Virus record (IMG/VR): IMGVR_UViG_3300043411_002794
Span: 128,195 to 192,194 of that record
Strand: one strand, 5' to 3'
Length of the DNA stretch: 64,000 nucleotides
From: a virus
Shown here: positions 1 through 64,000 of the stretch, piece by piece
How positions within the stretch are numbered: position 1 is the stretch's first letter
How the letters are laid out: every line of letters starts with the position of its first letter
Program-made: the position numbers and the translations under genes
The notes under the pieces: model-generated
What the model saw: only the letters and a program-made list of their open reading frames with translations
What the model was told of the DNA's origin: nothing
Database searches by the model: none

Positions 1-99
1 GTCCTTGTCTTCGCCCAGCTGAATACGCATCGCAGCCACCGACTTCCCGGTGACGCGGGCGGCCTGTCCTACGGCGGTAGAGATAATTGCGGTGGGCAT
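1..99 (-). CDS. 5' part of a gene running off the window edge (probable baseplate/tail protein)
   Basis: ATG at 99, one base after the tape measure stop; open frame MPTAIISTAVGQAARVTGKSVAAMRIQLGEDKD to the edge. Confidence 0.6.
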   Translation of the reverse strand, partial: MPTAIISTAVGQAARVTGKSVAAMRIQLGEDKD

Positions 100-100
100 A

Positions 101-2938
101 TTAGGTGTTGGCGATAGGGGCTTCGTTGGCTCCGACGGGCATACCCTTGAGCTTCATGATCATGCGGTGAAAGTCCTCGGTGATCGACACTTCGCCGGTT
201 ATCGTCATTTCCCGCTCTTCGGCTTCTGTGCTGAGGTTCTTTTCCAGCTTGTCGACTTCATTTAGCTCCCGCAGCGACAGCCCGGTCAGTGACCCGTCCC
301 GGCGTCCGGTCAAGAAATTGTCGAGCAACTTTTTCGCTTCACCCTCGGTGTCAACATCCTCGTCGACGAACCCGAGCTTGTCTTTGTGTCGCTTGGCGAT
401 TGCCAGCAGGTCGGTCATGTCGCCGATATTCCGGCCGCCAATCTTGAGCGACTTCCCGGTGCCGAGATCTATGGCTAACCCGGTCGTCCGCATCCGTTCG
501 GTCAATGCGCGGGCCGTGCCGCGTTCGGCGGCCTCGATCGGTTTGCCGGGGTTGATTCCGGCGTCCTTGAATATCGATGTATCGAGCCCTTGCTGTTCTG
601 CTAACTGCAGTGCGGCAACTTTTTCCCATACCGCGCCGCCGCCCGGTCCGGCTGTCTGTCGCACGGCTTGTTCGGTTAAGCCGCTGACATTGAGTCCCAG
701 GCTTTTGGCGATACTTTCTAGTTCTTTTGTCGCTACTTCGCTGCCGACGCGAAGCGCCTCAATCTGGCGTGCACCTGCTACGCCGCCTTCCTTCAGGGCA
801 GCGCGGAAGGATTTGATGCGGGGGTCTGCTTCACTAATTTTGTCGATCGACACGTTGCCGATGGCTTCGTTAAGCGCGTCGCCTAGCGTGCCTTTGCTTT
901 GTAACGCATCAGACAACCGCGCACCGAAGCCGGCACTACCAAGCCCGGCCAACGACGTATCCATCGCCGCCTCGGCTTCTGCCACCGACATAGCCCGGTC
1001 GTATGCTTCCAGCATGGCCGGATTGTTGGCCTGCAGGTAGCCCTGCAGGCCAATCCCGCCGTAGCGTTGATCCATAAGAAACTGATCAGAGCTACCCAGC
1101 CCGTTTGCCGTCATCTGTGCGGCGAGCTGTTGAAGTTTTTCAGGCGGCAAATTGATGCCGCGATCTCGCAGCGTGGTGGTAAGCTTTGCTTCGGCGGCGG
1201 CCTGGATGGTACTGCGTCGCTTCGCGGGATCCAGCATGTCGTTCGTGTTCATGCCGTTCATCGCCGCTACGGCGGCCGCTCCGACGGCCGCTGACACATC
1301 CCGGCGAGACGCGGCATCGCCGACACCGGCACCGTTCAAGGCGATGTTCGCGGAGCTGGCAAAGATGTTGCGGAGCTGCGGATCGATATCGACCTCGCGC
1401 TGCAACTTGCGGCCCAGATCCATGGTGCGGTACTGCAGACCCTGCTCTTGGTTGGCGTGCGTCGAACGGAAGGCTTCCCGCAGTACGCCCGGCGCCACGT
1501 CGTCGCCCAGCAGGTTCGTGAGATCGTCTTCGTTCATCGCCACCGAGTGCGTCTTTCCGCCGAACTCGAAGGAGGTTTTGCCCGCCTTGATTGCGTCCGC
1601 CATGGCCTGGGCGGCTCCTCCCTTAATGACGCCCTGGTCCGTAAGACGTAAGATCGCGTTCATACGGTTGACGGCCGGGCTCGCCGCAGAGGCCAGCCGG
1701 AGCCGCTGATCGAACAGAGTCAGCTTATCGGCGTCCAGGTTGCCGTAGGCCTTCGTATTGAGCAGTCCGGTGGCGTCGACCGCCTGACGGCTCGCCAGGG
1801 CTCCCTGCGTCGCCTGGACGGCGTACATCCGATCTAGGCCGAACTGGTCTGCCAGGGCCGCCCCGCCCGCGGAAAGGCCCATTACGCCCTCCAGGCTGAC
1901 ACCGGCGCCGCGAGCCAGGGCCTGGGTGCGGCGGACCATGTGCTCGATCTGGGCCCCGGTATTGGACGCCATGCTGTTTTGGGTCAGTGCCTCCAGCCCG
2001 GCGAACAGTTCCTGCATAGGGGCGTCAGGATGCCCGGCGTCGCCGAAGATCTCCCGCATCGCCGATACGGCCCCGGTCATCGACTTGATGGACCGGGAAA
2101 TCTTCTCGGCATTGAAGCTGCTGACCATGTCGCCGGTCAGCTTCTGGTCGAACTTGGAGGCATCGAAACCCTGACCCTGCGTGCGTGCCGCGTCTCGGAT
2201 CTGCTGGACCTCTGAGACTGGTTTCGCGTTGTCATTGGCGATTCGTCGTACTGTGGCGTCGTCGAGTCCGGCCAGGGCAGCTTGGCGGCTTTCCAGCGGG
2301 CCGCCGGCCAGCCCGCGTTGCCGCATTTGCTCGAGTACGAGGCCAGCCTGCCCGGCGCCGAGACCTTTCATTTCCGCCAAGTTCGCCGACGGCCCGACCA
2401 GTCGTTCGAACAACTCGCGGCGAAGCGCATTCTGGGAGGTGAGCGACATACCGATACGACCGGTCGTCGGATCCGCCATGTTCGTTCCGGCGCGACTGAT
2501 CGACTGCGCCAGAACAACCGCTGAACCGCGGCGGCCGTGGGCGGCATCAAATGCCTCCGGGGCAACCTGAGCCAGGAACGGAGACCAGCCAGCGATGTCT
2601 CCGGAGATCTCGCGGGCAGCATCTTGTTGCTTCCGGCCGACGACTGTGCCGGACTTTTCCGACAGCCCCAAGAACAGCCGTTCATAGGTACGGCGGTCCT
2701 GTTGGGCCGCCATATTCATCATTTCTTTCTGCTGCTCGTAGAACTGGCGAGCCCGAAACTGGTCCGCCATTCCCTGCATCGGCATGAACTGAGCGGGCAT
2801 GTACCGCCCGCCCGCCATCTGCTGCTGCAGCAGCGGCATGATCGCTTGCATGAGCATGCCGCTGCTGCCGCCCGCGCCGTACGGGTTGTACGTCGGGTTG
2901 TACCCGCTGGAGAGAGGCGCGCTGTCGAACATACCCAT
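101..2938 (-). CDS. Tape measure protein (probable)
   Basis: 945 aa, Ala/Gly/Gln-rich and helical-looking; directly downstream of a chaperone pair with a slippery site, within a sheath/tube module. Confidence 0.7.
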   Translation of the reverse strand: MGMFDSAPLSSGYNPTYNPYGAGGSSGMLMQAIMPLLQQQMAGGRYMPAQFMPMQGMADQFRARQFYEQQKEMMNMAAQQDRRTYERLFLGLSEKSGTVVGRKQQDAAREISGDIAGWSPFLAQVAPEAFDAAHGRRGSAVVLAQSISRAGTNMADPTTGRIGMSLTSQNALRRELFERLVGPSANLAEMKGLGAGQAGLVLEQMRQRGLAGGPLESRQAALAGLDDATVRRIANDNAKPVSEVQQIRDAARTQGQGFDASKFDQKLTGDMVSSFNAEKISRSIKSMTGAVSAMREIFGDAGHPDAPMQELFAGLEALTQNSMASNTGAQIEHMVRRTQALARGAGVSLEGVMGLSAGGAALADQFGLDRMYAVQATQGALASRQAVDATGLLNTKAYGNLDADKLTLFDQRLRLASAASPAVNRMNAILRLTDQGVIKGGAAQAMADAIKAGKTSFEFGGKTHSVAMNEDDLTNLLGDDVAPGVLREAFRSTHANQEQGLQYRTMDLGRKLQREVDIDPQLRNIFASSANIALNGAGVGDAASRRDVSAAVGAAAVAAMNGMNTNDMLDPAKRRSTIQAAAEAKLTTTLRDRGINLPPEKLQQLAAQMTANGLGSSDQFLMDQRYGGIGLQGYLQANNPAMLEAYDRAMSVAEAEAAMDTSLAGLGSAGFGARLSDALQSKGTLGDALNEAIGNVSIDKISEADPRIKSFRAALKEGGVAGARQIEALRVGSEVATKELESIAKSLGLNVSGLTEQAVRQTAGPGGGAVWEKVAALQLAEQQGLDTSIFKDAGINPGKPIEAAERGTARALTERMRTTGLAIDLGTGKSLKIGGRNIGDMTDLLAIAKRHKDKLGFVDEDVDTEGEAKKLLDNFLTGRRDGSLTGLSLRELNEVDKLEKNLSTEAEEREMTITGEVSITEDFHRMIMKLKGMPVGANEAPIANT

Positions 2939-2940
2939 CG

Positions 2941-3381
2941 TTACGCTTCCTGCGTGTCAGCTGACTGGGCGTACATCGCGGCAATTTGGGCGTCGATCGC
3001 TTCTTCGCTGAGCCCTTCCTCGCCGTAAATTTCCTTCCACTTCGCTGCCATCTGGTCTGCCGTCGTCTTGGCCATGTCGTCCCGGGTTTCGACCGACAGC
3101 CACGGGAAATACTTACCGTAGATGTCCTGCAGGCGTGCATAGCACTTGTCGAAAATCAGTTCATAGCCGCCGTCCTTCGTCAGCTCGGGGTTACCGAGTC
3201 CGACGCGGGCCAGCGAGAGTTCGGCCTCCAGATACCTTAAATTCCGATTCCGTAACAGTTCAGACAAAATCCAGCCGGTACGTTTCCACCACCACGCGTC
3301 AAAGGGATCGGCCTGCGAGAAGTCGACCGCCCGGGTGGCAGCCGCTTCCACCAGCAGGGAAGTTATCCGATCCCTTTCCAA
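2941..3381 (-). CDS. Tail assembly chaperone, GT-like second ORF (probably reached by -1 frameshift)
   Basis: In the -1 frame of the upstream ORF, overlapping its end; only a TTG start with weak RBS; precedes the TMP. Confidence 0.65.
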   Translation of the reverse strand: MERDRITSLLVEAAATRAVDFSQADPFDAWWWKRTGWILSELLRNRNLRYLEAELSLARVGLGNPELTKDGGYELIFDKCYARLQDIYGKYFPWLSVETRDDMAKTTADQMAAKWKEIYGEEGLSEEAIDAQIAAMYAQSADTQEA

Positions 3382-4508
3382 AAATTTGGGTCCGCCGTGC
3401 GAGCCTCCAACATTTCTTGCAGCCGTTGGAATCGTTCGTGCTCGCGGCCGAGCAGCCGCAGTAGATCCTCGTGCTCAATACCTTCTTCGCCCAGGAACCA
3501 GTCGTGCAGCTGCACCAGCTCCGTTTGCTTGGTACCCGGGGCCGGCTTCTCGTAGCCGATCTTCTTCAGTTCCGGGATCTTGATCATTTCCGAGTTGTCG
3601 GCGCGCACGATTGATTCCGTGCCCAACATCAGGCGGTAGATCGACATGCGGGCCAGATATTCCACGTCGGTCGTAACAACGCGATTCTCAACGTCGTAAC
3701 GGAGTTGCGTGAAGACGAGCTGTCCTTCGTACGAACTGAGCGTACGGAACGTGACGGCAAGTCGGCCGTCGAACAACGGGACGCGTTTGTAGAAGCGCTT
3801 TCCGCTGAGCACGGCGACGCAAAAGCCGCGGATATCTTCTTCGGTGGCCTCGATGTTGAACGGCACGCGTCGATCCCAGCCGCAGCGATCGCATTCGTGC
3901 TTCTCCGACGCAGCCCCGACTTCTGATGCTGCGGGCGTTTCTACAGGGGCAGGCGGCGGCTCCGGGGCAGCTTCTTCAAAGGTCAGCGGGGCCGTTTGCG
4001 AAACTGCCGGTTGCGGGGCGGCAGGGGCCCGCGGCGGGGCCGTGTCGACGAGAAACTCCGTCTTGGATACGCCTGCCGCCTTTTCTGCGGCCGCCAAGCC
4101 CTGGGTCACGCCCGGGCGCATAGAAGCGTTCTGCGTTTGTTGCTGCTGCCAGTTCTTGGCTTGCTGCATGAAGTTCGTCAGCTCGGCGATCGCGGCCGGC
4201 GGTAACGAACGGATGTCGACGGGATCCGTGATCTTGAGGCGGTTTGTCGCACCGACGGCGGCAACTTCGGCATCCGCCGCCGCTTTCTGTGCCGCGAACT
4301 TCTTGCTGACAATTTCAACGGCATCCGGCAGTCCTTCGGGAACGTCGTCACCCGGCTGCCAGCCGATCGCCTGCAGCTGCTGACTTGTTTCTTCGGAGAT
4401 GTAGACCTGCGCCGGCTTCAACGGCAACTGGCCGAGATTGGTCTGCGGCAGCAGCGGCTTGGGTTGCGCAGCGGGGGCAACAGGACGGCGGGGAGTTGGA
4501 GACGACAT
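3363..4508 (-). CDS. Tail assembly chaperone (G-like) with long low-complexity N-terminus and CxxC
   Basis: 381 aa; C-terminal VTFRTLSSYE-type segment; position before the TMP; slippery site at the 3' end. Confidence 0.6.
   Translation of the reverse strand: MSSPTPRRPVAPAAQPKPLLPQTNLGQLPLKPAQVYISEETSQQLQAIGWQPGDDVPEGLPDAVEIVSKKFAAQKAAADAEVAAVGATNRLKITDPVDIRSLPPAAIAELTNFMQQAKNWQQQQTQNASMRPGVTQGLAAAEKAAGVSKTEFLVDTAPPRAPAAPQPAVSQTAPLTFEEAAPEPPPAPVETPAASEVGAASEKHECDRCGWDRRVPFNIEATEEDIRGFCVAVLSGKRFYKRVPLFDGRLAVTFRTLSSYEGQLVFTQLRYDVENRVVTTDVEYLARMSIYRLMLGTESIVRADNSEMIKIPELKKIGYEKPAPGTKQTELVQLHDWFLGEEGIEHEDLLRLLGREHERFQRLQEMLEARTADPNFWKGIG
3381..3387 (-). promoter_or_regulatory. -1 ribosomal frameshift slippery heptamer A AAT TTT
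   Basis: X XXY YYZ heptamer in the correct 0-frame phase (CCA AAT TTT TGG); the -1 frame continues LERDRITS into ORF 2941..3381. Confidence 0.65.
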
Positions 4509-4520
4509 ACTGCTTCCTTT

Positions 4521-7202
4521 TTACTCGTCCGCAATGATGGCATAACCGTCGCGGAGCAGGACGACATTCGGCTCGGCGAAGGCTGGTTCCTCGTAAGCAC
4601 CGCCACGCGGTGATGCAAATCCGGAAACCACAGAGAACAAGGTAACGGGCTGCTCGCAGTAAGCGGCCACAGAATCATAATACTGGGTGCCCGGGTAAGG
4701 ATACCGTGTACCGCCGTTGACTGTTTTGACGGGCTTCTCGACCCAAACGCCCAGCTTCTGCCCGGACTCGCGAGCCAGTTGCTGCCAGCGATCTTCGAAC
4801 AGCCGCCAATCGCCAGTGCGGTATTCGCCTTCATTGCGAAAGCTAAACTGGGCGGCTTTGAGAATTGGATCGCTGCCAATCTGCCCTTCGCTGTAGAACA
4901 GGTCCTTCGGCGTTTCGTCGAAGTTGTCTTTGGCCTTACGGAGCAGCGTCGCGCCGACAGCGGTTTTCGCGGCGTCGATCTGCTGCCGTACTTCTTCAAG
5001 CGCCTGATCTTTGAGCGGCGATACGAAGAATTTGGAACTCTCTGCCCGCTGCGTAGCAATGTGCCCGTTAGCAACCAGTACGTGTGAGCCGGCTAGAATA
5101 GCTCCACCCGTGGTCAACGCCCCGTCGATGGACACCGGCATGCCGAATCGTGCAACACCTTCGTTGAAGGTGATTCCCTTTCGGAAGTTTCCTTCCGTAC
5201 CGAAGATGACGTCGGACGTCTGGCCGATGTACTGCCGCATATTCGCTGCGTAGCACACGATCGACTGCTTGCCGCGGTCGGCGTCAAGCACGATGCTGCC
5301 CGGTGTGATAGCGCCATTGTTGGATCCGGTTCGCAGATAGATGTTGTTGGCGGTCGTGATTACGTCGGACTTCGGCGCGCGGAAGATGATGCCGCTAGCC
5401 TCGGTCTCCTGACCCGGCGAGGTGAAGTCGAACTCTACGCGCTGCGACCGGCATTCAATCAGCACGCTGCCCGACGGTGCCGTAGCCTCGGCGTCTTCAC
5501 TGTCCGGGCCGACGCCGCCCAGCATGTGCAAATGTCGCTGAGCTTTGATGCGGCCGTCGTGATTCGTGGCCGTGATGTCGAACGAGTTCTGGGCCCGCGT
5601 AATCGAGTCCCAGCCTGCCCAGGTGTTGACGTTGCGGCCGCTCTTGAGCCAGATATCGCCGGGGGCTGTGATGAAGACAGAGCCGCCCGCCAACCGGATC
5701 TCAGCCCCTTCGCCGTCGCCCATGACCGCGGCGCCGGACGGCAGCAAGCCGCTGTAGGCCATATTCGCATAATACGTTTGCCCGCGGTAACGATCGTCGA
5801 CCGTCAGCGACCCGCCGACGACCGGTGAAAGGTACATCGAACCGCGGAGCGTACCGAACTGCGGCACTGCAATGCGGCAGGCCGGGATGTCGCTCTCCTG
5901 TGGCAGCTCCCAGTCGCGGGAGTGGTAGTGGAACGGATGCTCGGCCTGCCAGTTGAACAAGTGGGCGTGCAGATCAAGGATCCCGGCGGCCGTCTGCAAC
6001 GAGACCTCGTCGGAGGAGGTTGCGATGTCGCCGGTGACTTTGTGCTCGGGGCCGTCACCCAGCATCCCGCCTGCTTTGTAATTGGTCGGTGCGTCGCCGG
6101 TCGGATCCGCCGGGTTGCGTTTGTTGACCGGCATCGGCCGCGGCGGCGACTTAACCAGCAGAATCCCCTTGGAAGCCCGGATGCCCCGCCAGCCGTCCAA
6201 CGTGACGACGTCCTGGTGCACGCTCATCAGCTTCGGCGGGCTGCCGCGACGCATCACCTCCGGCGGCGAGGCCGGCGGGATCGCCTGATACTCGAGTCGG
6301 CCTTGTCCCAGGTAGCCGCCGAAGACCTGCCGTCGGTGGAACGGGGCTTGGTCGTCGAACTTCGGCTCCCAGTTGGCATAATGCGGCTTGTTGACCTGGA
6401 ACTCCAGCACCGACAGTTCGCGACGCGGATCGCCGCGACTGAACAGACCTAGATTCTCCCAAGGATACGGCGAGCTGCCGTACACGTCGTAGATCTCGTC
6501 CTGGTCGTTGTAGACGTTGTGCTCGCCCGCAGACGTGCGACATTCGTAGTTGTAACCCGCCACACGAAGCATCTGGTCGTGATGGAACGCGAAGACGCCG
6601 CACATCTCGCTGGCGGCGAGCTGCAGCAGGTAATCGTCGATCGAGATCTTACCGCCCTTGGCGTTGAGCCAGCCGGCGTCGCCGCCGAGTCCGTCGAACG
6701 GCCGCCAGGCAATCTTGTTGACGGCCCCGCCCGCCTCAAACATTAGCAACGGCGTACGGTGCGAACTGTCGACGCGGGCACGGGTCGTCTGCGAGAGCTG
6801 GTCGAGGAGCTGCAGCCGAGAATCAAATGCCCACGCGGGATCGACGCCCAGGATATACCCGTAGCGGCCCCGCTCGGTCATCATGACCCAGACGCCGGTG
6901 CCGACCTGCAGGAGATTGATCTGCTTGGGGCCAATGGGGCCGGTCGAAGTGTCGGTCAGCTGAAAGGCCGCGACCGTCGGCATGCCCTGGCTGAGCTGGA
7001 CCTTGTAGCAATGAGCGATCGCCGTGTAATCGACGATCGTGCCCCGGACGATGTGGGCGGGGCGGCCGAAGCTGTGTTTGAACGAAGCACCCTGCAGGAG
7101 TGCGTCACGATGCGGGCGGGTCTGGCCTTCCGCGTTCGGCCACGCCAGTTCCGCGAGGAACTGTGAAACCTGCCGCGCCGCCGGCTCGGGGATATGTGAC
7201 AT
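4521..7202 (-). CDS. Baseplate central spike/hub, gp5/VgrG-like
   Basis: 893 aa; N-terminal OB-fold-like strands (VRGTIVD...VGTGVWV); later short beta-repeat segments (GSVFITAPGDIWLKSGRNVNTWAG). Confidence 0.5.
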   Translation of the reverse strand: MSHIPEPAARQVSQFLAELAWPNAEGQTRPHRDALLQGASFKHSFGRPAHIVRGTIVDYTAIAHCYKVQLSQGMPTVAAFQLTDTSTGPIGPKQINLLQVGTGVWVMMTERGRYGYILGVDPAWAFDSRLQLLDQLSQTTRARVDSSHRTPLLMFEAGGAVNKIAWRPFDGLGGDAGWLNAKGGKISIDDYLLQLAASEMCGVFAFHHDQMLRVAGYNYECRTSAGEHNVYNDQDEIYDVYGSSPYPWENLGLFSRGDPRRELSVLEFQVNKPHYANWEPKFDDQAPFHRRQVFGGYLGQGRLEYQAIPPASPPEVMRRGSPPKLMSVHQDVVTLDGWRGIRASKGILLVKSPPRPMPVNKRNPADPTGDAPTNYKAGGMLGDGPEHKVTGDIATSSDEVSLQTAAGILDLHAHLFNWQAEHPFHYHSRDWELPQESDIPACRIAVPQFGTLRGSMYLSPVVGGSLTVDDRYRGQTYYANMAYSGLLPSGAAVMGDGEGAEIRLAGGSVFITAPGDIWLKSGRNVNTWAGWDSITRAQNSFDITATNHDGRIKAQRHLHMLGGVGPDSEDAEATAPSGSVLIECRSQRVEFDFTSPGQETEASGIIFRAPKSDVITTANNIYLRTGSNNGAITPGSIVLDADRGKQSIVCYAANMRQYIGQTSDVIFGTEGNFRKGITFNEGVARFGMPVSIDGALTTGGAILAGSHVLVANGHIATQRAESSKFFVSPLKDQALEEVRQQIDAAKTAVGATLLRKAKDNFDETPKDLFYSEGQIGSDPILKAAQFSFRNEGEYRTGDWRLFEDRWQQLARESGQKLGVWVEKPVKTVNGGTRYPYPGTQYYDSVAAYCEQPVTLFSVVSGFASPRGGAYEEPAFAEPNVVLLRDGYAIIADE

Positions 7203-7271
7203 CCTTGTACCTCATGGGTCGTCGAGGACCCCAGGCGGGCGTGACCCCGCCTAAAACTACGATGCCTGTGC

Positions 7272-7808
7272 TTAGGCGTCGTACTGCAGGTCGGTAAACA
7301 TGACCCCGAGCGTTTCGCTCATGACCACGTCGTTCGAGTTCACGCTGCCGCCAATGGTGGTCAGCACGCAATTCTTGAGGATGTAGTTTACGCTGCCCGA
7401 GGTATTTGAGGGAGCGTTCTCGCATTTCGCCTGAGCACCGCCAAAAGTGCAGTCGCCAGGCGTACAGACGTTGCCGTACTTCTTGAAGAACGACACGAGC
7501 AGCTTACCGGGACCGACGATACGTTGAATGTTCGCCGTACCCTGGGCATGCCCGGCTACGTAATAGACGTTCGTCGAGCTACCGACCGCCGCTACGCCGC
7601 CGGTGTTACCCGGACCGTTGGCGCCCAGTTCGTACAGCAGTTGCACGCTTTGCTGAAAGTTGAACTGCATGTTCTGAATGAGCATGCCCGACGTGATGTT
7701 CGCGTTCGCCTCGTCACCGGCGAGCGTACCGAATGTCAGCGTCAGCATGTCCGCGCGGAACGAGCCAGCCCACGTTTGGGCCGGCGTGAAAATGGAATTA
7801 ACGGCCAT
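7272..7808 (-). CDS. Tail tube protein
   Basis: 178 aa beta-rich protein immediately after the sheath; QxVQLLYELG and GxxxIQRIVG segments. Confidence 0.7.
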   Translation of the reverse strand: MAVNSIFTPAQTWAGSFRADMLTLTFGTLAGDEANANITSGMLIQNMQFNFQQSVQLLYELGANGPGNTGGVAAVGSSTNVYYVAGHAQGTANIQRIVGPGKLLVSFFKKYGNVCTPGDCTFGGAQAKCENAPSNTSGSVNYILKNCVLTTIGGSVNSNDVVMSETLGVMFTDLQYDA

Positions 7809-7864
7809 GAACAGACCTCCGTGTCTGAAACGAGCGGTAAGTTGGAATCAGCGGCGTCCCGGGT

Positions 7865-10663
7865 TTAGATCACCAAATGCACGGCGAGGTTGTTGAGCGG
7901 TGCCGGGACTTCCAGGTCCAACACCACTTCCACGCGGTCCTTCAAGGTCGGGTGCTGCGTGAGTGAACGGATCGATCCGGAGATCAACTGACCGCCGATC
8001 TCATCGAGCGTGACCCGTTGAAGATCGTCGAGAATTGCTGTCAGCCGAGTACGAAGCAACCGCAGCAACGTCGGCGTGACGTTGGAACGGCCGATGAACA
8101 CCTTCAGTTGCCGATAAATGTAGCCTGAGATCGAATCCACGTTGCGGCGGACCGATTCCGAGCTGCGGTTGAGGTCGGTCGTGTCGGTCGTGACAGCCTT
8201 GAGGTTGTAGATCGTGCCGTCGCGATCTTGCACGACGACCCAGATACCGGCGTCCGACAAGTCTTCAAGCTGGCGGATGGTGAACAACCCGAGCGAACGG
8301 CTCAGATCGTCGAAGCCCGTCAGCGACGCATTGGTCAGCGGTGCATGCGGGGCAGCGCCGCTGATCTCGCCGGCCACGGCAGCGGCCACGTAGTAGCCGG
8401 AAACCGTTTGATCGGCGATACCGGCTTCGTCCGGCCAGATCGCGACCACGCGGCGGTTGCTGTAGGCGCCCGCCTGGGCCATGAGGTCGGCTTTGACTTC
8501 TTCCGACGTCAACGTGTGCACGATGCGGATCTTTTCCGCCTCGGTGATGGCCGCGCTGTGCCCCGTAGCCAGCACAAGCGTCTCTTCCGAGAGCACTTCG
8601 TCGACCAGGAATTCAAGCTTGGTTTCATCTCCGAAGCCGTCGACGCTGAACAAGTATTGCACGACGTCGCCGGCATCCACACCGTTGGTGATGAAATTGC
8701 CGTCGGCCGCCGTCAGCAACGTGTATTGCGTGCCGGTAGCGTTCGGGTTGTCGGCCAACGTGGCCAGGACTTCATCGCCGTCGTTGGTGTCCGGGCCGAC
8801 GAGGGTGGTGGTCGTCTTGCCTTGCAGCGCGGCGACAACGCCCTTCCAGTTGTTCGCGGTCGACGTGCTTTCGGCGTCGGCCTTATTGACGAACAGGCTG
8901 ATGATTTCAGCGCTGAACGTCAACGGCACGAAGTTGTACACATCGTCACGACCGTCGAGGATTGCGAGCGACGTGACCCACGAATCGACGTCATCCGGAT
9001 CGGCGACGCCGAGGATCTTGACGACCGTACCGCCCGAGTTGCCCCAGGCCTTGGATGCGGCGTACTTGAGCGGATTGCGCGGGTGCGTCGGTCCCGGGAT
9101 TGCCGCCAGGTCGGCGTCGCTGGAGACTTCGGTAACGCCGTCCGCGGCGGCTTCGAGCCATTCGCGGTAATCGACGTAGATGGTACCGCCGTGCACCGGC
9201 AGGGGTAGCGCGACGTTGTTGCTCGTCCACGTCGAGTGGTAGGCGGTGATGCCTTCCTGCAGACAGACCTGCGTCGCTTCGGTGTAGTAGTTCGTGAGCG
9301 GCGGTTCTTCCGGCCGCTTCTGCGAAACTTCGATGTTGTCCTTGATGAACAACTTCAAGTCGAGGTCCGCCAAGCTGCGAAGCTTGATCGGCAGGTCGTG
9401 CTTGAGGATCAGCTGGCGGACCGGGCCGGCCGCGGCGGCCGTGACCGTGATGTACCACTTGTCGCCCTTGCGGAGGCCGGCAACAGCGTCGGCACCGATC
9501 GACACGTCTGCGTCGCCGCCCTGCGAGCCGAAGAACGAGATCTCGACGCCGTGGGTGCCGATCGGGATAGCGAGATTGCCGTCCGTGACTTCCGTCGGGC
9601 CGGAGTAATCCAGGCCCTTGGCGGTGCGAACGGTGATTTCCGGCAGGTCTTCCCAGAGGCCGCCCTTGGTGCATTCCACGATCAGCACGTCGTTGACGGT
9701 GCCGTCGTACGTGCCGCTGGATAATGCGAGCACGGCTTCGAATGCTTGACGCACGGTAACGACCCAGGTCTGGCCTTCCTGGAAGTCGACCGGAGCCACG
9801 CCGTCGAGCGAGGCCGCCGAGCTGCAGCTGTCGGTACCGTCGTTGTTCCAGGTCACGTACAGGCCGCGGTCGCCGATGGCGGTCGGGGCGCCAAAGGCTT
9901 CCGGAATGAGTTCATCGACGTCGTCATTACCGCTGGCCGAGCGGACACGGAGCCGCATGGCACCGCAGCCCTGGATCGAACTGCGGACGACCGTGATGGT
10001 GTACTCTTCGGACACGTTGCCGTCGGCCAGGCCGCTGAACGCCGAGCCGTCGACCGTGGCGCCGACGCAGTTGGTCGGGCCGGCCGTCTTTTCGATGGTG
10101 GCCGTGGCCGTGACGGTGGCTTGGTTGCCGCTATCGACCCGCGCGTCGCCGACCTCGGAATCAACCAGCGAACTGGCAAAGCCCTTCACCGACGTTTCGT
10201 GGGTGACTTCTTCGCAAGCGCCGTCCGGATCGTAGACGCCGCGCAAATGCACGATGTCGTTGACGCGCACGTCGCGATCCTTGAAGACCGCGCTGCGGGG
10301 ATACCCCGAGCCGTTCTTCTTGAACGACAGCGAGTCGGATTCGATGCGGTTGGTGTAACCGTCGACGGCCGTGATGGTCGTCTTTTCGCCGACCAGATCT
10401 TCGTAGTACATCAGCAACGCGTCATCGAGGAACACGCGAACCGTGTCCACGTCGACCTTGCTGCCGGCGGTCCGGTCCGGCCAGTTGTAGCACTGATCTT
10501 CGGTGTAGTCGTATTCACCGACGTCGATGGTTTGTTTTTCGTCCGCCTCGCTGTAGCGATGCAGCTGGGCATTCGGACCAACCAGGCACGCGCGAAGCGG
10601 GGCCGTGATTTCGGTCGGGATGAGTTCGAACTCTTGGAAGATCAGGACCTGAGCGCGTGCCAT
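7865..10663 (-). CDS. Contractile tail sheath protein
   Basis: 932 aa; sheath-like C-terminus (ESVRRNVDSIS...FIGRSNVT...VEVVLDLEVPAPLNNLAVHLVI); acidic and Thr-rich. Confidence 0.85.
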   Translation of the reverse strand: MARAQVLIFQEFELIPTEITAPLRACLVGPNAQLHRYSEADEKQTIDVGEYDYTEDQCYNWPDRTAGSKVDVDTVRVFLDDALLMYYEDLVGEKTTITAVDGYTNRIESDSLSFKKNGSGYPRSAVFKDRDVRVNDIVHLRGVYDPDGACEEVTHETSVKGFASSLVDSEVGDARVDSGNQATVTATATIEKTAGPTNCVGATVDGSAFSGLADGNVSEEYTITVVRSSIQGCGAMRLRVRSASGNDDVDELIPEAFGAPTAIGDRGLYVTWNNDGTDSCSSAASLDGVAPVDFQEGQTWVVTVRQAFEAVLALSSGTYDGTVNDVLIVECTKGGLWEDLPEITVRTAKGLDYSGPTEVTDGNLAIPIGTHGVEISFFGSQGGDADVSIGADAVAGLRKGDKWYITVTAAAAGPVRQLILKHDLPIKLRSLADLDLKLFIKDNIEVSQKRPEEPPLTNYYTEATQVCLQEGITAYHSTWTSNNVALPLPVHGGTIYVDYREWLEAAADGVTEVSSDADLAAIPGPTHPRNPLKYAASKAWGNSGGTVVKILGVADPDDVDSWVTSLAILDGRDDVYNFVPLTFSAEIISLFVNKADAESTSTANNWKGVVAALQGKTTTTLVGPDTNDGDEVLATLADNPNATGTQYTLLTAADGNFITNGVDAGDVVQYLFSVDGFGDETKLEFLVDEVLSEETLVLATGHSAAITEAEKIRIVHTLTSEEVKADLMAQAGAYSNRRVVAIWPDEAGIADQTVSGYYVAAAVAGEISGAAPHAPLTNASLTGFDDLSRSLGLFTIRQLEDLSDAGIWVVVQDRDGTIYNLKAVTTDTTDLNRSSESVRRNVDSISGYIYRQLKVFIGRSNVTPTLLRLLRTRLTAILDDLQRVTLDEIGGQLISGSIRSLTQHPTLKDRVEVVLDLEVPAPLNNLAVHLVI

Positions 10664-10688
10664 GTATCAGCCTCCGTGCTGAGTCTTT

Positions 10689-11384
10689 TTAGCTAAAAAA
10701 GCCGTATGGGTTAAAGACGACCCGCTTCAACCTTGGAGCGTGCTCTGTCAGCTCCCACGCGTCTTCCGCCGTATACGCAAACGTAACCGGAACAGCGTAA
10801 TTCTTCTTGGACTCTTCGACTGCAGCCACTTCTCCGATGTCCACCGGAATGAAGCGATGCAGCCCTGTGTATTGTAGGATCGGATCCGTGTAGCGCTGCA
10901 AGGCCGAAACAGTCTCCCAGGCGAGCAACTCCGCTTCACCTGCCTTCTCGGCCAACGCGAACACTACCTGCGTACCAAACCATAAACCTGCAAACCGTTG
11001 CGTCCCCTCCAACAGATCTTCGCTGACTCTGTCTCCGATCCCCATTCGCTGGTAGTTCCAGCGGCCGCGTTTCAGGAGCAATGCCGGACGCTTCTCCGTC
11101 TTCTCCGGGTCCCACTTAACGGTCTGCTCGATCACCAAACCTGTATTGTCGGACGGCAGCCAGGCGCCCGCCTCAAATGCCGTCCGTAATTTGATCTCCT
11201 GCAGGTGAGTTGGATCGCAGTAGTGCTGGATCAGCAACTGCTGCAACACCCCGCTGATGAAAAACGGCTTCATCCCGTAGGAGCAAATCGGGCCGTGTCG
11301 TTCGACACGAACCTCGGGCTCGCTGCCTTCCGGGAAGATCGCTTCTACTTCATCGGGATTCTCGCCCTCACCACACGTACTCAT
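10689..11384 (-). CDS. Tail terminator/completion protein (probable)
   Basis: 231 aa, directly upstream of the sheath gene; size and position typical. Confidence 0.5.
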   Translation of the reverse strand: MSTCGEGENPDEVEAIFPEGSEPEVRVERHGPICSYGMKPFFISGVLQQLLIQHYCDPTHLQEIKLRTAFEAGAWLPSDNTGLVIEQTVKWDPEKTEKRPALLLKRGRWNYQRMGIGDRVSEDLLEGTQRFAGLWFGTQVVFALAEKAGEAELLAWETVSALQRYTDPILQYTGLHRFIPVDIGEVAAVEESKKNYAVPVTFAYTAEDAWELTEHAPRLKRVVFNPYGFFS

Positions 11385-11524
11385 GACCGGCCCTGCAGTG
11401 CCTGCCGAACAGCTTTCATGTCCGGCCGGAACTTATGGATACTGATCGTCTGACGGAGGGAGATCGGTTTCGCGCCTAAAGAACGGATGGCGGCTTGGCG
11501 ACCATCCTTGGTCGGTTTAGACAC
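11381..11524 (-). CDS. Small basic protein (47 aa)
   Basis: GTG at 11524 with AAAGGAG RBS; ATGA overlap with the next gene. Confidence 0.55.
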   Translation of the reverse strand: MSKPTKDGRQAAIRSLGAKPISLRQTISIHKFRPDMKAVRQALQGRS

Positions 11525-11583
11525 GAGCGACTCCTTTCGTTGGCGGATAAGATAAACGGTCCCAGCCGTAGGCTCAACGGCAT

Positions 11584-12747
11584 TTAAGGGTCCCAAATGT
11601 TCGACACGCTGCTGGAACTCCCGGCCGGCCGCTCCACAGTCAGGGTCACGCGGTCCGGTCCGAAGAAGCCCTGTTTGCGAAATACCAGCAAGTAATCGCC
11701 TGGATTCAGCAATAACGGCGCCGCCCAGTCGCCCGTAATAGACGTGGTCGTGGCAGCCACGGCCAGGGCAATTCGCGGGAGCGCCGGTTCGGCGGCGGTC
11801 GCATCAGATTGTTGAAAAGCAATCACGTCGGCATCGGCGATCGGGTCGCCCTCGGCATCCGTGTACCGAAAAGCCCCGGCCTCGCCGTAGTTGTGATCGA
11901 CCGTGACACAGCCGTCGCCGACACCGGGAAGTTGTTCTTCGGCCGGGCAATTGAACGTGTACGCCTTGTGCGAGTAGGGCAGCAATCCCATCGTCACCTC
12001 GACGACCAACGGCACGCCGCGGACTTCTGCTTTGTCGTCCGTTTCGTCGACGATGAAGGCTTCACCGCTACGGCCGTCAACCCAGATGTCGTTCTTCCGC
12101 AACATCGGGAAACTGAGGCAACGAGCTTTCTGAACTACGTCGTTGATCGAACCCCGCATCGCTATGTCGGTGCTCTCACGAGACATCCGCTGCGTGATGA
12201 ACTCCAGGCACAACGGGTAGGCCGGGTGATAGCCCTCCTGGACGCCGGTGCCGAAGCATTGCGGGCAGTTGGCGTCGGTGGTCTCGCCGGTGAGTTGGTC
12301 GCGGCACCGCGTGCACTTGGCCCCGTAATGCATCCGCTTGTAAAGCGAACCGGGCCGCCAGCTTTTCTTACGACCACGCAGTTGCTCTTTACGCAGGATC
12401 TCGCGAGCGATAATCAGGTCGGACTCGGTCAGTTCACCGAACACGGAGGCCGGCTGCGAGACGTAGATCCCGCGGCTCGACGTCAGGGCGACCCGGTACG
12501 TTGGGGACAGCGTCTTACCGAACGCCCGCTGGTCGTCGTCCACGGCCGTGAAGCCGTCTACCACCTCACTGCCGACGTTCTCCCAGCTGCGGGCGTTGGG
12601 AGCCCCATCGCGGCTCACCTGCAGCTGGAAGGTCAGCGGGCCGGGGTCGTTGAACCGCGGATCCAACCACCACCAGATGCGCGTCCCCCCGCGAACGACA
12701 TGGTCGATCAGGATCCGGCGGAACGGGAAGTCGTGTGTGTTGGGCAT
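11584..12747 (-). CDS. Neck/head-closure protein with CxxC...CxxCxGxG zinc finger
   Basis: CTRC...CPQCFGTG motif; between capsid and tail genes; start reassigned to MPNTHDF because the longer ORF runs into a terminator. Confidence 0.55.
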   Translation of the reverse strand: MPNTHDFPFRRILIDHVVRGGTRIWWWLDPRFNDPGPLTFQLQVSRDGAPNARSWENVGSEVVDGFTAVDDDQRAFGKTLSPTYRVALTSSRGIYVSQPASVFGELTESDLIIAREILRKEQLRGRKKSWRPGSLYKRMHYGAKCTRCRDQLTGETTDANCPQCFGTGVQEGYHPAYPLCLEFITQRMSRESTDIAMRGSINDVVQKARCLSFPMLRKNDIWVDGRSGEAFIVDETDDKAEVRGVPLVVEVTMGLLPYSHKAYTFNCPAEEQLPGVGDGCVTVDHNYGEAGAFRYTDAEGDPIADADVIAFQQSDATAAEPALPRIALAVAATTTSITGDWAAPLLLNPGDYLLVFRKQGFFGPDRVTLTVERPAGSSSSVSNIWDP

Positions 12748-12766
12748 GGGCGTAATAATGCCGTTT

Positions 12767-12778
12767 CTGATAGCTAAA
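12767..12778 (-). promoter_or_regulatory. CTGATAGCTAAA motif (copy 1), immediately downstream of a terminator
   Basis: Identical 12-mer at 53367..53378 in the same context. Confidence 0.4.
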
Positions 12779-12817
12779 GAAAAGGTGAACTCCCCGGCCG
12801 AAGCCGGGGTCACCTTT
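12778..12817 (-). terminator. Intrinsic terminator with UUCG loop
   Basis: GGTGA..CCCCGGC-CGAA-GCCGGGG..TCACC stem with an A-rich tract on its left (U tract on the - strand). Confidence 0.75.
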
Positions 12818-12912
12818 CCCTTCCGCCTATTAGTTGGCCGGTTTACTTCCGTTCATGAGCTGAACGGTACTCCCAGAGCACGCACCTCGTTAGGGCATTA
12901 GCGTGTTGGCAT

Positions 12913-13086
12913 TCAGTGTTTTACCGAGCGCGCCGCTTTGGCTTTGCCCGACACTTTCTCCCAGATGGTCTTGAGGGCTTTCGCCCACGCCTTACGGTCG
13001 CCACCCATAGCCGGAATTACACTGTAACCGGCCTCAGACGGACACAACAAACGCAAACACTGGACTGCCGCACAGGCAATCCTCAC
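12913..13086 (-). CDS. Possible 57-aa ORF with cationic amphipathic C-terminus
   Basis: GTG immediately after the TAG of the upstream gene, same frame; ends DRKAWAKALKTIWEKVSGKAKAARSVKH; not in the ORF track. Confidence 0.3.
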   Translation of the reverse strand: MRIACAAVQCLRLLCPSEAGYSVIPAMGGDRKAWAKALKTIWEKVSGKAKAARSVKH

Positions 13087-13482
13087 CTATCCCGGAGACC
13101 ACTCCGGCGGGCGTGGGATGTCGGGCATCTTCACGTCCGCCCCGACGGCGTCTACCAGGTACTCGCCGTCATACTCCCACTTGGACCGCACACGCCATTC
13201 GTATTCCCCGTTAATTCGGGAGAACGATCCGCGGGCCACGGCCCAGAGATATGCGGAAAACTTGCCGTTTATTTTCAACGAATAACTGCTCGTGACCTTA
13301 ACGCGATATCGTGCATCGCATTCCTCCCGCTCGTATTCTTCTTCGTCCAGTTCGATCACCACGGTGTGCCCCGCCGTGATGATCGCAGTCACGAGCATCA
13401 CGGCTGAAGCCATACAATTAGCCTCAACCAGATGACCTACACCCTCCGCGAGATCTGTAAGTTCTTCTGTTGCACAACTCAT
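13087..13482 (-). CDS. Hypothetical protein (131 aa)
   Basis: Start MSCATEEL with AAGAGG RBS. Confidence 0.6.
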   Translation of the reverse strand: MSCATEELTDLAEGVGHLVEANCMASAVMLVTAIITAGHTVVIELDEEEYEREECDARYRVKVTSSYSLKINGKFSAYLWAVARGSFSRINGEYEWRVRSKWEYDGEYLVDAVGADVKMPDIPRPPEWSPG

Positions 13483-13495
13483 GGAATCCTCTTGA

Positions 13496-13508
13496 GTAAT
13501 TAGAAACC
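13496..13508. promoter_or_regulatory. GTAATTAGAAACC intergenic motif (copy 1)
   Basis: Same 13-mer at 25569, 41676 and 56169, always just upstream of a gene start. Confidence 0.55.
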
Positions 13509-13602
13509 AACTAGCGACGACCGCGCTGTTCGCGATCGTCGCCGGGGCTGACTGCCGCCTGGCAAAGCCAAGCAACGAATATCAATCCGACAATGATCGC
13601 TT

Positions 13603-13818
13603 TTAGCATGGTCGTACCAGCCCAAGGATCTCATTCGTCGACAGGCTTTCGAGCCGGCCGATTTGTTCGCCGCGAACTTGGTTCGCTACGAACTGTCGCA
13701 GCAGGTCGGCCGGCACATGGACCGTCCGATCTGCTGAGTCTCGAATCGTCACGTCGCCCTGATAATCACCGTGGTGAAGTATCAGGGCCGTGCTACCGTG
13801 CAGCGTCGTGGTGTGCAT
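13603..13818 (-). CDS. Small hypothetical protein (~71 aa)
   Basis: C-terminal part of track ORF 13603..14160 (MHTTTLHG...); overlaps the upstream gene end by 26 nt. Confidence 0.4.
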   Translation of the reverse strand: MHTTTLHGSTALILHHGDYQGDVTIRDSADRTVHVPADLLRQFVANQVRGEQIGRLESLSTNEILGLVRPC

Positions 13819-14218
13819 CGGCACCCACCAGCTGCAAGCCGCCGTTGGCGTCAACATGCGCCGCCTTGGCTTCCGGTTTATTTTTTTGACCCCAGTTAGG
13901 AATCGGGTGCCCCGCTTCCGCGAGTTGCTGCTCGCCGGCATCACCGACCGAATCCCTACCCGCTTCCCGCTCTTGCTCCAGGACGCGAAGGGCGATGTCC
14001 TGGGCAAACGGTCCGAGGGCCACAGCGAACATTTCTTTGATCTCCGACTGCACCGGCATACGCGGTGCAAGCTGGCATACCGCTCGCACGGTAAAAATCC
14101 CAATCGCCATAATCGCGGCGAGCGCCAGTACACCCACCAACAAAACGATCTCGAAACCAACCGCGGTCAAATGTGCCGCTGTTTCGAGTCCGCGACGAAC
14201 ACGGGAAGTAATCTTCAT
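13793..14218 (-). CDS. Hypothetical membrane protein
   Basis: N-terminal hydrophobic helix; AAAGGAGA RBS after an AT-rich intergenic region. Confidence 0.65.
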   Translation of the reverse strand: MKITSRVRRGLETAAHLTAVGFEIVLLVGVLALAAIMAIGIFTVRAVCQLAPRMPVQSEIKEMFAVALGPFAQDIALRVLEQEREAGRDSVGDAGEQQLAEAGHPIPNWGQKNKPEAKAAHVDANGGLQLVGADAHHDAAR

Positions 14219-14306
14219 GCATCTCTCCTTTGAAAAGGTGGTACCGAAAAGCTATTTATCGGTCTACCTTATATGCCTGGAAAAACGCATGTTTTTAGCT
14301 GCTGAA

Positions 14307-15287
14307 TTAGCCTAAACGGCCGTACGGAGAGCTGATACCGCCGTAAAGCTGACTCCAGTTATCGGAAGACTTACGGCGCCGCGTAAAGTCGACCCAGTTC
14401 TGCCAGCGCGTCTGTGCGGCCCGCTCGTAGTTCATCTCGCGGTTCATGTCGTCGACGGCGATGCCGCCGGCCTGGTACTGCAGGTTGTTGGCCCGCTGGT
14501 GCTCGGCGATGAGCATGTAAAGCTGCCCGACGATCGCCTCCAGCCAGTGGAAGCGGTGCGGGAAGTTTTGCGTCGTGTAATGCCGGAGCGGCGGCGGTAC
14601 CTCATTCCAGTATTCGATCGGACGAGTGATCGCCATCGCGATTTCCGCGTCGTCGAACTTGATGTTGTCGAGCACGAAGTTTTCCTGCGGGCTCGAGTCG
14701 CGCAGGTGCAGCCGGATCTCGGCGATCGTAGGCGGCCCTCGCATCTTGCAGCGGCCATCGGCCGTAGAGATGCTGCGGTTGATGACCAGGTAGAACATGT
14801 TCGAGAACAAGACCTGCGGCGTCTCGCTGGTATGGTCGAGCACCTGGGCCTCGGCGAAGTAGACGCCGGGCAGGATCAGCTGTTCCGCAGAGATCGCAAA
14901 CTGCAGCTTGCCCGCCTCGGCTTCCACCAGCTCGCCGTAAACCTCATAGAGCTGCGCGGCACCGACGTTCTCGCGAAACTGCAGCCGATAATCCGGGCAG
15001 ACGCCGGACGACGCCGACGAGCTGCTGTTATCGCCGCATCCGCACGCGGTAAGATCGACCGGCCGTCCCTCGCGATCGAGCATCGTCCAGCCGACGGTGA
15101 CGGCCTGACCACCGGTTACGTAGACCGTACGCAGTCGCTGGGGGATAGGCTGCTGGTGCACGGTCGACAAGTTCGGGGCGACCGACGTTTGGTCGCTGCA
15201 GGGTACGGCGGCGGGCGCCGGTAGCGCGGCCTGGGCCTCGCAGCACGGGATCTGATCCGCGGCGGCCGGAGTTCCGATGACGGGCAT
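14307..15287 (-). CDS. Head-tail adaptor/neck protein with N-terminal Ig/BppU-like domain
   Basis: 326 aa; C-terminal IAEIRLHLRD...FDDAEI segment typical of connector proteins; follows the capsid operon. Confidence 0.55.
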   Translation of the reverse strand: MPVIGTPAAADQIPCCEAQAALPAPAAVPCSDQTSVAPNLSTVHQQPIPQRLRTVYVTGGQAVTVGWTMLDREGRPVDLTACGCGDNSSSSASSGVCPDYRLQFRENVGAAQLYEVYGELVEAEAGKLQFAISAEQLILPGVYFAEAQVLDHTSETPQVLFSNMFYLVINRSISTADGRCKMRGPPTIAEIRLHLRDSSPQENFVLDNIKFDDAEIAMAITRPIEYWNEVPPPLRHYTTQNFPHRFHWLEAIVGQLYMLIAEHQRANNLQYQAGGIAVDDMNREMNYERAAQTRWQNWVDFTRRRKSSDNWSQLYGGISSPYGRLG

Positions 15288-15319
15288 GAGCGACTCCTAG
15301 CAAAAGGCCGAGACATATG

Positions 15320-15352
15320 AAAAAAGCGACGACCCAAGACGGGTCGTCGCTT
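15320..15352 (-). terminator. Intrinsic terminator ending the capsid cluster
   Basis: AAGCGACGACCC-AAGAC-GGGTCGTCGCTT 12-bp stem with adjacent A run (U tract on the - strand). Confidence 0.8.
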
Positions 15353-15383
15353 CGCTTCTGGTCGGGATGAATCATGGCAATGT

Positions 15384-15746
15384 TTAGTTGCCTTCGTCCT
15401 CGTGGAAGTCCGACGACCCGCTCGAATCGTAGCAGGGGTCGACCGTACCGAGCACACCGTCGTTGACGGCGAGCATGCGGGTCTTGTCGGCCGTATCGTC
15501 GTAAATGAACATGCCGGGCGAGCTGACGAGCGTCAGCGAACCCCGCTTGAGCGACGCCTTCAACGCATTGAAGCGGCGCTTGCTGACCATGGCACCGAGA
15601 GTCGCAATGAGGTCGCCGGGCACGGCAAAGCTTTGACCGGAGGTCAGCCGCTTACCGCGGGGACCGAGGAACCCGAAGGTACGCTCGACGCCCGACGTGT
15701 TCTTCACGATCGTGTGCAGGCAGTCCGTAGAAACGATCTCACGCAT
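15384..15746 (-). CDS. Hypothetical virion protein (120 aa)
   Basis: Clean ORF with GGAG RBS in the capsid cluster. Confidence 0.7.
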   Translation of the reverse strand: MREIVSTDCLHTIVKNTSGVERTFGFLGPRGKRLTSGQSFAVPGDLIATLGAMVSKRRFNALKASLKRGSLTLVSSPGMFIYDDTADKTRMLAVNDGVLGTVDPCYDSSGSSDFHEDEGN

Positions 15747-15815
15747 GGCTTATTGGCTCCTACCGATTACTCGGCGAGGGAAGTGGCAATGGCTTCGGCG
15801 AACGTACGTCGAAGA

Positions 15816-16184
15816 CTAGGCAGCCGTCTGAGCGGCCTGCAGCATCAGGACGGCCTCGGCCAGATCCGGACGGTTGCGGGCGGCGCCGTGGGCGGCAGCC
15901 TTGACTTGGGTCGTAGTCGGGGCTGCAGCGACGCTGGCAACTCCGGCCGTCTTGAGCAGAGCTTCGATGCGCTTTCCGCCCTTTTCCAGCAGGCTGGCCT
16001 GCTTGGTCGGGGTGGCCGCGTAGACCTGAGCAAGCTGCTCGGCTTGCGTCAACATCGCGACGGCTTCTTGCTCCGTCTTCGGCACGATGCCGTAGTCGTT
16101 GGCAAGCTTTTCAAAGAACGCCGGCACGTGGACCTCGCGGTACAGCGTTGCAGAGGCGTTGTCGATTTCTTGTTGCGTGGGCAT
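15816..16184 (-). CDS. Hypothetical head-associated protein with KxA motifs
   Basis: 122 aa after the MCP; KQAS, KTAG, KAAA. Confidence 0.7.
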   Translation of the reverse strand: MPTQQEIDNASATLYREVHVPAFFEKLANDYGIVPKTEQEAVAMLTQAEQLAQVYAATPTKQASLLEKGGKRIEALLKTAGVASVAAAPTTTQVKAAAHGAARNRPDLAEAVLMLQAAQTAA

Positions 16185-16247
16185 GTGTCCCAGGTCCTAG
16201 CACAAAAAGACGAAAATGGTTTCGTGAACTCTCAAACGACCGAAAGC

Positions 16248-16273
16248 CCGCGCTGCACCGAAGTGCAGCGCGG
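16248..16273 (-). terminator. C-UUCG-G hairpin after the MCP
   Basis: CCGCGCTGCAC-CGAA-GTGCAGCGCGG 11-bp stem, 10 nt after the MCP stop; weak U tract. Confidence 0.6.
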
Positions 16274-16283
16274 ACTGGATCGG

Positions 16284-17234
16284 TTAAACGAAGTCGGCGC
16301 GAGCCAAGGCGTTGGTGTGACCGAACGCCATGCCGATCGTTTCGTAGCTGAAGTACTCGAGCATGTACGCCTCGCGGCGAATGTACATGGTCGTATCTTC
16401 AAGAGCGAAGTTTTTCCCGATCGTCTTCGGGTCTCCGAACATGAAGAACGACCCATCCGGGATCAGGCCGTCAATCGGATTGGAAGCCGAGCAACGCTTG
16501 ATGGTCACGATCCAGTCGCGATCCATGAAGCGGGTCAGGGCCCAACCGTTCTTGGCGATGTCTTGCGCCATGTCGCCGCCGATCTCGTCACGTCCCCACT
16601 TCATCATTTCCTTGATGGTGACGTTGTTGAGGAGGATCGTTGCCACTTCGAAGTGGCTCGGCGTCTTCGGCATGATGTTCAGCGCGTCAACGACCGTTTC
16701 GCGGGTGATCCCGCCTTCGATCGTTTCCCACTGCTTCACGCCCGAGAGCGGAACGATTTCGTCCGCACCCATCAGCACGGCGTTAAACGCCTGCACGAAT
16801 TTGCTGTCTTCTTCGGCCAACATGTCCTTGATCATGTTGTCGCTGAGGACCTGGCGGATGTCGTACGAGTACGTACGGAGCTGATCGACGTCCTTCGTCG
16901 CCCGCGGCGAAAGGATACGCGCGAAGCTGATGCGGTAGCGCGGTCCGCGGATGTAGAAGTTGATCGGCAACGAGGCGAAGCCCGCCGACACGGCTGCCGG
17001 GGAGTCCGGTTCCTTGTCGATGACCTTCACGGGGTTGTCGGTGTCGACCTGGCGATCCAACTCTTCGTTTTGGATCGTCAGCATGGGGATGATTTTGCGG
17101 GCGAAGCCGTCTTCACGCATTTTGGTACGCGTGTAGTCGTTGACGGCGTCGACGGCTTGCTTCTGCATCCCCGGGTTATCGAGTTGCTCAAAGAGCGTAT
17201 CGTTGAGCTGGCGGATTTGAGCTTGCGTCGGCAT
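16284..17234 (-). CDS. Major capsid protein (HK97/encapsulin-like fold)
   Basis: 316 aa; follows protease, scaffold and decoration genes; GGGAGG RBS; downstream hairpin; C-terminal P-domain-like strands (YMLEYFSYETIGMAFG). Confidence 0.8.
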   Translation of the reverse strand: MPTQAQIRQLNDTLFEQLDNPGMQKQAVDAVNDYTRTKMREDGFARKIIPMLTIQNEELDRQVDTDNPVKVIDKEPDSPAAVSAGFASLPINFYIRGPRYRISFARILSPRATKDVDQLRTYSYDIRQVLSDNMIKDMLAEEDSKFVQAFNAVLMGADEIVPLSGVKQWETIEGGITRETVVDALNIMPKTPSHFEVATILLNNVTIKEMMKWGRDEIGGDMAQDIAKNGWALTRFMDRDWIVTIKRCSASNPIDGLIPDGSFFMFGDPKTIGKNFALEDTTMYIRREAYMLEYFSYETIGMAFGHTNALARADFV

Positions 17235-17336
17235 GGTCGAAATGACCTCCCTGTCTTACGGTTGGCAGCCCCGTCTCCCCGGGGCTGAAACATACAAAAT
17301 GGAACAACGAACACGAACAACCGCCCAAACGCGACC

Positions 17337-17936
17337 TTAGTAGGTCGTGCCCGGGAGGTGGTAGGTCCAGTACGCGAGCGTACCGATCCGGTTGTGGTTG
17401 AGGTGTTCGCCCGTGGAGACGATACCGCAAACCGCATTGGTGAAGGCAACCACGGCGCCGCCGCCGCTCTTCTGGTTGGTGAGGACGCCGGCGTAATCTT
17501 CGGCCGCTTCGAGCACGCCCTGACGTGCGGTCAACAACTCGTTGACGGCATAGGTCTGGTCCGCGTCGTATTCGGTCGATTCGATTTCGTAGCCGGCCGT
17601 GTGGACCAAGCCCGTCAATTCACCACCCGGCATCACGGCCTTGTGCATGAAGTTACCGGCGTTGGTCGTGCCGGCGTTGTTGACGTCGAAATCGGCCGAG
17701 CCGTTGATGAGGGTCAGCGCCGGACCGGTCGCGTGACAGCCGGGCTTGAAGTAGCTGGTCGGCTTGCCGTTGTCGTCGACATCGACTTCCGCGACGTGGA
17801 CAATGCGTCCCGCCGGGAGATCGAATTCGACGTCGTCGTGGAGCTTGGCCTGGAAGTCGAGGGCGGCCATGTCGAACCAGCCCTTCTTCACGTCGATGCC
17901 ATGCTCGAACATCAGGTCGGGAAGTTTACGTGCCAT
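17337..17936 (-). CDS. Capsid decoration/cement protein (probable)
   Basis: 199 aa beta-rich protein immediately upstream of the MCP; GGAGG RBS. Confidence 0.6.
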   Translation of the reverse strand: MARKLPDLMFEHGIDVKKGWFDMAALDFQAKLHDDVEFDLPAGRIVHVAEVDVDDNGKPTSYFKPGCHATGPALTLINGSADFDVNNAGTTNAGNFMHKAVMPGGELTGLVHTAGYEIESTEYDADQTYAVNELLTARQGVLEAAEDYAGVLTNQKSGGGAVVAFTNAVCGIVSTGEHLNHNRIGTLAYWTYHLPGTTY

Positions 17937-18013
17937 GAGGGTGAACCTCCTTGTTCACAAAATCAAATCAAAACGTGGACGATCGGTACTTGAACGGACG
18001 CAGGGGGCAGGAA

Positions 18014-18415
18014 CTATTCGGACGGTGGGACGAGGCCGAGGCCTACCCACAAACGACGATCGGCTTCCGAGAGTCCGCCGCGTCGCGACGTACCACCGGC
18101 TGCAGCCGTCTTTTCGCTATCGATCGGGGTGCCGAGCGACTGCTTCTCGGCGGTGTTGCGATGCTCGGCAAGCTTGGTCAGGAGCTGGAGCACCTGAACC
18201 GGGTTTTCGAGCACCTTGGCACATTTTTCGGCTTCGGAGGGGTCGATCCGCTCGTGCTTCACGAGGGCGGCGACACACGCCGGGATCAAAGCCTTGCAGT
18301 CAGCGGCTTGCTTCTCCATCGCGGTTTGCGCGGCGGCAGCAAGCTTGACGGCCTGATTCGAAAAGCCGACGAGATCGACGATGTCTCGTTCGATCTCAGG
18401 GGTTGCCGTGGGCAT
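18014..18415 (-). CDS. Hypothetical head protein with KxAA motifs
   Basis: Start MPTATP with GGGAG RBS; KLAA, KQAA, KTAA. Confidence 0.7.
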   Translation of the reverse strand: MPTATPEIERDIVDLVGFSNQAVKLAAAAQTAMEKQAADCKALIPACVAALVKHERIDPSEAEKCAKVLENPVQVLQLLTKLAEHRNTAEKQSLGTPIDSEKTAAAGGTSRRGGLSEADRRLWVGLGLVPPSE

Positions 18416-18492
18416 GTCAAACTCTCCCTGTCTGTAGCAGGCCAAAAATTAAAAGTAACGGAACGGCTTCCTGCCGTAGGCGAGCGGACCCG

Positions 18493-19800
18493 CTAGCTGC
18501 GGATCATCTCGAGGATTTGTCGCTTCATCAGGTCACGCATGGTACGCGCTTCCTTGGTGGCGGCGGCCTTCATTTGAAAGCGACCGCTCAGCATGAAGTT
18601 GCGAGCCAAGCTGGCGACCTTCATCGGATCGCCCATCGGCGGAGCACCCGCCATGGCAGGATCGGCAGCGGGCGGCATCGCGCCCGGACCACCGGCGCCC
18701 GGAGCGCCGCCCAGGCCCATGTCGCCGCCCGGAGGCGGAGCCATTTCGCCACCCGCACCACCGGCACCTTGTCCGGCTTGGGCGAGCATTTCCGGCGTAA
18801 TGCCGAGTTCCATCAGGGCCGCAACGAGTTCTTGCAGGGCGGCTTCGTCGCCGCCTCCGCCCGCACCCGGAGCACCGCCCGGAGCACCGCCGCCCATAGC
18901 ACCGGCTAAGCCGGCCATGTCGGCAGGAGGTCCGGCGTCGCCGGCGGGAGCACCGCCGCCCGCACCCGGAGCACCTTCACCACCACCGGCACCCGATCCG
19001 CCGGCTTCTTCGCCGCCGCCGGGGTTGGTGTGGTCTTCGCCTTCGGCTTCCGCTTCATCGGCGGCGAGCTTTTGGTAGAACCCGCCGAGCAAGTCGGCAC
19101 GTTCGTAGGCTTCGTTGATGCTGTTTTCGATGACGTCCTCGACGAGGCCGACAGCCGCCGTCTTGTCGAGACCGATGCTGGCGGCCAGGTCGTAACCGGC
19201 CAAGATGTTCACCGCGGTTTCGGCGGACGCGGCTGCAGGAGCCGCAGCCGTCTTTGCGGCCGGTGCCGCCGCGGGCTTCGCGGCCGGAGCTGCAGCCGTC
19301 TTGCGGGTGTAGCCCAGCGCGACGTCGGCGAGCAACTTGTTGCCGAGAGCGATGACCTTTTCGCTCGCTTGCTTGAAGTTGGCACTACCGTACTTCTGGC
19401 CGTCTTCGGTCGTGGCCGGATGGCTGGTGCCCGGGTCGTCCTTCTTGTCCTTGTAATTGTCTTCGACCGACGGATCATCGCCCGGCATCGACTGGGACAT
19501 GCCCAGGTTCAGCGAGTTGTCCTTGTCGGCGCCCGGCGATGCGTCGGCGGTGCTGTCGACGCTTAGAGCACCTTGCTGTTTCTTGACGTCGGCGGTGTTT
19601 TCACTCGACCGTTCGCCTTCGGATGCGGCTTGGGCACCGTTGTCGGCGGAAGCCGTCGGGTGCGAACTCGAGCCGCCTTGGTAGCCGGGGTCGGCAGGCG
19701 TCGGTCCAGCAACTTTCGTCTGGCCGGCAGCTGCCTGCTTTTCAGTGATAATCTCGCTGGCCATCGTGCGGAAGGCAGCGAACAGTTCGGTCTTCGCCAT
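18493..19800 (-). CDS. Scaffold-like / internal head protein
   Basis: Disordered acidic Gly/Pro-rich protein between protease and MCP; nine K-x-A-[AS] motifs; AAGGAG RBS before MAKTEL. Confidence 0.65.
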   Translation of the reverse strand: MAKTELFAAFRTMASEIITEKQAAAGQTKVAGPTPADPGYQGGSSSHPTASADNGAQAASEGERSSENTADVKKQQGALSVDSTADASPGADKDNSLNLGMSQSMPGDDPSVEDNYKDKKDDPGTSHPATTEDGQKYGSANFKQASEKVIALGNKLLADVALGYTRKTAAAPAAKPAAAPAAKTAAAPAAASAETAVNILAGYDLAASIGLDKTAAVGLVEDVIENSINEAYERADLLGGFYQKLAADEAEAEGEDHTNPGGGEEAGGSGAGGGEGAPGAGGGAPAGDAGPPADMAGLAGAMGGGAPGGAPGAGGGGDEAALQELVAALMELGITPEMLAQAGQGAGGAGGEMAPPPGGDMGLGGAPGAGGPGAMPPAADPAMAGAPPMGDPMKVASLARNFMLSGRFQMKAAATKEARTMRDLMKRQILEMIRS

Positions 19801-19852
19801 CGTAGCGTCACTCCTTGACTTGGCGTGGCAGCACTTCTCCAGGCACTGCACC

Positions 19853-22447
19853 TCAACGGGCGTGATTGTGCAGTGAAACTCGTTGTGCTGTCAACGGGAA
19901 GTCGTGTGAAGGGTTCGGAATACTTTGCAAGAACGCGAGTTGGTAGAGGCAGTACTGCTTCGCCAACTCTGCAGCCGGTCCGCCGACTGCAGCAAGTTTT
20001 TCGGCCTGCTGCACATCACCTCGCTGGATCCGCTCGTTGCGGAAAGCAGCCAGGTGCAAGCGCCGCGTGAAATGCGGCTCCGCCAAGGAAATGGCGGAAG
20101 CCTGTTTTTCGGCCCAAAAATGCAGATCCTGAGTCGCCGACGGGGCCGGCGAGTAGGGATTTGTTTGGAGCATGCTCGGCAGGTTTTGATCCTGCGTCAT
20201 CCGCGTGAAGGCGCACGGCAAGTAGCACGTGACGACGTCCGCCACGGCGGCCGCTTGCTTCTCGTCGTAGTCGGTGACGAGCCGCACGAAATCGCGCGGC
20301 GTCAGCATGCAGCGGATGTCGGCCAAGGCACGGAGCACTTGAGCAAATTTTTCACGGCCGCCGGGCGGCATGGCGATCGGCGGCTGCACGCTGGCGGCGA
20401 ACGCTAATTTCGCGTTCTCGGCGGACGTGGTTTGTTCCAGGTCGGCCATCCGGAAGGCCAGCTTCAGGAGCTCGGCCGTCTTGGCGGGCAGCTCCTGCTC
20501 GATCATGAGGGTGTACGGGACCGTCAGACCCAAGGCTTCCGCCAACTCGGCGCCGGAGACGACGTGCCCGGCTGAAGCGGCCTTTTGCAGGACGCCGGAA
20601 ACGTAGGCAATGCGATCGGCGGGCCGGAAAACGTGGCTGATGTCGAAGAAGGTCGGCTCGGTGTTGTCGGCATGCAGTTGGTGCGTGTCGCCGTCAACCT
20701 GTACCGTCCGGCCGATGTTCTTGCTGAGGCCGCCTGCCTTGCAGAGACCGCCGTCAGCGACGTCGTGGCAGTACTGGTTACGCGTCGGAGCTTGGTTGCC
20801 GCAGTACGAGCAAACATCGAAGGGTACGCGGCAGTTATGCACGGCTAGGCCGAACGCCGTAAAGCTCTCATCTTCTTCGACGGAAATGTCGTAAACGGGC
20901 GTGCGTTCGACGACCGTGGTTACAGCCTTGACCGGGATCGCCAAGTAGTCACCGGTGATGAACACCGTTGTTTTGCCGGTCTGCGTCGCGCGTACCGCCG
21001 CCTTGGAGCGTCCGGCAAACATGCCGGAGAACCGATTGGAGACGTTGATCGTGTACTCGATTCCGTCGCCGGTCCGCAGCAGGCCGTGCGGTAGGTCGCT
21101 CGTGTGATCGATACGATAGACGGACGCCGGGATACCGATCGACGCAAGCAGCATCTGCAGTTCGATGGAAAGCCCGCGAGAGCACGTACTCCAATGGAGT
21201 CCTTTCCCGTCTTGCCAACCGTCGCCGTTGAACCAGGCGGCAACGAACTCCAGCTTGATGTCAGCCGTCGCGTCGTAGATTTCCTGCGGAATGACCTTGT
21301 TGCGGACGCCGCAACCGACTGCGGCAGTGATCGTCGACGTCAGCGGCTTGTCGTACACCATGACGTTGATCGCTTCGTCCGATGCCGAATGCGGATTTTC
21401 GCTGATCGACGCAGTCGTCAACTGCGGCAGTTCTTCAGGCAACGCGTCGGCCTTGTTGCACGTGTAGCAGAGGTAGCCGTCGCCGGTTCGGGAGCCTTCG
21501 GCGACGTAGTACCCGAGTAGGCGGGCCCGCTTGACGTCGGTCGTAGCGCTGCCGTCGCCGCGATAGATCGGCATCAACAACAAATCGCCGGACGCGAGTT
21601 CGCCGCACGGAAGCCAGCGAGCGCTGGCGTGCAACTGGTCGCGATATTTTTTCCGGAAATTGCGGCTGAAGCCGCTACGGTCCGCCGAGCGGAGCCCATT
21701 ACGCGACTTTGATCGCGGGATGTCTTTCCACCGACCGACGTAGAACTCGTGATCCGGCGTAAATTCCAGGACCTGCCGGCCGTAATACTCCGTTTCGATG
21801 CGTACGAAGCTCGGCTTCTCTCGCTGCATTGCCGCGTAGACCGGACGGTAGCGTCCGCGATGCGTGAGGACCTCGTCGCCAGGTACGATCGCCTCCACCG
21901 GAGTAAAGCCGCGACGGAGTTTGACGAGCGTACCGGCCAGCGCACACGCCATCGAGACGGCGATATCGTCGCCACGGGCCAGCTTTTCCATTTCACGATC
22001 GGCGAGCAGGCCACCATTGCGTTCGGCGGCTTCTTTGGTCGCATTGAGGGCGCAGATCAGCTCCACGCGGCTCATCGGCTCGTGGTAGGCCGAGAGCTTC
22101 ACGATGCCGTAGCTCTTGGACGGATCTTTGTTGAGGTGGTCGCGGTAGAAGCGGCCGTATTTCACGAACGTCGGATGCGTCCGTCGCAGAGCGGCTTCAC
22201 GGAAACCGTCGCCGTTACGGTTCATGCCGAACTTTTCGGTCGAACCGACGGCCAACAGGTGGATCAGCTCTTCGCCGGGATCTCGCGGGATCTTGTCGAG
22301 CTCGTAAAGGAACTGCGCACCGGCACGCTTCTCGAGTAACGAGCGATCGTTCCCGATAAGACGGCCGCGACTGCCGCGCTTGATCAGCGTCGCGACGACG
22401 TCACCGAACTCTTGGGAACCCGGCGTGATGATTTTCAGAATGCTCAT
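19853..22447 (-). CDS. Prohead maturation protease (Ser, assemblin/HK97-type) with intein and CxxC zinc motif
   Basis: RDHLNKD His motif; the spliced junction reads VSMA-CRVPFDVCSYCGN; located upstream of scaffold and MCP. Confidence 0.7.
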   Translation of the reverse strand: MSILKIITPGSQEFGDVVATLIKRGSRGRLIGNDRSLLEKRAGAQFLYELDKIPRDPGEELIHLLAVGSTEKFGMNRNGDGFREAALRRTHPTFVKYGRFYRDHLNKDPSKSYGIVKLSAYHEPMSRVELICALNATKEAAERNGGLLADREMEKLARGDDIAVSMACALAGTLVKLRRGFTPVEAIVPGDEVLTHRGRYRPVYAAMQREKPSFVRIETEYYGRQVLEFTPDHEFYVGRWKDIPRSKSRNGLRSADRSGFSRNFRKKYRDQLHASARWLPCGELASGDLLLMPIYRGDGSATTDVKRARLLGYYVAEGSRTGDGYLCYTCNKADALPEELPQLTTASISENPHSASDEAINVMVYDKPLTSTITAAVGCGVRNKVIPQEIYDATADIKLEFVAAWFNGDGWQDGKGLHWSTCSRGLSIELQMLLASIGIPASVYRIDHTSDLPHGLLRTGDGIEYTINVSNRFSGMFAGRSKAAVRATQTGKTTVFITGDYLAIPVKAVTTVVERTPVYDISVEEDESFTAFGLAVHNCRVPFDVCSYCGNQAPTRNQYCHDVADGGLCKAGGLSKNIGRTVQVDGDTHQLHADNTEPTFFDISHVFRPADRIAYVSGVLQKAASAGHVVSGAELAEALGLTVPYTLMIEQELPAKTAELLKLAFRMADLEQTTSAENAKLAFAASVQPPIAMPPGGREKFAQVLRALADIRCMLTPRDFVRLVTDYDEKQAAAVADVVTCYLPCAFTRMTQDQNLPSMLQTNPYSPAPSATQDLHFWAEKQASAISLAEPHFTRRLHLAAFRNERIQRGDVQQAEKLAAVGGPAAELAKQYCLYQLAFLQSIPNPSHDFPLTAQRVSLHNHAR
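20834..21946 (-). mobile_element. Intein (371 aa) with LAGLIDADG homing endonuclease
   Basis: Block A CALAGTLV; block G AVHN followed by +1 Cys; LAGLIDADG-like LLGYYVAEG and FVAAWFNGDG. Confidence 0.92.
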
Positions 22448-23295
22448 TGTTTAGCGTCCCCGCGTCCTGGCACGAGTCCTTCGTAAGATTGGTGGCCGGC
22501 GGCGGCACCTGCCAGCGTGCCGATCAGTCGCGGCAAAATGAACTTCAGAATGCCGGTCCGTTTTCCGACTGCTGGTAGCGGGGCGCCCTTCGCGGCTACG
22601 GCCTTTACAGCATCCGGCGTAATTTTCGGAGTACCCTTCGGCATATTGATCCAGTGTCGGCCGATGCCTCCGGCACGCGATCCTGCGTACAAACCAACGG
22701 CACCGCCGATCGCCGACATTACGCCTTGCGGCATGGTCGTGTCTGCGATGCTGAGCGCCGTACGTTGCACGGAACCCGGCACGTTCGGATCGTTAGCGAT
22801 GCCGTACCCCAGGCTTTTCACGACATTTGGCGATGTGTCTGCAGCTGCGTCGGCTTGTTCGCCTGTTGCGTGCACTCGCTCCCGTAACGCATCCAGCTTG
22901 GACGGCTGGGCGCCGAGCCCGTTGAAATCTTCTTGGAAGACGGCCGGAGCGGCGGCATTGCCGCTGTTGACGAGGTGCCGCCAGGCCAGCGTACCGCCGC
23001 CACCCAACATGCCGCCCAGCATCGCCTTGTCGAGGATCTTGCTGTAGTTGCGTTCCTTTTCCGGCCGGTTCAGTTCGCTGACGCCACCGGCGATGCCGCC
23101 CGCACCAAGTCCGATGAGAGCGTTACGAAGCGTCTCGGCCGTGACGTTGGGCGTACCGTTCGCGTGGACCGGATTCTGCAACGACGCAAAGATGCCGCCG
23201 CCGGCAAGCTTCGTGAATTCGAGTTGATGCGTGAGCACGGCCGCCGCAGCCTGCGGCGAGTACCGACTATACGCCAGCGCGTCCGAGACTTGCAC
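22444..23295 (-). CDS. Glycine-zipper virion-internal protein (putative)
   Basis: Several GxxxG hydrophobic segments; KLAG motif; ATGA-type overlap with the protease gene. Confidence 0.65.
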   Translation of the reverse strand: MQVSDALAYSRYSPQAAAAVLTHQLEFTKLAGGGIFASLQNPVHANGTPNVTAETLRNALIGLGAGGIAGGVSELNRPEKERNYSKILDKAMLGGMLGGGGTLAWRHLVNSGNAAAPAVFQEDFNGLGAQPSKLDALRERVHATGEQADAAADTSPNVVKSLGYGIANDPNVPGSVQRTALSIADTTMPQGVMSAIGGAVGLYAGSRAGGIGRHWINMPKGTPKITPDAVKAVAAKGAPLPAVGKRTGILKFILPRLIGTLAGAAAGHQSYEGLVPGRGDAKQ

Positions 23296-24595
23296 TGGGC
23301 ACCTCGTTGACTTGTCGCAATTTGTTTTCCGAACCCAGCAGTTGGTCGATGTCGAAGTCCGCCAAGCGACCCTGCTGCAAGTACTTGGCGAGTGCGGCGC
23401 GCATGGCGGCCGGTTGTTCGGACAACCGCGGGGCCATCGTGGTGATCTCGTTGAACCGGCCCATCACCTGGTCCTGCGGATAGCCGCTAATGACGTCGTC
23501 CTCGGTCATCAGATTCTGCAGCATCGACTGCAGGCGGATGTTGCGTAAATCGGCTTCGTGCTGAGGATCCGTGAGATCCTTCAGCACGCTGTTGACGGCA
23601 TCGGTGTTCGGTGCCGACACCGAGTTGGCGATGCTGTCGATGATGTTCTTACCGTAATTCCCGGCCACGTTTTGAGTGAACGGCGAGCCCCAGAAGTTGG
23701 CTCGCTTGACGTCCTCACCCAAGATGGATCGTGTCCGGGGTTCTGCGAAAGGGCGGAGGGCGTCCGCAGCCCGCGCCTCCAGTTCCGGCTGTGCGTGATC
23801 GTAGGCCGCTTGCTTTTCGGCATAGCGATCCAGTTGGGCGAACACTGCCTCCAGCAACGGGAAAGCCCCGCCGCGCGCCGGTCGCAGCAGCTTGTCGGAA
23901 GCCTGCTTGGCCAGGTGCGGGTGAGCCTCGACCAGCATGCCGCAGACCTGCTCGGCCTTGCGGCCGTGCAGCATGGCAGCCTTCTCCCGGAACCAGCCGA
24001 AAGGCACGGCGCCGGTGGTCATGAAGTACTGGCCCAGGTCGTCCATCCGGGCGAGCAGCCGATCGTAAGCCGCCGACTTTTCGCGGCGAACCTCATCCAG
24101 CTCGCGCTTGGCTCGCTCGGCCGTCGCGTAAGCCTTGCGAATGCTGAACTCTTCGTCGGCCGGCAGCGGAGCCGGTTTCGGGCACAACGGCGGCAGCGTA
24201 ACGGTCGCGGCTGCTCGCTTCTCTTCGTCGGCCGCTTTGTGGGCGAGAATCGTGGCCGGTCGCAGCATGTAATCCGGCGAGAGAACGCACTCCCGTCGCA
24301 ACTGGGCAGCGGTCTTCGGTTGCGTCGGGTAGATGGTCTCCAACACGACGGCCGGATCCACGAGCGGGAAATCGGCAGCCTTTTCGAAGACGTCCGTACC
24401 GGCCATCCGGTGGTGCGTTGTTTGCCCAGTGTTATACGCGCGGGCCAACATACTGATTTCGCCGGGACGCAGTTGGGCGGCAGTCGCCACCTTGATGACC
24501 GCGTCCGTCGGCGTGAGCCCGTCACCGACCAGCTCAGCGGTCTTTTCGACCGCCGCTAGCATTCGGGCCTCGGCATCCGTGCCAAGTGGTTTCAT
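23267..24595 (-). CDS. Hypothetical helical head protein rich in KxA motifs
   Basis: 442 aa; KTAE, KTAA, KRAA, KQAS, KQAA. Confidence 0.75.
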   Translation of the reverse strand: MKPLGTDAEARMLAAVEKTAELVGDGLTPTDAVIKVATAAQLRPGEISMLARAYNTGQTTHHRMAGTDVFEKAADFPLVDPAVVLETIYPTQPKTAAQLRRECVLSPDYMLRPATILAHKAADEEKRAAATVTLPPLCPKPAPLPADEEFSIRKAYATAERAKRELDEVRREKSAAYDRLLARMDDLGQYFMTTGAVPFGWFREKAAMLHGRKAEQVCGMLVEAHPHLAKQASDKLLRPARGGAFPLLEAVFAQLDRYAEKQAAYDHAQPELEARAADALRPFAEPRTRSILGEDVKRANFWGSPFTQNVAGNYGKNIIDSIANSVSAPNTDAVNSVLKDLTDPQHEADLRNIRLQSMLQNLMTEDDVISGYPQDQVMGRFNEITTMAPRLSEQPAAMRAALAKYLQQGRLADFDIDQLLGSENKLRQVNEVPSASLGRAGV

Positions 24596-25563
24596 TGTGA
24601 CACTTGCTCCTCTGCGTTCTCGGTCGTCGGTTTCGTATGCTCAGGGAACGTCGTAGCCAACAACGCCTCTCGTTCCTTCAACTCTTCGCCGGTTCCGATC
24701 AACAACAATTGATCGACCGTCAGTTCGACGGCCGACACATCGTAGTCGTAAGCCGGACCCGCCGGCGGCCCCGCCACGCCTGCCCGTTTCCACGGCAGCG
24801 ACGTGAGGATGGTGTTGAGGTCCGAGATAACTTGATCTTGTACCTTGCCGGCCGATTCCGTGGTACGCTCGATTTCGACGAATTTTACGAATGTTGCCAG
24901 CAAATCGAGCTGCGTGTTCGTGTTGACGTCGACCGTCATGGCGGCCAAGGCGGCCTTTTTCTTGATCGTACTGAGGGCGGCTTCTTGGAAGAAGCTGGGG
25001 ACGTGCTCTGGGTTGTTCACCCAGTTCGGCGTCGTCAACTTGCTCATAGCCGCGTCCAGCACGTGCGGGCCGCCGGCGTAGCCGAGCAGCTTCCAAATCA
25101 TGCTGTAATTGCGTTCGCGGACGATCTCCTGCGTCTTATGGCCGAAAATCACCGAATTGACGTAGTCTTTGCGGTTCAAGTTCTCCCGCACGTCGAAAAA
25201 CAGGGCCTCGTAGGCGTGCACGATTTCGACAGCACAATTGCTGTAAAAGCCGATGTTCGTCGGGGTGTCGCGGGCCATTACCCGGGCCTCGATGATCGCC
25301 TTCGCCGGGTGCTCCTGCTCCATGTACGCCCAGTGGGCCCAGAACAGGTCCGGCTCGTCCATCGCCAGCGACATCCGACTGAAGTCGTCCTGACAGGTGA
25401 TGTACGCTTCCAGGTACGCAACCGTGCGATTGATCCACTTGTAGCCGTCCTTGCCGTCGCGACGTGCCGTCGTTCCCGGTTGGCGGCCTTCCACGATTCC
25501 CAGCGCGCGGCCCCAGCGCCAGTGCGGGGCACGCCACGGATTTGAACGGGCAAACTGCAGCAT
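24592..25563 (-). CDS. Hypothetical protein (possible HTH-like segment)
   Basis: 323 aa; IIEARVMA...VHAYEALFFDV segment; ATGA overlap downstream. Confidence 0.7.
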   Translation of the reverse strand: MLQFARSNPWRAPHWRWGRALGIVEGRQPGTTARRDGKDGYKWINRTVAYLEAYITCQDDFSRMSLAMDEPDLFWAHWAYMEQEHPAKAIIEARVMARDTPTNIGFYSNCAVEIVHAYEALFFDVRENLNRKDYVNSVIFGHKTQEIVRERNYSMIWKLLGYAGGPHVLDAAMSKLTTPNWVNNPEHVPSFFQEAALSTIKKKAALAAMTVDVNTNTQLDLLATFVKFVEIERTTESAGKVQDQVISDLNTILTSLPWKRAGVAGPPAGPAYDYDVSAVELTVDQLLLIGTGEELKEREALLATTFPEHTKPTTENAEEQVSQ

Positions 25564-25567
25564 AGCT

Positions 25568-25585
25568 GGGTTTCTAATTACCGAA
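25568..25585. promoter_or_regulatory. GGGTTTCTAATTACCGAA motif (copy 2)
   Basis: Exact 18-bp reverse complement of 41672..41689; fills a 22-bp intergenic gap. Confidence 0.55.
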
Positions 25586-25978
25586 TTAGAACTGCGGCGG
25601 AGCCATCGTCAGCGACAAGCTGATCGTTTTACTGCCGGTGCCAGTGGCGACGACGCGGGCGTAGAGCTTACGCACGTGATTGCACGCGTCGCCTTCGGTG
25701 TTTTTGTATTCGGTGAAAATGTCCCCGCTGGCAAACGTGTTGCCGGACAGGGTGAACTCTTTGATGAGCTTCATCATGTCGGGGTTGGCGGCGTCGACTT
25801 CGGCAGAGAACAGTTGCAGCGTCCCACCGACGCCGGACGCCCCGTCGCCGTTGACAATTACGGCGTTGAGCCGACGCAAGATCCCGCGATGCGGGTAGCC
25901 GAGCGTATGCACCGACGCCGTGCCGCCGACAATCGCGATGTCGTCAAACTGACGGGTGTAAGGAGCAGCACAGCTCAC
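25586..25978 (-). CDS. Small beta-sandwich structural protein (putative)
   Basis: 130 aa with alternating beta pattern; AGGAG RBS. Confidence 0.65.
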   Translation of the reverse strand: MSCAAPYTRQFDDIAIVGGTASVHTLGYPHRGILRRLNAVIVNGDGASGVGGTLQLFSAEVDAANPDMMKLIKEFTLSGNTFASGDIFTEYKNTEGDACNHVRKLYARVVATGTGSKTISLSLTMAPPQF

Positions 25979-25991
25979 GATAAACTCCTAA

Positions 25992-28571
25992 TTAGTTTCC
26001 TGCGATCGGAGCCAGATCCACTTCGCCCGAGGACTCTTCGGGGTACGGTTCGACGGACTTCTGCTTGAGGAAGATCACGACGTCGCCGAGACCTTCGAAC
26101 GAATTGCGAAGTGCGTCTTCCAGCTCCGGCATGTCTTGCTTACCGAACCGCTCGGCGAACCGATCGCCGTGCCAGTAGAACATGAACAAGATCCGGCCCA
26201 GGCTATCAAGGCCTTTAGCAAGCGGACCCATGTAACGATCGATCATCGTATCGTCACGGACCGCCTTGAGCATCGAGCCGATGGCCGACGCGTCGAAGAC
26301 TTCCGTCTGGTCGCTGCCGCCGGCTTGTTGCATGGTTCCGGCATCTTGCGGGCCGATCGGTTTGTCGTACTTCGGGTTCGGGTTGTAGACCTGCGGATCC
26401 GTGAGCCAGCCTTGCAGCCCCGGGACTTCGCTGATTTGGGTGTCCGAGTAGCGCGTGCGGGCGCTATCATGCATGAAATTGCCGCTTTCCGGCTGCGGCT
26501 CGTTGTAAGGCGGCGAGCCGACCGACGAGTCCGTCAGATACGGCGAATTGCCCTGCTGGGCGTAGCCGTACTTCACGTGGAACGAGAAGGCACTGCGGTG
26601 CTGGGCCCGGCCCATCAGCTCGCGGGCTTCTTTCTCCCGGAAGCCGTGATCACGCACCAGGTGCACCAACGCGTCACGGTGATGCAGCGAGCGTTCGTTG
26701 ACGGTGACTGTCGGGCCGTCGACCTTGATGCTCATGAGCGGGAATTCGTTCGCCAGTGCGACCTTCAGTTGCTTCGGCGTACCGAGTTCGAACGCTTCCT
26801 TGGTCGTCTTCTCCGCCTCGGAGTGCGGCTTGAAGTTCTGCGTGAACATGTGCATCTGCACGTCGACGAGATTGCCCGGGCTGATCGGCGGCTTTTTGCT
26901 GGCGCCGTCGAGCGGACCGCTGACGTCCACGTCGTTGCTGTCGCTGCTGCGGACAAGGTCGTATCGCGAGGATTCGACCGTCAGCAGCTTGAAGCCCTTC
27001 GGGACGTACATGTCGCCGCGCTGGGACGTGATCTTCGTGCCCTGCTTGGCGTCGAGGTGGATCCGTTGCCCGTCGCGGTACGAACAGTACGAATCGTCGG
27101 ACCATTCCGGCGAAACGCGCGGACCGCCCGTGTTGAACTGGCGGTCGACGTACGTATCGAAATCGACGTCGTAGCACTTATCGTTTTCATCGAGCCCGAG
27201 TTCGCCGCGGACGCGGAACGGAACCGTAGCGTCGCCCTCAGGCCCGATCAGGATGTAGCGGGTGTAACCCTTGCTCAGCGTGCCCGGCTCCGACAGCGAC
27301 TCGAACCACGACTTGAATTCGCTCTTGTCGTATTCTTTGCCGACCCAGACGGCCGCCGTCGCGCAGTTGATCCAGTCCTTACCGCCGCCGTCGAGACGGA
27401 CGACGGTGCAACCGCCCAGCCGCTTATCCGGCCCGGCACCGTGGACCACCACCAAGCACTTCTCGAACTTGTTCGGTTTGACGAGCACGTCGAACAGCCC
27501 GGTTTCGCTGGGGTTTTGCAGGCGTTGTTCAACCTGCAGGCTGTACGCGACCGAGACTTCCTCGGCCTTCCGCTCGTCTTTGATCAGCAGCTTGTCGCGG
27601 GCCAGTCGTTCAGCCTCTTCATCCGAGATCCCGGCCGGCCGCACGGGATTACTCGAGCTGTCGTAGGTCATGATCTGCAACGCACCGGTTTTAATCGGGT
27701 GCGGGATCGCTTCTTCGGCCAACAGGGAGCCGGTCTTGATGCGGAGCGGCTCCTTGACCGGCGTCAGGATGCTGCGGGTGCGGGCACGGGCGCCGGCCAG
27801 CTTGATCGCTTCGTTGATCACGCCGAGACCGTGGAACCGATCGAACGACTGACCGATCTCCGGATAGTCTTGGAACGTCTCCACCAAGCGGCCGAGCATT
27901 TGCAGCCCAGCTTGCTTGAGAAACGTCGGCAAATGCAGATTGGCGTGCAGCTTCTTGAACTCGGCGTCGATGTCGGTCGTGGCAGCGCGGGCCAGCGCGG
28001 GCATCGCCTCGGCCATTTCTTCGGCAAACGAGCCTTGCTTGAGCGACGGCGAATTGCTGAGCCGGCTGAGGTCCGGCGTCAACATACCGAGCAACGACGA
28101 GTTACGGCCGACGCCGGAGCCCATGATATTGGGCTTCTTGTTGAGAATGTCGTTGACCCAGTTTTCCTGCAGCGGCACGAACACGTCCTGATTTTTCAGG
28201 TACAAAAGCTCATGGCCTTTGAGCGTGCCGTTGAGGAAGAACACCGGGGCCAGCAGGAGGCTGCTGCCGACGCGGAAACCGAAGACACCGATCGCTTTGT
28301 TATTGTCTTCGTTGCGATCGAGCAGCTGGAAGCCAATTTCGTGGTCCAGCAACGTCGGGGCAGAGTCCCGCAGGTACGCATGAGCGAGATTGCTGAAGGC
28401 CTGTTCGAACGGAACGTCGTTACCAGCCTGACTGGCACTAGCGGTCTTAGCGATCGCCAGCTCCCCGTGAGGGATCGCGAACGTCGCCATCTTCGTCAAC
28501 CAGAAACGAACTGCAGGCGATTGAGCCTTACGCATGTCGTGCTCCATCCATGGAACAAGGTCCGCGCTCAT
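25992..28571 (-). CDS. Large hypothetical virion protein
   Basis: 859 aa clean ORF; KTAS, KQAG, KLAG motifs at segment boundaries. Confidence 0.8.
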   Translation of the reverse strand: MSADLVPWMEHDMRKAQSPAVRFWLTKMATFAIPHGELAIAKTASASQAGNDVPFEQAFSNLAHAYLRDSAPTLLDHEIGFQLLDRNEDNNKAIGVFGFRVGSSLLLAPVFFLNGTLKGHELLYLKNQDVFVPLQENWVNDILNKKPNIMGSGVGRNSSLLGMLTPDLSRLSNSPSLKQGSFAEEMAEAMPALARAATTDIDAEFKKLHANLHLPTFLKQAGLQMLGRLVETFQDYPEIGQSFDRFHGLGVINEAIKLAGARARTRSILTPVKEPLRIKTGSLLAEEAIPHPIKTGALQIMTYDSSSNPVRPAGISDEEAERLARDKLLIKDERKAEEVSVAYSLQVEQRLQNPSETGLFDVLVKPNKFEKCLVVVHGAGPDKRLGGCTVVRLDGGGKDWINCATAAVWVGKEYDKSEFKSWFESLSEPGTLSKGYTRYILIGPEGDATVPFRVRGELGLDENDKCYDVDFDTYVDRQFNTGGPRVSPEWSDDSYCSYRDGQRIHLDAKQGTKITSQRGDMYVPKGFKLLTVESSRYDLVRSSDSNDVDVSGPLDGASKKPPISPGNLVDVQMHMFTQNFKPHSEAEKTTKEAFELGTPKQLKVALANEFPLMSIKVDGPTVTVNERSLHHRDALVHLVRDHGFREKEARELMGRAQHRSAFSFHVKYGYAQQGNSPYLTDSSVGSPPYNEPQPESGNFMHDSARTRYSDTQISEVPGLQGWLTDPQVYNPNPKYDKPIGPQDAGTMQQAGGSDQTEVFDASAIGSMLKAVRDDTMIDRYMGPLAKGLDSLGRILFMFYWHGDRFAERFGKQDMPELEDALRNSFEGLGDVVIFLKQKSVEPYPEESSGEVDLAPIAGN

Positions 28572-28630
28572 GTTGAGGCGGCGCTACGGCGAATAACTTA
28601 ACAACTTCTAGGCAGTGACTCTACAGGAGA

Positions 28631-29089
28631 TCACCCGCCCGGGGTTTGTGACGCCGCCGCGGCTTGCTGGCCAAAATCCTTCGCGGACGGGCCGTCAAAC
28701 AGCGGAGCCATCGTATTTTTACCACGAACGAACCCGGCCATCCCGGCAATTGCAGGCAGTCCGCCGCTTCGCAAGACGCCGCCCATCGGCATCAGCGCAT
28801 GCAGCAATTGCGGGGCCGCCTTCTGTAAAGCCGGCATAACCGAGGACATCAAACCGGCCTGCTGCAGCTGCGGCGCGACGGCCTTACCGGCGTCGGAGAC
28901 GGCGTTGACGCCCTTGTTCAACCACTGCAAACCAGTGTCCGCCACGTCACGAAAACTCCAGCCGCCGGACGGTGCCGGGGTTGCTGGTGCGGGCGGCGGA
29001 GACGCAGGCGATGCCGCGGGCGCAATGCTCGGTGTCTTGGCAATCGGCTGCGATAGCGGCTGAATTCCAGGCGTCTCCATAGTTACCAT
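28631..29089 (-). CDS. Pro/Ala-rich hypothetical protein
   Basis: 152 aa; overlaps the RNAP beta'C stop by 7 nt. Confidence 0.55.
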   Translation of the reverse strand: MVTMETPGIQPLSQPIAKTPSIAPAASPASPPPAPATPAPSGGWSFRDVADTGLQWLNKGVNAVSDAGKAVAPQLQQAGLMSSVMPALQKAAPQLLHALMPMGGVLRSGGLPAIAGMAGFVRGKNTMAPLFDGPSAKDFGQQAAAASQTPGG

Positions 29090-30954
29090 CCCTTAGTCGG
29101 GCCGGTGAGCCCGAAGTCTTTTCCTTCCGCAAGCGACGGCACGAAGCTGGTTCCGGCGGTGTCCGAAACGTCTCCGCGATGCACGGCCTTGAGGAGTCCC
29201 TTTTGCTGATACGAACCAAGTCCGCGAACCATCCAGTCCTGATCCTGGGAAACGCTGGCCATCCCGCGAATCATCTCCGGCGAGAACGGCGGCGGATCCT
29301 TATGCGCATGCACGGCATTCACGCCGAATTGCTGCAGCTCGTCGAGCATCTTCTTACCGATCTTCGTCCCGATCGTGTAGTGCAACACGGGTTTTTCGAG
29401 GTAATGCCCGACCACGGTGTTCGGCGGGGCCACGTAGTAACCGGGCCGCGGTTCCCAGTGTTTTTCTATGCTGGAGTACGGCACAACGTCGCCTGGTGCC
29501 CAGTCGCCAAGCTCGTCGTCGAGGCGGACGTGATTGATGAGGCCGCGCGCCACCAGCTCGATATTCCGTCGGTTTCCGTAGGTACTGCTGTTTTTGAGCG
29601 TATCCCGAAATGAATTGACGAAGTAGCGGCGACCTTCGCCAATCCCTTTGTGATGCACGATTTCAGCCGGGTTCGGCACGCCTTCAGACAGCACGTCCCC
29701 GGCTTCAACCATGTCGCCTTTCTTGACGCGAAGCGGTAGCTCGGCGGGCACGTAATGCTTGGCGTCGCCGACGATCACGAAATGCCCGCCCTGCGGGGCC
29801 GGATTGATCGCGTGGACCTTACCTTCGAGTTGTGCGTGCGTTGCCCCGTTCGGAAAGACCTCGGGCACTTGCACCAGGGCGTTGATTGCCTTGAAGCCGC
29901 CGACGGCACCCGCCGTGGCACCAGCGACGCCGCCGGAGTGCTTAGAGCTGATCGTGGCTTGTGTGACCGGTTCTGAGAGGGCGTTGGCGGCGGCAATCCC
30001 GACATAATCGCCCAACGGCGACAGGCCTTGGCGTTCCCGGTACCCGGCGTCGCGCGCATACACGCCGCCGTCCGACGGACCGCCGACGGCCGCCGAGCGA
30101 ACCAAAATGCGGCTGATACCTGCTGCCTGCAGATCTTTCAGCACGCGGGGCGTTAAATGCGTATTTCGCGGGTAATTGGCGGCCGGATGCGCCAGTAAGG
30201 CGCCTTCATTATCGGCATCGTTGACGTCCACAGGGTAACCGCGGGGCGACGCTTCATCGTACGGATCGTCGTCATCGTCGGCCGTGACCAGGAGTCGATG
30301 GGCCGCCTGCATGAGCTGTTTGGCGAAGAACCCGGCGTCCGACGTACCGGCCTTCAAGTCGATCACGCCTTTGCGCGTACCGAAGGCACCGGCAAAGTAT
30401 TCGGCCGGCGTCAGGCCTTCGCTGTAGCTGTGCATCACCGGAATCGGGATCGGTCGTCCCCGGTGGTCTTCGTAGAGCAGGTCGGCCCCGCGCAGGCTGT
30501 TCAGCGACGAAGCGTTGCCGCGACCGGCCCCGGCCAGCTGACTCGCCAGCGGGTTATCTTCGGCCTGGCTCTCCGCCAACACGTCGTCCACGAGCTTCGG
30601 CCGCACCTTCTGGATGGCGGCTACGATCGCATCGTTCCGGGCATCGCCGTCGAGCTCCGGGTTGTTCAGGATCTTCTGGATCGCTGGTTCGAGCTGCTGT
30701 TTGGCGAGCCGCGCGGACAGCGCGGGGCGAATTGCCCGCAGACCGAAAGAGTTGCCGTTGCTGAGATAGGCGGCCCGGCTGCCGACTTTCGAGAGCCGGA
30801 ACATGATGTCCCGGTACTTCTCCGGATGCTTCTCGGCGATCAGGTCGCCGAGGTCCACTATGGTCTTCTTGTTGACGACCCGGTCGTAGTCCCTGATGTC
30901 TTCGGGCAGCACCGAATTAACTAAGAGCTGACCTAAAGTCGTTTCAAGGGGCAT
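29083..30954 (-). CDS. rpoC: RNA polymerase beta' C-terminal half (bridge helix, trigger loop)
   Basis: TTLGQLLVN; GAGRGN; bridge helix YSEGLTPAEYFAGAFGTRKG...AGFFAKQL; trigger loop GIAAANALSEPVTQATISSKHSGG. Confidence 0.92.
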   Translation of the reverse strand: MPLETTLGQLLVNSVLPEDIRDYDRVVNKKTIVDLGDLIAEKHPEKYRDIMFRLSKVGSRAAYLSNGNSFGLRAIRPALSARLAKQQLEPAIQKILNNPELDGDARNDAIVAAIQKVRPKLVDDVLAESQAEDNPLASQLAGAGRGNASSLNSLRGADLLYEDHRGRPIPIPVMHSYSEGLTPAEYFAGAFGTRKGVIDLKAGTSDAGFFAKQLMQAAHRLLVTADDDDDPYDEASPRGYPVDVNDADNEGALLAHPAANYPRNTHLTPRVLKDLQAAGISRILVRSAAVGGPSDGGVYARDAGYRERQGLSPLGDYVGIAAANALSEPVTQATISSKHSGGVAGATAGAVGGFKAINALVQVPEVFPNGATHAQLEGKVHAINPAPQGGHFVIVGDAKHYVPAELPLRVKKGDMVEAGDVLSEGVPNPAEIVHHKGIGEGRRYFVNSFRDTLKNSSTYGNRRNIELVARGLINHVRLDDELGDWAPGDVVPYSSIEKHWEPRPGYYVAPPNTVVGHYLEKPVLHYTIGTKIGKKMLDELQQFGVNAVHAHKDPPPFSPEMIRGMASVSQDQDWMVRGLGSYQQKGLLKAVHRGDVSDTAGTSFVPSLAEGKDFGLTGPTKGW

Positions 30955-30961
30955 GTTTCGC

Positions 30962-31174
30962 TCATTTGCGCTGCACTAACGGCAGGTGATATTCTTTGGC
31001 GGTTTTCGCAAAAGTGGGATCGCCGAAGTTGGCACAGATATAGCTTCGCGGACCAACCTCCAAAACGAAGTTGATCAGATTACCGAAGTCGTCGTACACC
31101 AGGACATTGCCGGTAGTTTTGGTCTCTATCGGCTTGAGGCCGTCACGCAGTTCCACTTGCATTGGCATGAGCAC
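30962..31174 (-). CDS. Small hypothetical protein between the RNAP halves
   Basis: 70 aa ORF ending 7 nt before the beta'C start. Confidence 0.55.
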   Translation of the reverse strand: MLMPMQVELRDGLKPIETKTTGNVLVYDDFGNLINFVLEVGPRSYICANFGDPTFAKTAKEYHLPLVQRK

Positions 31175-31946
31175 GCTGCCGAGATTGGAGGAGACGCATC
31201 ACCGTCGCCGCCTTGGCAATCCCTGAATCGGGATCGTCGGCCATTGCGTGCGGACTGATACGCGAAACCGGATCGCCGATGTAGGAGTCGGCCTGCTTCT
31301 CATCTTCGAGCTGATGCTGCTCGTCGAGAATGCGCTGGGCAAGCATGGTACCGAACGCTGCTGCCTTGGACGCCGGGGCGGCACCTTGCATCGGTTCGAC
31401 GGGTGAGATGGCGCCCGTATCGCCGCCGGCAGCCGGTTGTTGTACCGGACCTGGATCCATGGGACCGCCGGGGACTGCAGTCTCCGCGACCGGGGCGGAC
31501 GTCATACCGGGCGGCAATACGAGCACGCCAGGCGGCAGGGTGATGCCGTGGTGATTCATGATCGCCGTCACTTGCTGCTGGATGTTGTACAACCGCGTGT
31601 CCAACATCTGCATCATTTGTTCGGGCTTGAGCTTTTGCTGGGCGGGAGCAGCCGGGGCCGCCGGAGCGCCGCCAGGCATCGAGCCGGGCAGCGGCTGAGC
31701 CGGTGCCGCCGGAGCAGGCGGAGGCATCCCACCACCGGCCATTGCAGCCGGGTCGCCAGGTGGGGGCGGAGGCATTCCACCAGCCATCGCAGCCGGGTCA
31801 CCGGGAGGCGGCATTCCGCCTGCAGCCGCTGGGTCGCCGCCCGGAGGCGGAGCCATTCCGCCGCCCGGAGGTACGAACGCACGCTTTTCCGGATTACTCA
31901 ACCGGTGCAGCGCCATCGTCATCAGTGTGTCGTCGATGCCTTCCAT
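31143..31946 (-). CDS. Pro/Gly-rich disordered protein with KxA motifs
   Basis: Start MEGIDD with GGAGG RBS; imperfect PPPGDPAAMAGGM repeats; KRAF, KAAA, KQAD. Confidence 0.7.
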   Translation of the reverse strand: MEGIDDTLMTMALHRLSNPEKRAFVPPGGGMAPPPGGDPAAAGGMPPPGDPAAMAGGMPPPPPGDPAAMAGGGMPPPAPAAPAQPLPGSMPGGAPAAPAAPAQQKLKPEQMMQMLDTRLYNIQQQVTAIMNHHGITLPPGVLVLPPGMTSAPVAETAVPGGPMDPGPVQQPAAGGDTGAISPVEPMQGAAPASKAAAFGTMLAQRILDEQHQLEDEKQADSYIGDPVSRISPHAMADDPDSGIAKAATVMRLLQSRQRAHANASGTA

Positions 31947-32004
31947 GGAACACTTCCTCCTGTGGGCGTAGTTGTACCGCGTCGCTGTAACTGACGGAAG
32001 CTCA

Positions 32005-35000
32005 CTAGGGACGCATGATCTTAATCCGTCGCGAGCCGTCGATTTCACCGCGTTCGTAAGCCCGTAATGCGTCCGCCGGGGTTTCGAACACCGTCGGGCG
32101 GTTGTGGGTATCAATTCGCGACGTCAAATGATACATGCCGCCGACGTATTCCTGACTCGGCAGGTAATGCGTACGGAATTTGGCGACGCTGAACAGGTTC
32201 TTGCTGGGGAGCATTTTCTCGGCCATTTCTTTGGCCGCTTCATCGTCTGCGGGCAAATGGAACTGCATGGCGTCACCGTCGAAGTCGGCGTTAAAGCCGC
32301 CGACCACGAGCGGCGAGATCTGCATCGTGTGCCCCTTCATGATCTTCGGCCAGAAGGCCATCACGCCATAGCGGTGCAACACCGGGGCGCGATCGATCAT
32401 CACCGGCCGCTGACCCATCTCCGACACTAGCGCTTCACGCGCAACCGGATGCTTGTTTTTAACGAGCTGGGCCGCTTGCAGTCGCGGCATCCCGCGGCGA
32501 ACCAGGTGCCGCACGGTGTACGGCGTGTAAAGATCCCAGGCCTTTTCCTCCGGAAGCCCGACGCTGTCCATGTCCAGATCCGGGTTGGGCGTAATCGTCG
32601 CTCGCCCGACAAGATCGGTGGTCGTGCTGAGCAACTTGCGCTGAATCATGCCGAACTTCGGACTCGAGCCGAAGATCTGCTTGAGTAGACCTTTGACGCC
32701 CCGCTCCTGATTCTTCGGATGCTGCGGCTCACCGAGGCCCGACACCGCCTTCATCGCGTCGTACGTCGCCAGCCGTTCGTCACCGACGTCATCAACCTTG
32801 TCGGACATCTGCTTGAGCACGTCGTTGGCGTCGAACAATTCTTTGTAAAGATAGTTGGCATCGGCCACGAGCGGCAGCTTCTTCTGACCCATCGTCGTCA
32901 CGGGGCGGAAGCGGGGCGGCAGCACCGGCACTTTACCCATGATCCAGTCTTTGGGGTGCACGCCGGTGCGGGCGGCCGCCGTCAGGAAGCCGAATTTGCG
33001 AATGGCTTCATCACGCTGGGTCTTCCGCGCGCTCTTGAGCGACAAACGGGTTTGTTCGATCTCGCGATCGAGATCGATGTTGGACAAGGCCTTGACGATT
33101 CCCTGCGGACCGCTGACGCCGTGCAGCGACTCACGGCCGGCCAGTACGTCCCGCATCTTGTTCTCAGTCAGCCCGAGAACGCGGCGAATCGGCTCTTCCA
33201 TCACAGGGTTCGGCATCGGCTCATGCAGCCGAATAGCGGACCACCGCGTGCCTTCGTGGCCGCCGGTGATAGCCTCATCAAATAGACCGCCCCGCTTCGG
33301 CTTGAGGCCGTTCTTCCAGTCCACCGTCTCGGTGTTTTGGATCTCGCGGCCGCCGGTCAGCTCGTCGACCTTAGCCGGACTCATAGCCATCAGCTGCGTC
33401 CGTGTCCCGTCTTTAACTGGATGGATCCCGGCGCCCTGCAGCATCCCAATGAACTTTTCGTAGGTCTTCGGGATTCGCGGCGTCGTCGGCTGATAGCCGG
33501 ACATGAACTGCGACCAGAACTCAGGATTCGCCTGGCCCCGAATCATCTTCGCTTCACGAATGACCTTCCCGGCGCCGTGCGACAACAGGGCACCGAGGTT
33601 GAGCATGCCGATCCGCTTAGCGCCGCTCTCGCCGCCCTTGGCCGGAGCACCTTCGCTGGTGTAGCCGCCGATGCCGCGGCCCTGGGCCTTGGCTTCCGAC
33701 GTGTGATGCAGCTTCATGAACCAACGATTCCCGGCAAAGACGTTCGGGATCTTCTTGCCGGTCTCCGGATCGATAACCGAATCCAGGTCGCTGAGGTTGT
33801 GCTTTCGCAGTTCGCTCATCGCAAACTCGACGGCATCGGTCGCCGTTCGGAACGGCACCTTATACGGCTTGCCGGTGACGGCCGCCACTTTGCCGAGAGC
33901 CGCCTCGATCATTTGGGCGGCGTTCACGCGGCTGATGACGCCGAGCGGATTGGTGAGGATCTCGTAGGGTTTGCCTTGTGCGTCAGTCGGCATCTCGTCG
34001 TCGGGAACGATCATCGAAATGACGCCCTTGTCGCCGTAGCGACCACTGAGCTTGTCGCCGACTTCAGATGGAACAGTGGCCTTCACGACGACTGTGGCGC
34101 CTTTGTCGGTGTTGACGACGTCAGTTACAGTTCCCGGGGCATGATGGTCCCAGGTGATGCTGCTATCAATGACCTCCGGTCGTCGACCACGATGGATCGC
34201 TCCATGTGTCCGTTCGCGTTCTGTGATACTAAGTACCAGGGGATCGCCGTAACGGATCTCTGTTCCTGGTTTGACGACTCCGTCGTCGGTGAACTGGTCG
34301 AGGACGGCACGATGAAATCTTCCAGGAAAGTTTGACAGGAAGGCATTCTTGCCGCGGCGGACGTCGGGTCCCCATTCGGCGACATGCTGATAGGCATGCT
34401 CGGAAGATAATCGCTTGGCAGCGCTCTCGCTGATGACGTTGGCGTCTTCAAAATTGGCTCCGCGGAAGGGCAAATATGCGACGCGCAGGTTTTTACCCAG
34501 CGCAGTAACGCCCTGACCGTCCGTGAAATTGGAGCGCGCCAAAAGCTGCCCCGGCTGAACCACGTCGCCCGGTTTGACGACAGCGGTCTGCGTGATGAGG
34601 GTGTTGTGCACGATGAGCCCGTGGTCGACACCGAACACCTCCGATTCAGCAACGCAGAAATCGTAAACATGGGCTTCGTGCGGGATTGCCTCCACGGCGA
34701 CTACCGTATCCCACATAACGTCGGACGCACCCCACTTGCCGAAGTTGCCGGTACCTGCGACCAGCCGATGCTTGGCCACAGCGCCCTTACCAGCGGTCTT
34801 GTAAACATAATTGGACGACTGCGGCAGTTCGGCATACAGCGACTTTCGGGCAAGCTTAGACACGATCGGCACCATGTCGTACGGCGACGCCCGGTACGCC
34901 CGACGAAGCAGTTCGCGGAAAAGCTGCTCGCGATCGTCGTAGAAGAACCAGCGGGAGAGCCGTGAGAGGTGGCTGCTGATGATGCGGAAGCCGTACGCGT

Positions 35001-37656
35001 CGTTCCAGTTATCGTTGAGGTGTTGCCGCGGGGCGTCGAACAGCGTCGAAAAAATCTGCAGCGAGGCGGCCAGCGTCACCAGTCCGTCGCGAAGTCGGCG
35101 GGACGTGCTAACGGCCTGGACTTGAATCGCCCCGCCGGCGTCTGCCCAAAGGCACCCGTCTCCGGCGAAATAGCCGCTCAGCAGGCAACTCCGCGCGTCA
35201 CTTTGCCACGTGAGCACCTCCGGCGAAATAAACTTACCGCCGGAGGTGCAGCCGAAATTCGTCAGGAGCCATGCGCGTAGTTCGTGCGACGTAAAGCAAA
35301 CCTCACCGCCGACGCGATAAGGCGACGTCCCGAGCCGCTGCAGTAATTCCAGGATCTGTGCTGCGCGAATATCGGGCTCAACCGCAATTTTTACGAGCCC
35401 TGCCTGCTCTGGCAGGTGTCCTTCGGCAAGATATAGGCCCGCAAGCGAGGCGAGATCAGTAGATACTTGTGCGTCGCCGTCGCACGGCACCATGGCGACT
35501 GGCAGCCGCGTGCGATTGATTACCACGTCAGCAGGAAAGATTGGCGACAGGTTCCCGGCTGCATCCAGCGTCACCAAACTATGATCGATCGTAATGTCGA
35601 CTGCACGGCCGGACGCAGTCCGAACACGAACGAGCCGCTTATCGTTGTCGTGCCGAATAAATCCGGTAATTCGGCACCACTTTGATTTTTTCGTAAGCGG
35701 GTCGACAGAAAGTACGTCGTCGCCGGCGTGCGCGACATACTCAGAAATTGGACCTTCCCAGTACCCACCGTTACGCCGAATCAGTACGCGAGTACGCCCG
35801 GTAACGCTTTTACGGTTGTACGGCATGTTGTCATAGAGATCGACTCGCTTCTTGCTGCCGTCGGCATGCTTGAGCACGATGCCGTTACGATCGACACTGA
35901 CGACGCTGGCCGGTTGATCGGCGTGCACGGCGCCCATGTGCTTGGCATATTCTTCTTCGAAGCTGCGTTCGGCGTTCTCGGGCATCGCACTCTGTACGAG
36001 CGGAGCTTCGCCATCCTGCAACGGCAACGCTTGGGTCACCATTCGCGCGGCCATCACCGCCCGCTGGCCCTTGACCATCGACTTGAGCGGAATGAGGTTC
36101 GCCAACGGCGAGAACGTGTCTTCGATCGCCGGCAGCACGTAGTCGACCTTGTCGGCTCGTTCGTACCGCATTTTGCCGCCGGCGAGCACGTTGACGAACG
36201 TGTTGCCGCCGTACTGCACTGGACCCGTTTTCCGTCCGTCGCCGCCCCAGAACTTTTTGGCGGGCGGCTCCGGTCCGTTTGGGTTCACCGGTGCTTGCGG
36301 CACGGGCTCGAAAGCAATGACGGAATCGGCCAGATCCCGGGCAGACTTGTATTCTGTCTGCCCAGATTTCGCGTTCTGCAGCGGGAAGTACAGAAAGCCG
36401 TCGTCGCCTTTGACGGCTTTGCGGGCCAGCCGCATGTCGACGCCCACTTTTCCGGATTCCGGAGTCCGCAAAAAGTCAACGAAGCCCAGGTGCGTCGGCT
36501 GCACGGCCCGCGATTCCTCGGGCACGGCGTCGAGGCTGCTGATACCGCCTTCGCCCATACGGGTCAGGCGGCTTTGCTGGTCGAAGATTTCGGCCGGATT
36601 GATTTCTTCAATCGGAGCGCCGAGGCCACTACCGATGATCGCGGACTGAATCGCACGATCGAAGAAGCCGGGTTGCACGCCGTCAAGATTCTGGCGGGCC
36701 GATACCTTCCAGAGCAGCTTGCGCAACTCGCCGCCGCTCTTTTCCAGCCGCTCCGCCAGCAGGTTCTCCGGCCCGAGCACATGCTGATAGGCCATGTGGT
36801 CGCGGTCGTCGGGCTCCGCTTCGCCGCGATTGATATCCAGCAGCTTCTTGGTGGTCGCCAGTATCGTCGGCAGGTCCAGCTTGGTCGACTTGTGCTTCAG
36901 CGTGCGATTGGTGACGAAGTCGTCGAGCTCCATACCGCCGAATGATTCAGCAACGGCCTTTGCCATTACCTCCGGGTCCGCTCCTTCGACCCGGTTGCGG
37001 GCGACGCGGTCGTACAACTTGCGGATCACCGTGTTGTCGGCCTTGGCGGCGTTGATGCCGGCCAGGTCGTTGCCCCAGGTGTCGCGGAGCTGCTGATCGG
37101 TGGCGCCCATTGCCCGCAGCAACGGATAGAGCGGCATGTTGGCCTGCGCCATGTTCAGTTTGAACACGCCCGACTCCGGATCCATGAAGATCCGGTGCCC
37201 GCGGCCCTTGCCTGGCAGCACGTTGACGTGTGCTTCCAGCTCGCCGTTCTGCTTCTTACGGGCGAAAATCCCCGGTGCGAGCCGGAGCTGGTGGGCCAAC
37301 GTATATCCCACGCCGCGGTTAATAAACAAACCGTCGTCGATCAGGTACGGGACATTTGCCAGCGTCGCCCGTCGCTCCGCAATCGATTTCCCGGTCGCGT
37401 TGTCGCTCAGTTGCCAGGTACCGCGTAAACGTCGTGTTAGCGACGTACCGCTCAACACGGCCCGCTTCACGTCCTGCTTGCTGTACTCTTCCGGGCCCTC
37501 GTAGGCGACGTCGGCGAGCTGCAGCGTATGTCGCTGGTTCTGGACCGGCTTCAGTGCCGTGGCTGCCTTGAAGACGTTGTCGAAGATCAGCTTGCGCGTC
37601 GTGGGCGCATCGCCGAAGTTTCGGAACGACGGGGCGACTGGCAGTAATTCGGACAT
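32005..37656 (-). CDS. rpoBC: Fused RNA polymerase beta + beta' N-terminal half, with intein
   Basis: Beta motifs RTPESGKVG, GANFED, GDKLSGRYGDKGVIS, NPLGVISR, MKLHH; beta' motifs VPVLPPRFRP, RAPVLHR and catalytic NADFDGD (32272..32292). Confidence 0.96.
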   Translation of the reverse strand: MSELLPVAPSFRNFGDAPTTRKLIFDNVFKAATALKPVQNQRHTLQLADVAYEGPEEYSKQDVKRAVLSGTSLTRRLRGTWQLSDNATGKSIAERRATLANVPYLIDDGLFINRGVGYTLAHQLRLAPGIFARKKQNGELEAHVNVLPGKGRGHRIFMDPESGVFKLNMAQANMPLYPLLRAMGATDQQLRDTWGNDLAGINAAKADNTVIRKLYDRVARNRVEGADPEVMAKAVAESFGGMELDDFVTNRTLKHKSTKLDLPTILATTKKLLDINRGEAEPDDRDHMAYQHVLGPENLLAERLEKSGGELRKLLWKVSARQNLDGVQPGFFDRAIQSAIIGSGLGAPIEEINPAEIFDQQSRLTRMGEGGISSLDAVPEESRAVQPTHLGFVDFLRTPESGKVGVDMRLARKAVKGDDGFLYFPLQNAKSGQTEYKSARDLADSVIAFEPVPQAPVNPNGPEPPAKKFWGGDGRKTGPVQYGGNTFVNVLAGGKMRYERADKVDYVLPAIEDTFSPLANLIPLKSMVKGQRAVMAARMVTQALPLQDGEAPLVQSAMPENAERSFEEEYAKHMGAVHADQPASVVSVDRNGIVLKHADGSKKRVDLYDNMPYNRKSVTGRTRVLIRRNGGYWEGPISEYVAHAGDDVLSVDPLTKKSKWCRITGFIRHDNDKRLVRVRTASGRAVDITIDHSLVTLDAAGNLSPIFPADVVINRTRLPVAMVPCDGDAQVSTDLASLAGLYLAEGHLPEQAGLVKIAVEPDIRAAQILELLQRLGTSPYRVGGEVCFTSHELRAWLLTNFGCTSGGKFISPEVLTWQSDARSCLLSGYFAGDGCLWADAGGAIQVQAVSTSRRLRDGLVTLAASLQIFSTLFDAPRQHLNDNWNDAYGFRIISSHLSRLSRWFFYDDREQLFRELLRRAYRASPYDMVPIVSKLARKSLYAELPQSSNYVYKTAGKGAVAKHRLVAGTGNFGKWGASDVMWDTVVAVEAIPHEAHVYDFCVAESEVFGVDHGLIVHNTLITQTAVVKPGDVVQPGQLLARSNFTDGQGVTALGKNLRVAYLPFRGANFEDANVISESAAKRLSSEHAYQHVAEWGPDVRRGKNAFLSNFPGRFHRAVLDQFTDDGVVKPGTEIRYGDPLVLSITERERTHGAIHRGRRPEVIDSSITWDHHAPGTVTDVVNTDKGATVVVKATVPSEVGDKLSGRYGDKGVISMIVPDDEMPTDAQGKPYEILTNPLGVISRVNAAQMIEAALGKVAAVTGKPYKVPFRTATDAVEFAMSELRKHNLSDLDSVIDPETGKKIPNVFAGNRWFMKLHHTSEAKAQGRGIGGYTSEGAPAKGGESGAKRIGMLNLGALLSHGAGKVIREAKMIRGQANPEFWSQFMSGYQPTTPRIPKTYEKFIGMLQGAGIHPVKDGTRTQLMAMSPAKVDELTGGREIQNTETVDWKNGLKPKRGGLFDEAITGGHEGTRWSAIRLHEPMPNPVMEEPIRRVLGLTENKMRDVLAGRESLHGVSGPQGIVKALSNIDLDREIEQTRLSLKSARKTQRDEAIRKFGFLTAAARTGVHPKDWIMGKVPVLPPRFRPVTTMGQKKLPLVADANYLYKELFDANDVLKQMSDKVDDVGDERLATYDAMKAVSGLGEPQHPKNQERGVKGLLKQIFGSSPKFGMIQRKLLSTTTDLVGRATITPNPDLDMDSVGLPEEKAWDLYTPYTVRHLVRRGMPRLQAAQLVKNKHPVAREALVSEMGQRPVMIDRAPVLHRYGVMAFWPKIMKGHTMQISPLVVGGFNADFDGDAMQFHLPADDEAAKEMAEKMLPSKNLFSVAKFRTHYLPSQEYVGGMYHLTSRIDTHNRPTVFETPADALRAYERGEIDGSRRIKIMRP
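34603..35808 (-). mobile_element. Intein (402 aa) with LAGLIDADG endonuclease, in RNAP beta
   Basis: Starts SVTGRTRV (Ser1); ends IVHN followed by +1 Thr; LAGLYLAEG and LSGYFAGDG motifs; flanks rejoin as YNRK-TLITQ. Confidence 0.9.
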
Positions 37657-37664
37657 AGTCGCTC

Positions 37665-38543
37665 CTACGCGGCCATTGCAGGCTCTTCCGGCATCGTCGG
37701 CGCCACCGGCATGGCGGCGACGGTCTGCGGTGCCCGTTGCCAGATCAGGCGGGATCGCTCGCGGAGGGCTTTGTCGAGCAGGTGAGCCTTGCTGCGATTT
37801 TTCGTCCAGTTGTACATACCGTACGCACTCCCGCCGCTGAGCAGGCCCAGCGCAGTGAGGTACATGCCGAACGGCACGGAGGCCGCGTCGGCGACGTTGG
37901 CTTCCTTGGTCTGCGTTTCGGCCGTCTTTTCCAGCATATCGAACAACTGGTCGAGCCGATCGCCAAGCGATTCGTCGGCGGCCGCCTTAATAGAGGGGCG
38001 CGCGGCCTGGGCCTGGGCCATCAAAGCGGCCTGAAACTCGTCCTTGGCCTGCTGCAGCTGGGAGTCGACATGGGACCGGCGACGCTTCTTGAGCATCCAG
38101 TCGGCCAGCGACCAACCGCCGACGGTGCCCGTAGCGGCGGCGCCCAGTGAGAGCGGCATCATGGCCGGAGCGTACTGCGGATCCGAGACGTTGCGACCGA
38201 CCCAGCCGGTCATGCCGGTAACGTCGAGCGGGAAGTTCTCGGCAAACGTGCGGAAGCCGTTGGCGAGTTGCTGATCGCTGAAGATCGCTTCCTTGGCCAG
38301 CTCGGCAGCAAACTTGGCGAGCCCCGGCGGCTTTCCGTCAGCATCGTTGGCCACCACCGGAATCGGTAGCGTCGACGGTCCCGGCGATACGAACGGCACG
38401 TCAGGAATGCCTTCGGGCTGCATCATGTGCAACAGGCCGCGGCCGAACATCCCGACACCGGCGCCGCCGGCCATCAGCCGAAACAGCGTCTTCACGGCGG
38501 CCGCGCGCTGCACGTCGCGAGGACTCATCTCAGAAATTGGCAT
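37665..38543 (-). CDS. Glycine-zipper virion-internal protein (putative)
   Basis: Start MPISEM with GGGAG RBS; three hydrophobic Gly-rich helices separated by KFAA, KAAA, KTAE, KEAN. Confidence 0.7.
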   Translation of the reverse strand: MPISEMSPRDVQRAAAVKTLFRLMAGGAGVGMFGRGLLHMMQPEGIPDVPFVSPGPSTLPIPVVANDADGKPPGLAKFAAELAKEAIFSDQQLANGFRTFAENFPLDVTGMTGWVGRNVSDPQYAPAMMPLSLGAAATGTVGGWSLADWMLKKRRRSHVDSQLQQAKDEFQAALMAQAQAARPSIKAAADESLGDRLDQLFDMLEKTAETQTKEANVADAASVPFGMYLTALGLLSGGSAYGMYNWTKNRSKAHLLDKALRERSRLIWQRAPQTVAAMPVAPTMPEEPAMAA

Positions 38544-38892
38544 CGGACGGACTCCCTTCCGCGTAAATTTCGCCCCATTCCAAGAACGTCTTGATCGAGC
38601 CGTCCGGCTGATCAATATCCTTTTGCCGGTACTCGACGTACAGGCCGTTCTTGATCTTGTCCTTAATGCGGCAGTACTCTTCCAACTCTTGCGGCTGTGC
38701 CAGATTGAACCATTTCGCGTGAAAGTTCAACTGATATCGGATGTCGTCGATTTCCGAACCACGAAGATTCGGAATCACTTTTCCGGCGTAGGGAATTCCG
38801 TCAGGAGTCCCTGGCCAGACTAGCGGAGTACCGTCACTTAATTTGCTTTCGTGATAGTACTTACGACGACTTATTCGGTCGAAAAGGCTCAA
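38530..38892 (-). CDS. Hypothetical protein (120 aa)
   Basis: Clean ORF coupled on both sides. Confidence 0.7.
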   Translation of the reverse strand: MSLFDRISRRKYYHESKLSDGTPLVWPGTPDGIPYAGKVIPNLRGSEIDDIRYQLNFHAKWFNLAQPQELEEYCRIKDKIKNGLYVEYRQKDIDQPDGSIKTFLEWGEIYAEGSPSDANF

Positions 38893-39293
38893 TGAGCACC
38901 CATCAATTGCGGTGATCGTACCGATGGAGCGGCGGTACGCAACAGCAACCGCTGCGCAGAGCGGTTAGCTTGTGCTGCGTGCTGCCGCAAAGCGGCGATC
39001 AGCTCCATCTTCTTGTACTCCTCGGCATCAACGTCCGGCTCGGTCATACGGGCGGCCAGATATCCGGTTCCAGCGCCCGCACCGACACCCGCCGCCAGGC
39101 CCCAGCCGCCGAGATGCTGCAGGCCGGTCAACAGGTCCTTACCTTTGCCCCAGATCCCGATTCCGTCGGCAGCGATCTTTTCGATCGCCTCGTCGACGAA
39201 CGCACGAGTACCGGCAGCGTCGAGCCCCAGCTCCGCACATTTCAACAGGAAACCGAACTTGAACGCCTCGCGGCGCGACATGGTCTCGGGCAT
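38889..39293 (-). CDS. Glycine-zipper protein with GFLxxCxxxGL module
   Basis: FKFGFLLKCAELGL...EKIAAD followed by GWGLAAGVGAGAGTGYLAA. Confidence 0.7.
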   Translation of the reverse strand: MPETMSRREAFKFGFLLKCAELGLDAAGTRAFVDEAIEKIAADGIGIWGKGKDLLTGLQHLGGWGLAAGVGAGAGTGYLAARMTEPDVDAEEYKKMELIAALRQHAAQANRSAQRLLLRTAAPSVRSPQLMGAH

Positions 39294-39304
39294 AGCGTCC
39301 TCGC

Positions 39305-39898
39305 TTAGTACAGTGCGTTCGGCAGAATCAACTTTGGTCGTGCCTTCCGCGATTGAATAACGCGATCGGGTCGAATCGTGTCGGCGTTCATGCGGCCTCG
39401 CGGCAAGCCGACGCCACGAGACATCTGAGCCATCGCCGCCTGGGCGCTGCCGGCTACAACACCCGCCGGAGCACCGACCGCGAAGTTGGCGGCACCGTTC
39501 ATCGAGACCACGCTCCGCTTCCAGGGCGCATGGCGGGTAAACCAGGCGGCCACTACCGGATCGGTCTGGTCGCCCTGGTCCTTGGCTTCCTGCAGACAGG
39601 CGGCGAGCTTGTGCAGGTAATCTTTGATCTCGGCGATTCGCTCGCCTTCCGAGAGACCGTCGGCGGCCTTATGCGACGTGACTTCCGCACGAAGGGCCGC
39701 GTATACGGCCAGCAGATCTCGCCGGGTCTTCACATAGAATTCCCCGGTAACTTCATCGTGCACGCAGATTCCGCCGTTCATGGCGTAAAACTGCAGATCC
39801 TTCCAACGGTAGTTCTTTCCTGCAACGAATGCGAGTTTGACGGCCACTGCGGCGTCCTCCTGACTAGACCGGCCCCTTCCCTTGGTGCGGCCGATCAT
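39305..39898 (-). CDS. Hypothetical protein (197 aa)
   Basis: Clean ORF within the operon. Confidence 0.65.
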   Translation of the reverse strand: MIGRTKGRGRSSQEDAAVAVKLAFVAGKNYRWKDLQFYAMNGGICVHDEVTGEFYVKTRRDLLAVYAALRAEVTSHKAADGLSEGERIAEIKDYLHKLAACLQEAKDQGDQTDPVVAAWFTRHAPWKRSVVSMNGAANFAVGAPAGVVAGSAQAAMAQMSRGVGLPRGRMNADTIRPDRVIQSRKARPKLILPNALY

Positions 39899-39927
39899 AC
39901 AGCAGCAGCGGAAATCGTTCCAGCGAA

Positions 39928-40548
39928 CTACCGCCCGAGGAAACGACTGAATAGCCGCCCGCTGCTCGTCGGGCAGTTTCCGCCTGGGCAGTTGCTTCGC
40001 GACGCCGTTGGCTGCGGGGCGGACTTATCGACGGGCTTAGCCGCTGGTTGCGGTCGCACAACGTACTCCCACTTGGTCCGCCCTTCGTGATGGTCGGAGT
40101 GCAGAGATTGCACTTCCTCATGCGTCAGGCTGGCCAGCCAAGCTGAATCGAACAGCCCGGCGTGCTGCCCGACGGTGAGATGCCGCCAGCTGCCACAACC
40201 GCTCCACCAACGACTACGGATCGGATAATGCACCCGCTCTTCCGGCTGCGGTGTGACTTCCGGGACGTCCGGCGTAATGACCGCCGGAGCATCGCCCGGC
40301 TTTTTCTTCTTGCCGGTGCCGTCGCACTCCGGACAAGTCACGAAAACGGTGCCGTCGCCGAGCTTACCCTTACCGTTGCACTCCGGACAGGTGTCGGAAG
40401 TCGGCGACGGGGTTGGAGTCGGGATGACCGGCGCCGGTGTGGCCGCCCGCAGGGCGAGGATCCCGTAGGCCAGATCGAGGAACTCGCCGGCAGCCGACTG
40501 TCCGACGAGCCCCGTAAAGATCACGAGACTTAACAGAATCCGTTTCAT
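39928..40548 (-). CDS. Secreted protein with DnaJ-like CxxCxGxG zinc finger and His-rich domain
   Basis: Signal peptide; CPECNGKG...CPECDGTG; LHSDHHEG; C-terminal CPGGNCP. Confidence 0.7.
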   Translation of the reverse strand: MKRILLSLVIFTGLVGQSAAGEFLDLAYGILALRAATPAPVIPTPTPSPTSDTCPECNGKGKLGDGTVFVTCPECDGTGKKKKPGDAPAVITPDVPEVTPQPEERVHYPIRSRWWSGCGSWRHLTVGQHAGLFDSAWLASLTHEEVQSLHSDHHEGRTKWEYVVRPQPAAKPVDKSAPQPTASRSNCPGGNCPTSSGRLFSRFLGR

Positions 40549-40566
40549 AGTCCCGTCCTTGAGCTA

Positions 40567-41655
40567 TTAGCCGACGATTAAATCCAACGGCGGCAGTTGC
40601 TTCGTCGGCCAGCCGTTGGTGCCGCTAAGCGCCAACATGCTGCGATTCCGCACTGCCGACCACGGCGTCCAGAACGCGCCTTCCGGAATGTCGATGTCCG
40701 TACCGAGAATCCGGCGGCCGCCCTTGTTCCACTTGCCCCAGCTGTTGAGGATGAGAACAAGCGGTTCTTTGTACTTTTGCTTGATGATGTCACGATCGTC
40801 GACGCCGATGAGGGCCATGGCGTGCGACCAACTGCCTTTGCGGTAGCTGACGCCGTTTTCGTCGCGGGTGTTCGACCAACCCTCGCCGCCGCAGGTGCTG
40901 ATGCCGTAGCCGTTGGCGAGATAGTCTCGCACGTCGGCGAACGTGCGCACGCGCGTGGCTTGCCGCACCAGATGCTTGCGGCCGACGGACGTAATCGACT
41001 CCGGCGGAGCAGAGCGGCCGTACTTGTGCGCCAACGATCCGCTGTAGCGGGTCAAGTCGATGCCGAGTTCCGGGTACGCGTTACGGAGCCACAAAGCGGA
41101 CCGCGTAATAGCGACGTTTGCAGCAGCCTCGCAACTCCAGCCGTCGCCGGAGTAGCCGCGATACCAGTAGATGGCCTCGCTCGACAACGCCCCCTGCAAA
41201 ATGCCGGTCGGGTCGATCACCGGTACGCCTTCAACCTGCCCGGTTTCTTCATCCGGCTTGCCGGACACGATATCGCACGACATTGTGGTCAGGGCGGCGT
41301 TCTTCGTGTCGTGCGACACGCAGTCGCCGACTTGTTGGGCCGCTCCCGGCCAGCAACCAGGGAACAGCCGCATGACGAACACGAACGGAGCGACAAGCCG
41401 CCCTTCTCCGCTGCCCGACAGTCCGTTCGCCTTGGCGACGCTCTCGCCGTCCAGGTTACCACCGCTGCCGACGATCATGTTCTCGAAGTCGGCGATCGCG
41501 ACCGGATCGTGCCAGACGCCCGCGTTACCGTCGGCGTACATCTGAGCAATCTCATCGGGCGATTGCGCGACGCGATCACCCGACCAAAATTGAAACTGCC
41601 GCTCACCGGCAACATTGATAAGCTGCGCGCTGTCCGGACGGAGTAACGTCGTCAT
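40567..41655 (-). CDS. Papain-like (C1-type) cysteine peptidase
   Basis: Catalytic motifs in papain order: QQVGDCVSH (Cys), WSHAM (His), ILNSWG (Asn). Confidence 0.8.
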   Translation of the reverse strand: MTTLLRPDSAQLINVAGERQFQFWSGDRVAQSPDEIAQMYADGNAGVWHDPVAIADFENMIVGSGGNLDGESVAKANGLSGSGEGRLVAPFVFVMRLFPGCWPGAAQQVGDCVSHDTKNAALTTMSCDIVSGKPDEETGQVEGVPVIDPTGILQGALSSEAIYWYRGYSGDGWSCEAAANVAITRSALWLRNAYPELGIDLTRYSGSLAHKYGRSAPPESITSVGRKHLVRQATRVRTFADVRDYLANGYGISTCGGEGWSNTRDENGVSYRKGSWSHAMALIGVDDRDIIKQKYKEPLVLILNSWGKWNKGGRRILGTDIDIPEGAFWTPWSAVRNRSMLALSGTNGWPTKQLPPLDLIVG

Positions 41656-41671
41656 AGCAAACCTTCCCTGG

Positions 41672-41689
41672 TTCGGTAATTAGAAACCC
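41672..41689. promoter_or_regulatory. TTCGGTAATTAGAAACCC motif (copy 3)
   Basis: Intergenic, 16 nt upstream of the peptidase ATG; exact inverse of 25568..25585. Confidence 0.55.
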
Positions 41690-41697
41690 GCGAACAA

Positions 41698-42639
41698 CTA
41701 GCGGGCACAAGCCCAGGCGACGGCCTGGACATACTCAACGGCCTTCACGGGATCGAGTTTACCGTCTTGCTTGCCGAGATAGCCCTGCAATGCCTGTGTG
41801 GCGGCCGTGCTAAACCCAGGGAAAGCGCCGGCCAGCTCCGCCTTAATGGCGACAGCGTTCAGGAACGTCGCAAGCGTGCCCTGAAACTCGAGGACCGTGG
41901 TTGGCGGCATCACCCGCAAAGCCACGGCCAGGTCGCTCCACGCCGACGAAAACCGATTAGCTTTCACAGGATCAGCGGTAGCCATCAATTGCTTCAACGG
42001 GGCGACCAGTGTTTGCAGCTCCGCCGACGGCGCCGGAATAGCGGGCGTAACAGGAGTTACCGGCGTAACGGGAGTTACTGGTGTCACCGGAGTCACCGGC
42101 GTAACAGGAGTCACCGGCGTAACAGGCGTTACCGGTGTCGGCGAGTACGGCAAAATCGAAAAGCTGTACTTCCAAAGCAGCGACTTCCCTTCACGAAGCC
42201 CGCCGGCGAGTACGACGTATTCACCCGCCGTGTCGGTACTGACCTGCAGCGTGCGATTACTGTCGGTGTACGCTTCCGTCAGTTTCGGCGGCACGATCGC
42301 CCACTGCGGTTCAGTGACGTTATCGGGCAACTTGAACGTACAAAGAGCGCCGAACTTCACGGGACCGGCGGGCCCGGCAATGTCGCCGGTATTGGTGACA
42401 GCCGTCGCTGTGCCCGTTGCCGTCGGCGTCGGGATCGCGAGTACCGGTTTGCCCTGCTGATCGACCACAACAACGGTCGTCGGCTTGGCGGGTACGTCGA
42501 ACAGCTCTTTGCGGCCGGCGAATACAAGACCGACGCTCAACAAAACAGCAGCGAGCGGAAGCCATTGGCCCAGCGGGCCTTTGGTAGGTGCGGGAAGCGG
42601 CATGGGTACATTCCTTGCGAGTGACGAAACCTGCGGCAC
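41698..42639 (-). CDS. Membrane-anchored protein with Ig-like domain, (TPV)10 linker and helical C-domain
   Basis: N-terminal hydrophobic helix [17 protein letters not shown]; Thr-Pro-Val repeat. Confidence 0.75.
42044..42139 (-). repeat. 9-bp degenerate tandem repeat encoding (TPV)10-TP
   Basis: Ten 9-bp units plus a partial unit, with synonymous variation. Confidence 0.95.
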
Positions 42640-42645
42640 TGTGCC

Positions 42646-42999
42646 TCAGGCGTTGGTGAGTTGCTGCAGAAAGAGATCAGCTTCTTCAGGCGTCGCGTTC
42701 TGGCCGACGTCGACAAGAGCTTGCACGATCTCGGGGCCGAGTTTCTTGAACTGGGTCCGGCCGAGTTCTTTGATGATCTTACGACGCACGACCAACTGCT
42801 GGCCGAGCATCGGGCGACGCAGCGACGCAGCGATCACCGGGCGGTCGGTTTTCTTCTTGAGGCACTCTTGGACGACTTCCAGCACGGCCGAGAGTAACGC
42901 CAACCACGTGGTCGGGTCGAGCTTCACCGCGGCCCCGTTTTCGCCGGGCAACTGAGCCTCGACGCGGGTCCGGACTTCACTCAACATGTCGGTGGCCAT
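42646..42999 (-). CDS. Hypothetical protein (117 aa) in the putative lysis cassette
   Basis: Amphipathic WLALLSAVLEVVQECL segment; AAAGGA RBS. Confidence 0.7.
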   Translation of the reverse strand: MATDMLSEVRTRVEAQLPGENGAAVKLDPTTWLALLSAVLEVVQECLKKKTDRPVIAASLRRPMLGQQLVVRRKIIKELGRTQFKKLGPEIVQALVDVGQNATPEEADLFLQQLTNA

Positions 43000-43005
43000 A
43001 ACGAA

Positions 43006-43335
43006 CTATCCTTTAGACTTTGTCTCCGCAATGGTGGCGGACTGCATCAGCACCAGCTGACGCTGTAGTTCGGTTGCCGCCACGGCCTGCTTGAGACTGG
43101 TACGAGACGAAATGTAATGCCACAAAATCCAGGTGTTGGTTAGCAACACCGGAATCGTCGTGTAGAGGTCGCTGAAAGCGGCATTGAGCTGCTTCGCTTG
43201 TTCTGGCGTCAGGCGGCCGACGATGGTCAGCACGACGATGACATTACCGACGAGGCCTGCCAGCGTCGTCCAGAACTCGGTGGTGAGATAGCCCGGCTTG
43301 ATCTCGGGCGTCGGTACGTCGTCCGTGGCGGCCAT
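43006..43335 (-). CDS. Holin-like two-TM protein
   Basis: KPGYLTTEFW motif followed by two hydrophobic helices; start moved to MAATDD. Confidence 0.55.
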   Translation of the reverse strand: MAATDDVPTPEIKPGYLTTEFWTTLAGLVGNVIVVLTIVGRLTPEQAKQLNAAFSDLYTTIPVLLTNTWILWHYISSRTSLKQAVAATELQRQLVLMQSATIAETKSKG

Positions 43336-43414
43336 ATGTTTGCTTCCTTGCAAATAGGCAAAAGTGAATGCCAACTAACGTAACGCGCAGGCAGGGCGAC
43401 AGGCAACTAGAATC

Positions 43415-44518
43415 TTAGGCCTGAAACAACGGCGGGATCACGGCCGTCAGTATCCCGGCGAAAATCCCGGCGTCCTGCAGCTTGTCTTGTGCCTGCGGCG
43501 CCAGCCCGGCCAGGGCACCGATAGCCTTTCCCGCCAGGGTCGCGGCGGCCAGCCCGCCAGCGGCACCGGCGACACCGCGAACAAGACTGTCAACGCTAAT
43601 GAGCGACGATCCGAGTTGCTGCGCGACTCCTGATGTAATGGCGGTCGTCGCGGCCGCAACTTGCGGAGGTGTGTGCAGTTGCTGCGTGTTGTCGCCCCAC
43701 GGGCTCTTAGATCCGTAGGGATTGAACTCGGCCGACATGACGCCCTTCCGTGCATCTCGCCAGACCATGCGATTGAACGCATCGACGGGAATGCTGGGGA
43801 TTCCGATGTTACCCCCCAATCCCGTCATGCCGAAGGCGAGCTTTTCCAACATCGCTGGAACCGGCACACCGCGAAGCAGCTCGGCGGCCTTTGCTGTCGG
43901 ATAGTCGCTGCTGATGAGTCCTTGCGCGGGGTTCGTACCATCGACGCGGCCGTAGAGATCCGCCTTGTACAGGCCAGGGATCGCGCCGACGGCTGCGCCG
44001 GTCAGTCCGAGCGTCTTCCGCAGCTTCCCTCGCTCCATGTAGCGATCGGGGAAGAGGTGCTCCATCACGGTCCCGGCGCCGTAGCCCAGCGTGCCTGCCA
44101 GCAACGAGCCGACGATCGCGTCGGTCAACGGGTACGGGCCGCCGATCGCCTTCCCGGCCGTCTGATAAGCTTGCCGGGGATCGAGCCAGTTCGCCGCGGC
44201 GGTCTTCACCGGGACGTTGTCCTTGGGGACCCACTCGCGATCGATCCAGATGTTTTCAACACCCCGCACGTCTTTGAGTCGGTTGTGCCAGGCGTTCTCC
44301 GCCGCAGCGTCGGCTTTGTCGGGCAACGAGATGTTGAGCGTCTTGCGCTGCTTGTCCCAGTAAACGCGGGTGTCGGCGGTATGCGGCAGGCCGACCAGCA
44401 GCTTGCGGACGGAGCCGGCAACGAACGCAGCCTCTTTCAACGAAGCCACGACCATCCCGGGAACTTCCTCCCAGGCGTTCAGCTCGGCGGCGACTTTGAT
44501 TGTGGTAAGGGCATCCAT
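43415..44518 (-). CDS. Glycine-zipper virion-internal protein (putative)
   Basis: 367 aa; KVAA, KEAA, KTAA, KLAF; several Gly/Ala-rich hydrophobic helices. Confidence 0.75.
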   Translation of the reverse strand: MDALTTIKVAAELNAWEEVPGMVVASLKEAAFVAGSVRKLLVGLPHTADTRVYWDKQRKTLNISLPDKADAAAENAWHNRLKDVRGVENIWIDREWVPKDNVPVKTAAANWLDPRQAYQTAGKAIGGPYPLTDAIVGSLLAGTLGYGAGTVMEHLFPDRYMERGKLRKTLGLTGAAVGAIPGLYKADLYGRVDGTNPAQGLISSDYPTAKAAELLRGVPVPAMLEKLAFGMTGLGGNIGIPSIPVDAFNRMVWRDARKGVMSAEFNPYGSKSPWGDNTQQLHTPPQVAAATTAITSGVAQQLGSSLISVDSLVRGVAGAAGGLAAATLAGKAIGALAGLAPQAQDKLQDAGIFAGILTAVIPPLFQA

Positions 44519-44530
44519 GCCGGGCCTCCG

Positions 44531-45157
44531 TTAAGCGGGCGGCCGTAGCGTACGCGATAACGCCGACTTTACCAACGGAGAAGGACGTGCCAGGGCTGCC
44601 TTGAGCGCCGGAGAGACATTTTCCCAGGCCAGCGGACACGGATCCAGGTGCCGCACGAAGTCGAGCAGTGAGGCGGCCTTGGAAGTCGGATTGCTTCGCA
44701 AAACGCCGACTTTCCGCACGGCGAAGGTGATGTGAAATTCGTACGTGTCGTTGGGCAGACTGCTCAGCCCGTACGTCCGTCGCAATGCCTTGAGCTCGGG
44801 ACTCTGCACTTCGATAAACCAGACGCGGCTAACACCATCCCAAGTACCCGGCACCACGGTCTTCACCGGCCCGAGCGTGTAGTGAAAGTCCTTGCCGCGT
44901 TCGGTGATCTTGTCGATGCCGCCGATCTGCTGCAGCTCTTCGGGACGCATCACGCTGATATGCGCGTTGTACGTCTCCGCGTCGCCGCTGGTCGGCAGCG
45001 AGATCCCGGGTTCATTGAGCGCCTTGAACGCAGCCCGACCAATGTCGTTTGGGGCCTGGAGCAGCAGCCAGCCGCTCTTAGAGGCGTACAGCTTACCGGC
45101 CAGCCCATACGACAACTCCGGCGCGCCCGCCGCCTTAATTGGCTCGGAGTGAATCAA
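44531..45157 (-). CDS. 2H phosphoesterase (LigT/Acb1-like fold)
   Basis: Two HxS/T motifs, HISV and HITF; TTG start at 45157 with AAGGAG RBS at 7-nt spacing. Confidence 0.8.
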   Translation of the reverse strand: MIHSEPIKAAGAPELSYGLAGKLYASKSGWLLLQAPNDIGRAAFKALNEPGISLPTSGDAETYNAHISVMRPEELQQIGGIDKITERGKDFHYTLGPVKTVVPGTWDGVSRVWFIEVQSPELKALRRTYGLSSLPNDTYEFHITFAVRKVGVLRSNPTSKAASLLDFVRHLDPCPLAWENVSPALKAALARPSPLVKSALSRTLRPPA

Positions 45158-45701
45158 AGATCGGCTCCTTCGGGACGTTGTCAGGCCGAATGAACGCAAC
45201 AAACTCCGGCGCACCGTCGACCATGAACCCGCGGCAAAAAATGGACACGTGCAACGACGTGCCGTCTTTCTTTTTGGCGTCGCCGTCAAAGTGCGATTTC
45301 ACTTCGCGCGTCTGTGCCGTAAATTTCTGCGGCGCCTTTGCCATGTATTCGACGTGTGTTTTCCGAAACGCGTCGGCGACCAGTAACGAAGACGGTTTGC
45401 CGAGCAACTCGGCAGGCTTATAGCCGAGCATATCGGCCAGCGTCTTATTCACCGCGGTAATGTTGCCGCGACTATCACACACCACGGCACCGACGGGCGA
45501 GCTGTCCATAACTATCCCGAAACGACGCTGCTGCATTTTCAGCAATTCTTCGTACTCGTCGACCTTGGCCTTGAGTTCGTTCTCTCGCGACAGTTGTGCG
45601 TCGCGGACGTACGAAAAACGGTAGCCGTTGACGATGATGAGTACGATCATCACCACGAGCATACCGCCGGCTAGTAAAAACCGCGGACTACGCTTGTTCA
45701 T
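45135..45701 (-). CDS. Membrane-anchored single PAS-domain protein (FixL-like, possibly heme-binding)
   Basis: TM helix and coiled coil, then PAS (DSRGNITAVNKTLADMLGYKPAELLGK...KKDGTSLHVSI); His in FRKTHVEYM at the FixL ligand position; no output domain. Confidence 0.85.
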   Translation of the reverse strand: MNKRSPRFLLAGGMLVVMIVLIIVNGYRFSYVRDAQLSRENELKAKVDEYEELLKMQQRRFGIVMDSSPVGAVVCDSRGNITAVNKTLADMLGYKPAELLGKPSSLLVADAFRKTHVEYMAKAPQKFTAQTREVKSHFDGDAKKKDGTSLHVSIFCRGFMVDGAPEFVAFIRPDNVPKEPIFDSLRAN

Positions 45702-46054
45702 CCTTCTCCTCCGGGCTGTTCGCCCTTGCCGTTTTGCCCGTTCTTATTACTGCCTATGCGCAAGCTGAACCCGCCATTCTCCTGCACAGTTCGCCAGAGA
45801 TCGAAGATGCTGACGCCGCCCAGGCCGCCGGCAGCACTTACGCCGAGCAAAAAATAAATGTTCCCCTCTTCGCGATACTTGTTGTACCAGATCAGCGCGA
45901 TCGTGATACCGGTCATGCCGCTGTAGAGCACAGCGGCAACCACGGCCTTTTTCGTCAACTTTTTCGTGCTATGGAGCAGCCCGGCCAGTCCTCCGACCGC
46001 AGCTAAAGCGAAGGCACTCAACATCACACGCAAAGGATCAAACTGCTCTTCCAT
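45698..46054 (-). CDS. Holin-like three-TM protein
   Basis: 118 aa; three hydrophobic helices and a charged hydrophilic tail; ATGA overlap with the PAS gene. Confidence 0.65.
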   Translation of the reverse strand: MEEQFDPLRVMLSAFALAAVGGLAGLLHSTKKLTKKAVVAAVLYSGMTGITIALIWYNKYREEGNIYFLLGVSAAGGLGGVSIFDLWRTVQENGGFSLRIGSNKNGQNGKGEQPGGEG

Positions 46055-46344
46055 GAAATTTCCTTTGCAACACAGTTTGCGTCCCTGAGATCCCCTTCCT
46101 CAGGTCCAGACGCCGAGGTTACCCCCAGCGTTAATTGCAACAACCAGTACGGCGTCCCCGCCGTAGACACCGATCGTTACTCCTCCAAGCCCCGGGTCGC
46201 GGCCTTAACCATGACCAGAGGCGTCCCGGTATGAACCTATGCATCCTGCATCGAGCTCGTACCTCCTAACCAGCCAGTGTCATGACTAACGCACCGTGTG
46301 CCGTCGAATGATAAAAAAGCGGCCGCAGAAAACCAAGAGACGTT

Positions 46345-47493
46345 CTACTCCCAGGCAGAAAGGGTTTCACAGACATTGGATACGGCCGCCGAAGTCGTAA
46401 AGGGAGAGATCGCGAGATAGATGCCATGCTGCTGTACGTGGCGGGCGTTCGTAAGCGGTGACAGGTTCCGAATACCAAATCGCTGCATAAACGGCTGCAT
46501 CGCTAAATTTCCGGCAACAATCGGCCTCGTGGCAATCTCAGCCAGCTGGAAATGATTCACCAATGCGTGCCGGCGTGCAACGCCACCTTCTGCAAGCACC
46601 AGCGGATACGCGAACCAAGAATGACGACCTTCGCCGATTTTATATCGTAAAAATCCATCCGGCGTGGCTTGACGAATCTGCGTGGCAATGTTGAACCGAC
46701 GCGTCTGCCACTCCTCAACAAAGGGTAGTTGTTTAAGGCCCAGCTCCCCTTGAATCTCCATCGGTCGGACGTTGTAGCCGAGCGTCGGGAACAAGAACCG
46801 TGGATCCAATTCCGGATGGCGATCCGCCCAAAACTTCATCCGCTCCGCCCCGAGATCCCGGATCCAGCCATGCGCGCGCTGCATCACGAGTTCTTCGTAC
46901 AGCTCCGGTGAATTCGTCGTCACCATCCCGCCCTCGATCGTGACGAGGTGGTGGCTATAGAAGAAGCTGAACGTACCCATGTCGCAGTCGGAGCCGACAT
47001 GCCGACCTGTGCCGAACGTATCGCGACCTGCCGGGCCGTAGTGCGTGCCGAGTGCTTCACAGCAGTCCTCGATCACATACTTGAACGTGCCTGTGTCCAC
47101 TTGGGGCGGCTGCCCGAGCAAATGGCAGTTGAACAGCACATCGCACCGCTCGTCGACGTGCTGGCGAAGCACCAGCGTCGAGAGATCTACGTCGAGCAGA
47201 ATCGGCTTCAACCCGAGCTGCACGACCGGGGCGATCGTGGTACTCCAGTTGACGGCCGGAATACCGACCGTCTCGATCTCCGGGTGCAGCGTCTTGAGTG
47301 CGCTGATCGACAACAGGTTGGCGGACGAGCCGCTGTTGACCATAACGGCGTACTCGGTACCGACATATCGGGCAAACTCGGTCTCAAACGCTTTCACGAA
47401 CCGGCCCATCGACAACTCGCCGGAACGAATGCACTCCAGTTGCTGCAGCGTTTCCGGGCCGAAGGGCGGGTTAGGTACTAGCTGGTCCTTCAT
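46345..47493 (-). CDS. colD: DegT/DnrJ-family PLP/PMP enzyme, ColD-like NDP-4-keto-6-deoxyhexose 3-dehydratase
   Basis: VNSGSSAN, IEDCCEALG, SFFYSHHLVTIEGG (His in place of the Schiff-base Lys), AHGWIR. Confidence 0.75.
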   Translation of the reverse strand: MKDQLVPNPPFGPETLQQLECIRSGELSMGRFVKAFETEFARYVGTEYAVMVNSGSSANLLSISALKTLHPEIETVGIPAVNWSTTIAPVVQLGLKPILLDVDLSTLVLRQHVDERCDVLFNCHLLGQPPQVDTGTFKYVIEDCCEALGTHYGPAGRDTFGTGRHVGSDCDMGTFSFFYSHHLVTIEGGMVTTNSPELYEELVMQRAHGWIRDLGAERMKFWADRHPELDPRFLFPTLGYNVRPMEIQGELGLKQLPFVEEWQTRRFNIATQIRQATPDGFLRYKIGEGRHSWFAYPLVLAEGGVARRHALVNHFQLAEIATRPIVAGNLAMQPFMQRFGIRNLSPLTNARHVQQHGIYLAISPFTTSAAVSNVCETLSAWE

Positions 47494-47821
47494 GAGCTTT
47501 CCATGCCTCGTGGTTGTGCAATCGCGGGCGGCAGTCGGCTAACAGGATCTGCCGCGGACGCCACCGCATGCCGCGAAAACATTGAATTCCTACAACTTTG
47601 GTGACGGGATCATAAAAGCGAACAACTACATAGTGGCTCCGTCCAGCAGGTACATTCTTGGCGAAGACTTCCTCTCCGCATTTTGGAATCCATCCGGACG
47701 GAAACGGCCTCGCAAATACCTCCGCCAGCTCCGCCCCTTCTTTCCTAGCCTTCGATAACTGAGCCTTCCTGGCTGCGCGTTCCGGCGTCTCCCTCGCCAG
47801 CGGTCGCGTTACTCGCGGCAT
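47471..47821 (-). CDS. Small basic hypothetical protein
   Basis: Fills the gap between the GT and ColD-like genes; start uncertain (overlaps the upstream gene). Confidence 0.4.
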   Translation of the reverse strand: MPRVTRPLARETPERAARKAQLSKARKEGAELAEVFARPFPSGWIPKCGEEVFAKNVPAGRSHYVVVRFYDPVTKVVGIQCFRGMRWRPRQILLADCRPRLHNHEAWKAHEGPAST

Positions 47822-48563
47822 ACGTGCTCCAGTCGGTAAGGTTGATCTCTTCCGGCCAGACTTCGTCCAACCCGCAGATCTCAGGGTGGGCATCGTACCA
47901 CGCCTTCACAGAACCCCGCCACCGTTCGCAATACTCCTGTCGCGTGCCGAGTTCGTCTCGGCCCTTCCCGGCCTCGTGCGTGATCTGCAGATCGTCGACC
48001 ACGATGTTCTGCAGACCGAGCATGCGAGCGCGAATGCTAATCGCCCGATCGATGTGGCCGTAGTATTCCATCGGACACAGGTTCACCATGTCTTGCAGCA
48101 GCCGCGGCCCGTACCACGGCGCGATCGTCTCAATGAAATTGCATCGCCGGGCGCCGGTGCCTTGCTTTTCCATCGTCGGCCAGACCGTGCCGCCGAGTTT
48201 GATCGCCGGAGTGATGATCCCGCGGCGATGCGCACTGATGTCTTGAACGGCGGCCGCCAGTTGCTGAATGAAGTTCGGGGCGTAGTCGTAGGTGTCGTTG
48301 TTGATCATGCCCACGAGATCGTACCCGGCCACCTGCGGCTGTCCGCAGAGCAGCTGTTTCAAGACGTAATCGATCATGCCGCCGTGTCCGCGATTGTCGG
48401 AGCCGATATGCTGCGTGTGCGGCGTCTGCGGGATCAGATCTTCCCGGCTGTTGTCCAGAATCACCAGCTTGTGCCAGTCGGGACAGCCGATCAACAGCTC
48501 GTTGTAGCAACGCATCGTGCGGGCGGGCGTGTTGTACGAAAAGATGACGGTCAGGATCTTCAT
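47745..48563 (-). CDS. Glycosyltransferase, GT2/GT-A fold
   Basis: ILTVIFSYN, VILDNS, MINND motifs. Confidence 0.75.
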   Translation of the reverse strand: MKILTVIFSYNTPARTMRCYNELLIGCPDWHKLVILDNSREDLIPQTPHTQHIGSDNRGHGGMIDYVLKQLLCGQPQVAGYDLVGMINNDTYDYAPNFIQQLAAAVQDISAHRRGIITPAIKLGGTVWPTMEKQGTGARRCNFIETIAPWYGPRLLQDMVNLCPMEYYGHIDRAISIRARMLGLQNIVVDDLQITHEAGKGRDELGTRQEYCERWRGSVKAWYDAHPEICGLDEVWPEEINLTDWSTYAASNATAGEGDAGTRSQEGSVIEG

Positions 48564-49075
48564 GATACTTTCCGAAGGTTAGTGACACGGGACGGAAGAA
48601 TGACGCGAAGTCGCTGTGGCCAGCGGGCAATGAAGGCCCCAAGCGGATTGGCCAGCTTATGGTTAAACCACGGCCGCCGTCGCTGTAGTCGCACATCGTC
48701 GGCGTGGAATAAGAAGAAATCGGTCGGCTGCAGCTCGGCCGCCAGGTGCAGATGCCCGTGGCGAAATGCGCCGGTGCACAGCGGCTCGGTCTCCGGCATG
48801 CTGAGCTGCGGCTGCAACACGAGCATCCAACCTTCGCGGCCCAGCATCTTGATGCCGGTTTCCAGCGGGCAGCCGCGATTGAGCGGTACGTCGGTGACGA
48901 AACAGCGGACGCCCCGCGAATAGTAATCGCGGCAAAGTAGTTGCGTCTTATGATCCGCAGGATGCGTGACCACAAGTAGCGAAGCGAGTTGGCGTACGTT
49001 CTGCGGTAGGGCGGCTGCGAGAACCTCGTCCTCTCCATAACACCAAACTAAACCGCGAACGGGGCTAATCGTCAT
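48560..49075 (-). CDS. Degenerate GT-A-like protein
   Basis: LPQN...LLVVT...D..T..LC N-terminal pattern; no clear DxD; start moved to MTISPV. Confidence 0.45.
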   Translation of the reverse strand: MTISPVRGLVWCYGEDEVLAAALPQNVRQLASLLVVTHPADHKTQLLCRDYYSRGVRCFVTDVPLNRGCPLETGIKMLGREGWMLVLQPQLSMPETEPLCTGAFRHGHLHLAAELQPTDFFLFHADDVRLQRRRPWFNHKLANPLGAFIARWPQRLRVILPSRVTNLRKVS

Positions 49076-49159
49076 GATCGACTCCGTTTGTCGCTTTGTA
49101 ACCGTCGTGGTACTCTGCGGCAACTCGCAACAGCCTACAATATCCCTCACGAGTGGCAA

Positions 49160-49882
49160 ATGGATCCGCTGATTCGTGCCGTCATGATCACCGGCAAGCC
49201 GGGACGCGAATACTTAGCCCGCATGGCGATCACGTCCTTCCTCGAGCAGAAGTATCCGCGCAAACAACTCCTTATCGTCAACGACGGCGAACCGCTGCTC
49301 AAAGATCCCGTCGAAGACGTGATCGAACACCGGATCCCCGGCGGACTGACGCTCGGCGCCCTCCGCAATCTGGCCCTCGATCTCTCCCCGCCTGAGGTCG
49401 ACTACCTCGTGCAATGGGACGACGACGATTATTCACACCCGCAACGGCTTCGCTGGCAAATCGATGCCACGCCGACAGGTGCGGCCAGCGTGCTCCGTTA
49501 CACGACCAATATCTGCCTCGGCCGCAAAGCACCGCGGATCTGCACGCCGACGCGCGTTCCCGGATACGGCTTTGCCGGTACGATCATGCACCCGGCAAAA
49601 ACCGCCTTCCGGTATCCCGAAGAAGCCAAAGGCGAAGATTCAAAATTCTCGCGGCAATGGAGGAATGCCGGACGCATGCACGTGCTGCATAACGTCCAGA
49701 TGCCCGCACTCTATCTGCGGTTCTTCCACGGAAATAACACATGGTCGGAGCGGCATATCCTGGGCTTCCCGCGGGCTCCCATTTCACTCTCGCCCACAGA
49801 ACGCACCCGCGTGCTCAAGCTCGTCAACACGTACGCTAATGCTTCTGCAAAATCATGCAGTCGTGGACCAGGCGAATCTTAG
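49160..49882 (+). CDS. Glycosyltransferase family 2 (only + strand gene)
   Basis: SFLEQKYPRKQLLIVND, TLGALRN, QWDDDD, GED motifs. Confidence 0.85.
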   Translation: MDPLIRAVMITGKPGREYLARMAITSFLEQKYPRKQLLIVNDGEPLLKDPVEDVIEHRIPGGLTLGALRNLALDLSPPEVDYLVQWDDDDYSHPQRLRWQIDATPTGAASVLRYTTNICLGRKAPRICTPTRVPGYGFAGTIMHPAKTAFRYPEEAKGEDSKFSRQWRNAGRMHVLHNVQMPALYLRFFHGNNTWSERHILGFPRAPISLSPTERTRVLKLVNTYANASAKSCSRGPGES

Positions 49883-50462
49883 CGCAGTGTTCCAGTAGGT
49901 ACACGATCGCCTTCCGCGTCGTCGGCTCGTCGTGCCCGTCGGTCCACCATACGTCGTCGAAGAAGACGATCCCGCCGGACTGCACCTTCGGTAACCACAG
50001 CGTGGCGTCCTTGTAGGCCGGCAGCTCCGCGTGGTTGCCGTCGATATGCAGCATGCCAATCGACGCGTCGGCAAAGGAGTTGACGACGTTCTCGGCCTTA
50101 TCGCGAATCAGGTGGCAATACTGCGCGACGCCGTACTTCTTGATGTTGCCTTCGCAATGACGGTAAACCGACTCCAGGTCTTGCTTGCCCCACCATTCGA
50201 TGTTGCGGCTGTCGTTCATCTCTTCCAGGGCCGCGTCGGTCTTCCACGGGTCAATACCGACGACCCGCCCCTTACCGAGATCCTTGAGCGCCAACGCCTG
50301 CGGGATCAACGAACTGCCGCCGAAGACGCCGAGCTCGACGCACAACTCCGGCTGACGCGACAGGATTGTTTCTACGAGGGCCTGGGCCTTCTCCGGCTTG
50401 CACCAACCAGAGATCTCCGGCAGGGCCTTCGAGACTTCGGCGAGGACGGAATCAAGCGACAT
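49836..50462 (-). CDS. Class I SAM methyltransferase (Methyltransf_24-like)
   Basis: VELGVFGGSS, GIDPW, LHIDGNH, GGIVFFDD. Confidence 0.88.
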   Translation of the reverse strand: MSLDSVLAEVSKALPEISGWCKPEKAQALVETILSRQPELCVELGVFGGSSLIPQALALKDLGKGRVVGIDPWKTDAALEEMNDSRNIEWWGKQDLESVYRHCEGNIKKYGVAQYCHLIRDKAENVVNSFADASIGMLHIDGNHAELPAYKDATLWLPKVQSGGIVFFDDVWWTDGHDEPTTRKAIVYLLEHCAKIRLVHDCMILQKH

Positions 50463-51534
50463 ATTGCTTCCACTCCGGGGTGTTGCGAAGGGCCGCCCAT
50501 TGGGCCTTCAAATCGAAGGTCGGCGTGCCCTTCCAGATGGTCAGCTTATCCGCGTGCTCGGGAGCCAGCGGATCAAAGAACCGATACTTGAGCGTGTCGG
50601 CCTGAATGATGGCAAAGTGCTCCGGGGTCAGCGGATTTTTGTTCGCGACGATGTCGAGTAACTCTCCACCACAGCGATACATCCCGTGATTTTCGACGGC
50701 AATGAAGTTGTCGATCCGCTTACGGATAATCGCCGGTTGCGGCGTCTCCTGTCGATCCCCGCCATCCCGCACCTCACCAGGTATTTGTGCGGCGGCAGGA
50801 TCGTCGGCGTAACTGCCGTGGTCGAGAATGTACAGAAACCCTTCCGGATCCAGCGCAAAGGAACGGGACAACAGCCGCAGCCGGTTGCCGAAGTCGGCAT
50901 CCTCCAAGCTCTTGCAGCCATCCATTCGCTCGTTGTACCCGTTAAGCATCATCGCATCGGCCAGGGAGAACGACGTTCCGGCATAACACATGGCGCCGTG
51001 TCGATGCTGAATAGGCTGCTTGCCGCTCAATCGTTTCCAGCGGTGGTCGTTGACGTACTCATCACCGCAGATCGGCAGGTCCGGAATGCCGTCGCCAGCC
51101 GAGATCGACCGCAGCCGTTTGTGCAGAGCATGCATGTACCGCCCGCAAGACTTGTAATGATGCCAGTAGGCGGCCAGGAACTTTTGCGGGAAGAACTCGG
51201 CGTCGTCGCAGCTGATGCACAGCTCGCCGTCGGCCCACAGAATCCCGGTGTTCTTCGCGGCCGAGATGTAGCAGTAGCCCTGGTCATACCAGTAGCGGTG
51301 CTCCGGATGCACCGGCACGTGCTTCACCTTGAAGTTCTTCGTCGACTCTTCGCAGTACCGTCGGAAGGTCGCCTGATTGGCTTCGTGGTACGTGTCGACG
51401 TAAACCAGTTCGAAGTCCTGGAACGATTGATTCTCCAGGTTCCACAGCAGCGCGTTGAAATAGCTGGGCAACCCCTGCGAAGCCAGGAAGTCGTCCACGG
51501 ACGCAGTGTGAATCAGTAAGCTGACTTTCGGCAT
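50452..51534 (-). CDS. GT2-like glycosyltransferase
   Basis: QSFQDFELVYVD, AAKNTG, CDDAE, NGYNERMDG...EDADFG. Confidence 0.75.
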   Translation of the reverse strand: MPKVSLLIHTASVDDFLASQGLPSYFNALLWNLENQSFQDFELVYVDTYHEANQATFRRYCEESTKNFKVKHVPVHPEHRYWYDQGYCYISAAKNTGILWADGELCISCDDAEFFPQKFLAAYWHHYKSCGRYMHALHKRLRSISAGDGIPDLPICGDEYVNDHRWKRLSGKQPIQHRHGAMCYAGTSFSLADAMMLNGYNERMDGCKSLEDADFGNRLRLLSRSFALDPEGFLYILDHGSYADDPAAAQIPGEVRDGGDRQETPQPAIIRKRIDNFIAVENHGMYRCGGELLDIVANKNPLTPEHFAIIQADTLKYRFFDPLAPEHADKLTIWKGTPTFDLKAQWAALRNTPEWKQYVA

Positions 51535-51536
51535 CG

Positions 51537-51737
51537 TTACTTCTTACGCGAGGAGGTGGCGGCAAACCCGACGATCAAAAAGAGGGCGAACACAATACCG
51601 ACCGTTACGAAGAGCGCGGTGTCGTCGATATGCCCGCCCGGCCCGTCGCTGTCGTTGATCGCCGCCATGTTCGCCGGATTCATCGGCGAGATCGGGTTGG
51701 TCGGATTCAAGAAATTAGAGGGAGAACTGAAGTCCAC
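51537..51737 (-). CDS. Small membrane protein with NPxNP repeats
   Basis: 66 aa; NPTNPISPMNPAN; C-terminal TM helix with basic tail. Confidence 0.6.
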   Translation of the reverse strand: MDFSSPSNFLNPTNPISPMNPANMAAINDSDGPGGHIDDTALFVTVGIVFALFLIVGFAATSSRKK

Positions 51738-51741
51738 GTGG

Positions 51742-52305
51742 TTACCCTTTGTCTTTGATCAGCCACGCCACGATCTGTCGCATCGAGTCGCTGGTCACGT
51801 ACACGTCGAAGCCGAGCTCTTTCAGATCGGAGATCTTCGGCTGTGCGACGTACGCTTGATGTTTGTTGATCTTTTCAATCGCCGCCTGCTCGGGGCCGAC
51901 GTGATGCATCTCATCGGCCGACGAGATGAACACGGCCTTCTTCGCCACGCGGACGAGCTGCTCCAACGCCCGGCGAGTGTCCGGCACATGTTCGAGCACT
52001 TCGCAGCATTGCACGAAGTCGAACTCGTTGGCGGCGTAATGCTTGTCGAGCTCGCAAACATCGACGCCGATCTTCGTCGTCCAGTCGGGCGGCATATCCC
52101 GAATCCAGTGGATGTCACATGCCTCCTTGCGGACGATCCCGGCCGAGCTCTCCCAGTACTGCAGGTCGAACACGCCGCCATGCCCGGCGCCGACATCCAG
52201 GATCGAGTACCGCGGGACGTTTTTGAACACGCCCTTCGGTCCGTTGATCTTGGACTCGGGATACGGGTAATAATCGAACGCAGGAACGTCGGTGTAGATG
52301 GGCAT
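51742..52305 (-). CDS. Class I SAM methyltransferase
   Basis: ILDVGAGHGG, FDFVQCCEVLEHV; start MPIYTD via TGATG overlap. Confidence 0.85.
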   Translation of the reverse strand: MPIYTDVPAFDYYPYPESKINGPKGVFKNVPRYSILDVGAGHGGVFDLQYWESSAGIVRKEACDIHWIRDMPPDWTTKIGVDVCELDKHYAANEFDFVQCCEVLEHVPDTRRALEQLVRVAKKAVFISSADEMHHVGPEQAAIEKINKHQAYVAQPKISDLKELGFDVYVTSDSMRQIVAWLIKDKG

Positions 52306-53300
52306 CAGTAAAGCTCTACGGTGGTTGCCAGCATGGCGGAAACAGACGTCTCCATGATCTTCACAGAGCTGTCGTTGTCGCCATAACTGATGAGAAGTCG
52401 GTTGTCTTGTCTGACCATGCCGACCGGAAAACAAACCTGAATCAACCCGGCCTTGCGAAAGTGCGGCTCTACCGCCGCTTCGGCCGGCAGGTAAGTGCGA
52501 CGACCACACCGCAGCACGCGAAACGGCGGCTTCCCGTCAAAGACGTAGCAGCCGTTGTCGTAGAAGTGCAGCTTGCCGGACGGCTTCGCCACCGTGTGAA
52601 ACGTCCCCAAGAACGTCCCGTCCTGCAACGCAACCGGCGGCGTGTTACCGCGGAAAAATTCATCATGAAACCACGGTGAATCCCATTCCGTTTCGCAGTA
52701 CGGCTGGGCAAAGCAACCGGGCTCCCGTAATTCGTACACAGCGTGCGGCCGAATCGACGCGATCAAAAACAGTCGATTGTCCTGGCCGATAAACGGCGTC
52801 CAATTCTTTTGCCGCGCTTCCCCGGGCATACTAACGCGGAACGGCTCCGGCGGCTTCCACATCAACTCCGGCCCGACACCCGCATAATGCTCGGCGAGCA
52901 CGGCGGCCCGAATACATTCATTCTTAAACGTACCGGTGTCATGCGACGAGTAGACCATCAATAGTTGCCGCTTCCACCAGATCAAACGCGGATCGGCACA
53001 GTTGGTAATCCCGAGCGGTCGCTGCGTGCCGGGAATCACACGAAGGTCATTCGTCAATCGGCACGCCGTGAAACTACGTTCGTCGGGACGGTAGACACAG
53101 ATGTATCCGCCGTGCACCGGATCTTCGACCAGTCCGGCGTTGAAACATCCGTGCGGCAGATCCAATCGCGTAACCTGCGACGGATCAAGCAAACTCGTCA
53201 GCACTTCGGTGGGCGGCCGCTTAACGTGCGGAGCGGGCGGTGGTCGTTTGACGATTCCCGGCCTAAACCGTGCCGGCTGTCCCTTTCCCGGTGTAGCCAT
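52305..53300 (-). CDS. Five-bladed beta-propeller glycosidase/phosphorylase (GH130-like)
   Basis: FNAGL, CADPRL, QKNW, RGNTPP, VCFPVG...ISYGDND; start moved to MATPGK. Confidence 0.7.
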   Translation of the reverse strand: MATPGKGQPARFRPGIVKRPPPAPHVKRPPTEVLTSLLDPSQVTRLDLPHGCFNAGLVEDPVHGGYICVYRPDERSFTACRLTNDLRVIPGTQRPLGITNCADPRLIWWKRQLLMVYSSHDTGTFKNECIRAAVLAEHYAGVGPELMWKPPEPFRVSMPGEARQKNWTPFIGQDNRLFLIASIRPHAVYELREPGCFAQPYCETEWDSPWFHDEFFRGNTPPVALQDGTFLGTFHTVAKPSGKLHFYDNGCYVFDGKPPFRVLRCGRRTYLPAEAAVEPHFRKAGLIQVCFPVGMVRQDNRLLISYGDNDSSVKIMETSVSAMLATTVELY

Positions 53301-53366
53301 AACATCCCTGCATGTGAGTTGAGAACGTGATAAGCCTAGTCGCGTCGCCAAAATGTTGCAACTTGG

Positions 53367-53378
53367 CTGATAGCTAAA
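53367..53378 (-). promoter_or_regulatory. CTGATAGCTAAA motif (copy 2)
   Basis: Directly downstream of the terminator, as at 12767. Confidence 0.4.
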
Positions 53379-53414
53379 AGAAAGAAGAGGCGGCCGGGAG
53401 TTACCCCGGCCGCC
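53379..53414 (-). terminator. Intrinsic terminator
   Basis: GGCGGCCGGG / CCCGGCCGCC stem with A/G-rich tract (U-rich on the - strand). Confidence 0.75.
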
Positions 53415-53422
53415 CCAATTAC

Positions 53423-53893
53423 TTAACGGAAACGCTGGCACCAATAGGTGCGGCCGTAGAGCACGACACCACCGATGCCGATCTTCGTGCCGCGGCAGAG
53501 AATGTTGGCGCAGTGCCCGCTGGAATTCATCCAAGTTCGCATCACAGCGTCGCTATGCGGCTGGCCGCAAGCAATGTTCTCCCGCCAACCCGGGGCGTGA
53601 TACATGCTCCGCCGCGTCGCCATGTGCAAGGCCCACGCGCGGGCGCCTTCCATCAACACCGGACACGGTTCCAGTGGGTTCAAGCCGCGGCGGGCTCGTT
53701 CGGCATTCACACGATCAAGCACTTCTTGTTCGTGCGGGGCCAAAACCACTTCCGGCTCGGCCGACGAAAAAGCCTGAGCAGGCGGGGCGATAACCTGCTC
53801 AGGCCGTTTGTCCTGACTATAAGCCAGGTCGCCGGACAGAATAACCGAGACCACCAGAAACGCAAGTCCGCAAACGAATCCATTCTTCATCAC
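53423..53893 (-). CDS. Secreted CAP (SCP/PR-1) domain protein
   Basis: Signal peptide; VNAERARRGL, ENIACG, WMNSSGHCANIL, IGIG...YWCQRF. Confidence 0.9.
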   Translation of the reverse strand: MMKNGFVCGLAFLVVSVILSGDLAYSQDKRPEQVIAPPAQAFSSAEPEVVLAPHEQEVLDRVNAERARRGLNPLEPCPVLMEGARAWALHMATRRSMYHAPGWRENIACGQPHSDAVMRTWMNSSGHCANILCRGTKIGIGGVVLYGRTYWCQRFR

Positions 53894-54972
53894 AACAATC
53901 CTCCACAGGCTGCACAGAGTCGATCACGACCGTCGTAATCGACCAAACTACTACACCATCGACATCGGACGACACCGGCTTGGTCCGGGTGAGCGCCGAT
54001 TGCATTCATGCTATCCAGGGACGGCGCACCGCTGTCTCGCTGGATGAGAGAAACAATTTCATGCCGCGAGTTAGACACGTTTTCCGACGGATACGGCCAA
54101 TTCACCTGCGGGTTGTAGTCGCTGGCAATCCGAATCAGCACCAGATGCGCGGCAAGAATTTGCTCGCTGCTGTACCCGTCGGGGTTGACGTAAGTTGAAA
54201 GCGACGCCGTCACGTACGACGGAGCCGTCATCACAAAACACGGAAGCATGAACAGCGTGCGTTCGGCCGGCGTCGGCTGTCTTTGTGCGACGAACGGCGC
54301 TGGTGTATTGCGATACGACTGCCACGTGCGGCGAAGCCTCGCAAGACTGTACGCCATAAACCTGCGCATGTTAGTACCAACTGTCGGCACAAATGCATCG
54401 GCCGTCGGATACTCGTGGAGATCCTTCAACACATCGAACAAATTAGGCAGCAAGTCTTCATAAGTTTGCGGCCAGGTATCCTCATTCGCCGTTACCTGCT
54501 CGCGATACTCTTCCATCTCCGTCATTGCTGTTCGCTCGTACTCAGCCTGCGTCGGTACGACCTCATCGAGCTGAATGCTCCGACGCGGTGTGTCTGCCGC
54601 GGCTTGCGTCGGTTGCCGCAGTTCTTCTTGCTGCGACGCCGTTTGCATCATTTCTTGCGTCACCGACGGCTCCGCCAGTTCCTCCTCCAACGACGCATGC
54701 GACATAGTCGCAGAACTGTTGCCAAACAGCACTTCGCGTAAGTGAGCCATTCGTGCCGCACGTGACGATATTACGAATGATCCCGGCAAACCAATGTTCG
54801 GCGGGATCGAACCCAGTGCCCGCGAAGCAATCTGCGGATCTTCCACCAAGATCGAAAGGATGCCGGTTCGCAGTAGGTCGCGATCGTCAATCTGTAGTAT
54901 GTGCGTAGTCGGCGGCAGGCCGAGCAGGTCTGCGAAGTGGCCGGCTATTAACGTCAGTTGTTTGGTCCGCAT
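53890..54972 (-). CDS. Hypothetical protein with C-terminal zinc ribbon
   Basis: Start MRTKQL via TAATG overlap; CRWC...CAAC at the C-terminus. Confidence 0.6.
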   Translation of the reverse strand: MRTKQLTLIAGHFADLLGLPPTTHILQIDDRDLLRTGILSILVEDPQIASRALGSIPPNIGLPGSFVISSRAARMAHLREVLFGNSSATMSHASLEEELAEPSVTQEMMQTASQQEELRQPTQAAADTPRRSIQLDEVVPTQAEYERTAMTEMEEYREQVTANEDTWPQTYEDLLPNLFDVLKDLHEYPTADAFVPTVGTNMRRFMAYSLARLRRTWQSYRNTPAPFVAQRQPTPAERTLFMLPCFVMTAPSYVTASLSTYVNPDGYSSEQILAAHLVLIRIASDYNPQVNWPYPSENVSNSRHEIVSLIQRDSGAPSLDSMNAIGAHPDQAGVVRCRWCSSLVDYDGRDRLCAACGGLL

Positions 54973-56147
54973 TACGGGTTCAACCAATCGAGATTGCTGC
55001 GATCCGCGTGCAGCGTGTGCCATCCCTGCGGATCCCAGAGATCAGCGATCATGGAAAAATATTCCTGGTACATGTGACGTATCCGATAGATGCTCCACTT
55101 ACGGTGTGCTCGCTCGTAGATGTACGCGCGATCGAGATTAGCCGCTTGTCGTACGGCGTAGACGTATTGATCAAGCGTCCGACAACGGAAGCCGGTCCGC
55201 CCGTGCTCGACGGTCTCGGGGAAGGCGCCCCAGTCGCTGGTGATGACCGGCGTCCCGCACATCTGGGCTTCGACGTTGACGCCGCCGAAGGGTTCCAGGT
55301 ACACGGTCGGCACGATCACGGCCGCTGCCTCGCCCATCAGGCGAGCTCTGGTTGCAACATCCACGTGACCGACGAACCGCATCCGATCGCAACGGTATTC
55401 GCCGTCCGACGTCCGCAGGATGCCGCTCGTGTCGACGTTGCGGGTGAACACGCCGCCTTGCCCGGCAACCACCAATTCCATCCCGGCGGCGTTGGCGACG
55501 GCACAGGCCGTGTCGATGCCCTTGCGGGAGATCAAGCGACCGAGAAAGAACAAGTACGGCCGGGCTGCCCGCTGGGCGGTGTAGGGGAAGTCCGCCGGAT
55601 CGAAGTAATTGGGAATGACGACGTGATAGTTGTCGCCGTTCGGGTCGTCGCCGCCCTGGTGCCCGTAGCACTTCGCCTGATGGGCGTAGGACTCGTAGCA
55701 GCGGAAACGAGCAAACGTCCCGCCATAACCGATCCCATACTCGACGACGGCACAGTTGTCGCCGGCCGCGGCAGCAATCGGCTGCTGGCAAAGGCCACCA
55801 ATAATGCCGATGAAGTCGCGAGGCTGCTTCCGCTCGTTAATCGCGGCCGCAATCCGCTGGTTATGCGTAACCCAGATCGGCTCGACCGGCGACCACTTGA
55901 GGTGCGACGGCTGCTGCGTTCGGTAGTCGTACGGCCCGAGCAGGGCATCGATTTCAGCCTGTGAAATGACCTGGACGTGCTCGTCACACTCGACTTCGCT
56001 TCCCTCCGCCCCGTAATGAATCACCGTGTGTCCGAGCGATTTCATCATCTTGCAGAAGTTCAGCACCTTCTGCGTATAGGCACAGGCGCAGTTACGCTTA
56101 TGCGTGGCCAAGTGGGGCAAAGCCGGGATGTGGAAGCGGTACGGCAT
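54972..56147 (-). CDS. Glycosyltransferase family 4 (GT-B)
   Basis: FLGRLISRKG, EPFGGVNVEAQMCGTPVITSDWGAFPETV. Confidence 0.92.
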   Translation of the reverse strand: MPYRFHIPALPHLATHKRNCACAYTQKVLNFCKMMKSLGHTVIHYGAEGSEVECDEHVQVISQAEIDALLGPYDYRTQQPSHLKWSPVEPIWVTHNQRIAAAINERKQPRDFIGIIGGLCQQPIAAAAGDNCAVVEYGIGYGGTFARFRCYESYAHQAKCYGHQGGDDPNGDNYHVVIPNYFDPADFPYTAQRAARPYLFFLGRLISRKGIDTACAVANAAGMELVVAGQGGVFTRNVDTSGILRTSDGEYRCDRMRFVGHVDVATRARLMGEAAAVIVPTVYLEPFGGVNVEAQMCGTPVITSDWGAFPETVEHGRTGFRCRTLDQYVYAVRQAANLDRAYIYERAHRKWSIYRIRHMYQEYFSMIADLWDPQGWHTLHADRSNLDWLNP

Positions 56148-56167
56148 GATGACGGTTCCGGTGGGTT

Positions 56168-56182
56168 GGGTTTCTAATTACC
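56168..56182. promoter_or_regulatory. GGGTTTCTAATTACC motif (copy 4)
   Basis: Between a terminator and the GT4 start; flanked by TTGGG/CCCAA inverted arms. Confidence 0.55.
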
Positions 56183-56223
56183 CAAACAAGCCTAGCAAAC
56201 AAACCGAAAATTGTCAGTCAATG

Positions 56224-56252
56224 AAAAGGGCCGCGGATTGCTCCGCGGCCCT
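56224..56252 (-). terminator. Intrinsic terminator
   Basis: AGGGCCGCGG-ATTGCT-CCGCGGCCCT with adjacent AAAA. Confidence 0.75.
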
Positions 56253-56277
56253 CGTTCCTCGTAGGTCCGTTACGAAC

Positions 56278-56523
56278 TTACTTGGTGCACGAGTTGCCGT
56301 TGCAAGTCCCGCGGACCACCGTGCGCTCGCGCTTCACGATCGTCTTGGACTCGCTCTTCGCGCCGCAGCTATTCGTGCACTTCGCCGCACAGCTGCAGAC
56401 GGCACTACGCACGACGTGCACAGTGCGCGCGAGCAGGTGCGGGCGGCAGCGGCAGGCGGCATCCGCATTCGAGGCACACACCGCCAACAGCATCACCGCC
56501 ACGAGCATCGAAACGTACTTCAT
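56278..56523 (-). CDS. Small secreted Cys-rich peptide
   Basis: Signal peptide ending ADA; eight Cys; AAGGAG RBS. Confidence 0.75.
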   Translation of the reverse strand: MKYVSMLVAVMLLAVCASNADAACRCRPHLLARTVHVVRSAVCSCAAKCTNSCGAKSESKTIVKRERTVVRGTCNGNSCTK

Positions 56524-56610
56524 TACAAGCTCCTTCTACCGAGTAACGAAACATCCTAAAACGCAAACAAGAAAAGTAGGCTAGACACCGAGCCAAAAAC
56601 ACGCAACCCG

Positions 56611-57015
56611 CTAAAGCTCGATCATGCGGCGATTTTCAGGTTCCTGCCCTGCGTCGCTGTCTATCTCGGCAGGCTGGGCGTGCTTGGCAAATTCTTTCAG
56701 CAGTTTAATCATGCGATCGTCACCGCGTTGCAGCGTCGCGATCGTGTGATAGCACTCAACAGCAATGTGCAATAACGTGCGTCGCTCGACGTCGGTTATG
56801 TAATCGCGCATCGTCGCCGGCACGATGATCGCAAGGAAGCCGTTGGTTTCCGCCTTGCCTGCCATACGTGTCCGTGTGAATTTCACGCGCAGCTCAGGCC
56901 GCCATTTTTCTTCCTGCAACTTCGTAAACAACTGCATGAACGCACCCGCGTCGTTCCGTGCGTTCATCTTGTGGCCGAGGCGGTAATATTCACGAGCCTT
57001 GTCTAAAGACATCAT
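56611..57015 (-). CDS. Hypothetical protein ending ENRRMIEL
   Basis: Start MMSLDK via ATGA overlap. Confidence 0.65.
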   Translation of the reverse strand: MMSLDKAREYYRLGHKMNARNDAGAFMQLFTKLQEEKWRPELRVKFTRTRMAGKAETNGFLAIIVPATMRDYITDVERRTLLHIAVECYHTIATLQRGDDRMIKLLKEFAKHAQPAEIDSDAGQEPENRRMIEL

Positions 57016-57773
57016 GTGATATCCACCCGTCGTCGATGCTCCGGTGCTGTCGTAATTGTCGCGTCTCCGTCGCTTTGCTCCGTTCGCGATCGGCGTCGTT
57101 CCCGTTGCGGAAACAGTTCCGCCAACGTACTCCCGACATTCGTGCGGCCGCGGATCATGTAGCTCAAGCACGTCTCACTGGTAACAGGCGGCTCCTGGGA
57201 AGCGTCCACGGTGTGCACGGTCATTTCGATCCGATACATGTGTCGATCAACCGACATCCCTTCCGTGCCTTCGGCCGTCGGCGTGATCCGCACGATCGGT
57301 ACATGGTGGGCCGCCAGCAGGGTTTCGAACAGTTGCCCGAACTCGACGGCACTGGTTTCACGGTGATCAATTCGCAGCGGCACGATGTCATGCAAGCTGC
57401 TGGCCGTCCGCCGGAATTCGTACGCCTCCATGTTCTGGATTCGCATCCGACACGTACGATGGAACGACTCCATACGCGAGGTAACCTGCTCCGCGATCTG
57501 TGCGTTAGCGGCAGCTGTTACACGTTCCGTGATTTCTCGCCGATGCTCGTCAAGATTCTCCCGTTGGGTTCGTACGGCAGCCTCGCGTAACTCCGCCGCC
57601 TCATTGCGCAGCTTATGCGCTTCGAACTTTATGTTCTCGGCTCTCTCGACGAGCCCGGCCGCTTCGCCTTGCCCGAGTCGACGACCGTATGCACCGCCCG
57701 CCAGGTACACGAAGCCCAGCGTAGCGAGCCAGCCGAGCACAAAGATGCCGAGCTGTATGGCGGTAAACGTCAT
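57012..57773 (-). CDS. TM-anchored coiled-coil protein ending EHRRRVDIT
   Basis: N-terminal TM helix and heptad-rich region; ATGA overlaps at both ends. Confidence 0.75.
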   Translation of the reverse strand: MTFTAIQLGIFVLGWLATLGFVYLAGGAYGRRLGQGEAAGLVERAENIKFEAHKLRNEAAELREAAVRTQRENLDEHRREITERVTAAANAQIAEQVTSRMESFHRTCRMRIQNMEAYEFRRTASSLHDIVPLRIDHRETSAVEFGQLFETLLAAHHVPIVRITPTAEGTEGMSVDRHMYRIEMTVHTVDASQEPPVTSETCLSYMIRGRTNVGSTLAELFPQRERRRSRTEQSDGDATITTAPEHRRRVDIT

Positions 57774-58216
57774 AGCTCAATACGCCGACGATGCTCGACG
57801 GGCGGACTAGGTGGTGGCGGTGGTGGTTCCGGCGGAGGTGTTGCTGCCGCGGTACGGCCGCCGGACCCCTGAGGAGGACGCGGCCGCGGCAGTGCTGGTG
57901 GCGGTACATGACCCATAGTCGACATCCTCGTATCGATAATCGCGTCCATGCGGGGCAGCAGACCATCCAAGCCGGGATCGCCTGCAGGTCCGCAGACAAG
58001 CCAAGAACCGGGATCGTCATTCAGCAGATCATCTGCAGCTTGCGGTCCCGTAGAAATTGTAAACGTGCCGTCGAGCGTTCGCTGCCACCGTGCTCGATTC
58101 TGAATGATCGCATCCCACGGGTCTCGCGATTTACGTTTGATCGTTCTCGCCAGCAACCCCAGCGAGACGATGCAAAGCACGACGCTGATGAGGGAAACAA
58201 TAATGGGATCAGGCAC
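57770..58216 (-). CDS. TM protein with Pro-rich tail ending EHRRRIEL
   Basis: N-terminal TM helix; poly-Pro segment. Confidence 0.7.
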   Translation of the reverse strand: MPDPIIVSLISVVLCIVSLGLLARTIKRKSRDPWDAIIQNRARWQRTLDGTFTISTGPQAADDLLNDDPGSWLVCGPAGDPGLDGLLPRMDAIIDTRMSTMGHVPPPALPRPRPPQGSGGRTAAATPPPEPPPPPPSPPVEHRRRIEL

Positions 58217-58430
58217 TGAACGTCTCGTCGAGTTGTTCCCCGGATGCGGCCCGCAGCAACAATCGCCGACGAGCCTCTGCCTCCGCTTCAGCGCGTTGCC
58301 GCTGCCTACGCGTGATCCGTTTGGCCTTGTCGATTTCCTTCTGCGGCGGCTGCTTCGACAACACTTCCTTGTTGTACTTGGCCACCTTCACCGCGAGTTC
58401 CTTCTTGGTCAGTTTCTTCCGGCTTGCCAT
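58209..58430 (-). CDS. Small highly basic protein
   Basis: MASRKKLTKKELAVK...; overlaps the upstream ORF tail by ~125 nt. Confidence 0.5.
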   Translation of the reverse strand: MASRKKLTKKELAVKVAKYNKEVLSKQPPQKEIDKAKRITRRQRQRAEAEAEARRRLLLRAASGEQLDETFSA

Positions 58431-59007
58431 GGTTCTTCTCAAAGTCCTCTGCGTGAGTGTGAAGAAGCGTAATATGAAGCGGTACAGCTGCGGCGGAGTC
58501 GCCGAACTGCACAAAAACAGTATCCTCTTCGCGGTGGAGCATCACCCCAAAACGCGTTTGTTGATCGCACATTGCCAAGAACGCCGCCGGAAAGCAATTC
58601 CGCACGACGTCGGCGTGCTGCGATGGAAACATGACGCGATTGCCGACGACCGGCGGCATGTGCACGTACTTAACGGCGTCATCGTGCGGCAGCTCCTGCA
58701 AGATCTCGTGCGGCGATCGCGGATCCGTCAACCACGGATCCCGGCGTGCAATCTGGAACGCCGCCAGTTCATTCTCCGGATAAGTGCGGATCGCCAGCAC
58801 CATCAGCGCGTCTTGCGACAGCACCATGTTCAAAAGGTCCAGCGGGCACACCGTCGACGGACTGCCTGCCGTCTGCGCGTAATGCGTCAGGCCGCGAATG
58901 CCGCCCAACTGCCCGACGGCAAACCGTGCCCCTGTCAGGCGTTCGACGGCGTCCTCGTCGCGGCGGAGCAATTCATTGAGGTCTTCAATCAAACGATCCG
59001 GATCCAT
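58306..59007 (-). CDS. Hypothetical protein (233 aa)
   Basis: GGGAG RBS after a terminator. Confidence 0.65.
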   Translation of the reverse strand: MDPDRLIEDLNELLRRDEDAVERLTGARFAVGQLGGIRGLTHYAQTAGSPSTVCPLDLLNMVLSQDALMVLAIRTYPENELAAFQIARRDPWLTDPRSPHEILQELPHDDAVKYVHMPPVVGNRVMFPSQHADVVRNCFPAAFLAMCDQQTRFGVMLHREEDTVFVQFGDSAAAVPLHITLLHTHAEDFEKNHGKPEETDQEGTRGEGGQVQQGSVVEAAAAEGNRQGQTDHA

Positions 59008-59023
59008 GTGGACTCCCGTAATG

Positions 59024-59059
59024 AAAAAGGCTCACGGCACCTAGTGTACCGTGAGCCTT
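59024..59059 (-). terminator. Intrinsic terminator
   Basis: AAGGCTCACGG / CCGTGAGCCTT stem with A run on the left (U tract on the - strand). Confidence 0.8.
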
Positions 59060-59306
59060 AAAAAATGCGCGGGCAGGGGGTCGCCGCCAGGAATGCCGAT
59101 CGTACATCCCTTGTGGTCGCGTGCGCTGGAAAGTCGGCGTAGGCTGCCGAGAAAGGCGCGAGCGGCGAATTAAGAGTTACCTCCCCTCGGGACGCATCGA
59201 CTTACCTACGTACGTCCCATCACAGTCATGTTGAACCCTGCTGCAACCTGCTTCAGCTGCAGACCGTATCTAGTCTCCCGGCGTCGGATACGGCCGACCT
59301 GCACCG

Positions 59307-61766
59307 CTAAGCGATCTGCGGGATATTCGGGTTCGGTCCCGCCCGCAGTTGTTGGTATCGATCGAGATCCGCCCCGCGGACGGCCGCCAGCATTTGCTGC
59401 TGGTCTCGCGAAACAGGTTGCATGTTTGTAGACGAGAGCAGCGGATCGGTGACTGCCTTCGTGGCGTTCTGCACGCCCTCTCCCAGCATACCGCCGTGAG
59501 CTGCCGCACCAAGGGCCATCGTGCCGCCCAGCACCGCCGCCAACGTACTGCCGAGACCGCCGCCGTTCTCGTCGGTCAGCGACGTGAGCAGTCCGATCGC
59601 GGCGAGGCCGACACCGGCGCCCAGCAGCCACTTCTGGCCGGGGGTCAGTTTGTCCCACATGCCTGGCTCGGGCGGAGCACCGGTTTCTTTGGTGATGTTT
59701 TCGACGGCCTGCTGCTCCATTTGCGGATCAACCTGGCCGGACGCTTCCGCGGCTTCGGCGCCATCGACTAACTGCTTCGGTTCGACGCCCGTCTTAGCAA
59801 CGGCCGCCAACAGCTCCTTATGCGGCTTCGCCGTCAACTGCTCCTGCGCTGAACTGTTGATGAGCGCCTGCTGCTGATCGGCGACATGGGCGGCGATCGC
59901 TTCCGGCGTCGCGTTGGGCCCAAGTTCGGCCGCAGCTTGCGATCGAAAATAGTTTTGAAACTCAGGCATCGCGATCCGTGCCTGTTCTTCTGGCGGCAGA
60001 TCACCAAGCGAATACTTGTGCGGCGTCATGTCCGGTGCTGCCGCCTGGTCCGGTGTCGTGAACTTCTGGTAAAGCCCCTGCGTCAATTGTCCTGACGTTG
60101 TATAGTTGAACGGATTGATACTCATGCCTTCCGGATTGAGTACCTGCTCGGCAAGATTAAACGGAGCCATGCCGCGTTCGAATTTATACAGTTTTTTCGG
60201 AAATGCCTTCAACACGGCGGGGGTCGCCTGGGCGGCACCTCTCGCGGCTGTCGTCGCCGTGCCGGCCAGCGCAGGAAGCGAACCTGCAACACCGGCCACC
60301 AACGGAGCCGCAGCCGCAGTTCCTAGTGCCGTCATAGCCGGTGTGTCCCAGTGCGGATTCACAGGCAACGGTGCCGGACCCTTACTGCCCTGCTGCCGCC
60401 ATTGCGCTCGTGCGTCTATGTCGGCGGCAGAGTACGCCGGCGGGCCTTCCGACGCGTCCGGACGCGGACCGCGAACCAACAACTGCGGCGATACCGGCTC
60501 CGACACTGCCGCTGCATGCGGCGACGGAGCGTTCGGCAGCATGCGTGGTTTAGGGGCCGCTGCAGCTGCCGGCAGCGGCTTAGTCAGGTCAGGCAGCCCG
60601 AATACGTCGGCACCTAGCTTTTCGAAGGCGGCTCCGAACTCGAGTGCGTAATCGTCGTTCAGGCGGCAAACCGCGGCCACCTTCTCGCGAAACTGCAGCT
60701 CGCTAAGCCCGGCCTTATGGCAAGCCACCAGGAACCCGGCGACGAGCGGAAACTCGTCGATGAAGGCGCGGCGATCCGACGCCGTCTTAGGGAGCAGGTT
60801 GAGCGACGGAAGTTGTTGTTTGCGTTGCTTCTCGGCCTGCATCTGCCGATATGCGGCGTAGAGCCCGATTGCACCGGCACCGCCGGCCGCCAGGTACGGG
60901 GCGTTGCGCCAGAGGGTTCCGGCCAGGCCTTCCGTCGGGGCGTTGGCGTGGATGGACGACGGCGTCACGTCGGGCGGGGCCGCCAACGACGATCCCGTCT
61001 CCACCAGCGACTTGATTTTACTGCCGACAGCTCCAGCGGTATCGCCGACCGCACTGGCCGTGTCACCAAGCAGGCCTTTGATGGCAGCCCCGCCACCCGC
61101 TGCAAGTGCTCCGGCACCGGCGACCGCTTTGAGCATGCCGGCGGGCGGTCCACTTGGCCGCAACACGTACGGCTTCAGATTCGTGGTATCCGGGAATGTC
61201 TCCGGAATATCGATTCGCACATTCTTGGGTAGTCCAGGCGGACGCACCCACGGCAGCGCCGGGGCACTCTTTGCCTGAGCTGCCATGTCATCCCACCAAC
61301 TCGGCGGACCGGCCCACCAGGTCGGCGAAGGCGATTCTACCGGCGGACGAGCCTGCCGTAATGCCTCCAGCCGACCAGCCAGATCCGGTTTCGGCACCGC
61401 TGGCAGCGGCACGCGGCCGGTCTCTTTGACGAGCCGCTGCAACTCGGCGGACGCCGCGGCTGCAGTCGGGTTCTGTTTCAAAATGCGCTCGATGGCGCCG
61501 CGGCCGACGCCGACTTCCGTCGCTCGGCGGATCTCGCCGCCCAGTCCACCACTACCGCCGTGAGCACCCGACAACGACGGGCCGCCAGCCGCGTAACGTG
61601 CACGCGACAACGCAGCTGCAGCTCCAGGAGCTTTTGCTCCGCCTTGAGTTTTCAGCACCCGCTCTACGGCGCTGCGGGGCATACCAGCGGCCAAGAGCCG
61701 CCGAATAACACCGCCGGCTCCGGCCATCTTTTCCGGAACGACAAAACGAGCAAGATTCCCGTGCAT
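59307..61766 (-). CDS. Large modular glycine-zipper virion-internal protein (putative)
   Basis: 819 aa; Pro-rich spacers alternating with GxxxG helices; KMAG, KTAS, KVAA; GFLVACHKAGL module. Confidence 0.75.
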   Translation of the reverse strand: MHGNLARFVVPEKMAGAGGVIRRLLAAGMPRSAVERVLKTQGGAKAPGAAAALSRARYAAGGPSLSGAHGGSGGLGGEIRRATEVGVGRGAIERILKQNPTAAAASAELQRLVKETGRVPLPAVPKPDLAGRLEALRQARPPVESPSPTWWAGPPSWWDDMAAQAKSAPALPWVRPPGLPKNVRIDIPETFPDTTNLKPYVLRPSGPPAGMLKAVAGAGALAAGGGAAIKGLLGDTASAVGDTAGAVGSKIKSLVETGSSLAAPPDVTPSSIHANAPTEGLAGTLWRNAPYLAAGGAGAIGLYAAYRQMQAEKQRKQQLPSLNLLPKTASDRRAFIDEFPLVAGFLVACHKAGLSELQFREKVAAVCRLNDDYALEFGAAFEKLGADVFGLPDLTKPLPAAAAAPKPRMLPNAPSPHAAAVSEPVSPQLLVRGPRPDASEGPPAYSAADIDARAQWRQQGSKGPAPLPVNPHWDTPAMTALGTAAAAPLVAGVAGSLPALAGTATTAARGAAQATPAVLKAFPKKLYKFERGMAPFNLAEQVLNPEGMSINPFNYTTSGQLTQGLYQKFTTPDQAAAPDMTPHKYSLGDLPPEEQARIAMPEFQNYFRSQAAAELGPNATPEAIAAHVADQQQALINSSAQEQLTAKPHKELLAAVAKTGVEPKQLVDGAEAAEASGQVDPQMEQQAVENITKETGAPPEPGMWDKLTPGQKWLLGAGVGLAAIGLLTSLTDENGGGLGSTLAAVLGGTMALGAAAHGGMLGEGVQNATKAVTDPLLSSTNMQPVSRDQQQMLAAVRGADLDRYQQLRAGPNPNIPQIA

Positions 61767-61777
61767 AGTTCCCTCAG

Positions 61778-64000
61778 TTAGTTGCAGGCTTCAGCAAGCC
61801 GCTTGCCCATCTCTTTGTGGCTGCCGGTGAACTCGCGAAGCGTCACCGGTTTGGCCTTCGCTTTGACGGCCCCGTTGGCCATGCCGATGTCCATCGACGC
61901 GACCTTCTCTTTTTTCTTGGCAGCCGGTTTAGCCTTCGGCTTCTCTTCGGACTTCTCCGGCGAGACGGTGTCGAACAGGCCGGTCGCAGCTCGCTGACCG
62001 AGCATCGCAGATCCGAGACCGGTGGCGCTGGCTCCCAGCATCTGCAGCAATTTCGGTGCTCCGGCAGCACTGAGGCCCGCACCGACGCCCATCGCGGGTA
62101 CGGCGCCGAGCGCTGCCCCGCCGAAAGCACCGAGGCCGCCGAAAGCTCCACGATTGAAGCCGCGAAGTCGCTGGCCGGGTTTAGCGTCCAATGCACCGAT
62201 CGTGCCGCCGACACCGGCAGAGCCGGTCGCCAGCGACGACAGAAGCAAACCTATCGACGGGATGTCCGTGTCGGCAGCCTGCTTAGTCGTACGGCCGCCC
62301 TGGAACTGATGCCCCGGCGACCACTTACCGGGAGACGTCTTGGTCCCCTTTACGGTCTTGCTGATCGGCCGACGCACCGGCACTGCGGATGGCGAAGCTG
62401 CAGCAGCCCCGAACGCAGCAGCTGCATTAGTCTTCACTAGCGGCGGGCCGAACGGATTACCGCCAATCGGCTTCGGACGCGGCATGAACGGATTTCCGGC
62501 GGCCGAAGCAGGCGGTGCCGTCGGGAGCTTGCCCATAGCGGCGCGCGACGCTTGAAGTCGTGCTCGTGCGTCGGCGGTCGGGATCTGTCCGGATGCCTCG
62601 CGGGCCGCGCGGAGCTTCGCCGCAGGCGTTTCCGCCGCCGCCGACAACTGTTCGTTGTGTCCGTCCAGCAGCGTACGCTTCGGCGGCGGGCCGAGCGGTT
62701 GCATCATCGACGACGCGGCACCCGGCGGCGTCATGGTCGTAGACAACGACGGGGCAGCCGGGGCCGGTGCCGCAGGCGGTAAGGCTGGAGCATTGATAGC
62801 CGGCATCGGCCGTTGAAACGGATTCGTTGTTGCCGCAGATCCGGCTGGAGGCACGCGGCTTGGCGACGGACCGGGCAGTACCGGCGTAGGCGACACATTA
62901 GGCGCGTCCATGCCGAGTGCACGAAGCGTCCCCGAATCAGTTGGATCAACAGAGTGAGCACCCCAAGATCCACGAATACGGCCCGTCCGATCAATCATAC
63001 GTCCATCCGGCATACTGAAAGTCCGCGACGGTTCCGGTCCTGCTTGTGCCGCTCCGGCGGTTTCGACATCAGACAACGGCAGCGTCGGAGCCCCGTTGGC
63101 CTTCTGCATGCTTTGTATCGCCGCTGGATCAATATCCTGCTGCACAGGCGGGGCGGGCCGCCCGGCCTTGAGATAAGGGTACGACGGGATGCCTTGCAAC
63201 TGGCGACGCGCCGCGCGAGCAGTCATCTCTTCGTATTGTTTCGATCTGATCTGATTTGCGTATTCTTCCTGCCCCGGTAACCCGGTACCTTGCCGCTCTG
63301 CGATCGCGTCAGCGACAGGTCCGACGCGCGAACCTGAAGCACGGTCGTTTGATGCACTAACGCCGCCGTCGCCGTAAAACTCAGTAGCGGATAATTGTCG
63401 TTCCGGTCCGTGGTCCGGCATCACAACAGGGCCAGGTTTATTCGTCACCATGCCGGGTTCAGGCATAGAACGACTCGGCATCATGTAACCATTCCAATTA
63501 AGCGTCGGCCGTGCCACGCCCGGCGGCAACGACGCTACGTTCCCGCTGGGCGTTTTTGTCGGCGGGACGTAACCCGTGTACTGCGGTTCCGGTCGCGGTG
63601 CCTGCCCCATCGCTGGCGTGAATCTGCCCGGCGGATGCGGTGCAGCAGGCGGCGTAAGTTTCTGCGACAGATCACCGCCAACGACGGCTTTCAGCGACGG
63701 CGCTACGGGTGACTTGGGCGATCCCAGTCGCGGTGCCTGCCCCATCGCTGGCGTGAATCTGCCCGGCGGATGCGGTGCAGCAGGCGGCGTAAGTTTCTGC
63801 GACAGATCACCGCCAACGACGGCTTTCAGCGACGGCGCTACGGGTGACTTGGGCGATCCCGGTGTCGGTAGCAGCGGATGCGGTGCAGCAGGCGGCGTAA
63901 GTTTCTGCGACAGATCACCGCCAACGACGGCTTTCAGCGACGGCGCTACGGGTGACTTGGGCGATCCCGGTGTCGGTAGCAGCGGAGCCCCATTGGCCTT
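61778..64000 (-). CDS. Large Pro-rich repeat protein with C-terminal glycine zippers (5' end outside the window)
   Basis: Frame open from base 64000; KQAA and KVAS flank the Gly-zipper helices. Confidence 0.75.
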   Translation of the reverse strand, partial: KANGAPLLPTPGSPKSPVAPSLKAVVGGDLSQKLTPPAAPHPLLPTPGSPKSPVAPSLKAVVGGDLSQKLTPPAAPHPPGRFTPAMGQAPRLGSPKSPVAPSLKAVVGGDLSQKLTPPAAPHPPGRFTPAMGQAPRPEPQYTGYVPPTKTPSGNVASLPPGVARPTLNWNGYMMPSRSMPEPGMVTNKPGPVVMPDHGPERQLSATEFYGDGGVSASNDRASGSRVGPVADAIAERQGTGLPGQEEYANQIRSKQYEEMTARAARRQLQGIPSYPYLKAGRPAPPVQQDIDPAAIQSMQKANGAPTLPLSDVETAGAAQAGPEPSRTFSMPDGRMIDRTGRIRGSWGAHSVDPTDSGTLRALGMDAPNVSPTPVLPGPSPSRVPPAGSAATTNPFQRPMPAINAPALPPAAPAPAAPSLSTTMTPPGAASSMMQPLGPPPKRTLLDGHNEQLSAAAETPAAKLRAAREASGQIPTADARARLQASRAAMGKLPTAPPASAAGNPFMPRPKPIGGNPFGPPLVKTNAAAAFGAAAASPSAVPVRRPISKTVKGTKTSPGKWSPGHQFQGGRTTKQAADTDIPSIGLLLSSLATGSAGVGGTIGALDAKPGQRLRGFNRGAFGGLGAFGGAALGAVPAMGVGAGLSAAGAPKLLQMLGASATGLGSAMLGQRAATGLFDTVSPEKSEEKPKAKPAAKKKEKVASMDIGMANGAVKAKAKPVTLREFTGSHKEMGKRLAEACN
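63592..63986 (-). repeat. In-frame exact tandem repeats (three copies of a 94-bp core; periods 135 and 108 bp)
   Basis: Identical cores at 63632..63725, 63767..63860 and 63875..63968, encoding GSPKSPVAPSLKAVVGGDLSQKLTPPAAPHP. Confidence 0.95.

Follow-up and report, generated by a model that had tools for sequence, protein, structure and literature searches.

The window, the whole stretch of 64,000 nucleotides analysed here, belongs to the 192-kb genome of an uncultured phage and contains a head module with the gene order protease, scaffold-like open reading frame (ORF), two small ORFs and capsid gene. The same order is found in Salmonella phage Arash, Vibrio phage D69 and Bacillus phage G. 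The genes described individually below, with their sites, lie on the minus strand. A megablast search with 24 kb gave no match to cultured phages, and comparison of about 40 ORFs with PHROGs and Pfam provided no function for any of the proteins that are marked by the recurring motif K-x-A-[AS].

The candidate prohead protease and its intein

ORF 19853 (19853..22447) encodes a protein of 864 aa which, judged from a model of an intein-free homolog, is a candidate prohead protease precursor with a gp21/assemblin fold. Alignment and the intein-free homologs of about 490 aa divide it into an N-extein (21947-22447), an intein (20834-21946) and a C-extein (19856-20833). The insert has a Pfam LAGLIDADG_3 match above the cutoff (30.8 vs 22.5 bits) together with Hint_2 and Intein_splicing matches, both below their cutoffs. 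Its borders read ...VSMA|C and ...VHN|C, and most homologs, at about 490 aa, are continuous across the junction. Based on the Hint and LAGLIDADG domains, the Cys at +1 and the intein-free alleles at the same site, the insert is by its sequence features a class 1 intein with a homing endonuclease, in agreement with the spliced protease of the initial annotation. Across the protease family, inteins sit exactly at the NRN, His104 and Ser165 motifs.

An AF2 model of the intein-free homolog P0005, made with a 115-sequence alignment, reached a pLDDT of 84. It matched T4 gp21 (5jbl_A) with Z 9.2, rmsd 3.5 and 141 of 165 residues aligned, followed by the assemblins of VZV (Z 6.6) and HCMV (Z 4.6), the next unrelated match having Z 5.3; Foldseek with the same model gave a weak result (prob 0.80, E 0.45). 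H63, H104 and S165 are invariant among the 115 family sequences, and the order and spacing of N-R-N, His104 and Ser165 resemble those of T4 N51-R-N, His85 and Ser140 when compared by eye, without residue-level alignment. These matches, which we consider to be of moderate strength, suggest that the catalytic domain folds like T4 gp21 and herpesvirus assemblin. Pfam yielded no protease family, neither for the whole protein (limit E 0.01) nor for the separate exteins (limit E 10). No PHROG match carried a function, PDB sequences gave no match, also with the family profile, and neither hhalign nor Smith-Waterman aligned the protease significantly with T4 gp21. Comparing the profiles of the protease (C-terminal domain) and the scaffold-like protein likewise gave nothing (probability 0.3).

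Distribution of the motif among head proteins

Chance expectation was derived from two shuffles per protein, one over the whole protein and one within 20-residue windows. The whole window contains 46 copies of K-x-A-[AS], as compared to 18.2 (whole-protein shuffle) and 18.1 (20-residue-window shuffle) expected. The reversed motif occurs 17 times, which is the chance level, and the control motif R-x-A is at chance as well; the enrichment proposed in the initial annotation thus holds against composition-shuffled controls. In an unbiased scan of all a-x-b-c patterns, K.AA ranks first (29 vs 7.3 expected, p 1e-9). The excess is concentrated in six ORFs, namely 18493, 19853, 23267, 18014, 15816 and, by virtue of its relatives, 25992. 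Outside the window, the source genome has 22 sites where 20.2 are expected; one 397-aa ORF there is also enriched in the motif, and its matches in an Atlas comparison were viral clusters without names only.

The Ala/Gly/Pro-rich, scaffold-like protein of ORF 18493 (18493..19851; likely true start the ATG at 19800) carries exactly the nine copies that had been counted initially (KQAA38, KQAS160, KTAA184, KPAA192, KTAA200, KTAA230, KLAA261, KVAS411 and KAAA428), against 1.3 expected, and its orthologs have a mean of 5.0 vs 1.1. Since sites 184, 192 and 200 form one tandem repeat (three times the 8-residue unit K[TP]AAAPAA), about seven copies are independent. Conserved sites are found near the N-terminus (19729-19740), where after Met1 only the K and A of this first site are invariant, in the middle (KTAA230, 19153-19164) and near the C-terminus (KVAS411, 18610-18621). 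In the orthologs the last site lies 43-48 residues before the C-terminus, at the border between a spacer and a conserved basic tail. The protease ORF has five sites vs 0.7 expected. One of them, K622-A-A-S (20573-20584), which 81% of the family retain, is located in the flexible linker directly behind the catalytic domain, and several sites of the C-terminal domain fall in helices confidently predicted by AF2.

ORF 23267 (23267..24595) encodes a head-module protein of 442 aa with five sites (5 vs 0.65; orthologs 5.5 vs 1.0). All five are found in the first ~260 residues, and none in the conserved domain of ~150 residues at the C-terminus; the positional counterpart in Arash is gp220. The 143-aa protein between scaffold and capsid gene (ORF 18014, 18014..18445) has three sites (3 vs 0.26; orthologs on average 2.9 vs 0.4), and its residue-112 site, which lies within a gappy linker, has invariant K and A. 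Just downstream of the capsid gene, ORF 15816 (15816..16184) encodes 122 aa with two sites at 15993-16004 and 15891-15902 (2 vs 0.37); in 20 orthologs the mean is 2.5 vs 0.2, with conservation of 0.94 for K, 1.00 for A and 0.44 for the flanks. ORF 25992 (25992..28571), a conserved head-module protein of 859 aa, contains in the window copy one strict site, K42-T-A-S (28437-28448), plus K178-Q-G-S. Its enrichment appears in the orthologs only (mean 4.0 vs 0.7 expected), and residue 178 shows K-x-[A/G/S]-[A/S] in 19 of 19 sequences, in a loop of low pLDDT. As its predicted fold (pLDDT 62) had no portal or other clear match and its family profile found nothing among PDB sequences, it is gene position that suggests a portal here.

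The major capsid protein (ORF 16284, 16284..17234), identified by its homology to Arash gp226 (E 1e-32), which carries the annotation 'major capsid protein', served as negative control. It has no site, and 76 orthologs average 0.1 vs 0.1. No copy is present in ORFs 11584 and 10689 and in 46345-59007 either, which confirms that the motif is rare in sheath, tube, capsid protein and glycan enzymes. Three further ORFs, with single conserved sites at most, are possible single-site substrates. In the 367-aa protein of ORF 43415 (43415..44518) the enrichment is nominal (3 vs 0.59) and was not replicated in the ortholog of the related genome G001 (1 vs 0.35), where only the residue-105 site is kept, as K-V-G-S. 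The Pro/Gly-rich 323-aa protein of ORF 31143 (31143..32114; 1 vs 0.29) shares its EK-x-A sites at residues 77 and 273 with the ortholog of G001, the second being K-x-A-[AS] in 42% of orthologs. In the 134-aa protein of ORF 38889 (38889..39293; 1 vs 0.26), the residue-39 site EKIAA corresponds to VKSAA in an alignment with its G001 counterpart.

By the shuffle test in the window, ORFs 37665, 44531, 59307 and 61778 are at chance for K-x-A-[AS], as are the window copies of ORFs 25992, 31143 and 38889. The initial annotation had named 13 proteins and a large internal proteome; robust marking is confined to about 6-7 proteins, a number too small for the latter. Its placement of the motif at the borders of disordered spacers applies to the C-terminal site of the scaffold, the linker site of the protease and the loop of ORF 25992, but not to the protease sites in confident helices.

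Conservation and specificity of the motif

The same ortholog groups are marked in related loci. Altogether 396 sites vs 59.7 expected were counted, with all 19 of 19 divergent loci marked, whereas neighbouring orthologs in these 19 loci have 16 sites vs 22.4 expected. The motif is conserved in homologs, which was one of the checks suggested initially. In the related genome G001, the six ORFs with the strongest enrichment all have their orthologs in the marked set, and the remainder of the genome has 42 sites vs 47.6 expected. Concerning cultured phages, an excess is found in Arash gp220 (7 vs 0.63), gp223 (6 vs 0.77) and gp225 (5 vs 0.43), where nine-residue stretches around the motif recur in gp223 and gp225 and point to some duplication, in D69 gp271 (10 vs 0.74) and, more weakly, in the portal (3 vs 0.33) and protease (3 vs 0.36) of phage G.

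Specificity was analysed in 85 proteins from the 19 divergent loci. K.A is enriched 2.9x, whereas any other K.x reaches at most 1.15x and any other x.A at most 1.19x; [LI].E (1.11x) and [SAG].E (1.09x) are at chance in the marked proteins. The position after K-x-A favours Ser (8.7x), Ala (5.5x) and Glu (5.3x) and disfavours Pro (0.3x) and Ile (0.6x). Of the near variants listed initially, K.AE (5.3x), K.AF (2.6x) and K.AG (2.4x) are enriched, but K.AD (1.0x) falls outside the motif. In 373 non-redundant sites sequence information is limited to positions -3 to +4, within which Pro and Gly are excluded, Pro being depleted directly after Lys. Two places before Lys a hydrophobic residue is preferred, and the position directly before it favours Glu, Val, Ile or Thr. 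Just 27% of the non-redundant sites have Glu at this position, and the conserved sites have V, T, I, D, Q or S. K and A stand out as islands of conservation inside gappy linkers. The sites use each of the four Ala codons and Ser codons of both families, so that selection acts on the protein and a DNA-level word as cause is ruled out. The motif is thus selected, specific for Lys and Ala, lineage-wide and confined to head-assembly proteins encoded near the protease gene.

Proposed cleavage and relation to known head proteases

Excess, specificity, conservation and restriction to head proteins together make a cutting signal of the protease the most likely explanation. We therefore consider it probable that the ORF 19853 prohead protease recognises K-x-A with Ser, Ala or Glu in the next position and cuts its substrates at this motif. 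As a positive control, the same scan on T4 core proteins returned I.E and L.E, the known T4 motif, with 16 copies of [LI].E vs 5.7 expected in gp22. By analogy, the bond cut would probably be Ala|Ser/Ala, with Lys at P3, a free P2, Ala at P1 and Ser or Ala at P1'; K-x-A|S fits the frame of known relatives, in which P3 and P1 are read and P2 is free, and we count this for cleavage. A limited literature search did not turn up any description of K-x-A as a motif of a phage protease.

Under the cleavage model, the protease would become active once the intein splices out. The scaffold would be cut near its N-terminus, in the middle and about 45 residues before its C-terminus, the last cut releasing it from the conserved basic tail, its probable attachment to the capsid protein. 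The protease may cut itself in the linker after its catalytic domain, four or five other head proteins would have their site-rich N-terminal parts trimmed or degraded, and the capsid protein would be left uncut. Points against this model are the protease sites in confident helices, a capsid protein free of sites, and a fold match of moderate strength with no sequence link to gp21 detected.

Alternatively, the motif could be a docking or targeting signal that is not cut, i.e. a multivalent sticker that binds protease, portal or the inside of the capsid, or one behind scaffold-core assembly. A binding motif would explain the enrichment, the conservation and the confinement to head-assembly proteins equally well, several sites lie in helices, and the virion proteome paper on Arash reports the motif-carrying proteins in virions at 80-100% coverage, which if anything does not show their degradation. 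Nevertheless we judge docking unlikely, as the motif spans at most seven residues without Pro or Gly, like strand-bound protease substrates, brackets, from within a flexible linker, the catalytic domain of the protease itself, and occurs in the scaffold at the spacer/tail border where other systems have release cuts. Moreover, the T4 control shows that cut sites produce exactly such an excess. Known capsid-targeting signals, as in T4, are single N-terminal peptides, unlike the 5-10 dispersed copies found here. Nothing in the analysis points to a packaging code, the other function offered initially, as separate from cleavage.

The motif could also belong to the protease with another bond being cut, either after Lys, as in HK97 or by trypsin, or after the preceding Glu, as with the P1 Glu of T4. 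E-K-x-A is indeed frequent in the window (23 vs 3.0 expected), and the depletion of Pro directly after Lys would suit such a cut. The low share of Glu before Lys, the other residues found there at conserved sites and the chance level of [LI].E and [SAG].E make this reading improbable, and the invariant Ala with the following Ser or Ala is most easily read as P1 and P1'. It is hardly credible that the motif has no function and just reflects composition, low complexity or shared helical repeats such as Ala-rich helices or duplicated modules. The marked proteins have 15-23% Ala, and the scaffold repeat and the recurrences in Arash gp223/gp225 would agree with this reading, but neither shuffle, nor the reversed motif, nor R-x-A reproduces the excess. 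The Ala-rich ORFs 59307 and 61778 show no enrichment, sequence information does not extend past -3 and +4, and sites are conserved where flanks are not.

T4 gp21 (MEROPS S77, PDB 5JBL) has gp22, gp67, gp68, internal proteins, gp23 and gp24 as substrates. It cuts after Glu in I/L-x-E (PMC12991175). The protease described here resembles gp21, its best fold match, in adjoining the scaffold and capsid genes, and scaffold and protease are loaded with a three-residue motif whose middle position is free. Unlike in T4, I/L-x-E is at chance and K-x-A takes its place; the protease, with about 490 aa, a Cys-rich insert and a helical C-terminal domain of 230 residues, is built differently from gp21 and has neither detected sequence similarity to it nor a Pfam S77 match. 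In contrast to T4 and phiKZ, the capsid protein carries no site. The motif of phiKZ gp175 is S/A/G-x-E. For SPN3US gp245 it is A-x-E|, with Ser preferred at P1' and Val at P4 (PMC10052503), to be compared with Ser/Ala after Ala and Glu/Val/Ile before Lys here. Processing of many head proteins at a P3-x-P1 motif, with several motif copies inside N-terminal propeptides, and a protease that cuts itself are features of phiKZ and SPN3US that the cleavage model would share; a multisubunit RNA polymerase encoded beside the head genes is a further similarity. P1 is Glu in these phages but probably Ala here, and SPN3US has at least eight proven substrates among ~50 head proteins, compared to about 6-7 marked proteins here.

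Herpesvirus assemblin, of the pUL26/pUL26.5 protease-scaffold system, cuts YLQA|T and VQA|S (PMC4498786). This second fold match (S21) is similar in its x-Q-A|S/T cut, which resembles K-Q-A-S, in a release-type site just after the catalytic domain, and in a site a few dozen residues from the scaffold C-terminus, before a probable capsid-binding tail. It differs in that P3 is hydrophobic in herpesviruses and Lys here, and in that the scaffold here is a separate gene and not an in-frame nested copy of the C-terminal part of the protease. HK97 gp4 (MEROPS S78) cuts the capsid protein after Lys103, which likewise places a Lys at the cut or close to it in a substrate of a head protease. Here, in contrast, there is no Pfam S78 match, no HK97-type protease is among the fold matches listed, and the capsid protein has neither a delta domain nor a site.

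We infer that the Lys-x-Ala rule is a variant of the known prohead-protease system that differs from the cut after Glu in T4 and phiKZ. More tentatively, a large clade of head proteases with the gp21 fold (about 3,000 clusters at 50% identity, including Arash, D69 and phage G) might cut after Ala in K-x-A|S/A, and so share with assemblin the Ala|Ser rule and the layout of release and tail sites. In large phages it is the head protease that determines which proteins are retained in the capsid and injected, and to our knowledge the specificity of such proteases has been worked out for the T4 and phiKZ groups only, both cutting after Glu. If true, the Lys-x-Ala rule would be a second specificity rule, valid for a clade of ~3,000 clusters with cultured members. 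It would also bear on bacterial immune sensors, which detect phage proteases through bait loops (PMC12991175). Phage and herpesvirus maturation would then be connected not through the fold alone but also through specificity, and mature protein ends and head cargo would become predictable for hundreds of uncultured phages of ~200 kb.

Enrichment of K-x-A-[AS] in the head module

The window forms the terminal 64 kb of an uncultured phage genome of 192,194 bases. None of its head proteins is named by Pfam or PHROGs, and almost all genes lie on the minus strand. The initial annotation proposed K-x-A-[AS] as a protease-cleavage or packaging code of a large internal head proteome. Its count of nine copies in the scaffold-like protein (ORF 18493-19851) is exact; since three of these (residues 184, 192 and 200) share one tandem repeat, about seven are independent. 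This repeat, K[TP]AAAPAA in three perfect eight-residue units (19243-19302, minus strand), is not conserved in scaffold orthologs and raises the site count by two.

Upon 2,000 shuffles per protein, over the whole protein or within 20-residue blocks, the window reveals 46 copies versus 18.2 and 18.1 expected, respectively, which confirms enrichment over composition. The reversed motif [AS]-A-x-K occurs 17 times. Six ORFs carry the excess: 18493 (9 versus 1.3 expected), the intein-bearing protease 19853 (5 versus 0.7), the head-module ORFs 23267 (5 versus 0.65), 18014 (3 versus 0.26) and 15816 (2 versus 0.37), and nominally 43415 (3 versus 0.59). Seven further ORFs regarded as motif-bearing (25992, encoding an 859-aa head-module protein, 31143, 37665, 38889, 44531, 59307 and 61778) are at chance level in the window. 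No copy occurs in any capsid, tail or sugar-enzyme ORF, where rarity had been noted.

As a guard against post-hoc motif choice, all 8,000 a-x-b-c patterns were scanned. In ORFs 15816-45289 the top pattern is K.AA, the dot being any residue (29 versus 7.3 expected, p 1e-9), and E-K-x-A is in even larger excess (23 versus 3.0, p 2e-13). An origin of the motif as a DNA word is ruled out, because codons at the sites vary.

Concerning other genes of the window, a separate beta' C-terminal piece (29083-30954, minus strand) is encoded immediately upstream of the head genes, the same arrangement as in phage Arash. A fused beta/beta' multisubunit RNA polymerase of 1,883 aa (32005-37656, minus strand) contains its own LAGLIDADG intein at about residues 635-1018. 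Genes for a 2H phosphoesterase domain protein and for a PAS-domain protein (44531-45289 and 45135-45701, both minus strand) separate the head-proximal genes from the sugar-enzyme block.

A fixed set of marked proteins in related phages

The N-extein of ORF 19853 retrieved more than 745 homologs, mostly about 490 aa long, intein-free and on contigs of about 200 kb; a full profile search yields 3,155 representatives of the family when clustered at 50% identity. We sampled 80 loci, 10 kb either side of a protease homolog, and grouped ORFs by similarity to the window proteins. The same ortholog groups are enriched in these loci, with mean copies versus expected of 6.0/0.9 (protease), 5.0/1.1 (scaffold), 5.5/1.0 (23267), 4.0/0.7 (25992), 2.9/0.4 (18014) and 2.5/0.2 (15816), as compared to 0.1/0.1 for the major capsid protein (16284). 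In the ortholog groups neither R-x-A-[AS] nor the reversed motif departs from chance. In 19 divergent loci, with proteases less than 60% identical to one another, the marked groups contain 396 copies versus 59.7 expected, with an excess in 19/19, and their neighbours 16 versus 22.4; K.AA, K.AS, K.AE or EK.A is among the top three patterns in 18/19.

Outside the window the present genome contains 22 copies versus 20.2 expected, with a single outlier, a 397-aa ORF (genome 87681-88874, plus strand; 6 versus 0.55) amid minus-strand genes; we regard its product as a candidate substrate of the head protease, the gene being remote from the head module. In a related 199.8-kb genome its ortholog (7 versus 0.70) and those of 23267, 18014, protease, scaffold and 25992 are the six most enriched ORFs, the remainder of that genome giving 42 versus 47.6. 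The orthologs of 31143, 38889, 43415 and 44531 there are not enriched, despite single sites of the first three being kept. The mark is thus confined to a constant set of about seven proteins; the "large internal proteome" and its substrate list were overstated.

By tblastn, the protease domain is found in Salmonella phage Arash, Vibrio phages D69, D181 and D148, Bacillus phage G (gp19) and many actinophages. Enrichment is seen in Arash (gp220 7/0.63, gp223 6/0.77, gp225 5/0.43; top patterns K.AS and EK.A), in the ORF after the D69 protease (10/0.74) and in the phage G portal (3/0.33) and protease (3/0.36). The Arash virion proteome gives protein coverage values without termini. In Gordonia phage Stormageddon a 1,089-aa annotated capsid maturation protease (L101 7836-11105) and its neighbours are enriched for R.AS (8/1.5) and K.AS (6/1.0), which hints that Arg may replace the motif Lys in this distant branch.

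Motif anatomy, site placement and the protease

K.A is enriched 2.9x across 85 proteins from the marked groups; no other K.x exceeds 1.15x and no other x.A exceeds 1.19x. At the following position Ser (8.7x), Ala (5.5x) and Glu (5.3x) are in excess, Pro (0.3x) and Ile (0.6x) are depleted and Asp (1.0x) is neutral; of the near variants proposed initially, K.AE thus holds and K.AD does not. In 373 non-redundant sites, counted from the Lys, information is limited to positions -3 to +4, with L/M/F preferred at -2, E/V/T/I at -1 and Q/T at +1, and Pro and Gly are shut out across the site. Judged from these sequences, K-x-A is therefore a short linear motif rather than a repeated domain. Its K and A form conservation islands within gappy, weakly conserved stretches.

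In scaffold orthologs the first site lies at about residue 25, its K and A being, apart from Met1, the sole invariant residues of the N-terminal part, and the last 43-48 residues before the C-terminus, exactly where a Gly/Pro-rich spacer meets a conserved basic tail. The 23267 family has its N-terminal part filled with sites and its conserved C-terminal domain spared. Among members of the 25992 family, 19/19 sequences carry K178-x-[A/G/S]-[A/S], located in a low-confidence loop of the model.

No sequence-level link of the protease to gp21 or a known protease family was found. In an intein-free homolog model (pLDDT 84, 115-sequence alignment) residues 16-237 match T4 gp21 (5jbl_A; Z 9.2, rmsd 3.5, 141 residues), followed by VZV (Z 6.6) and HCMV (Z 4.6) assemblin, the next unrelated row having Z 5.3; with Foldseek alone the match is weak. 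H63, H104 and S165 are invariant. Outside the catalytic fold, the site that the family keeps best is K251-A-A-S, which is found in 81% of members and corresponds to K622 of the window protein. The model places it in its only low-confidence linker, directly after the catalytic domain.

The window intein (20834-21946, minus strand; Hint and LAGLIDADG) is inserted between VSMA and C, i.e. after Ser165-Met-Ala. Other family inteins (P0121, P0126, P0127, P0134, P0140 and P0160 are intein-bearing) bring the total to at least four positions, including before N-R-N-G-D, right after His104 and within a Cys-rich segment, and some members have two. This density in one small enzyme is unusual, and the placement fits N-R-N, His104 and Ser165 as the predicted active-site core. 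Four invariant Cys (C175, C178, C189 and C198, spliced numbering) follow the predicted catalytic Ser in the first ~35 residues of the C-extein (19856-20833, minus strand). They look like a zinc ribbon inserted into the protease domain, an insert that T4 gp21 lacks.

K-x-A as a putative cleavage motif

K-x-A is best explained as the motif at which proteases of this clade cleave. In characterised relatives P3 and P1 are read and P2 is free: T4 cuts at I/L-x-E (PMC12991175), SPN3US at A-x-E|, with P4 Val and P1' Ser (PMC10052503), and a herpesvirus at YLQA|T and VQA|S (PMC4498786). As a positive control, the identical scan on T4 gp67, gp68, gp21 and gp22 ranks I.E and L.E first ([LI].E in gp22, 16 versus 5.7 expected), in agreement with the published rule. 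By analogy, cleavage would be K-x-A|S/A: Lys would occupy P3, Ala P1 and either Ser or Ala P1', in keeping with Pro and Ile being excluded at +3. The layout, in which a site follows the catalytic domain and another precedes the C-terminal tail of the scaffold, resembles that of herpesvirus release and maturation sites.

Alternatively, the conserved linear motif may be a docking motif that is not cleaved, or the cut may be placed after Lys or Glu. Concerning Glu, E-K-x-A is strongly enriched, Glu occupies -1 in only 27% of the 373 sites, and neither [LI].E nor [SAG].E departs from chance in the marked proteins of the present lineage. A compositional artefact failed every control applied. We favour the cleavage motif. 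Our search of a limited literature library found no paper describing a K-x-A phage protease specificity.

Follow-up and report, generated by a model that had tools for sequence, protein, structure and literature searches.

The window analysed here, a stretch of 64,000 nucleotides from a viral genome of about 190 kb (192 kb, with an estimated completeness of 93%), carries genes for a bacterial-type RNA polymerase in which beta is fused to the N-terminal part of beta', while the remainder of beta' is encoded separately. This raises the question if the two genes specify a genuine phage enzyme, how such an enzyme would be assembled, and at which stage of infection it would act. We consider it likely that the two polypeptides constitute the catalytic core of a phage-encoded multisubunit RNA polymerase of the bacterial type, which would be spliced from its precursor, aided by a sigma factor, made late and packaged.

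The longer gene (32005..37656 (-)) encodes the precursor of the fused beta-beta'N subunit, with 1883 aa including an intein and 1481 aa after predicted splicing. Pfam detected the beta domains Rpb2_3 and Rpb2_6, followed by the beta' domains Rpb1_1 and Rpb1_2; with NCBIfam, rpoB matched residues 1017-1411 and rpoC residues 1512-1881 (model positions 159-534 of 1147). Domain content and order are colinear with bacterial beta and beta'. The reading frame passes from beta into beta' without a stop, as the preliminary description had noticed at about 33375-33450, and the covalent junction could be delimited to 33361..33474 (-) (residues 1395-1432 of the long ORF). In a MAFFT alignment with beta and beta' of Salmonella, Acinetobacter and Staphylococcus and with three other fused phage proteins, the C-terminal motif of beta (IPKTYEKF...GAGI) is followed by HPVKDG-TRTQL-MAMSPAKVDE, such that a link of 5 residues (TRTQL) connects ...GAGIHPVKDG with a beta' portion starting at about E. 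coli residue 17. Just downstream of the junction, the beta' zinc-binding domain (four Cys, E. coli residues 70-88) is deleted, all four fused phage representatives (4/4) showing a 32-residue gap over E. coli beta' 68-99. Both catalytic motif sets of the double-psi beta-barrels are present, namely NADFDGD in beta' (residues 1789-1795; 32272..32292 (-)) and, in beta, the acidic pair together with the conserved lysines. The beta motifs comprise NFED at 34444..34455 (-), aligned to E. coli beta 811-814, and GDKxxGRxGxKG at 34024..34059 (-); GDKLSGRYGDKG was aligned to E. coli beta 1060-1073. The ORF stops after residue 1883, about 90 residues past NADFDGD and soon after YVGGMYHLT (residues 1837-1845), which agrees with the end point recognised before.

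The beta part is interrupted by an intein of 402 aa with a LAGLIDADG homing-endonuclease domain (34603..35808 (-), residues 617-1018). Pfam matches were obtained for Intein_splicing (E=5.7e-11) and LAGLIDADG_3 (E=2.4e-7), together with a match to intein_Nterm of NCBIfam, and alignment to the intein-free homologues P0008, P0009, P0012 and P0017 revealed a precise 402-aa indel. According to this alignment, the N-extein comprises beta residues 1-616, ending with ...PYNRK (35809..37656 (-)), and the C-extein (32005..34602 (-)) contains the C-terminal half of beta, the junction and beta'N. All sequence hallmarks of class 1 inteins with a LAGLIDADG endonuclease are shared: Ser617 at position 1, block B TIDH (689-692), His1017-Asn1018 at the end and Thr1019 at position +1, with LAGLIDADG motifs at residues 738-748 (35413..35445) and 826-836 (35149..35181). 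As in such inteins, the insertion site, aligned to Salmonella/E. coli beta N762|T763, falls into a strongly conserved motif of an essential enzyme; the difference is that the host gene is here a phage polymerase fusion. Judging from these signatures, the 1883-aa precursor most likely splices out the 402-aa intein to yield a 1481-aa protein.

The rest of beta' begins, as had been proposed, with TTLGQ in a second gene (29083..30954 (-)). Its 623-aa product, beta'C, starts with MPLETTLGQ, the equivalent of the TTxGR motif, and matches Pfam Rpb1_5 as well as beta' chains in the PDB; the NCBIfam rpoC match covers residues 3-481 (model positions 548-1048 of 1147). Bridge helix and trigger loop were aligned to beta' 770-805 and 925-945, the key Gly/Arg/Lys and His residues being kept. 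Two genes lie between the polymerase genes. One encodes a Pro/Ala-rich protein of 267 aa (31143..31946 (-)), with GGAGG preceding its start and without a Pfam match in the profile search; the other is a small ORF of 68 aa (30962..31168 (-)) with its stop a few nt upstream of the beta'C start. Homologues are found at the same positions in a 220-kb relative (L006), clearly for the Pro/Ala-rich gene (E=1e-16) and weakly for the small ORF (an 81-aa gene, E=2e-6), where the order fusion, Pro/Ala-rich gene, small ORF, beta'C is also the same. On the other side of beta'C, a 152-aa ORF (28631..29089 (-)) shares its first 7 nt with the end of the beta'C gene and connects the polymerase genes with a structural gene lying downstream (25992..28571), which is homologous to virion protein gp218 of Salmonella phage Arash and to a 796-aa gene of L006. 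The intein and the two intergenic genes, as well as a sigma-like gene outside the window (see below), had not been part of the preliminary description.

Its placement of the polymerase within a virion module was borne out: the polymerase genes run in the same direction as head and tail genes, within a single block. The window is syntenic with the Arash virion proteins gp218, gp222 and the major capsid protein gp226. It contains a capsid protein homologue (16284..17234 (-)), which matches the 307-aa Arash capsid protein and gave no Pfam match at E<=0.01, and a tail-sheath-like gene. The upstream flank of the polymerase genes comprises ORFs without assigned role, a 2H phosphoesterase and sugar-modifying enzymes, with no clear structural genes; a portal gene, directly upstream of the fusion in Arash and in Vibrio phage D69, was not found beside it here. 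Given the co-directional block, the polymerase subunits would probably be produced late, put into the capsid and delivered together with the DNA. The delivered enzyme would then carry out early transcription independently of the host and, being the sole polymerase set of this genome, may also serve later transcription.

For Arash, virion mass spectrometry yielded the most spectra of all proteins for gp206, the homologue of the fusion, and also found gp216 (beta'C) and the sigma factor gp10 (PMC10585845); the paper labels gp206 just as a "beta subunit" and leaves the fusion unmentioned. In line with the earlier suggestion of a virion-associated polymerase, both polymerase proteins of this distant relative were detected in virions, whereas for the window packaging would follow by homology at 26-32% identity. 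Alternatively, the polymerase might be functional but unpackaged, i.e. an intracellular middle or late enzyme, its detection in Arash particles being due to carry-over, which we regard as unlikely but worth weighing. The Arash authors raised the point that abundant non-structural proteins may carry over into particles, and the 116 "virion" proteins of their particle preparation also include primase, helicases and ribonucleotide reductases (PMC10585845). Moreover, there is one polymerase set only, whereas phiKZ-type phages keep separate virion and non-virion enzymes (PMC7598289). On the other hand, carry-over sits poorly with the top rank of gp206 in spectral counts and the joint presence of gp216 and the sigma factor, and translational coupling ties the genes into one block with homologues of capsid and virion proteins in the window, in Arash, in D69 and in L006.

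Packaging apart, the proposed enzyme would have to assemble in an unusual way. At E<=1, neither alpha (PF01000, PF01193) nor omega (PF01192) was found in the 192-kb genome, although 14/14 control genomes gave matches. As the genome is estimated to be 93% complete, an alpha-like gene might sit in the missing part; it could instead be too diverged for detection, or the phage core may use host alpha. In our proposal, a compact beta, devoid of the inserts SI1 and SI2, would be tethered via about 5 residues to the first approximately 460 residues of beta', which bring in the clamp helices and, with NADFDGD, the double-psi beta-barrel, but no zinc-binding domain, and beta'C would supply the bridge helix, the trigger loop and the rest of the clamp and jaw parts. 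Since no alpha or omega homologue was detected, the covalent tether probably takes over the assembly job of the cellular alpha dimer. The phage enzyme would also be expected to be insensitive to rifampicin.

The fused protein could also be a precursor that a phage protease cuts near the junction, releasing separate beta and beta'N, and prohead proteases indeed process many head-associated phage proteins. We consider this improbable: the short junction aligns straight to the end of beta and the start of beta', two neighbours in cellular enzymes, natural fusions of full beta and beta' exist in Helicobacter and Wolbachia (NCBIfam NF007172 and NF011417 were matched), and the link sequence varies between subclades with no common cleavage motif evident.

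For promoter recognition by the tethered enzyme, there is a candidate. The statement that no alpha or sigma gene is evident is true for the window, but a sigma-70-family gene is located 2.8 kb outside it (genome positions 124634-125371, the window starting at 128195). The encoded protein scored 28.1 bits with Sigma70_r3 (Pfam cut-off 25.3) and matched RpoD_Cterm (E=3e-6, residues 85-232). When 38 homologues were combined into a profile, this hit exclusively sigma-70-family factors in the PDB (34/34 matches). Taken together, the profiles make sigma regions 2-4 recognisable, though PF04542 (region 2) itself was not detected in the protein. It shares 28% identity with the Arash sigma factor gp10 (E=4e-18), and its homologues occur on contigs matching in size those with fused polymerases. 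Probably, this protein confers promoter recognition on the phage enzyme; it could instead redirect the host polymerase.

The fused layout is real and common to a very large group of phages that has hardly been described. In a word-index search, the 120 best matches (at least 60% identity) all contained both PF00562 and PF00623 (120/120), most being about 1460 aa long and many residing on contigs of about 200 kb. Beta precedes beta'N in one chain in 146 of the 150 best representatives of 50% clusters, and in 144 of these 150 beta'N forms the C-terminal end, the chain stopping at most 15 residues later. The clade amounts to 1806 representative clusters at E<=1e-30, and no unsplit beta' was seen among the 120 best longer relatives of beta'C. 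The layout is common to Arash (gp206/gp216) and D69 (0261/0264), and four cultured phages have the fused reading frame. The reservation expressed beforehand, that the architecture may be standard in the closest phage relatives, thus applies and lowers the novelty, as the layout extends across a very large clade.

A tree of beta and beta', characterised by very long phage branches, compositional deviation and the lack of an archaeal outgroup, grouped the four fused-type phages in one long-branched clade (SH-aLRT 100) outside all 25 sampled bacteria, among which each phylum was recovered. This supports a lineage outside all sampled bacteria, in keeping with the distinct lineage suspected earlier. 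Of the phylogeny that had been recommended as a check, the separation from the 25 bacteria was obtained, with beta' of Rhizobium phage RHph_Y65 (unsplit, mReC-like layout), on a very long branch outside the fused clade, as the only mReC-like sequence. The best identity to 599 bacterial rpoC matches was 42%, over the most conserved 190 residues. That the fusion is an assembly error or frameshift is refuted, as the fused frame recurs in independent cluster representatives and cultured phages, and a recently captured or mis-binned cellular rpoB/rpoC is as good as negligible in view of this low identity, the position outside the sampled bacteria and a G+C content of the polymerase genes equal to that of the surrounding phage DNA.

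The closest described systems are Arash (gp206, gp216 and gp10) and the Vibrio phages D69, D148 and D181, with a fused protein of about 1525 aa and a beta'C of about 606 aa. They have in common with the window the deletion of the zinc-binding domain, a homologous sigma-70-family partner and the head-gene neighbourhood, and fall into one clade with it at an identity of only 26-32%. They lack the intein, and their polymerase genes are separated by nine other genes in Arash and two in D69. The jumbo-phage polymerases of the phiKZ/AR9 type are likewise multisubunit enzymes without alpha and omega, one of them virion-borne (PMC7598289; PMC7824862), and in their beta' the split follows the catalytic double-psi beta-barrel and falls into the same region as here (PMC7598289). 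However, their beta consists of two or three polypeptides, never joined to beta', and they have two paralogous sets and no sigma homologue; similarity to bacterial enzymes is much clearer in the window's polymerase. With an intact fused beta, a single set and a sigma gene, only the position of the beta' split is alike, which argues against a phiKZ-type assignment.

The mReC phages (Weinheimer and Aylward 2020), to which the preliminary description had pointed, and RHph_Y65 (Kleczkowskaviridae) are also tailed, and their beta and beta' are recognisably of the bacterial type and branch separately from the cellular lineages. The comparison is apt in so far as such phages are known, but the layout differs: the tabulated mReC contigs have separate beta (about 920-1560 aa) and beta' (about 900-1370 aa) genes, each thus of at least about 900 aa, and the mReC capsid, where detected (8 contigs), is of the T4 type (PF07068; Weinheimer and Aylward 2020). 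RHph_Y65 has an unsplit beta' of 1127 aa. Judged by the table rows examined, the mReC layout does not fit a beta fused to beta'N and a beta'C of 623 aa, nor does the mReC capsid type fit a capsid protein without Pfam match that resembles the 307-aa protein of Arash.

Among cellular enzymes, the rpoBC fusions of Helicobacter and Wolbachia likewise join the beta C-terminus to the beta' N-terminus but keep the entire beta' in one chain, whereas the window's beta' is split. Cyanobacterial and plastid rpoC1-rpoC2 split beta' in the same linker region, with beta as a separate gene; as had been noted, the split point is not the same. The rpoC1 of a Gastranaerophilales genome (L055) ends with ...ETTAGRIMFNETLRKSVLQ, about 15 residues past TTAGR, and the phage cut lies about 20 residues further upstream, ahead of TTLGQ, which rules out a split of the cyanobacterial type. 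We know of no cellular enzyme that combines a beta-beta' fusion with a split beta'.

Relative to published knowledge, the layout would on sequence grounds be a variant beside the separate-gene mReC and the split phiKZ-type enzymes, and our literature search found no paper describing a beta-beta'N fusion with a separate beta'C. More tentatively, with the odds lying slightly on the other side, it may represent a third architectural class: a tethered beta-beta'N plus beta'C without alpha, omega and zinc-binding domain, with its own sigma-70-type factor, packaged in the virion for host-independent early transcription, widespread, with cultured members, and an exceptional hot spot for inteins.

Core assembly and promoter finding without an alpha platform are open questions for phage enzymes, as spelled out for those of the phiKZ/AR9 type (PMC7598289). 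The fused clade offers a simpler, more "bacterial" case, as E. coli RNA polymerase can still be aligned well to its sequences, a tether would stand in place of alpha and a recognisable sigma factor is kept. Since cultured members exist (Arash grows on a laboratory strain of Salmonella Typhimurium), alpha-less assembly is accessible to direct study by reconstitution and cryo-EM. Its size would moreover allow the clade to mark a little-described group of phages of about 200 kb. Finally, aligned relatives carry inteins at no fewer than five sites (beta 565, 762, 1066 and 1106 and beta' 333, E. coli numbering), and breaks in the matches of cluster representatives suggest a further one beside NADFDGD. 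With up to about five inteins per gene, the clade provides a natural data set on phage intein homing; one relative holds four inteins.

The window is the terminal 64 kb of one virus record of 192,194 bp, which is classed as linear in IMG/VR and estimated by CheckV to be ~93% complete. Its G+C content is ~61% throughout, and nearly every gene of the region lies on the minus strand. The only set of RNA polymerase genes in this genome consists of a long ORF at 32005..37656(-), encoding a fused beta-beta'N precursor of 1883 aa, and a short ORF at 29083..30954(-) for beta'C (623 aa). Pfam assigned Rpb2_3 and Rpb2_6 (beta), followed by Rpb1_1 and Rpb1_2 (beta'), to the former and Rpb1_5 to the latter. 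The bacterial rpoB model of NCBIfam covered residues 1017-1411 of the long ORF, while positions 159-534 of the rpoC model matched its residues 1512-1881 and positions 548-1048 matched residues 3-481 of the short ORF. No substantial part of beta' is missing between the ORFs. Bacterial beta and beta' chains in the PDB agree with these assignments. The beta-to-beta' junction maps to 33361..33474(-) and the NADFDGD motif to 32272..32292(-). In the long ORF, YVGGMYHLT is followed by 38 more residues before the stop; the short one begins with MPLETTLGQ. The preliminary description of the fused and split ORFs was thus accurate. These genes are genuine and conserved, and the phage RNA polymerase that they encode looks functional.

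An assembly error as the origin of the fusion is excluded by the recurrence of the same chain elsewhere. In an exhaustive search, 1806 representatives of 50%-clusters matched beta'N alone at E<=1e-30; among the best 150 of these, 146 have the C-terminal half of beta preceding it on one polypeptide, and 144 terminate no more than 15 residues past beta'N. All of the 120 best word-index matches (>=60% identity) combine PF00562 and PF00623; most are ~1460 aa long, and many reside on contigs of ~200 kb. None of the 120 top-scoring longer beta'C relatives contains an unsplit beta'. Among deposited phages, a contiguous match over the junction was seen only in Salmonella phage Arash and the Vibrio phages D69, D148 and D181, with polymerase genes of 1525+606 aa in Arash and 1527+609 aa in D69. 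Many of the beta'C homologues P0126-P0243 reach 1100-1900 aa, because their N-terminal beta'C part continues into a variable stretch of 500-1300 aa rich in Gln, Pro and Ala; this extension is absent from the beta'C of the window and has no match in the window.

No description of a beta-beta'N fusion was encountered in the openly accessible literature searched, which included the paper on mReC (metagenomic phages with a multisubunit RNA polymerase), jumbo-phage reviews and the Arash paper. The layout is new to this literature, yet deposited phages already have it and it is very common in metagenomes, so that the reservation that it might be standard among the closest relatives does apply and lowers its novelty. 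The most useful additions are an intein, the loss of a zinc-binding domain, and the lack of alpha and omega combined with a retained sigma factor.

The fused protein ends at a position equivalent to ...VKVRI of E. coli beta' (~residue 553), and beta'C starts with a motif aligned to TTVGR (~residue 568); according to the alignment, the variable loop between these positions is missing from the phage beta'. In a Gastranaerophilales genome (Cyanobacteriota lineage), rpoC1 ends with ...ETTAGRIMFNETLRKSVLQ and is followed by rpoC2, so that the cut of the cyanobacterial type lies ~20 residues further downstream than that of the phage. The proposal that the split differs from the cyanobacterial type thus holds, though both cuts fall within the same linker. 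This gene pair supersedes an offset of ~68 positions suggested by NCBIfam model coordinates; no cyanobacterial gamma chain was reached when the N-terminal 140 residues of beta'C were searched against the PDB. In phiKZ-type enzymes, beta' is reported to be split after the same barrel (PMC7598289), and Ralstonia phage RP13 (L090) encodes a stand-alone beta'N of 517 aa whose C-terminus falls in that region as well. Since the cuts in the cyanobacterial-type, phiKZ-type, RP13 and window enzymes share this linker, it looks like a recurrent permissive split site. Yet other layouts are seen in other phage lineages: RP13 also has a 486-aa "beta/beta'" piece, and Vibrio phage Va2 (L091) encodes an unsplit subunit of 1192 aa.

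We aligned the four fused phages with beta and beta' of Salmonella, Acinetobacter and Staphylococcus. Behind the C-terminus of beta, five residues precede beta', which begins at ~residue 17. As D69 does not share the junction Met, a separate internal start for beta'N is unlikely. Each of the four fused phages has a deletion that removes the zinc-binding domain of beta' (E. coli 68-99), and the proteobacterial inserts SI1, SI2 and SI3 are absent; the bridge helix, the trigger loop and the catalytic motifs are kept. Divergence is seen around the flap tip and in the rifampicin pocket, where by alignment the window phage carries the substitutions Q513A, D516E, H526Q, S531T and L533M.

A feature missed in the preliminary description is an intein at 34603..35808(-), corresponding to residues 617-1018 of the long ORF (Intein_splicing, E=5.7e-11; LAGLIDADG_3, E=2.4e-7; intein_Nterm). 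Exactly these 402 residues are absent from the homologues P0008, P0009, P0012 and P0017 of the fused protein, which read ...PYNRK|T(L/F)... without interruption. The hallmarks comprise an initial Ser (position 1), a block B that reads TIDH, a pair of LAGLIDADG motifs, a C-terminal His-Asn and Thr at +1. Splicing is predicted to leave a mature protein of 1481 aa. The alignment locates the site where the hybrid-binding domain begins, between N762 and T763 of E. coli/Salmonella beta (RSNQN|TCINQ), and thereby rules out a location at residue 687 in rifampicin cluster III. With a G+C content of 0.595 versus 0.60-0.62 for the exteins, the intein shows no compositional sign of recent arrival. The homologue P0006 (2948 aa) contains four inteins; its exteins share 93% identity with those of the window, and the intein that occupies the same site as the window's shares 77% with it. 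In relatives, comparable large insertions occur at further conserved motifs (beta 565, 1066 and 1106, beta' 333), and matches that break at query positions ~372-377 suggest another site adjoining NADFDGD. Lengths above 1700 aa were found in 14 of 120 close 90%-clusters, and lengths above 1600 aa in 97 of 111 apparently complete 50%-cluster representatives, a figure that may be biased towards long representatives. A second LAGLIDADG intein (residues ~168-538) splits the homologue of Arash virion protein gp222 at 19853..22447(-); in Arash gp222, the parts flanking it are contiguous.

The most conserved 190 residues matched 599 bacterial rpoC stretches at identities of at most 42%, and no phylum stood out. 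A tree of 30 concatenated beta+beta' rows (2067 columns, LG+C20+F+G4 by PMSF, quick search) recovered every sampled phylum. The window phage, its 220-kb relative L006, Arash and D69 cluster together (SH-aLRT 100), and their long common branch falls outside all 25 bacteria, a placement to be read with caution in view of composition and branch length. The unsplit beta' of Rhizobium phage RHph_Y65 is placed between the fused phages and the bacteria on a long branch of its own. The fused clade is not nested in any sampled phylum in this tree, which has no archaeal outgroup; a distinct lineage is supported to this extent, whereas "deep-branching" is not. According to the mReC paper and its tables, mReC phages encode separate beta and beta' (beta' of at least 899 aa, compared by tabulated lengths) and have a T4-type capsid protein wherever one was detected; the window differs in both layout and capsid protein. 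Several records filed as phages (OR844998.1, OR846602.1, CAKLQH020000005.1 and others, labelled Staphylococcus, Enterococcus, Listeria or "Acinetobacter phage MD-2021a") carry standard bacterial rplJL-rpoB-rpoC loci and look like host contigs rather than phage DNA.

The preliminary description saw neither an alpha nor a sigma gene in the window. Alpha and omega profiles found no match in the entire genome, while 14/14 control genomes did match; a sigma gene lies 2.8 kb before the window start (G000:C1:124634-125371, minus strand). It encodes a sigma-70-family protein of 245 aa with a Sigma70_r3 score above the cut-off and a match to RpoD_Cterm. A profile built from 38 homologues matched only sigma factors in the PDB. 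The protein is homologous to the Arash sigma factor gp10 (E=4e-18), and the gene is conserved across the clade: homologues reside on contigs of 220272, 111888, 154385 and 77352 bp, the sizes of contigs that carry fused polymerases.

The notion that the polymerase is embedded in a virion module stands for the downstream side, where we found homologues of the Arash virion proteins gp218 (25992..28571) and gp222 (19853..22447(-)) and of its capsid protein gp226 (16284..17234), as well as a sheath-like gene (7865..10663). It is less certain for the upstream side, which contains ORFs of no assigned function conserved with L006, a 2H-SAK phosphoesterase (44531..45289(-)) and sugar-modifying enzymes, namely a DegT-type aminotransferase (46345..47493(-)), a GH130-like protein (52305..53534(-)) and a GT4 glycosyltransferase (54972..56147(-)). 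Most flanking ORFs had no match in a Pfam scan, and a PHROGs scan of ten neighbouring proteins yielded no useful match. In Arash and D69 the portal gene adjoins the polymerase, whereas BLAST with both portal proteins was empty in the window and L006, so this arrangement fails for the window subclade. The gene upstream of the fusion is separated from it by 8 nt, and the beta'C stop and the following ORF overlap by 7 nt. The two polymerase genes are separated by a Pro/Ala-rich gene (267 aa) and a short ORF (68 aa), and both of these keep their positions in L006. In purified Arash particles, the fused gp206 was the most detected protein (3516 spectra), alongside the beta'C protein gp216 (1210 spectra) and gp10; the authors cautioned that highly expressed enzymes may be carried over (PMC10585845). 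By analogy with Arash, a relative at 26-32% identity and the sole source of experimental support, the window enzyme may be virion-associated.

Finally, an AT-rich 14-mer, GGTAATTAGAAACC, recurs with 11 exact copies in this genome of 61% G+C, three of them in the window (25569, 41675 and 56169), where a further copy with one mismatch is found at 13495. An ATG follows within 26 nt in 7/11 copies and within 5 nt in 5/11, without a Shine-Dalgarno sequence. The 14-mer could be a phage promoter or mark where leaderless mRNAs start, and the phage polymerase may be the enzyme that recognises it.

Follow-up and report, generated by a model that had tools for sequence, protein, structure and literature searches.

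A phage holin-like gene coupled to a membrane-anchored PAS protein of the FixL/DosP heme class: a plausible sensor-antiholin pair

Organisation of the locus

The locus belongs to a phage of about 200 kb, and its 192-kb record is 93% complete. All coordinates refer to the window, which is the whole 64,000-nucleotide stretch of this record that was analysed, and all of the features described here lie on the minus strand. ORF A (45698..46054) encodes a protein of 118 aa with three membrane helices. ORF B (45135..45701) encodes a membrane-anchored PAS protein of 188 aa that carries no output domain. The initial annotation had reported an ATGA overlap of the two genes at 45698-45701, and this was confirmed. 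Both frames are open on the minus strand, and the ATG of ORF B (45701-45699) overlaps the TGA of ORF A (45700-45698). A GGAGGAG Shine-Dalgarno sequence is located at 45706-45712 within the 3' end of ORF A, and together with the ATGA stop/start it makes up the coupling junction (45698..45712). The junction between the holin-like gene and the PAS gene is similarly tight in the relatives, with an overlap of 4 nt (17 nt in locus L008) or a spacing of 2-5 nt. No ORF embedded within ORF B was found.

The next gene encodes a 2H-SAK phosphoesterase of about 208 aa (44531..45157; Pfam PF22547, E 7e-10) and begins with a TTG codon preceded by an AAGGAG site. Its first 23 nt are shared with the 3' end of ORF B. 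An identical 23-nt overlap is present in the relatives, and the overlap is 4 nt in L008. It is followed by a gene for a 367-aa Gly-rich, mostly helical protein (43415..44518), with homologs in 37 related loci, and by a gene for a small protein with two membrane helices (43006..43374; likely ATG start at 43335), with homologs in 26 related loci. Both are members of a conserved block. A 290-nt non-coding gap (46055..46344) lies 5' of ORF A in the ORF map and is probably the start of the transcription unit. In locus L005, a gap of 377 nt is found in the matching position. Scans for a sigma-70-like promoter, a terminator and Rfam families around the operon start gave nothing useful, with no promoter and no Rfam match.

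ORF A and the genes that follow it in relatives

Hydropathy analysis located three hydrophobic segments in ORF A, at residues ~10-27, 37-57 and 66-86. The N-terminus is acidic with a net negative charge, the first loop (HSTKKLTKK) has a charge of +5 and the C-terminal tail is charged. From the loop charges, the N-terminus is predicted to be outside and the C-terminus inside. With this predicted topology, ORF A has the size and layout of holin superfamily III (~100-120 aa, three helices and a charged tail), whose exemplars we take to be lambda S, P2 Y and P1 LydA. The Pfam holin families did not match ORF A itself, even at E <= 1. ORF A alone matched two PHROG holin families, phrog_785 (E 4e-4) and phrog_6384 (E 8e-4), and these matches are weak, yet consistent across the clade. 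A total of 329 relatives of ORF A were found among 1.84 billion representatives. When the 98 relatives found with the ORF A clade profile were scored against the holin families, phrog_6384 was matched by 64 of the 98, with a best E value of 2.7e-10. The other matches were phrog_785 (23), phrog_175 (15), Pfam Phage_holin_3_3 (12) and Pfam Phage_holin_3_2 (10). The top clusters for ORF A in the ESM Atlas are holin superfamily III as well, with a score of 0.91 and 213 of 256 features shared. The earlier description of the upstream protein as holin-like is thus borne out through its relatives. The results support ORF A as a divergent member of holin superfamily III, linked to it via these relatives only. 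There was no relative of ORF A in the GTDB genomes, and GenBank phages gave no match to ORF A or ORF B.

The initial annotation had proposed a search for conserved adjacency of holin and PAS genes, and such adjacency was found. The order of a three-helix gene followed by a PAS gene, overlapping or nearly abutting, is present in all six close relatives. Because the genomes of these six are collinear, their adjacency alone is weak evidence. The same order is also found in L008, where the flanking genes are different, and in L009. It recurs with a different PAS type and in a different gene context in a remote relative, P0145 (locus L066), which is located downstream of D5 primase-like genes and has no 2H gene next to it. 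The partner in L066 is an anchored PAS_3-type protein that lacks the FixL histidine and has no detectable relation to ORF B. A lipoprotein with a coiled coil is encoded after it, at a spanin-like gene position. The slot after the holin-like gene has other occupants elsewhere. In 54 loci of related jumbo phages it is taken by a single-helix protein of ~50 aa, and in further relatives by an 86-aa helix-plus-coiled-coil protein or by a ~110-aa three-helix protein. Descent of the ORF B anchor from the ~50-aa partner was considered and dropped, with an hhalign probability of 1.8%. Therefore, position and architecture are all that the two have in common. We read the slot as a dedicated partner position into which sensor domains appear to have been recruited more than once. 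Further PAS partners were found neither in the IMG/VR scans with ORF B nor in the JGI metagenome scan, and IMG/VR contained no relatives of P0145 or P0167.

The genes behind the slot are more constant than its occupants. The conserved block, present in the 54 related loci, runs in the order of three-helix protein, partner, 2H-SAK, (TM protein), 367-aa Gly-rich protein and two-helix protein. Homologs of the 2H-SAK lie 3' of the holin-like gene in all of the related loci that extend far enough, and they are often fused to NUDIX, AAA or DUF5661 domains. The 367-aa protein had no match in Pfam, PHROG, NCBIfam or the PDB. Its structure model is poor (pLDDT 57), and a fold search with it returned weak ring-building or BON-like matches with Z up to 7.6, below the noise level of the tool. 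The constant presence of the 2H-SAK and Gly-rich genes after the holin-like gene and its partner may point to another function.

A lysis cassette was also sought. Ten Pfam families of cell-wall hydrolases (PF00959, PF01464, PF01510, PF00182, PF01471, PF13539, PF01520, PF01551, PF00877 and PF05838) were unmatched in the 192-kb record, and an endolysin may belong to another family or be encoded in the missing 7% of the genome. The genes neighbouring ORF A and ORF B contain no endolysin-type domain. Peptidase_C1 was considered for a 362-aa protein with papain-like motifs and was dropped, as this family had no match in the genome. On the coding strand from 40000 to 46400, no ORF with a lipobox and no other lipoprotein candidate was found among those with ATG starts. 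Therefore, the block is not a recognisable lysis cassette, in which the holin would be encoded together with an endolysin. The architecture of ORF B (type II, with a coiled coil) fits that of an Rz-like two-component spanin, but no adjacent or embedded lipoprotein gene of such a pair was found in this region among ORFs with ATG starts.

These findings bear on the possibility that ORF A and ORF B form a membrane module outside lysis timing, with a role in superinfection exclusion, in protection or modification of the envelope, or in joint work with the 2H-SAK, Gly-rich and two-helix neighbours. The neighbours might be delivered with the virion or targeted to the envelope, and the holin likeness might reflect only the common ancestry of small three-helix membrane proteins. 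The recurrence of the multi-gene block in 54 related loci and the lack of any endolysin (ten Pfam families) or spanin match nearby or in the genome argue for such a module. The conservation of ORF A, which is unusually high for a holin (59% identity, against 43% for the PAS partner), points in the same direction. On the other hand, the homology of the relatives leads to families annotated as holins, and the size, topology and charged tail of ORF A are compatible with class I holins. Holin-antiholin pairs typically have overlapping genes for small membrane partners, and the coiled-coil lipoprotein of L066 is placed after the PAS partner as a spanin would be. The separation from an endolysin gene has a precedent too, because the endolysin gene of P1 is located away from lydA/lydB. 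A module unrelated to lysis is a serious possibility, if a somewhat unlikely one. We prefer to read ORF A as a holin-like protein with a sensory partner, and the properties of this partner are considered below.

The membrane-anchored PAS domain of ORF B

ORF B has a single hydrophobic segment by hydropathy, at residues 8-25 (45627..45680), which follows a K/R-rich N-tail and is taken as its membrane anchor. The AlphaFold2 model, based on a shallow alignment and of moderate confidence (pLDDT 75.7), shows a continuous helix over residues 7-67 and then a PAS fold. Residues 26-67 (45501..45626) are modelled as a stalk, a long helix or coiled coil that joins the anchor to the PAS domain at residues 68-175 (45177..45500). 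The chain ends after the PAS domain, in agreement with the earlier description of one membrane helix, a coiled coil and a single PAS domain with neither kinase nor cyclase. Among the PHROG families, phrog_10776 of unknown function was the only match (E 0.002). The same description had left the topology ambiguous from the charges. The alignment of ten homologs, which fall into three subgroups, now tips the balance: the N-terminal flank of the anchor is net positive in all of them, and the L008 and L009 subgroups have an acidic C-terminal flank. The charges thus favour an N-terminus inside and a PAS domain outside the cytoplasm. This predicted site would be unusual for a PAS domain with heme b. 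FixL and DosP are cytoplasmic proteins, and ORF B differs from a cytoplasmic sensor fused to an output domain in its predicted extracytoplasmic PAS domain and in the lack of any output domain.

The PAS domain was recognised by TIGR00229 (5e-14), Pfam PAS_9 (2e-10) and Pfam PAS (1e-9). A comparison of its profile and fold with FixL and EcDos had been suggested as a check, and heme PAS domains ranked first by sequence, by profile and by predicted fold. With the single sequence of ORF B, the best PDB matches were RmFixL (1d06; 5e-5) and DosP (8e-5), whose histidines fall opposite that of ORF B. When the clade profile was used, heme PAS domains took all of the first 14 places among distinct PDB sequences (1e-12 to 5e-8), ahead of the next one at 2e-7. 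The top Foldseek matches of the PAS model were heme PAS domains. In VIA-align, BjFixL was superposed with a Z score of 16.6 and an rmsd of 1.9 Å over 104 residues. Heme PAS domains made up 19 of the best 20 entries, the one at rank 9 being 3bwl, and other PAS types had Z <= 14.5.

The codon at 45354..45356, named before as that of a heme-pocket histidine, encodes His116 in the segment FRKTHVEYM of the F-alpha helix. In the HMMER alignment, His116 coincides with the proximal histidines of RmFixL and DosP (His77 in DosP), so the match to the FixL heme pocket held. The alignment likewise places KKDG...HVSI and PEFVAFIR on the G to I strands of FixL, as had been proposed. His116 corresponds to His200 of BjFixL via the homolog P0162. 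This L008-type homolog is related to ORF B over the full length, anchor included (BLASTP 6e-12), and its match to BjFixL (1.4e-10) includes residues equivalent to His200, Arg206 and His214. The ten known homologs, with identities down to 23%, all have His116, which is one of only 17 invariant columns. Cys75 (45477..45479), on the first PAS strand, is invariant in the ten homologs as well. These comparisons support the assignment of the PAS domain to the FixL/DosP heme class with a conserved proximal histidine. Binding of heme b by the domain is probable, with His116 as the candidate proximal ligand.

The distal side is different. The position of Arg220 of FixL, the O2-binding residue (Arg214 in Rm), is taken in the alignment by Phe138, and this Phe is invariant in the subgroup of ORF B. 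Met95 and Arg97 of DosP align with Val134 and Ser136 in the HMMER alignment. In this alignment, ORF B has the distal ligand residues of neither protein. The distal Arg position in the two other subgroups is read as Arg by MAFFT and as Val by HMMER. Because the two methods disagree in the L008 and L009 subgroups, the alignment of the distal loop is uncertain, and retention of a FixL-type distal Arg in these subgroups was dropped as a claim. Since Phe138 takes the place of the O2-binding Arg, the signal of ORF B need not be O2.

ORF B could instead assist ORF A structurally, as an anchored stalk like XhlA or a spanin, with a PAS domain that only dimerises or binds a non-heme ligand and does not sense gas or redox state. 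The loss of the FixL distal Arg in its own subgroup would fit such a role. The same can be said of the slot in other lineages, which is occupied by a helix alone or by one with a coiled coil, and of the PAS_3-type partner of L066 that lacks the FixL histidine. In addition, the predicted extracytoplasmic site complicates the loading of heme b. In contrast, a stalk would not account well for an invariant His116 among so few invariant columns, for heme PAS domains outranking every other PAS type in all three kinds of comparison, or for the retention of the counterparts of His200, Arg206 and His214 in the L008 subgroup. A structural role is clearly unlikely, and a heme-binding sensor is preferred.

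Another reading takes ORF B together with the next gene. ORF B could supply the sensor of a DosP-like sensor-phosphodiesterase that is split between two proteins, in which the PAS domain controls the downstream 2H-SAK and the breakdown of a cyclic or 2',3'-cyclic phosphate nucleotide depends on O2 or redox state. Control of phosphodiesterases by heme PAS domains is established in DosP and AxPDEA1 and gives this reading a precedent. One of the best matches of ORF B is DosP, and overlap with the 2H gene is seen in several lineages. However, the 54 related loci have the 2H-SAK after the holin-like gene without any PAS protein, and in L066 the PAS partner is not followed by a 2H gene. A location outside the membrane is predicted for the PAS domain, whereas the 2H protein has no signal sequence. 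Moreover, ORF B occupies the slot of the small membrane partners and not that of a 2H-associated protein. A split phosphodiesterase is very improbable, and ORF B is better regarded as the partner of ORF A.

Proposed mechanism and known systems

In the proposed mechanism, ORF A would be a small three-helix membrane protein of the type found in holin superfamily III, with its N-terminus outside and its C-terminus inside. ORF B would be its dedicated, translationally coupled membrane partner, with a cytoplasmic N-terminus, one helix as the anchor, a helical stalk and a PAS domain of the FixL/DosP class on the outer (periplasmic) side. The PAS domain would hold heme b via His116, and its ligand or redox state would alter the action of ORF B on ORF A in the membrane. 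ORF B may act as an antiholin, like T4 RI or P1 LydB, or as a holin co-factor. The time of membrane permeabilisation would thereby be set by an environmental or envelope signal. We give the whole model, a holin-like ORF A gated by the periplasmic heme-PAS partner ORF B, a probability of roughly 0.4, and the idea of a sensor-antiholin is plausible. Complex prediction of ORF A with ORF B gave a score of 0.00 in both runs, which speaks neither for nor against binding. On a wider view, the slot would have recruited extracytoplasmic PAS domains repeatedly, FixL-type in three sub-lineages and PAS_3 elsewhere. These would form a new class of sensor-antiholins that gate lysis timing on oxygen, redox, gas or another envelope signal. 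This wider view is rather doubtful.

The best sequence, profile and structure matches of ORF B are FixL, DosP (EcDos) and the FG214 heme PAS (PDB 10jx), with which it has the PAS fold in common. It also shares the F-alpha motif R-x-x-H-x-x-Y-[ILM] with FixL and DosP, the proximal histidine being aligned. ORF B differs from these two in that it carries no kinase, EAL or other output domain, has a single N-terminal anchor with a predicted extracytoplasmic position, and has Phe138 at the FixL Arg and Val134/Ser136 at Met95/Arg97 of DosP. It is also phage-encoded and coupled to a holin-like gene.

T4 RI is an antiholin that acts on the holin T in lysis inhibition, and in it a membrane segment at the N-terminus is joined to a globular domain in the periplasm. 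ORF B has the same layout by predicted topology only, and it would likewise act on a holin. A periplasmic signal that delays lysis, as with RI, is proposed for ORF B. In contrast, the two proteins have no sequence similarity, and PHROGs gave no RI family match for ORF B. RI lacks a PAS domain and its gene does not adjoin gene t, and ORF A has almost no periplasmic domain to which a partner could bind.

Variable small membrane partners, like those in the slot, are characteristic of holin-antiholin pairs, with LydA/LydB of P1, Y/LysA of P2 and XhlA/XhlB of PBSX as examples. The locus resembles them in having a small gene for a regulator or co-factor directly after the holin gene, and the relatives of ORF A match the Pfam families of LydA and P2 Y. 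PHROG and Pfam scans detected no similarity of ORF B to LydB, LysA or XhlA. Unlike ORF B, none of these three has a sensor domain. To our knowledge, the known antiholins respond to the state of the phage itself or to superinfection, and none of them has a classical ligand-binding sensor domain. The initial annotation knew of no phage system of this kind, and none turned up in the literature searched. A phage PAS receptor that ties an external chemical signal to a lysis decision has been described, VqmA-Phage of vibriophage VP882 (PMC8284805). However, it is a cytoplasmic PAS protein with a DNA-binding domain, a transcription factor in a lysis-lysogeny switch and not a membrane partner of a holin. 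Its ligand is DPO and not heme.

If the model is correct, the heme-type PAS domain of the holin partner would allow direct, post-translational timing of lysis by oxygen, redox state or another chemical cue. The partner would also be a case of a FixL-class PAS domain that acts extracytoplasmically with no output domain fused to it. With proteins of 118 and 188 aa, the pair is small enough for the idea to be tested directly. The holin-like family of ORF A, with its 329 representative clusters and variable partners, was previously unannotated, and the survey connects it to 2H-SAK phosphoesterases in a large group of ~200-kb phages.

The gene pair and its holin-like member

The window is the final 64 kb of a 192,194-bp IMG/VR virus record with an estimated completeness of 93%, and its long gene-like open reading frames lie on the minus strand. 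It encodes a multisubunit RNA polymerase, and the virus is therefore regarded as a jumbo-type phage. A 1883-aa polymerase fusion (32005-37656, minus strand) carries beta-like (Rpb2_6) and beta-prime-like (Rpb1_1, Rpb1_2) domains, with an intein containing a LAGLIDADG endonuclease at about residues 635-1018. Its counterpart in the related locus L005 has 1504 aa, apparently without the intein. A separate Rpb1_5 protein is located at 29083-30954.

The gene pair was recovered as in the initial annotation in every detail. ORF A (45698-46054, minus strand) encodes 118 aa and ORF B (45135-45701, minus strand) encodes 188 aa, including the codon of His116 at 45354-45356. In the ATGA junction, the ORF B start codon (ATG) overlaps the ORF A stop codon (TGA), and a GGAGGAG ribosome-binding site is placed 4 nt upstream of this ATG.

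ORF A has three hydrophobic segments (3TM). Its acidic N-tail, strongly basic first loop and charged C-tail predict that the N-terminus is outside and the C-terminus inside. Its proposed holin-like nature was upheld through its relatives, whereas the direct matches were weak: two PHROG holin families matched at E-values of 4e-4 and 8e-4, and no Pfam holin family matched ORF A itself. A feature search in ESM Atlas led to holin superfamily III clusters (score 0.91, 213 of 256 features in common). The clade profile retrieved 329 small proteins among 1.84 billion representatives; of these proteins, 146 reached E <= 1e-10. Among 98 of the clade-profile relatives, 64 matched phrog_6384 (best 2.7e-10), 23 matched phrog_785 and 15 matched phrog_175, each annotated as holin, while Pfam Phage_holin_3_3 (LydA) and Phage_holin_3_2 were matched by 12 and 10. 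ORF A is quite probably a divergent member of holin superfamily III.

Architecture and heme-PAS kinship of ORF B

ORF B begins with a basic N-tail, and its one strongly hydrophobic segment spans residues 8-25. In the AlphaFold2 model (mean pLDDT 75.7), an unbroken helix extends to residue 67 and is followed by a PAS fold, with nothing C-terminal to it. The PAS profiles matched at 2e-10 (Pfam PAS_9), 1e-9 (Pfam PAS) and 5e-14 (TIGR00229). In all ten ORF B homologs, the anchor has a net positive N-flank, and the C-flank is acidic in the subgroups of the related loci L008 and L009. By the positive-inside rule, these charges predict a cytoplasmic N-terminus with the stalk and PAS domain outside. 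The predicted layout resembles that of T4 RI and the inner-membrane spanin subunits, where the N-terminus is inside and the stalk or domain outside. In contrast, FixL and DosP are cytoplasmic. Loading of heme b would be less easy at the predicted location, and this is a genuine argument against reading ORF B as a simple FixL O2 sensor.

The earlier claim of a FixL-like PAS domain with a heme-pocket histidine was well supported. The single-sequence search of the PDB gave RmFixL (5e-5) and DosP (8e-5) as best matches, and His116 was aligned with the heme-ligating histidine of both. When the profile of six close homologs was used, the 14 best distinct sequences were all heme PAS domains (RmFixL 1e-12, DosP 5e-12, also BjFixL and FG214), and the best other PAS domain appeared at 2e-7. 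The same proteins held the top Foldseek ranks. Structure-only alignment of the model with BjFixL gave a Z of 16.6 and an rmsd of 1.9 Å across 104 residues. Heme PAS domains made up 19 of the 20 best entries, with 3bwl at rank 9; the margin is modest, as ARNT/HIF and other PAS types reached a Z of 14.5 or lower. The ten homologs fall into three subgroups with only 23-25% identity between them, and 17 alignment columns are invariant, including His116 and Cys75. The relationship of ORF B to P0162, a homolog of the L008 type, extends along the whole protein and includes the anchor (6e-12). P0162 matches BjFixL at 1.4e-10 and keeps the counterparts of His200, Arg206 and His214. As far as sequence and predicted fold tell, the PAS domain of ORF B is FixL-like.

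Two points argue against a simple copy of FixL. In the alignments, the position of the O2-binding Arg of FixL is taken by Phe138, which is invariant within the window's subgroup, and those of DosP Met95 and Arg97 by Val134 and Ser136. Heme binding is on balance likely, but the ligand cannot be named. A purely structural or non-heme partner would accord with the aligned Phe138 in place of the FixL Arg and has to be set beside the invariant His116 and the heme PAS ranking; it is improbable.

Conservation of the pair

The holin-PAS adjacency noted in the initial annotation is conserved. The six closest relatives share the window's gene order: DegT aminotransferase, gap of ~300 nt, 3TM gene, PAS gene, 2H-SAK phosphoesterase, ~370-aa protein and, farther, RNA polymerase. 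This collinearity, by itself, shows only shared ancestry. In L008, which stems from an 88.8-kb contig of an NCBI assembly, the 3TM protein shares 37% identity with ORF A. The 3TM, PAS and 2H-SAK triad is kept there with overlapping genes, and the flanking genes differ from the window's. The pair is present in L009, too.

Relatives of ORF A with 33-42% identity were found in 54 IMG/VR loci, of which many belong to genomes of roughly 200 kb, and an ORF B-type PAS protein is absent from all 54. There, the gene overlapping the 3TM gene end encodes a ~50-aa protein, which combines a basic N-tail with a single membrane helix. A large protein follows, with N-terminal 2H-SAK and then NUDIX, AAA or DUF5661 domains, and after it a small membrane protein and homologs of two window proteins (367 aa and 122 aa). 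This gene order indicates a conserved core of 3TM protein, single-helix partner, 2H-SAK protein and Gly-rich protein. ORF B's PAS domain is a lineage-specific elaboration of the single-helix partner; comparison of the ORF B anchor with the ~50-aa partner did not demonstrate homology.

P0145, a remote ORF A relative in the locus L066, matches the clade profile at E 1e-11, and its gene is located after D5 primase-like genes. Directly after it lies an anchored PAS protein of the PAS_3 type (E 1.5e-5, exactly the Pfam cut-off), which is without the FixL histidine and has no detectable relationship to ORF B. The strongest case for joint action of ORF A and ORF B is this recurrence of a PAS partner, drawn from another PAS subfamily and set in an unrelated gene context. 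Next in L066 (4684-5595) is a lipoprotein gene with the lipobox LLGGC and a coiled-coil region, cut by the contig end. The order of holin-like gene, type II membrane protein and lipoprotein resembles holin plus spanin genes. In other ORF A relatives, the next gene encodes an 86-aa helix-plus-coiled-coil protein or a ~110-aa three-helix protein. At L070:647-1549, a further remote ORF A relative lies beside a gene that carries DUF1559 and a prepilin N-methylation motif. This family is greatly expanded in Planctomycetes, and the neighbour hints at that host phylum for at least part of the holin-like family.

Possible function and neighbouring genes

With a probability of about 0.4, we favour reading ORF A as a membrane protein of the holin family and ORF B as its dedicated partner, coupled to it in translation. 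ORF B would modulate ORF A and would display a PAS domain of the FixL class, probably binding heme, on the outer face of the membrane. The O2-gated lysis timer specifically, as initially proposed, is unlikely, and less likely than this general holin-modulating partner. Cell-wall hydrolases of ten Pfam families had no match anywhere in the 192,194-bp record, no lipoprotein candidate with an ATG start lies within 40000-46400 of the window, and the neighbouring proteins of the pair matched no known families. The constant 2H phosphoesterase companion points to RNA repair or counter-defence instead of lysis. The pair might be a non-lysis membrane module linked to the 2H-SAK and Gly-rich block; set beside the holin-family matches of the ORF A relatives, this is somewhat unlikely. 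The lack of an adjacent endolysin is not decisive here, since lydA and lydB of phage P1 are apart from the endolysin gene. A split DosP-like sensor serving the 2H enzyme would suit the DosP match and sits poorly with the predicted outside PAS domain; it is very unlikely.

In the full-text literature searched, no described system combines a holin or antiholin with a PAS domain. The sole lysis-linked phage PAS sensor there is VqmA-Phage, but it is a cytoplasmic transcription factor (PMC8284805). Holin-partner pairs themselves are known, and what would be new is a partner bearing a sensor domain. A bench test is worthwhile because both genes are small.

The window's 2H-SAK phosphoesterase (44531-45157, minus strand) has a single domain, equivalent to the N-terminal one of longer proteins (435-650 aa) in related phages (L013:4575-6023, L034:4590-6437, L028:4583-6517, L015:3440-5392), where NUDIX, P-loop kinase-like and DUF5661 domains are added. 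A match to the DUF5661-like part is present at another site in the phage genome (7951-8160). The enzyme has the look of a modular processor of nucleotide signals or RNA ends, perhaps with a role in counter-defence. The 367-aa protein (43415-44518, minus strand) is conserved across the phage family and contains hydrophobic helices that are Gly-zipper-like. At its N-terminus, a small alpha/beta domain shows a weak resemblance to ring-building or BON domains, with Z up to 7.6, below noise. The 313-aa protein (41698-42639, minus strand) is envelope-targeted and carries a membrane anchor at its N-terminus; its two domains are joined by a linker of ten tandem Pro-Val-Thr repeats. A 362-aa protein (40567-41655, minus strand) shows the papain-like motifs GDCVSH, SHAMALIGVD and NSWGKW and has no Pfam, PHROG or PDB sequence match. 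ESM Atlas grouped it with large viral clusters, one with 14% Peptidase_C1 members. It is a candidate for a virion protease, a maturation protease or a cell-wall peptidase. A 206-aa protein (39928-40548, minus strand) has a DnaJ-type zinc-finger motif, with weak matches to DnaJ and anti-TRAP models around residues 50-82. Upstream of the operon lie a DegT/DnrJ-type aminotransferase (E 5.5e-55) and neighbouring genes (46345-48563, minus strand), and in related phages the same module is flanked by glycosyltransferase, epimerase, nucleotidyltransferase and radical SAM genes.
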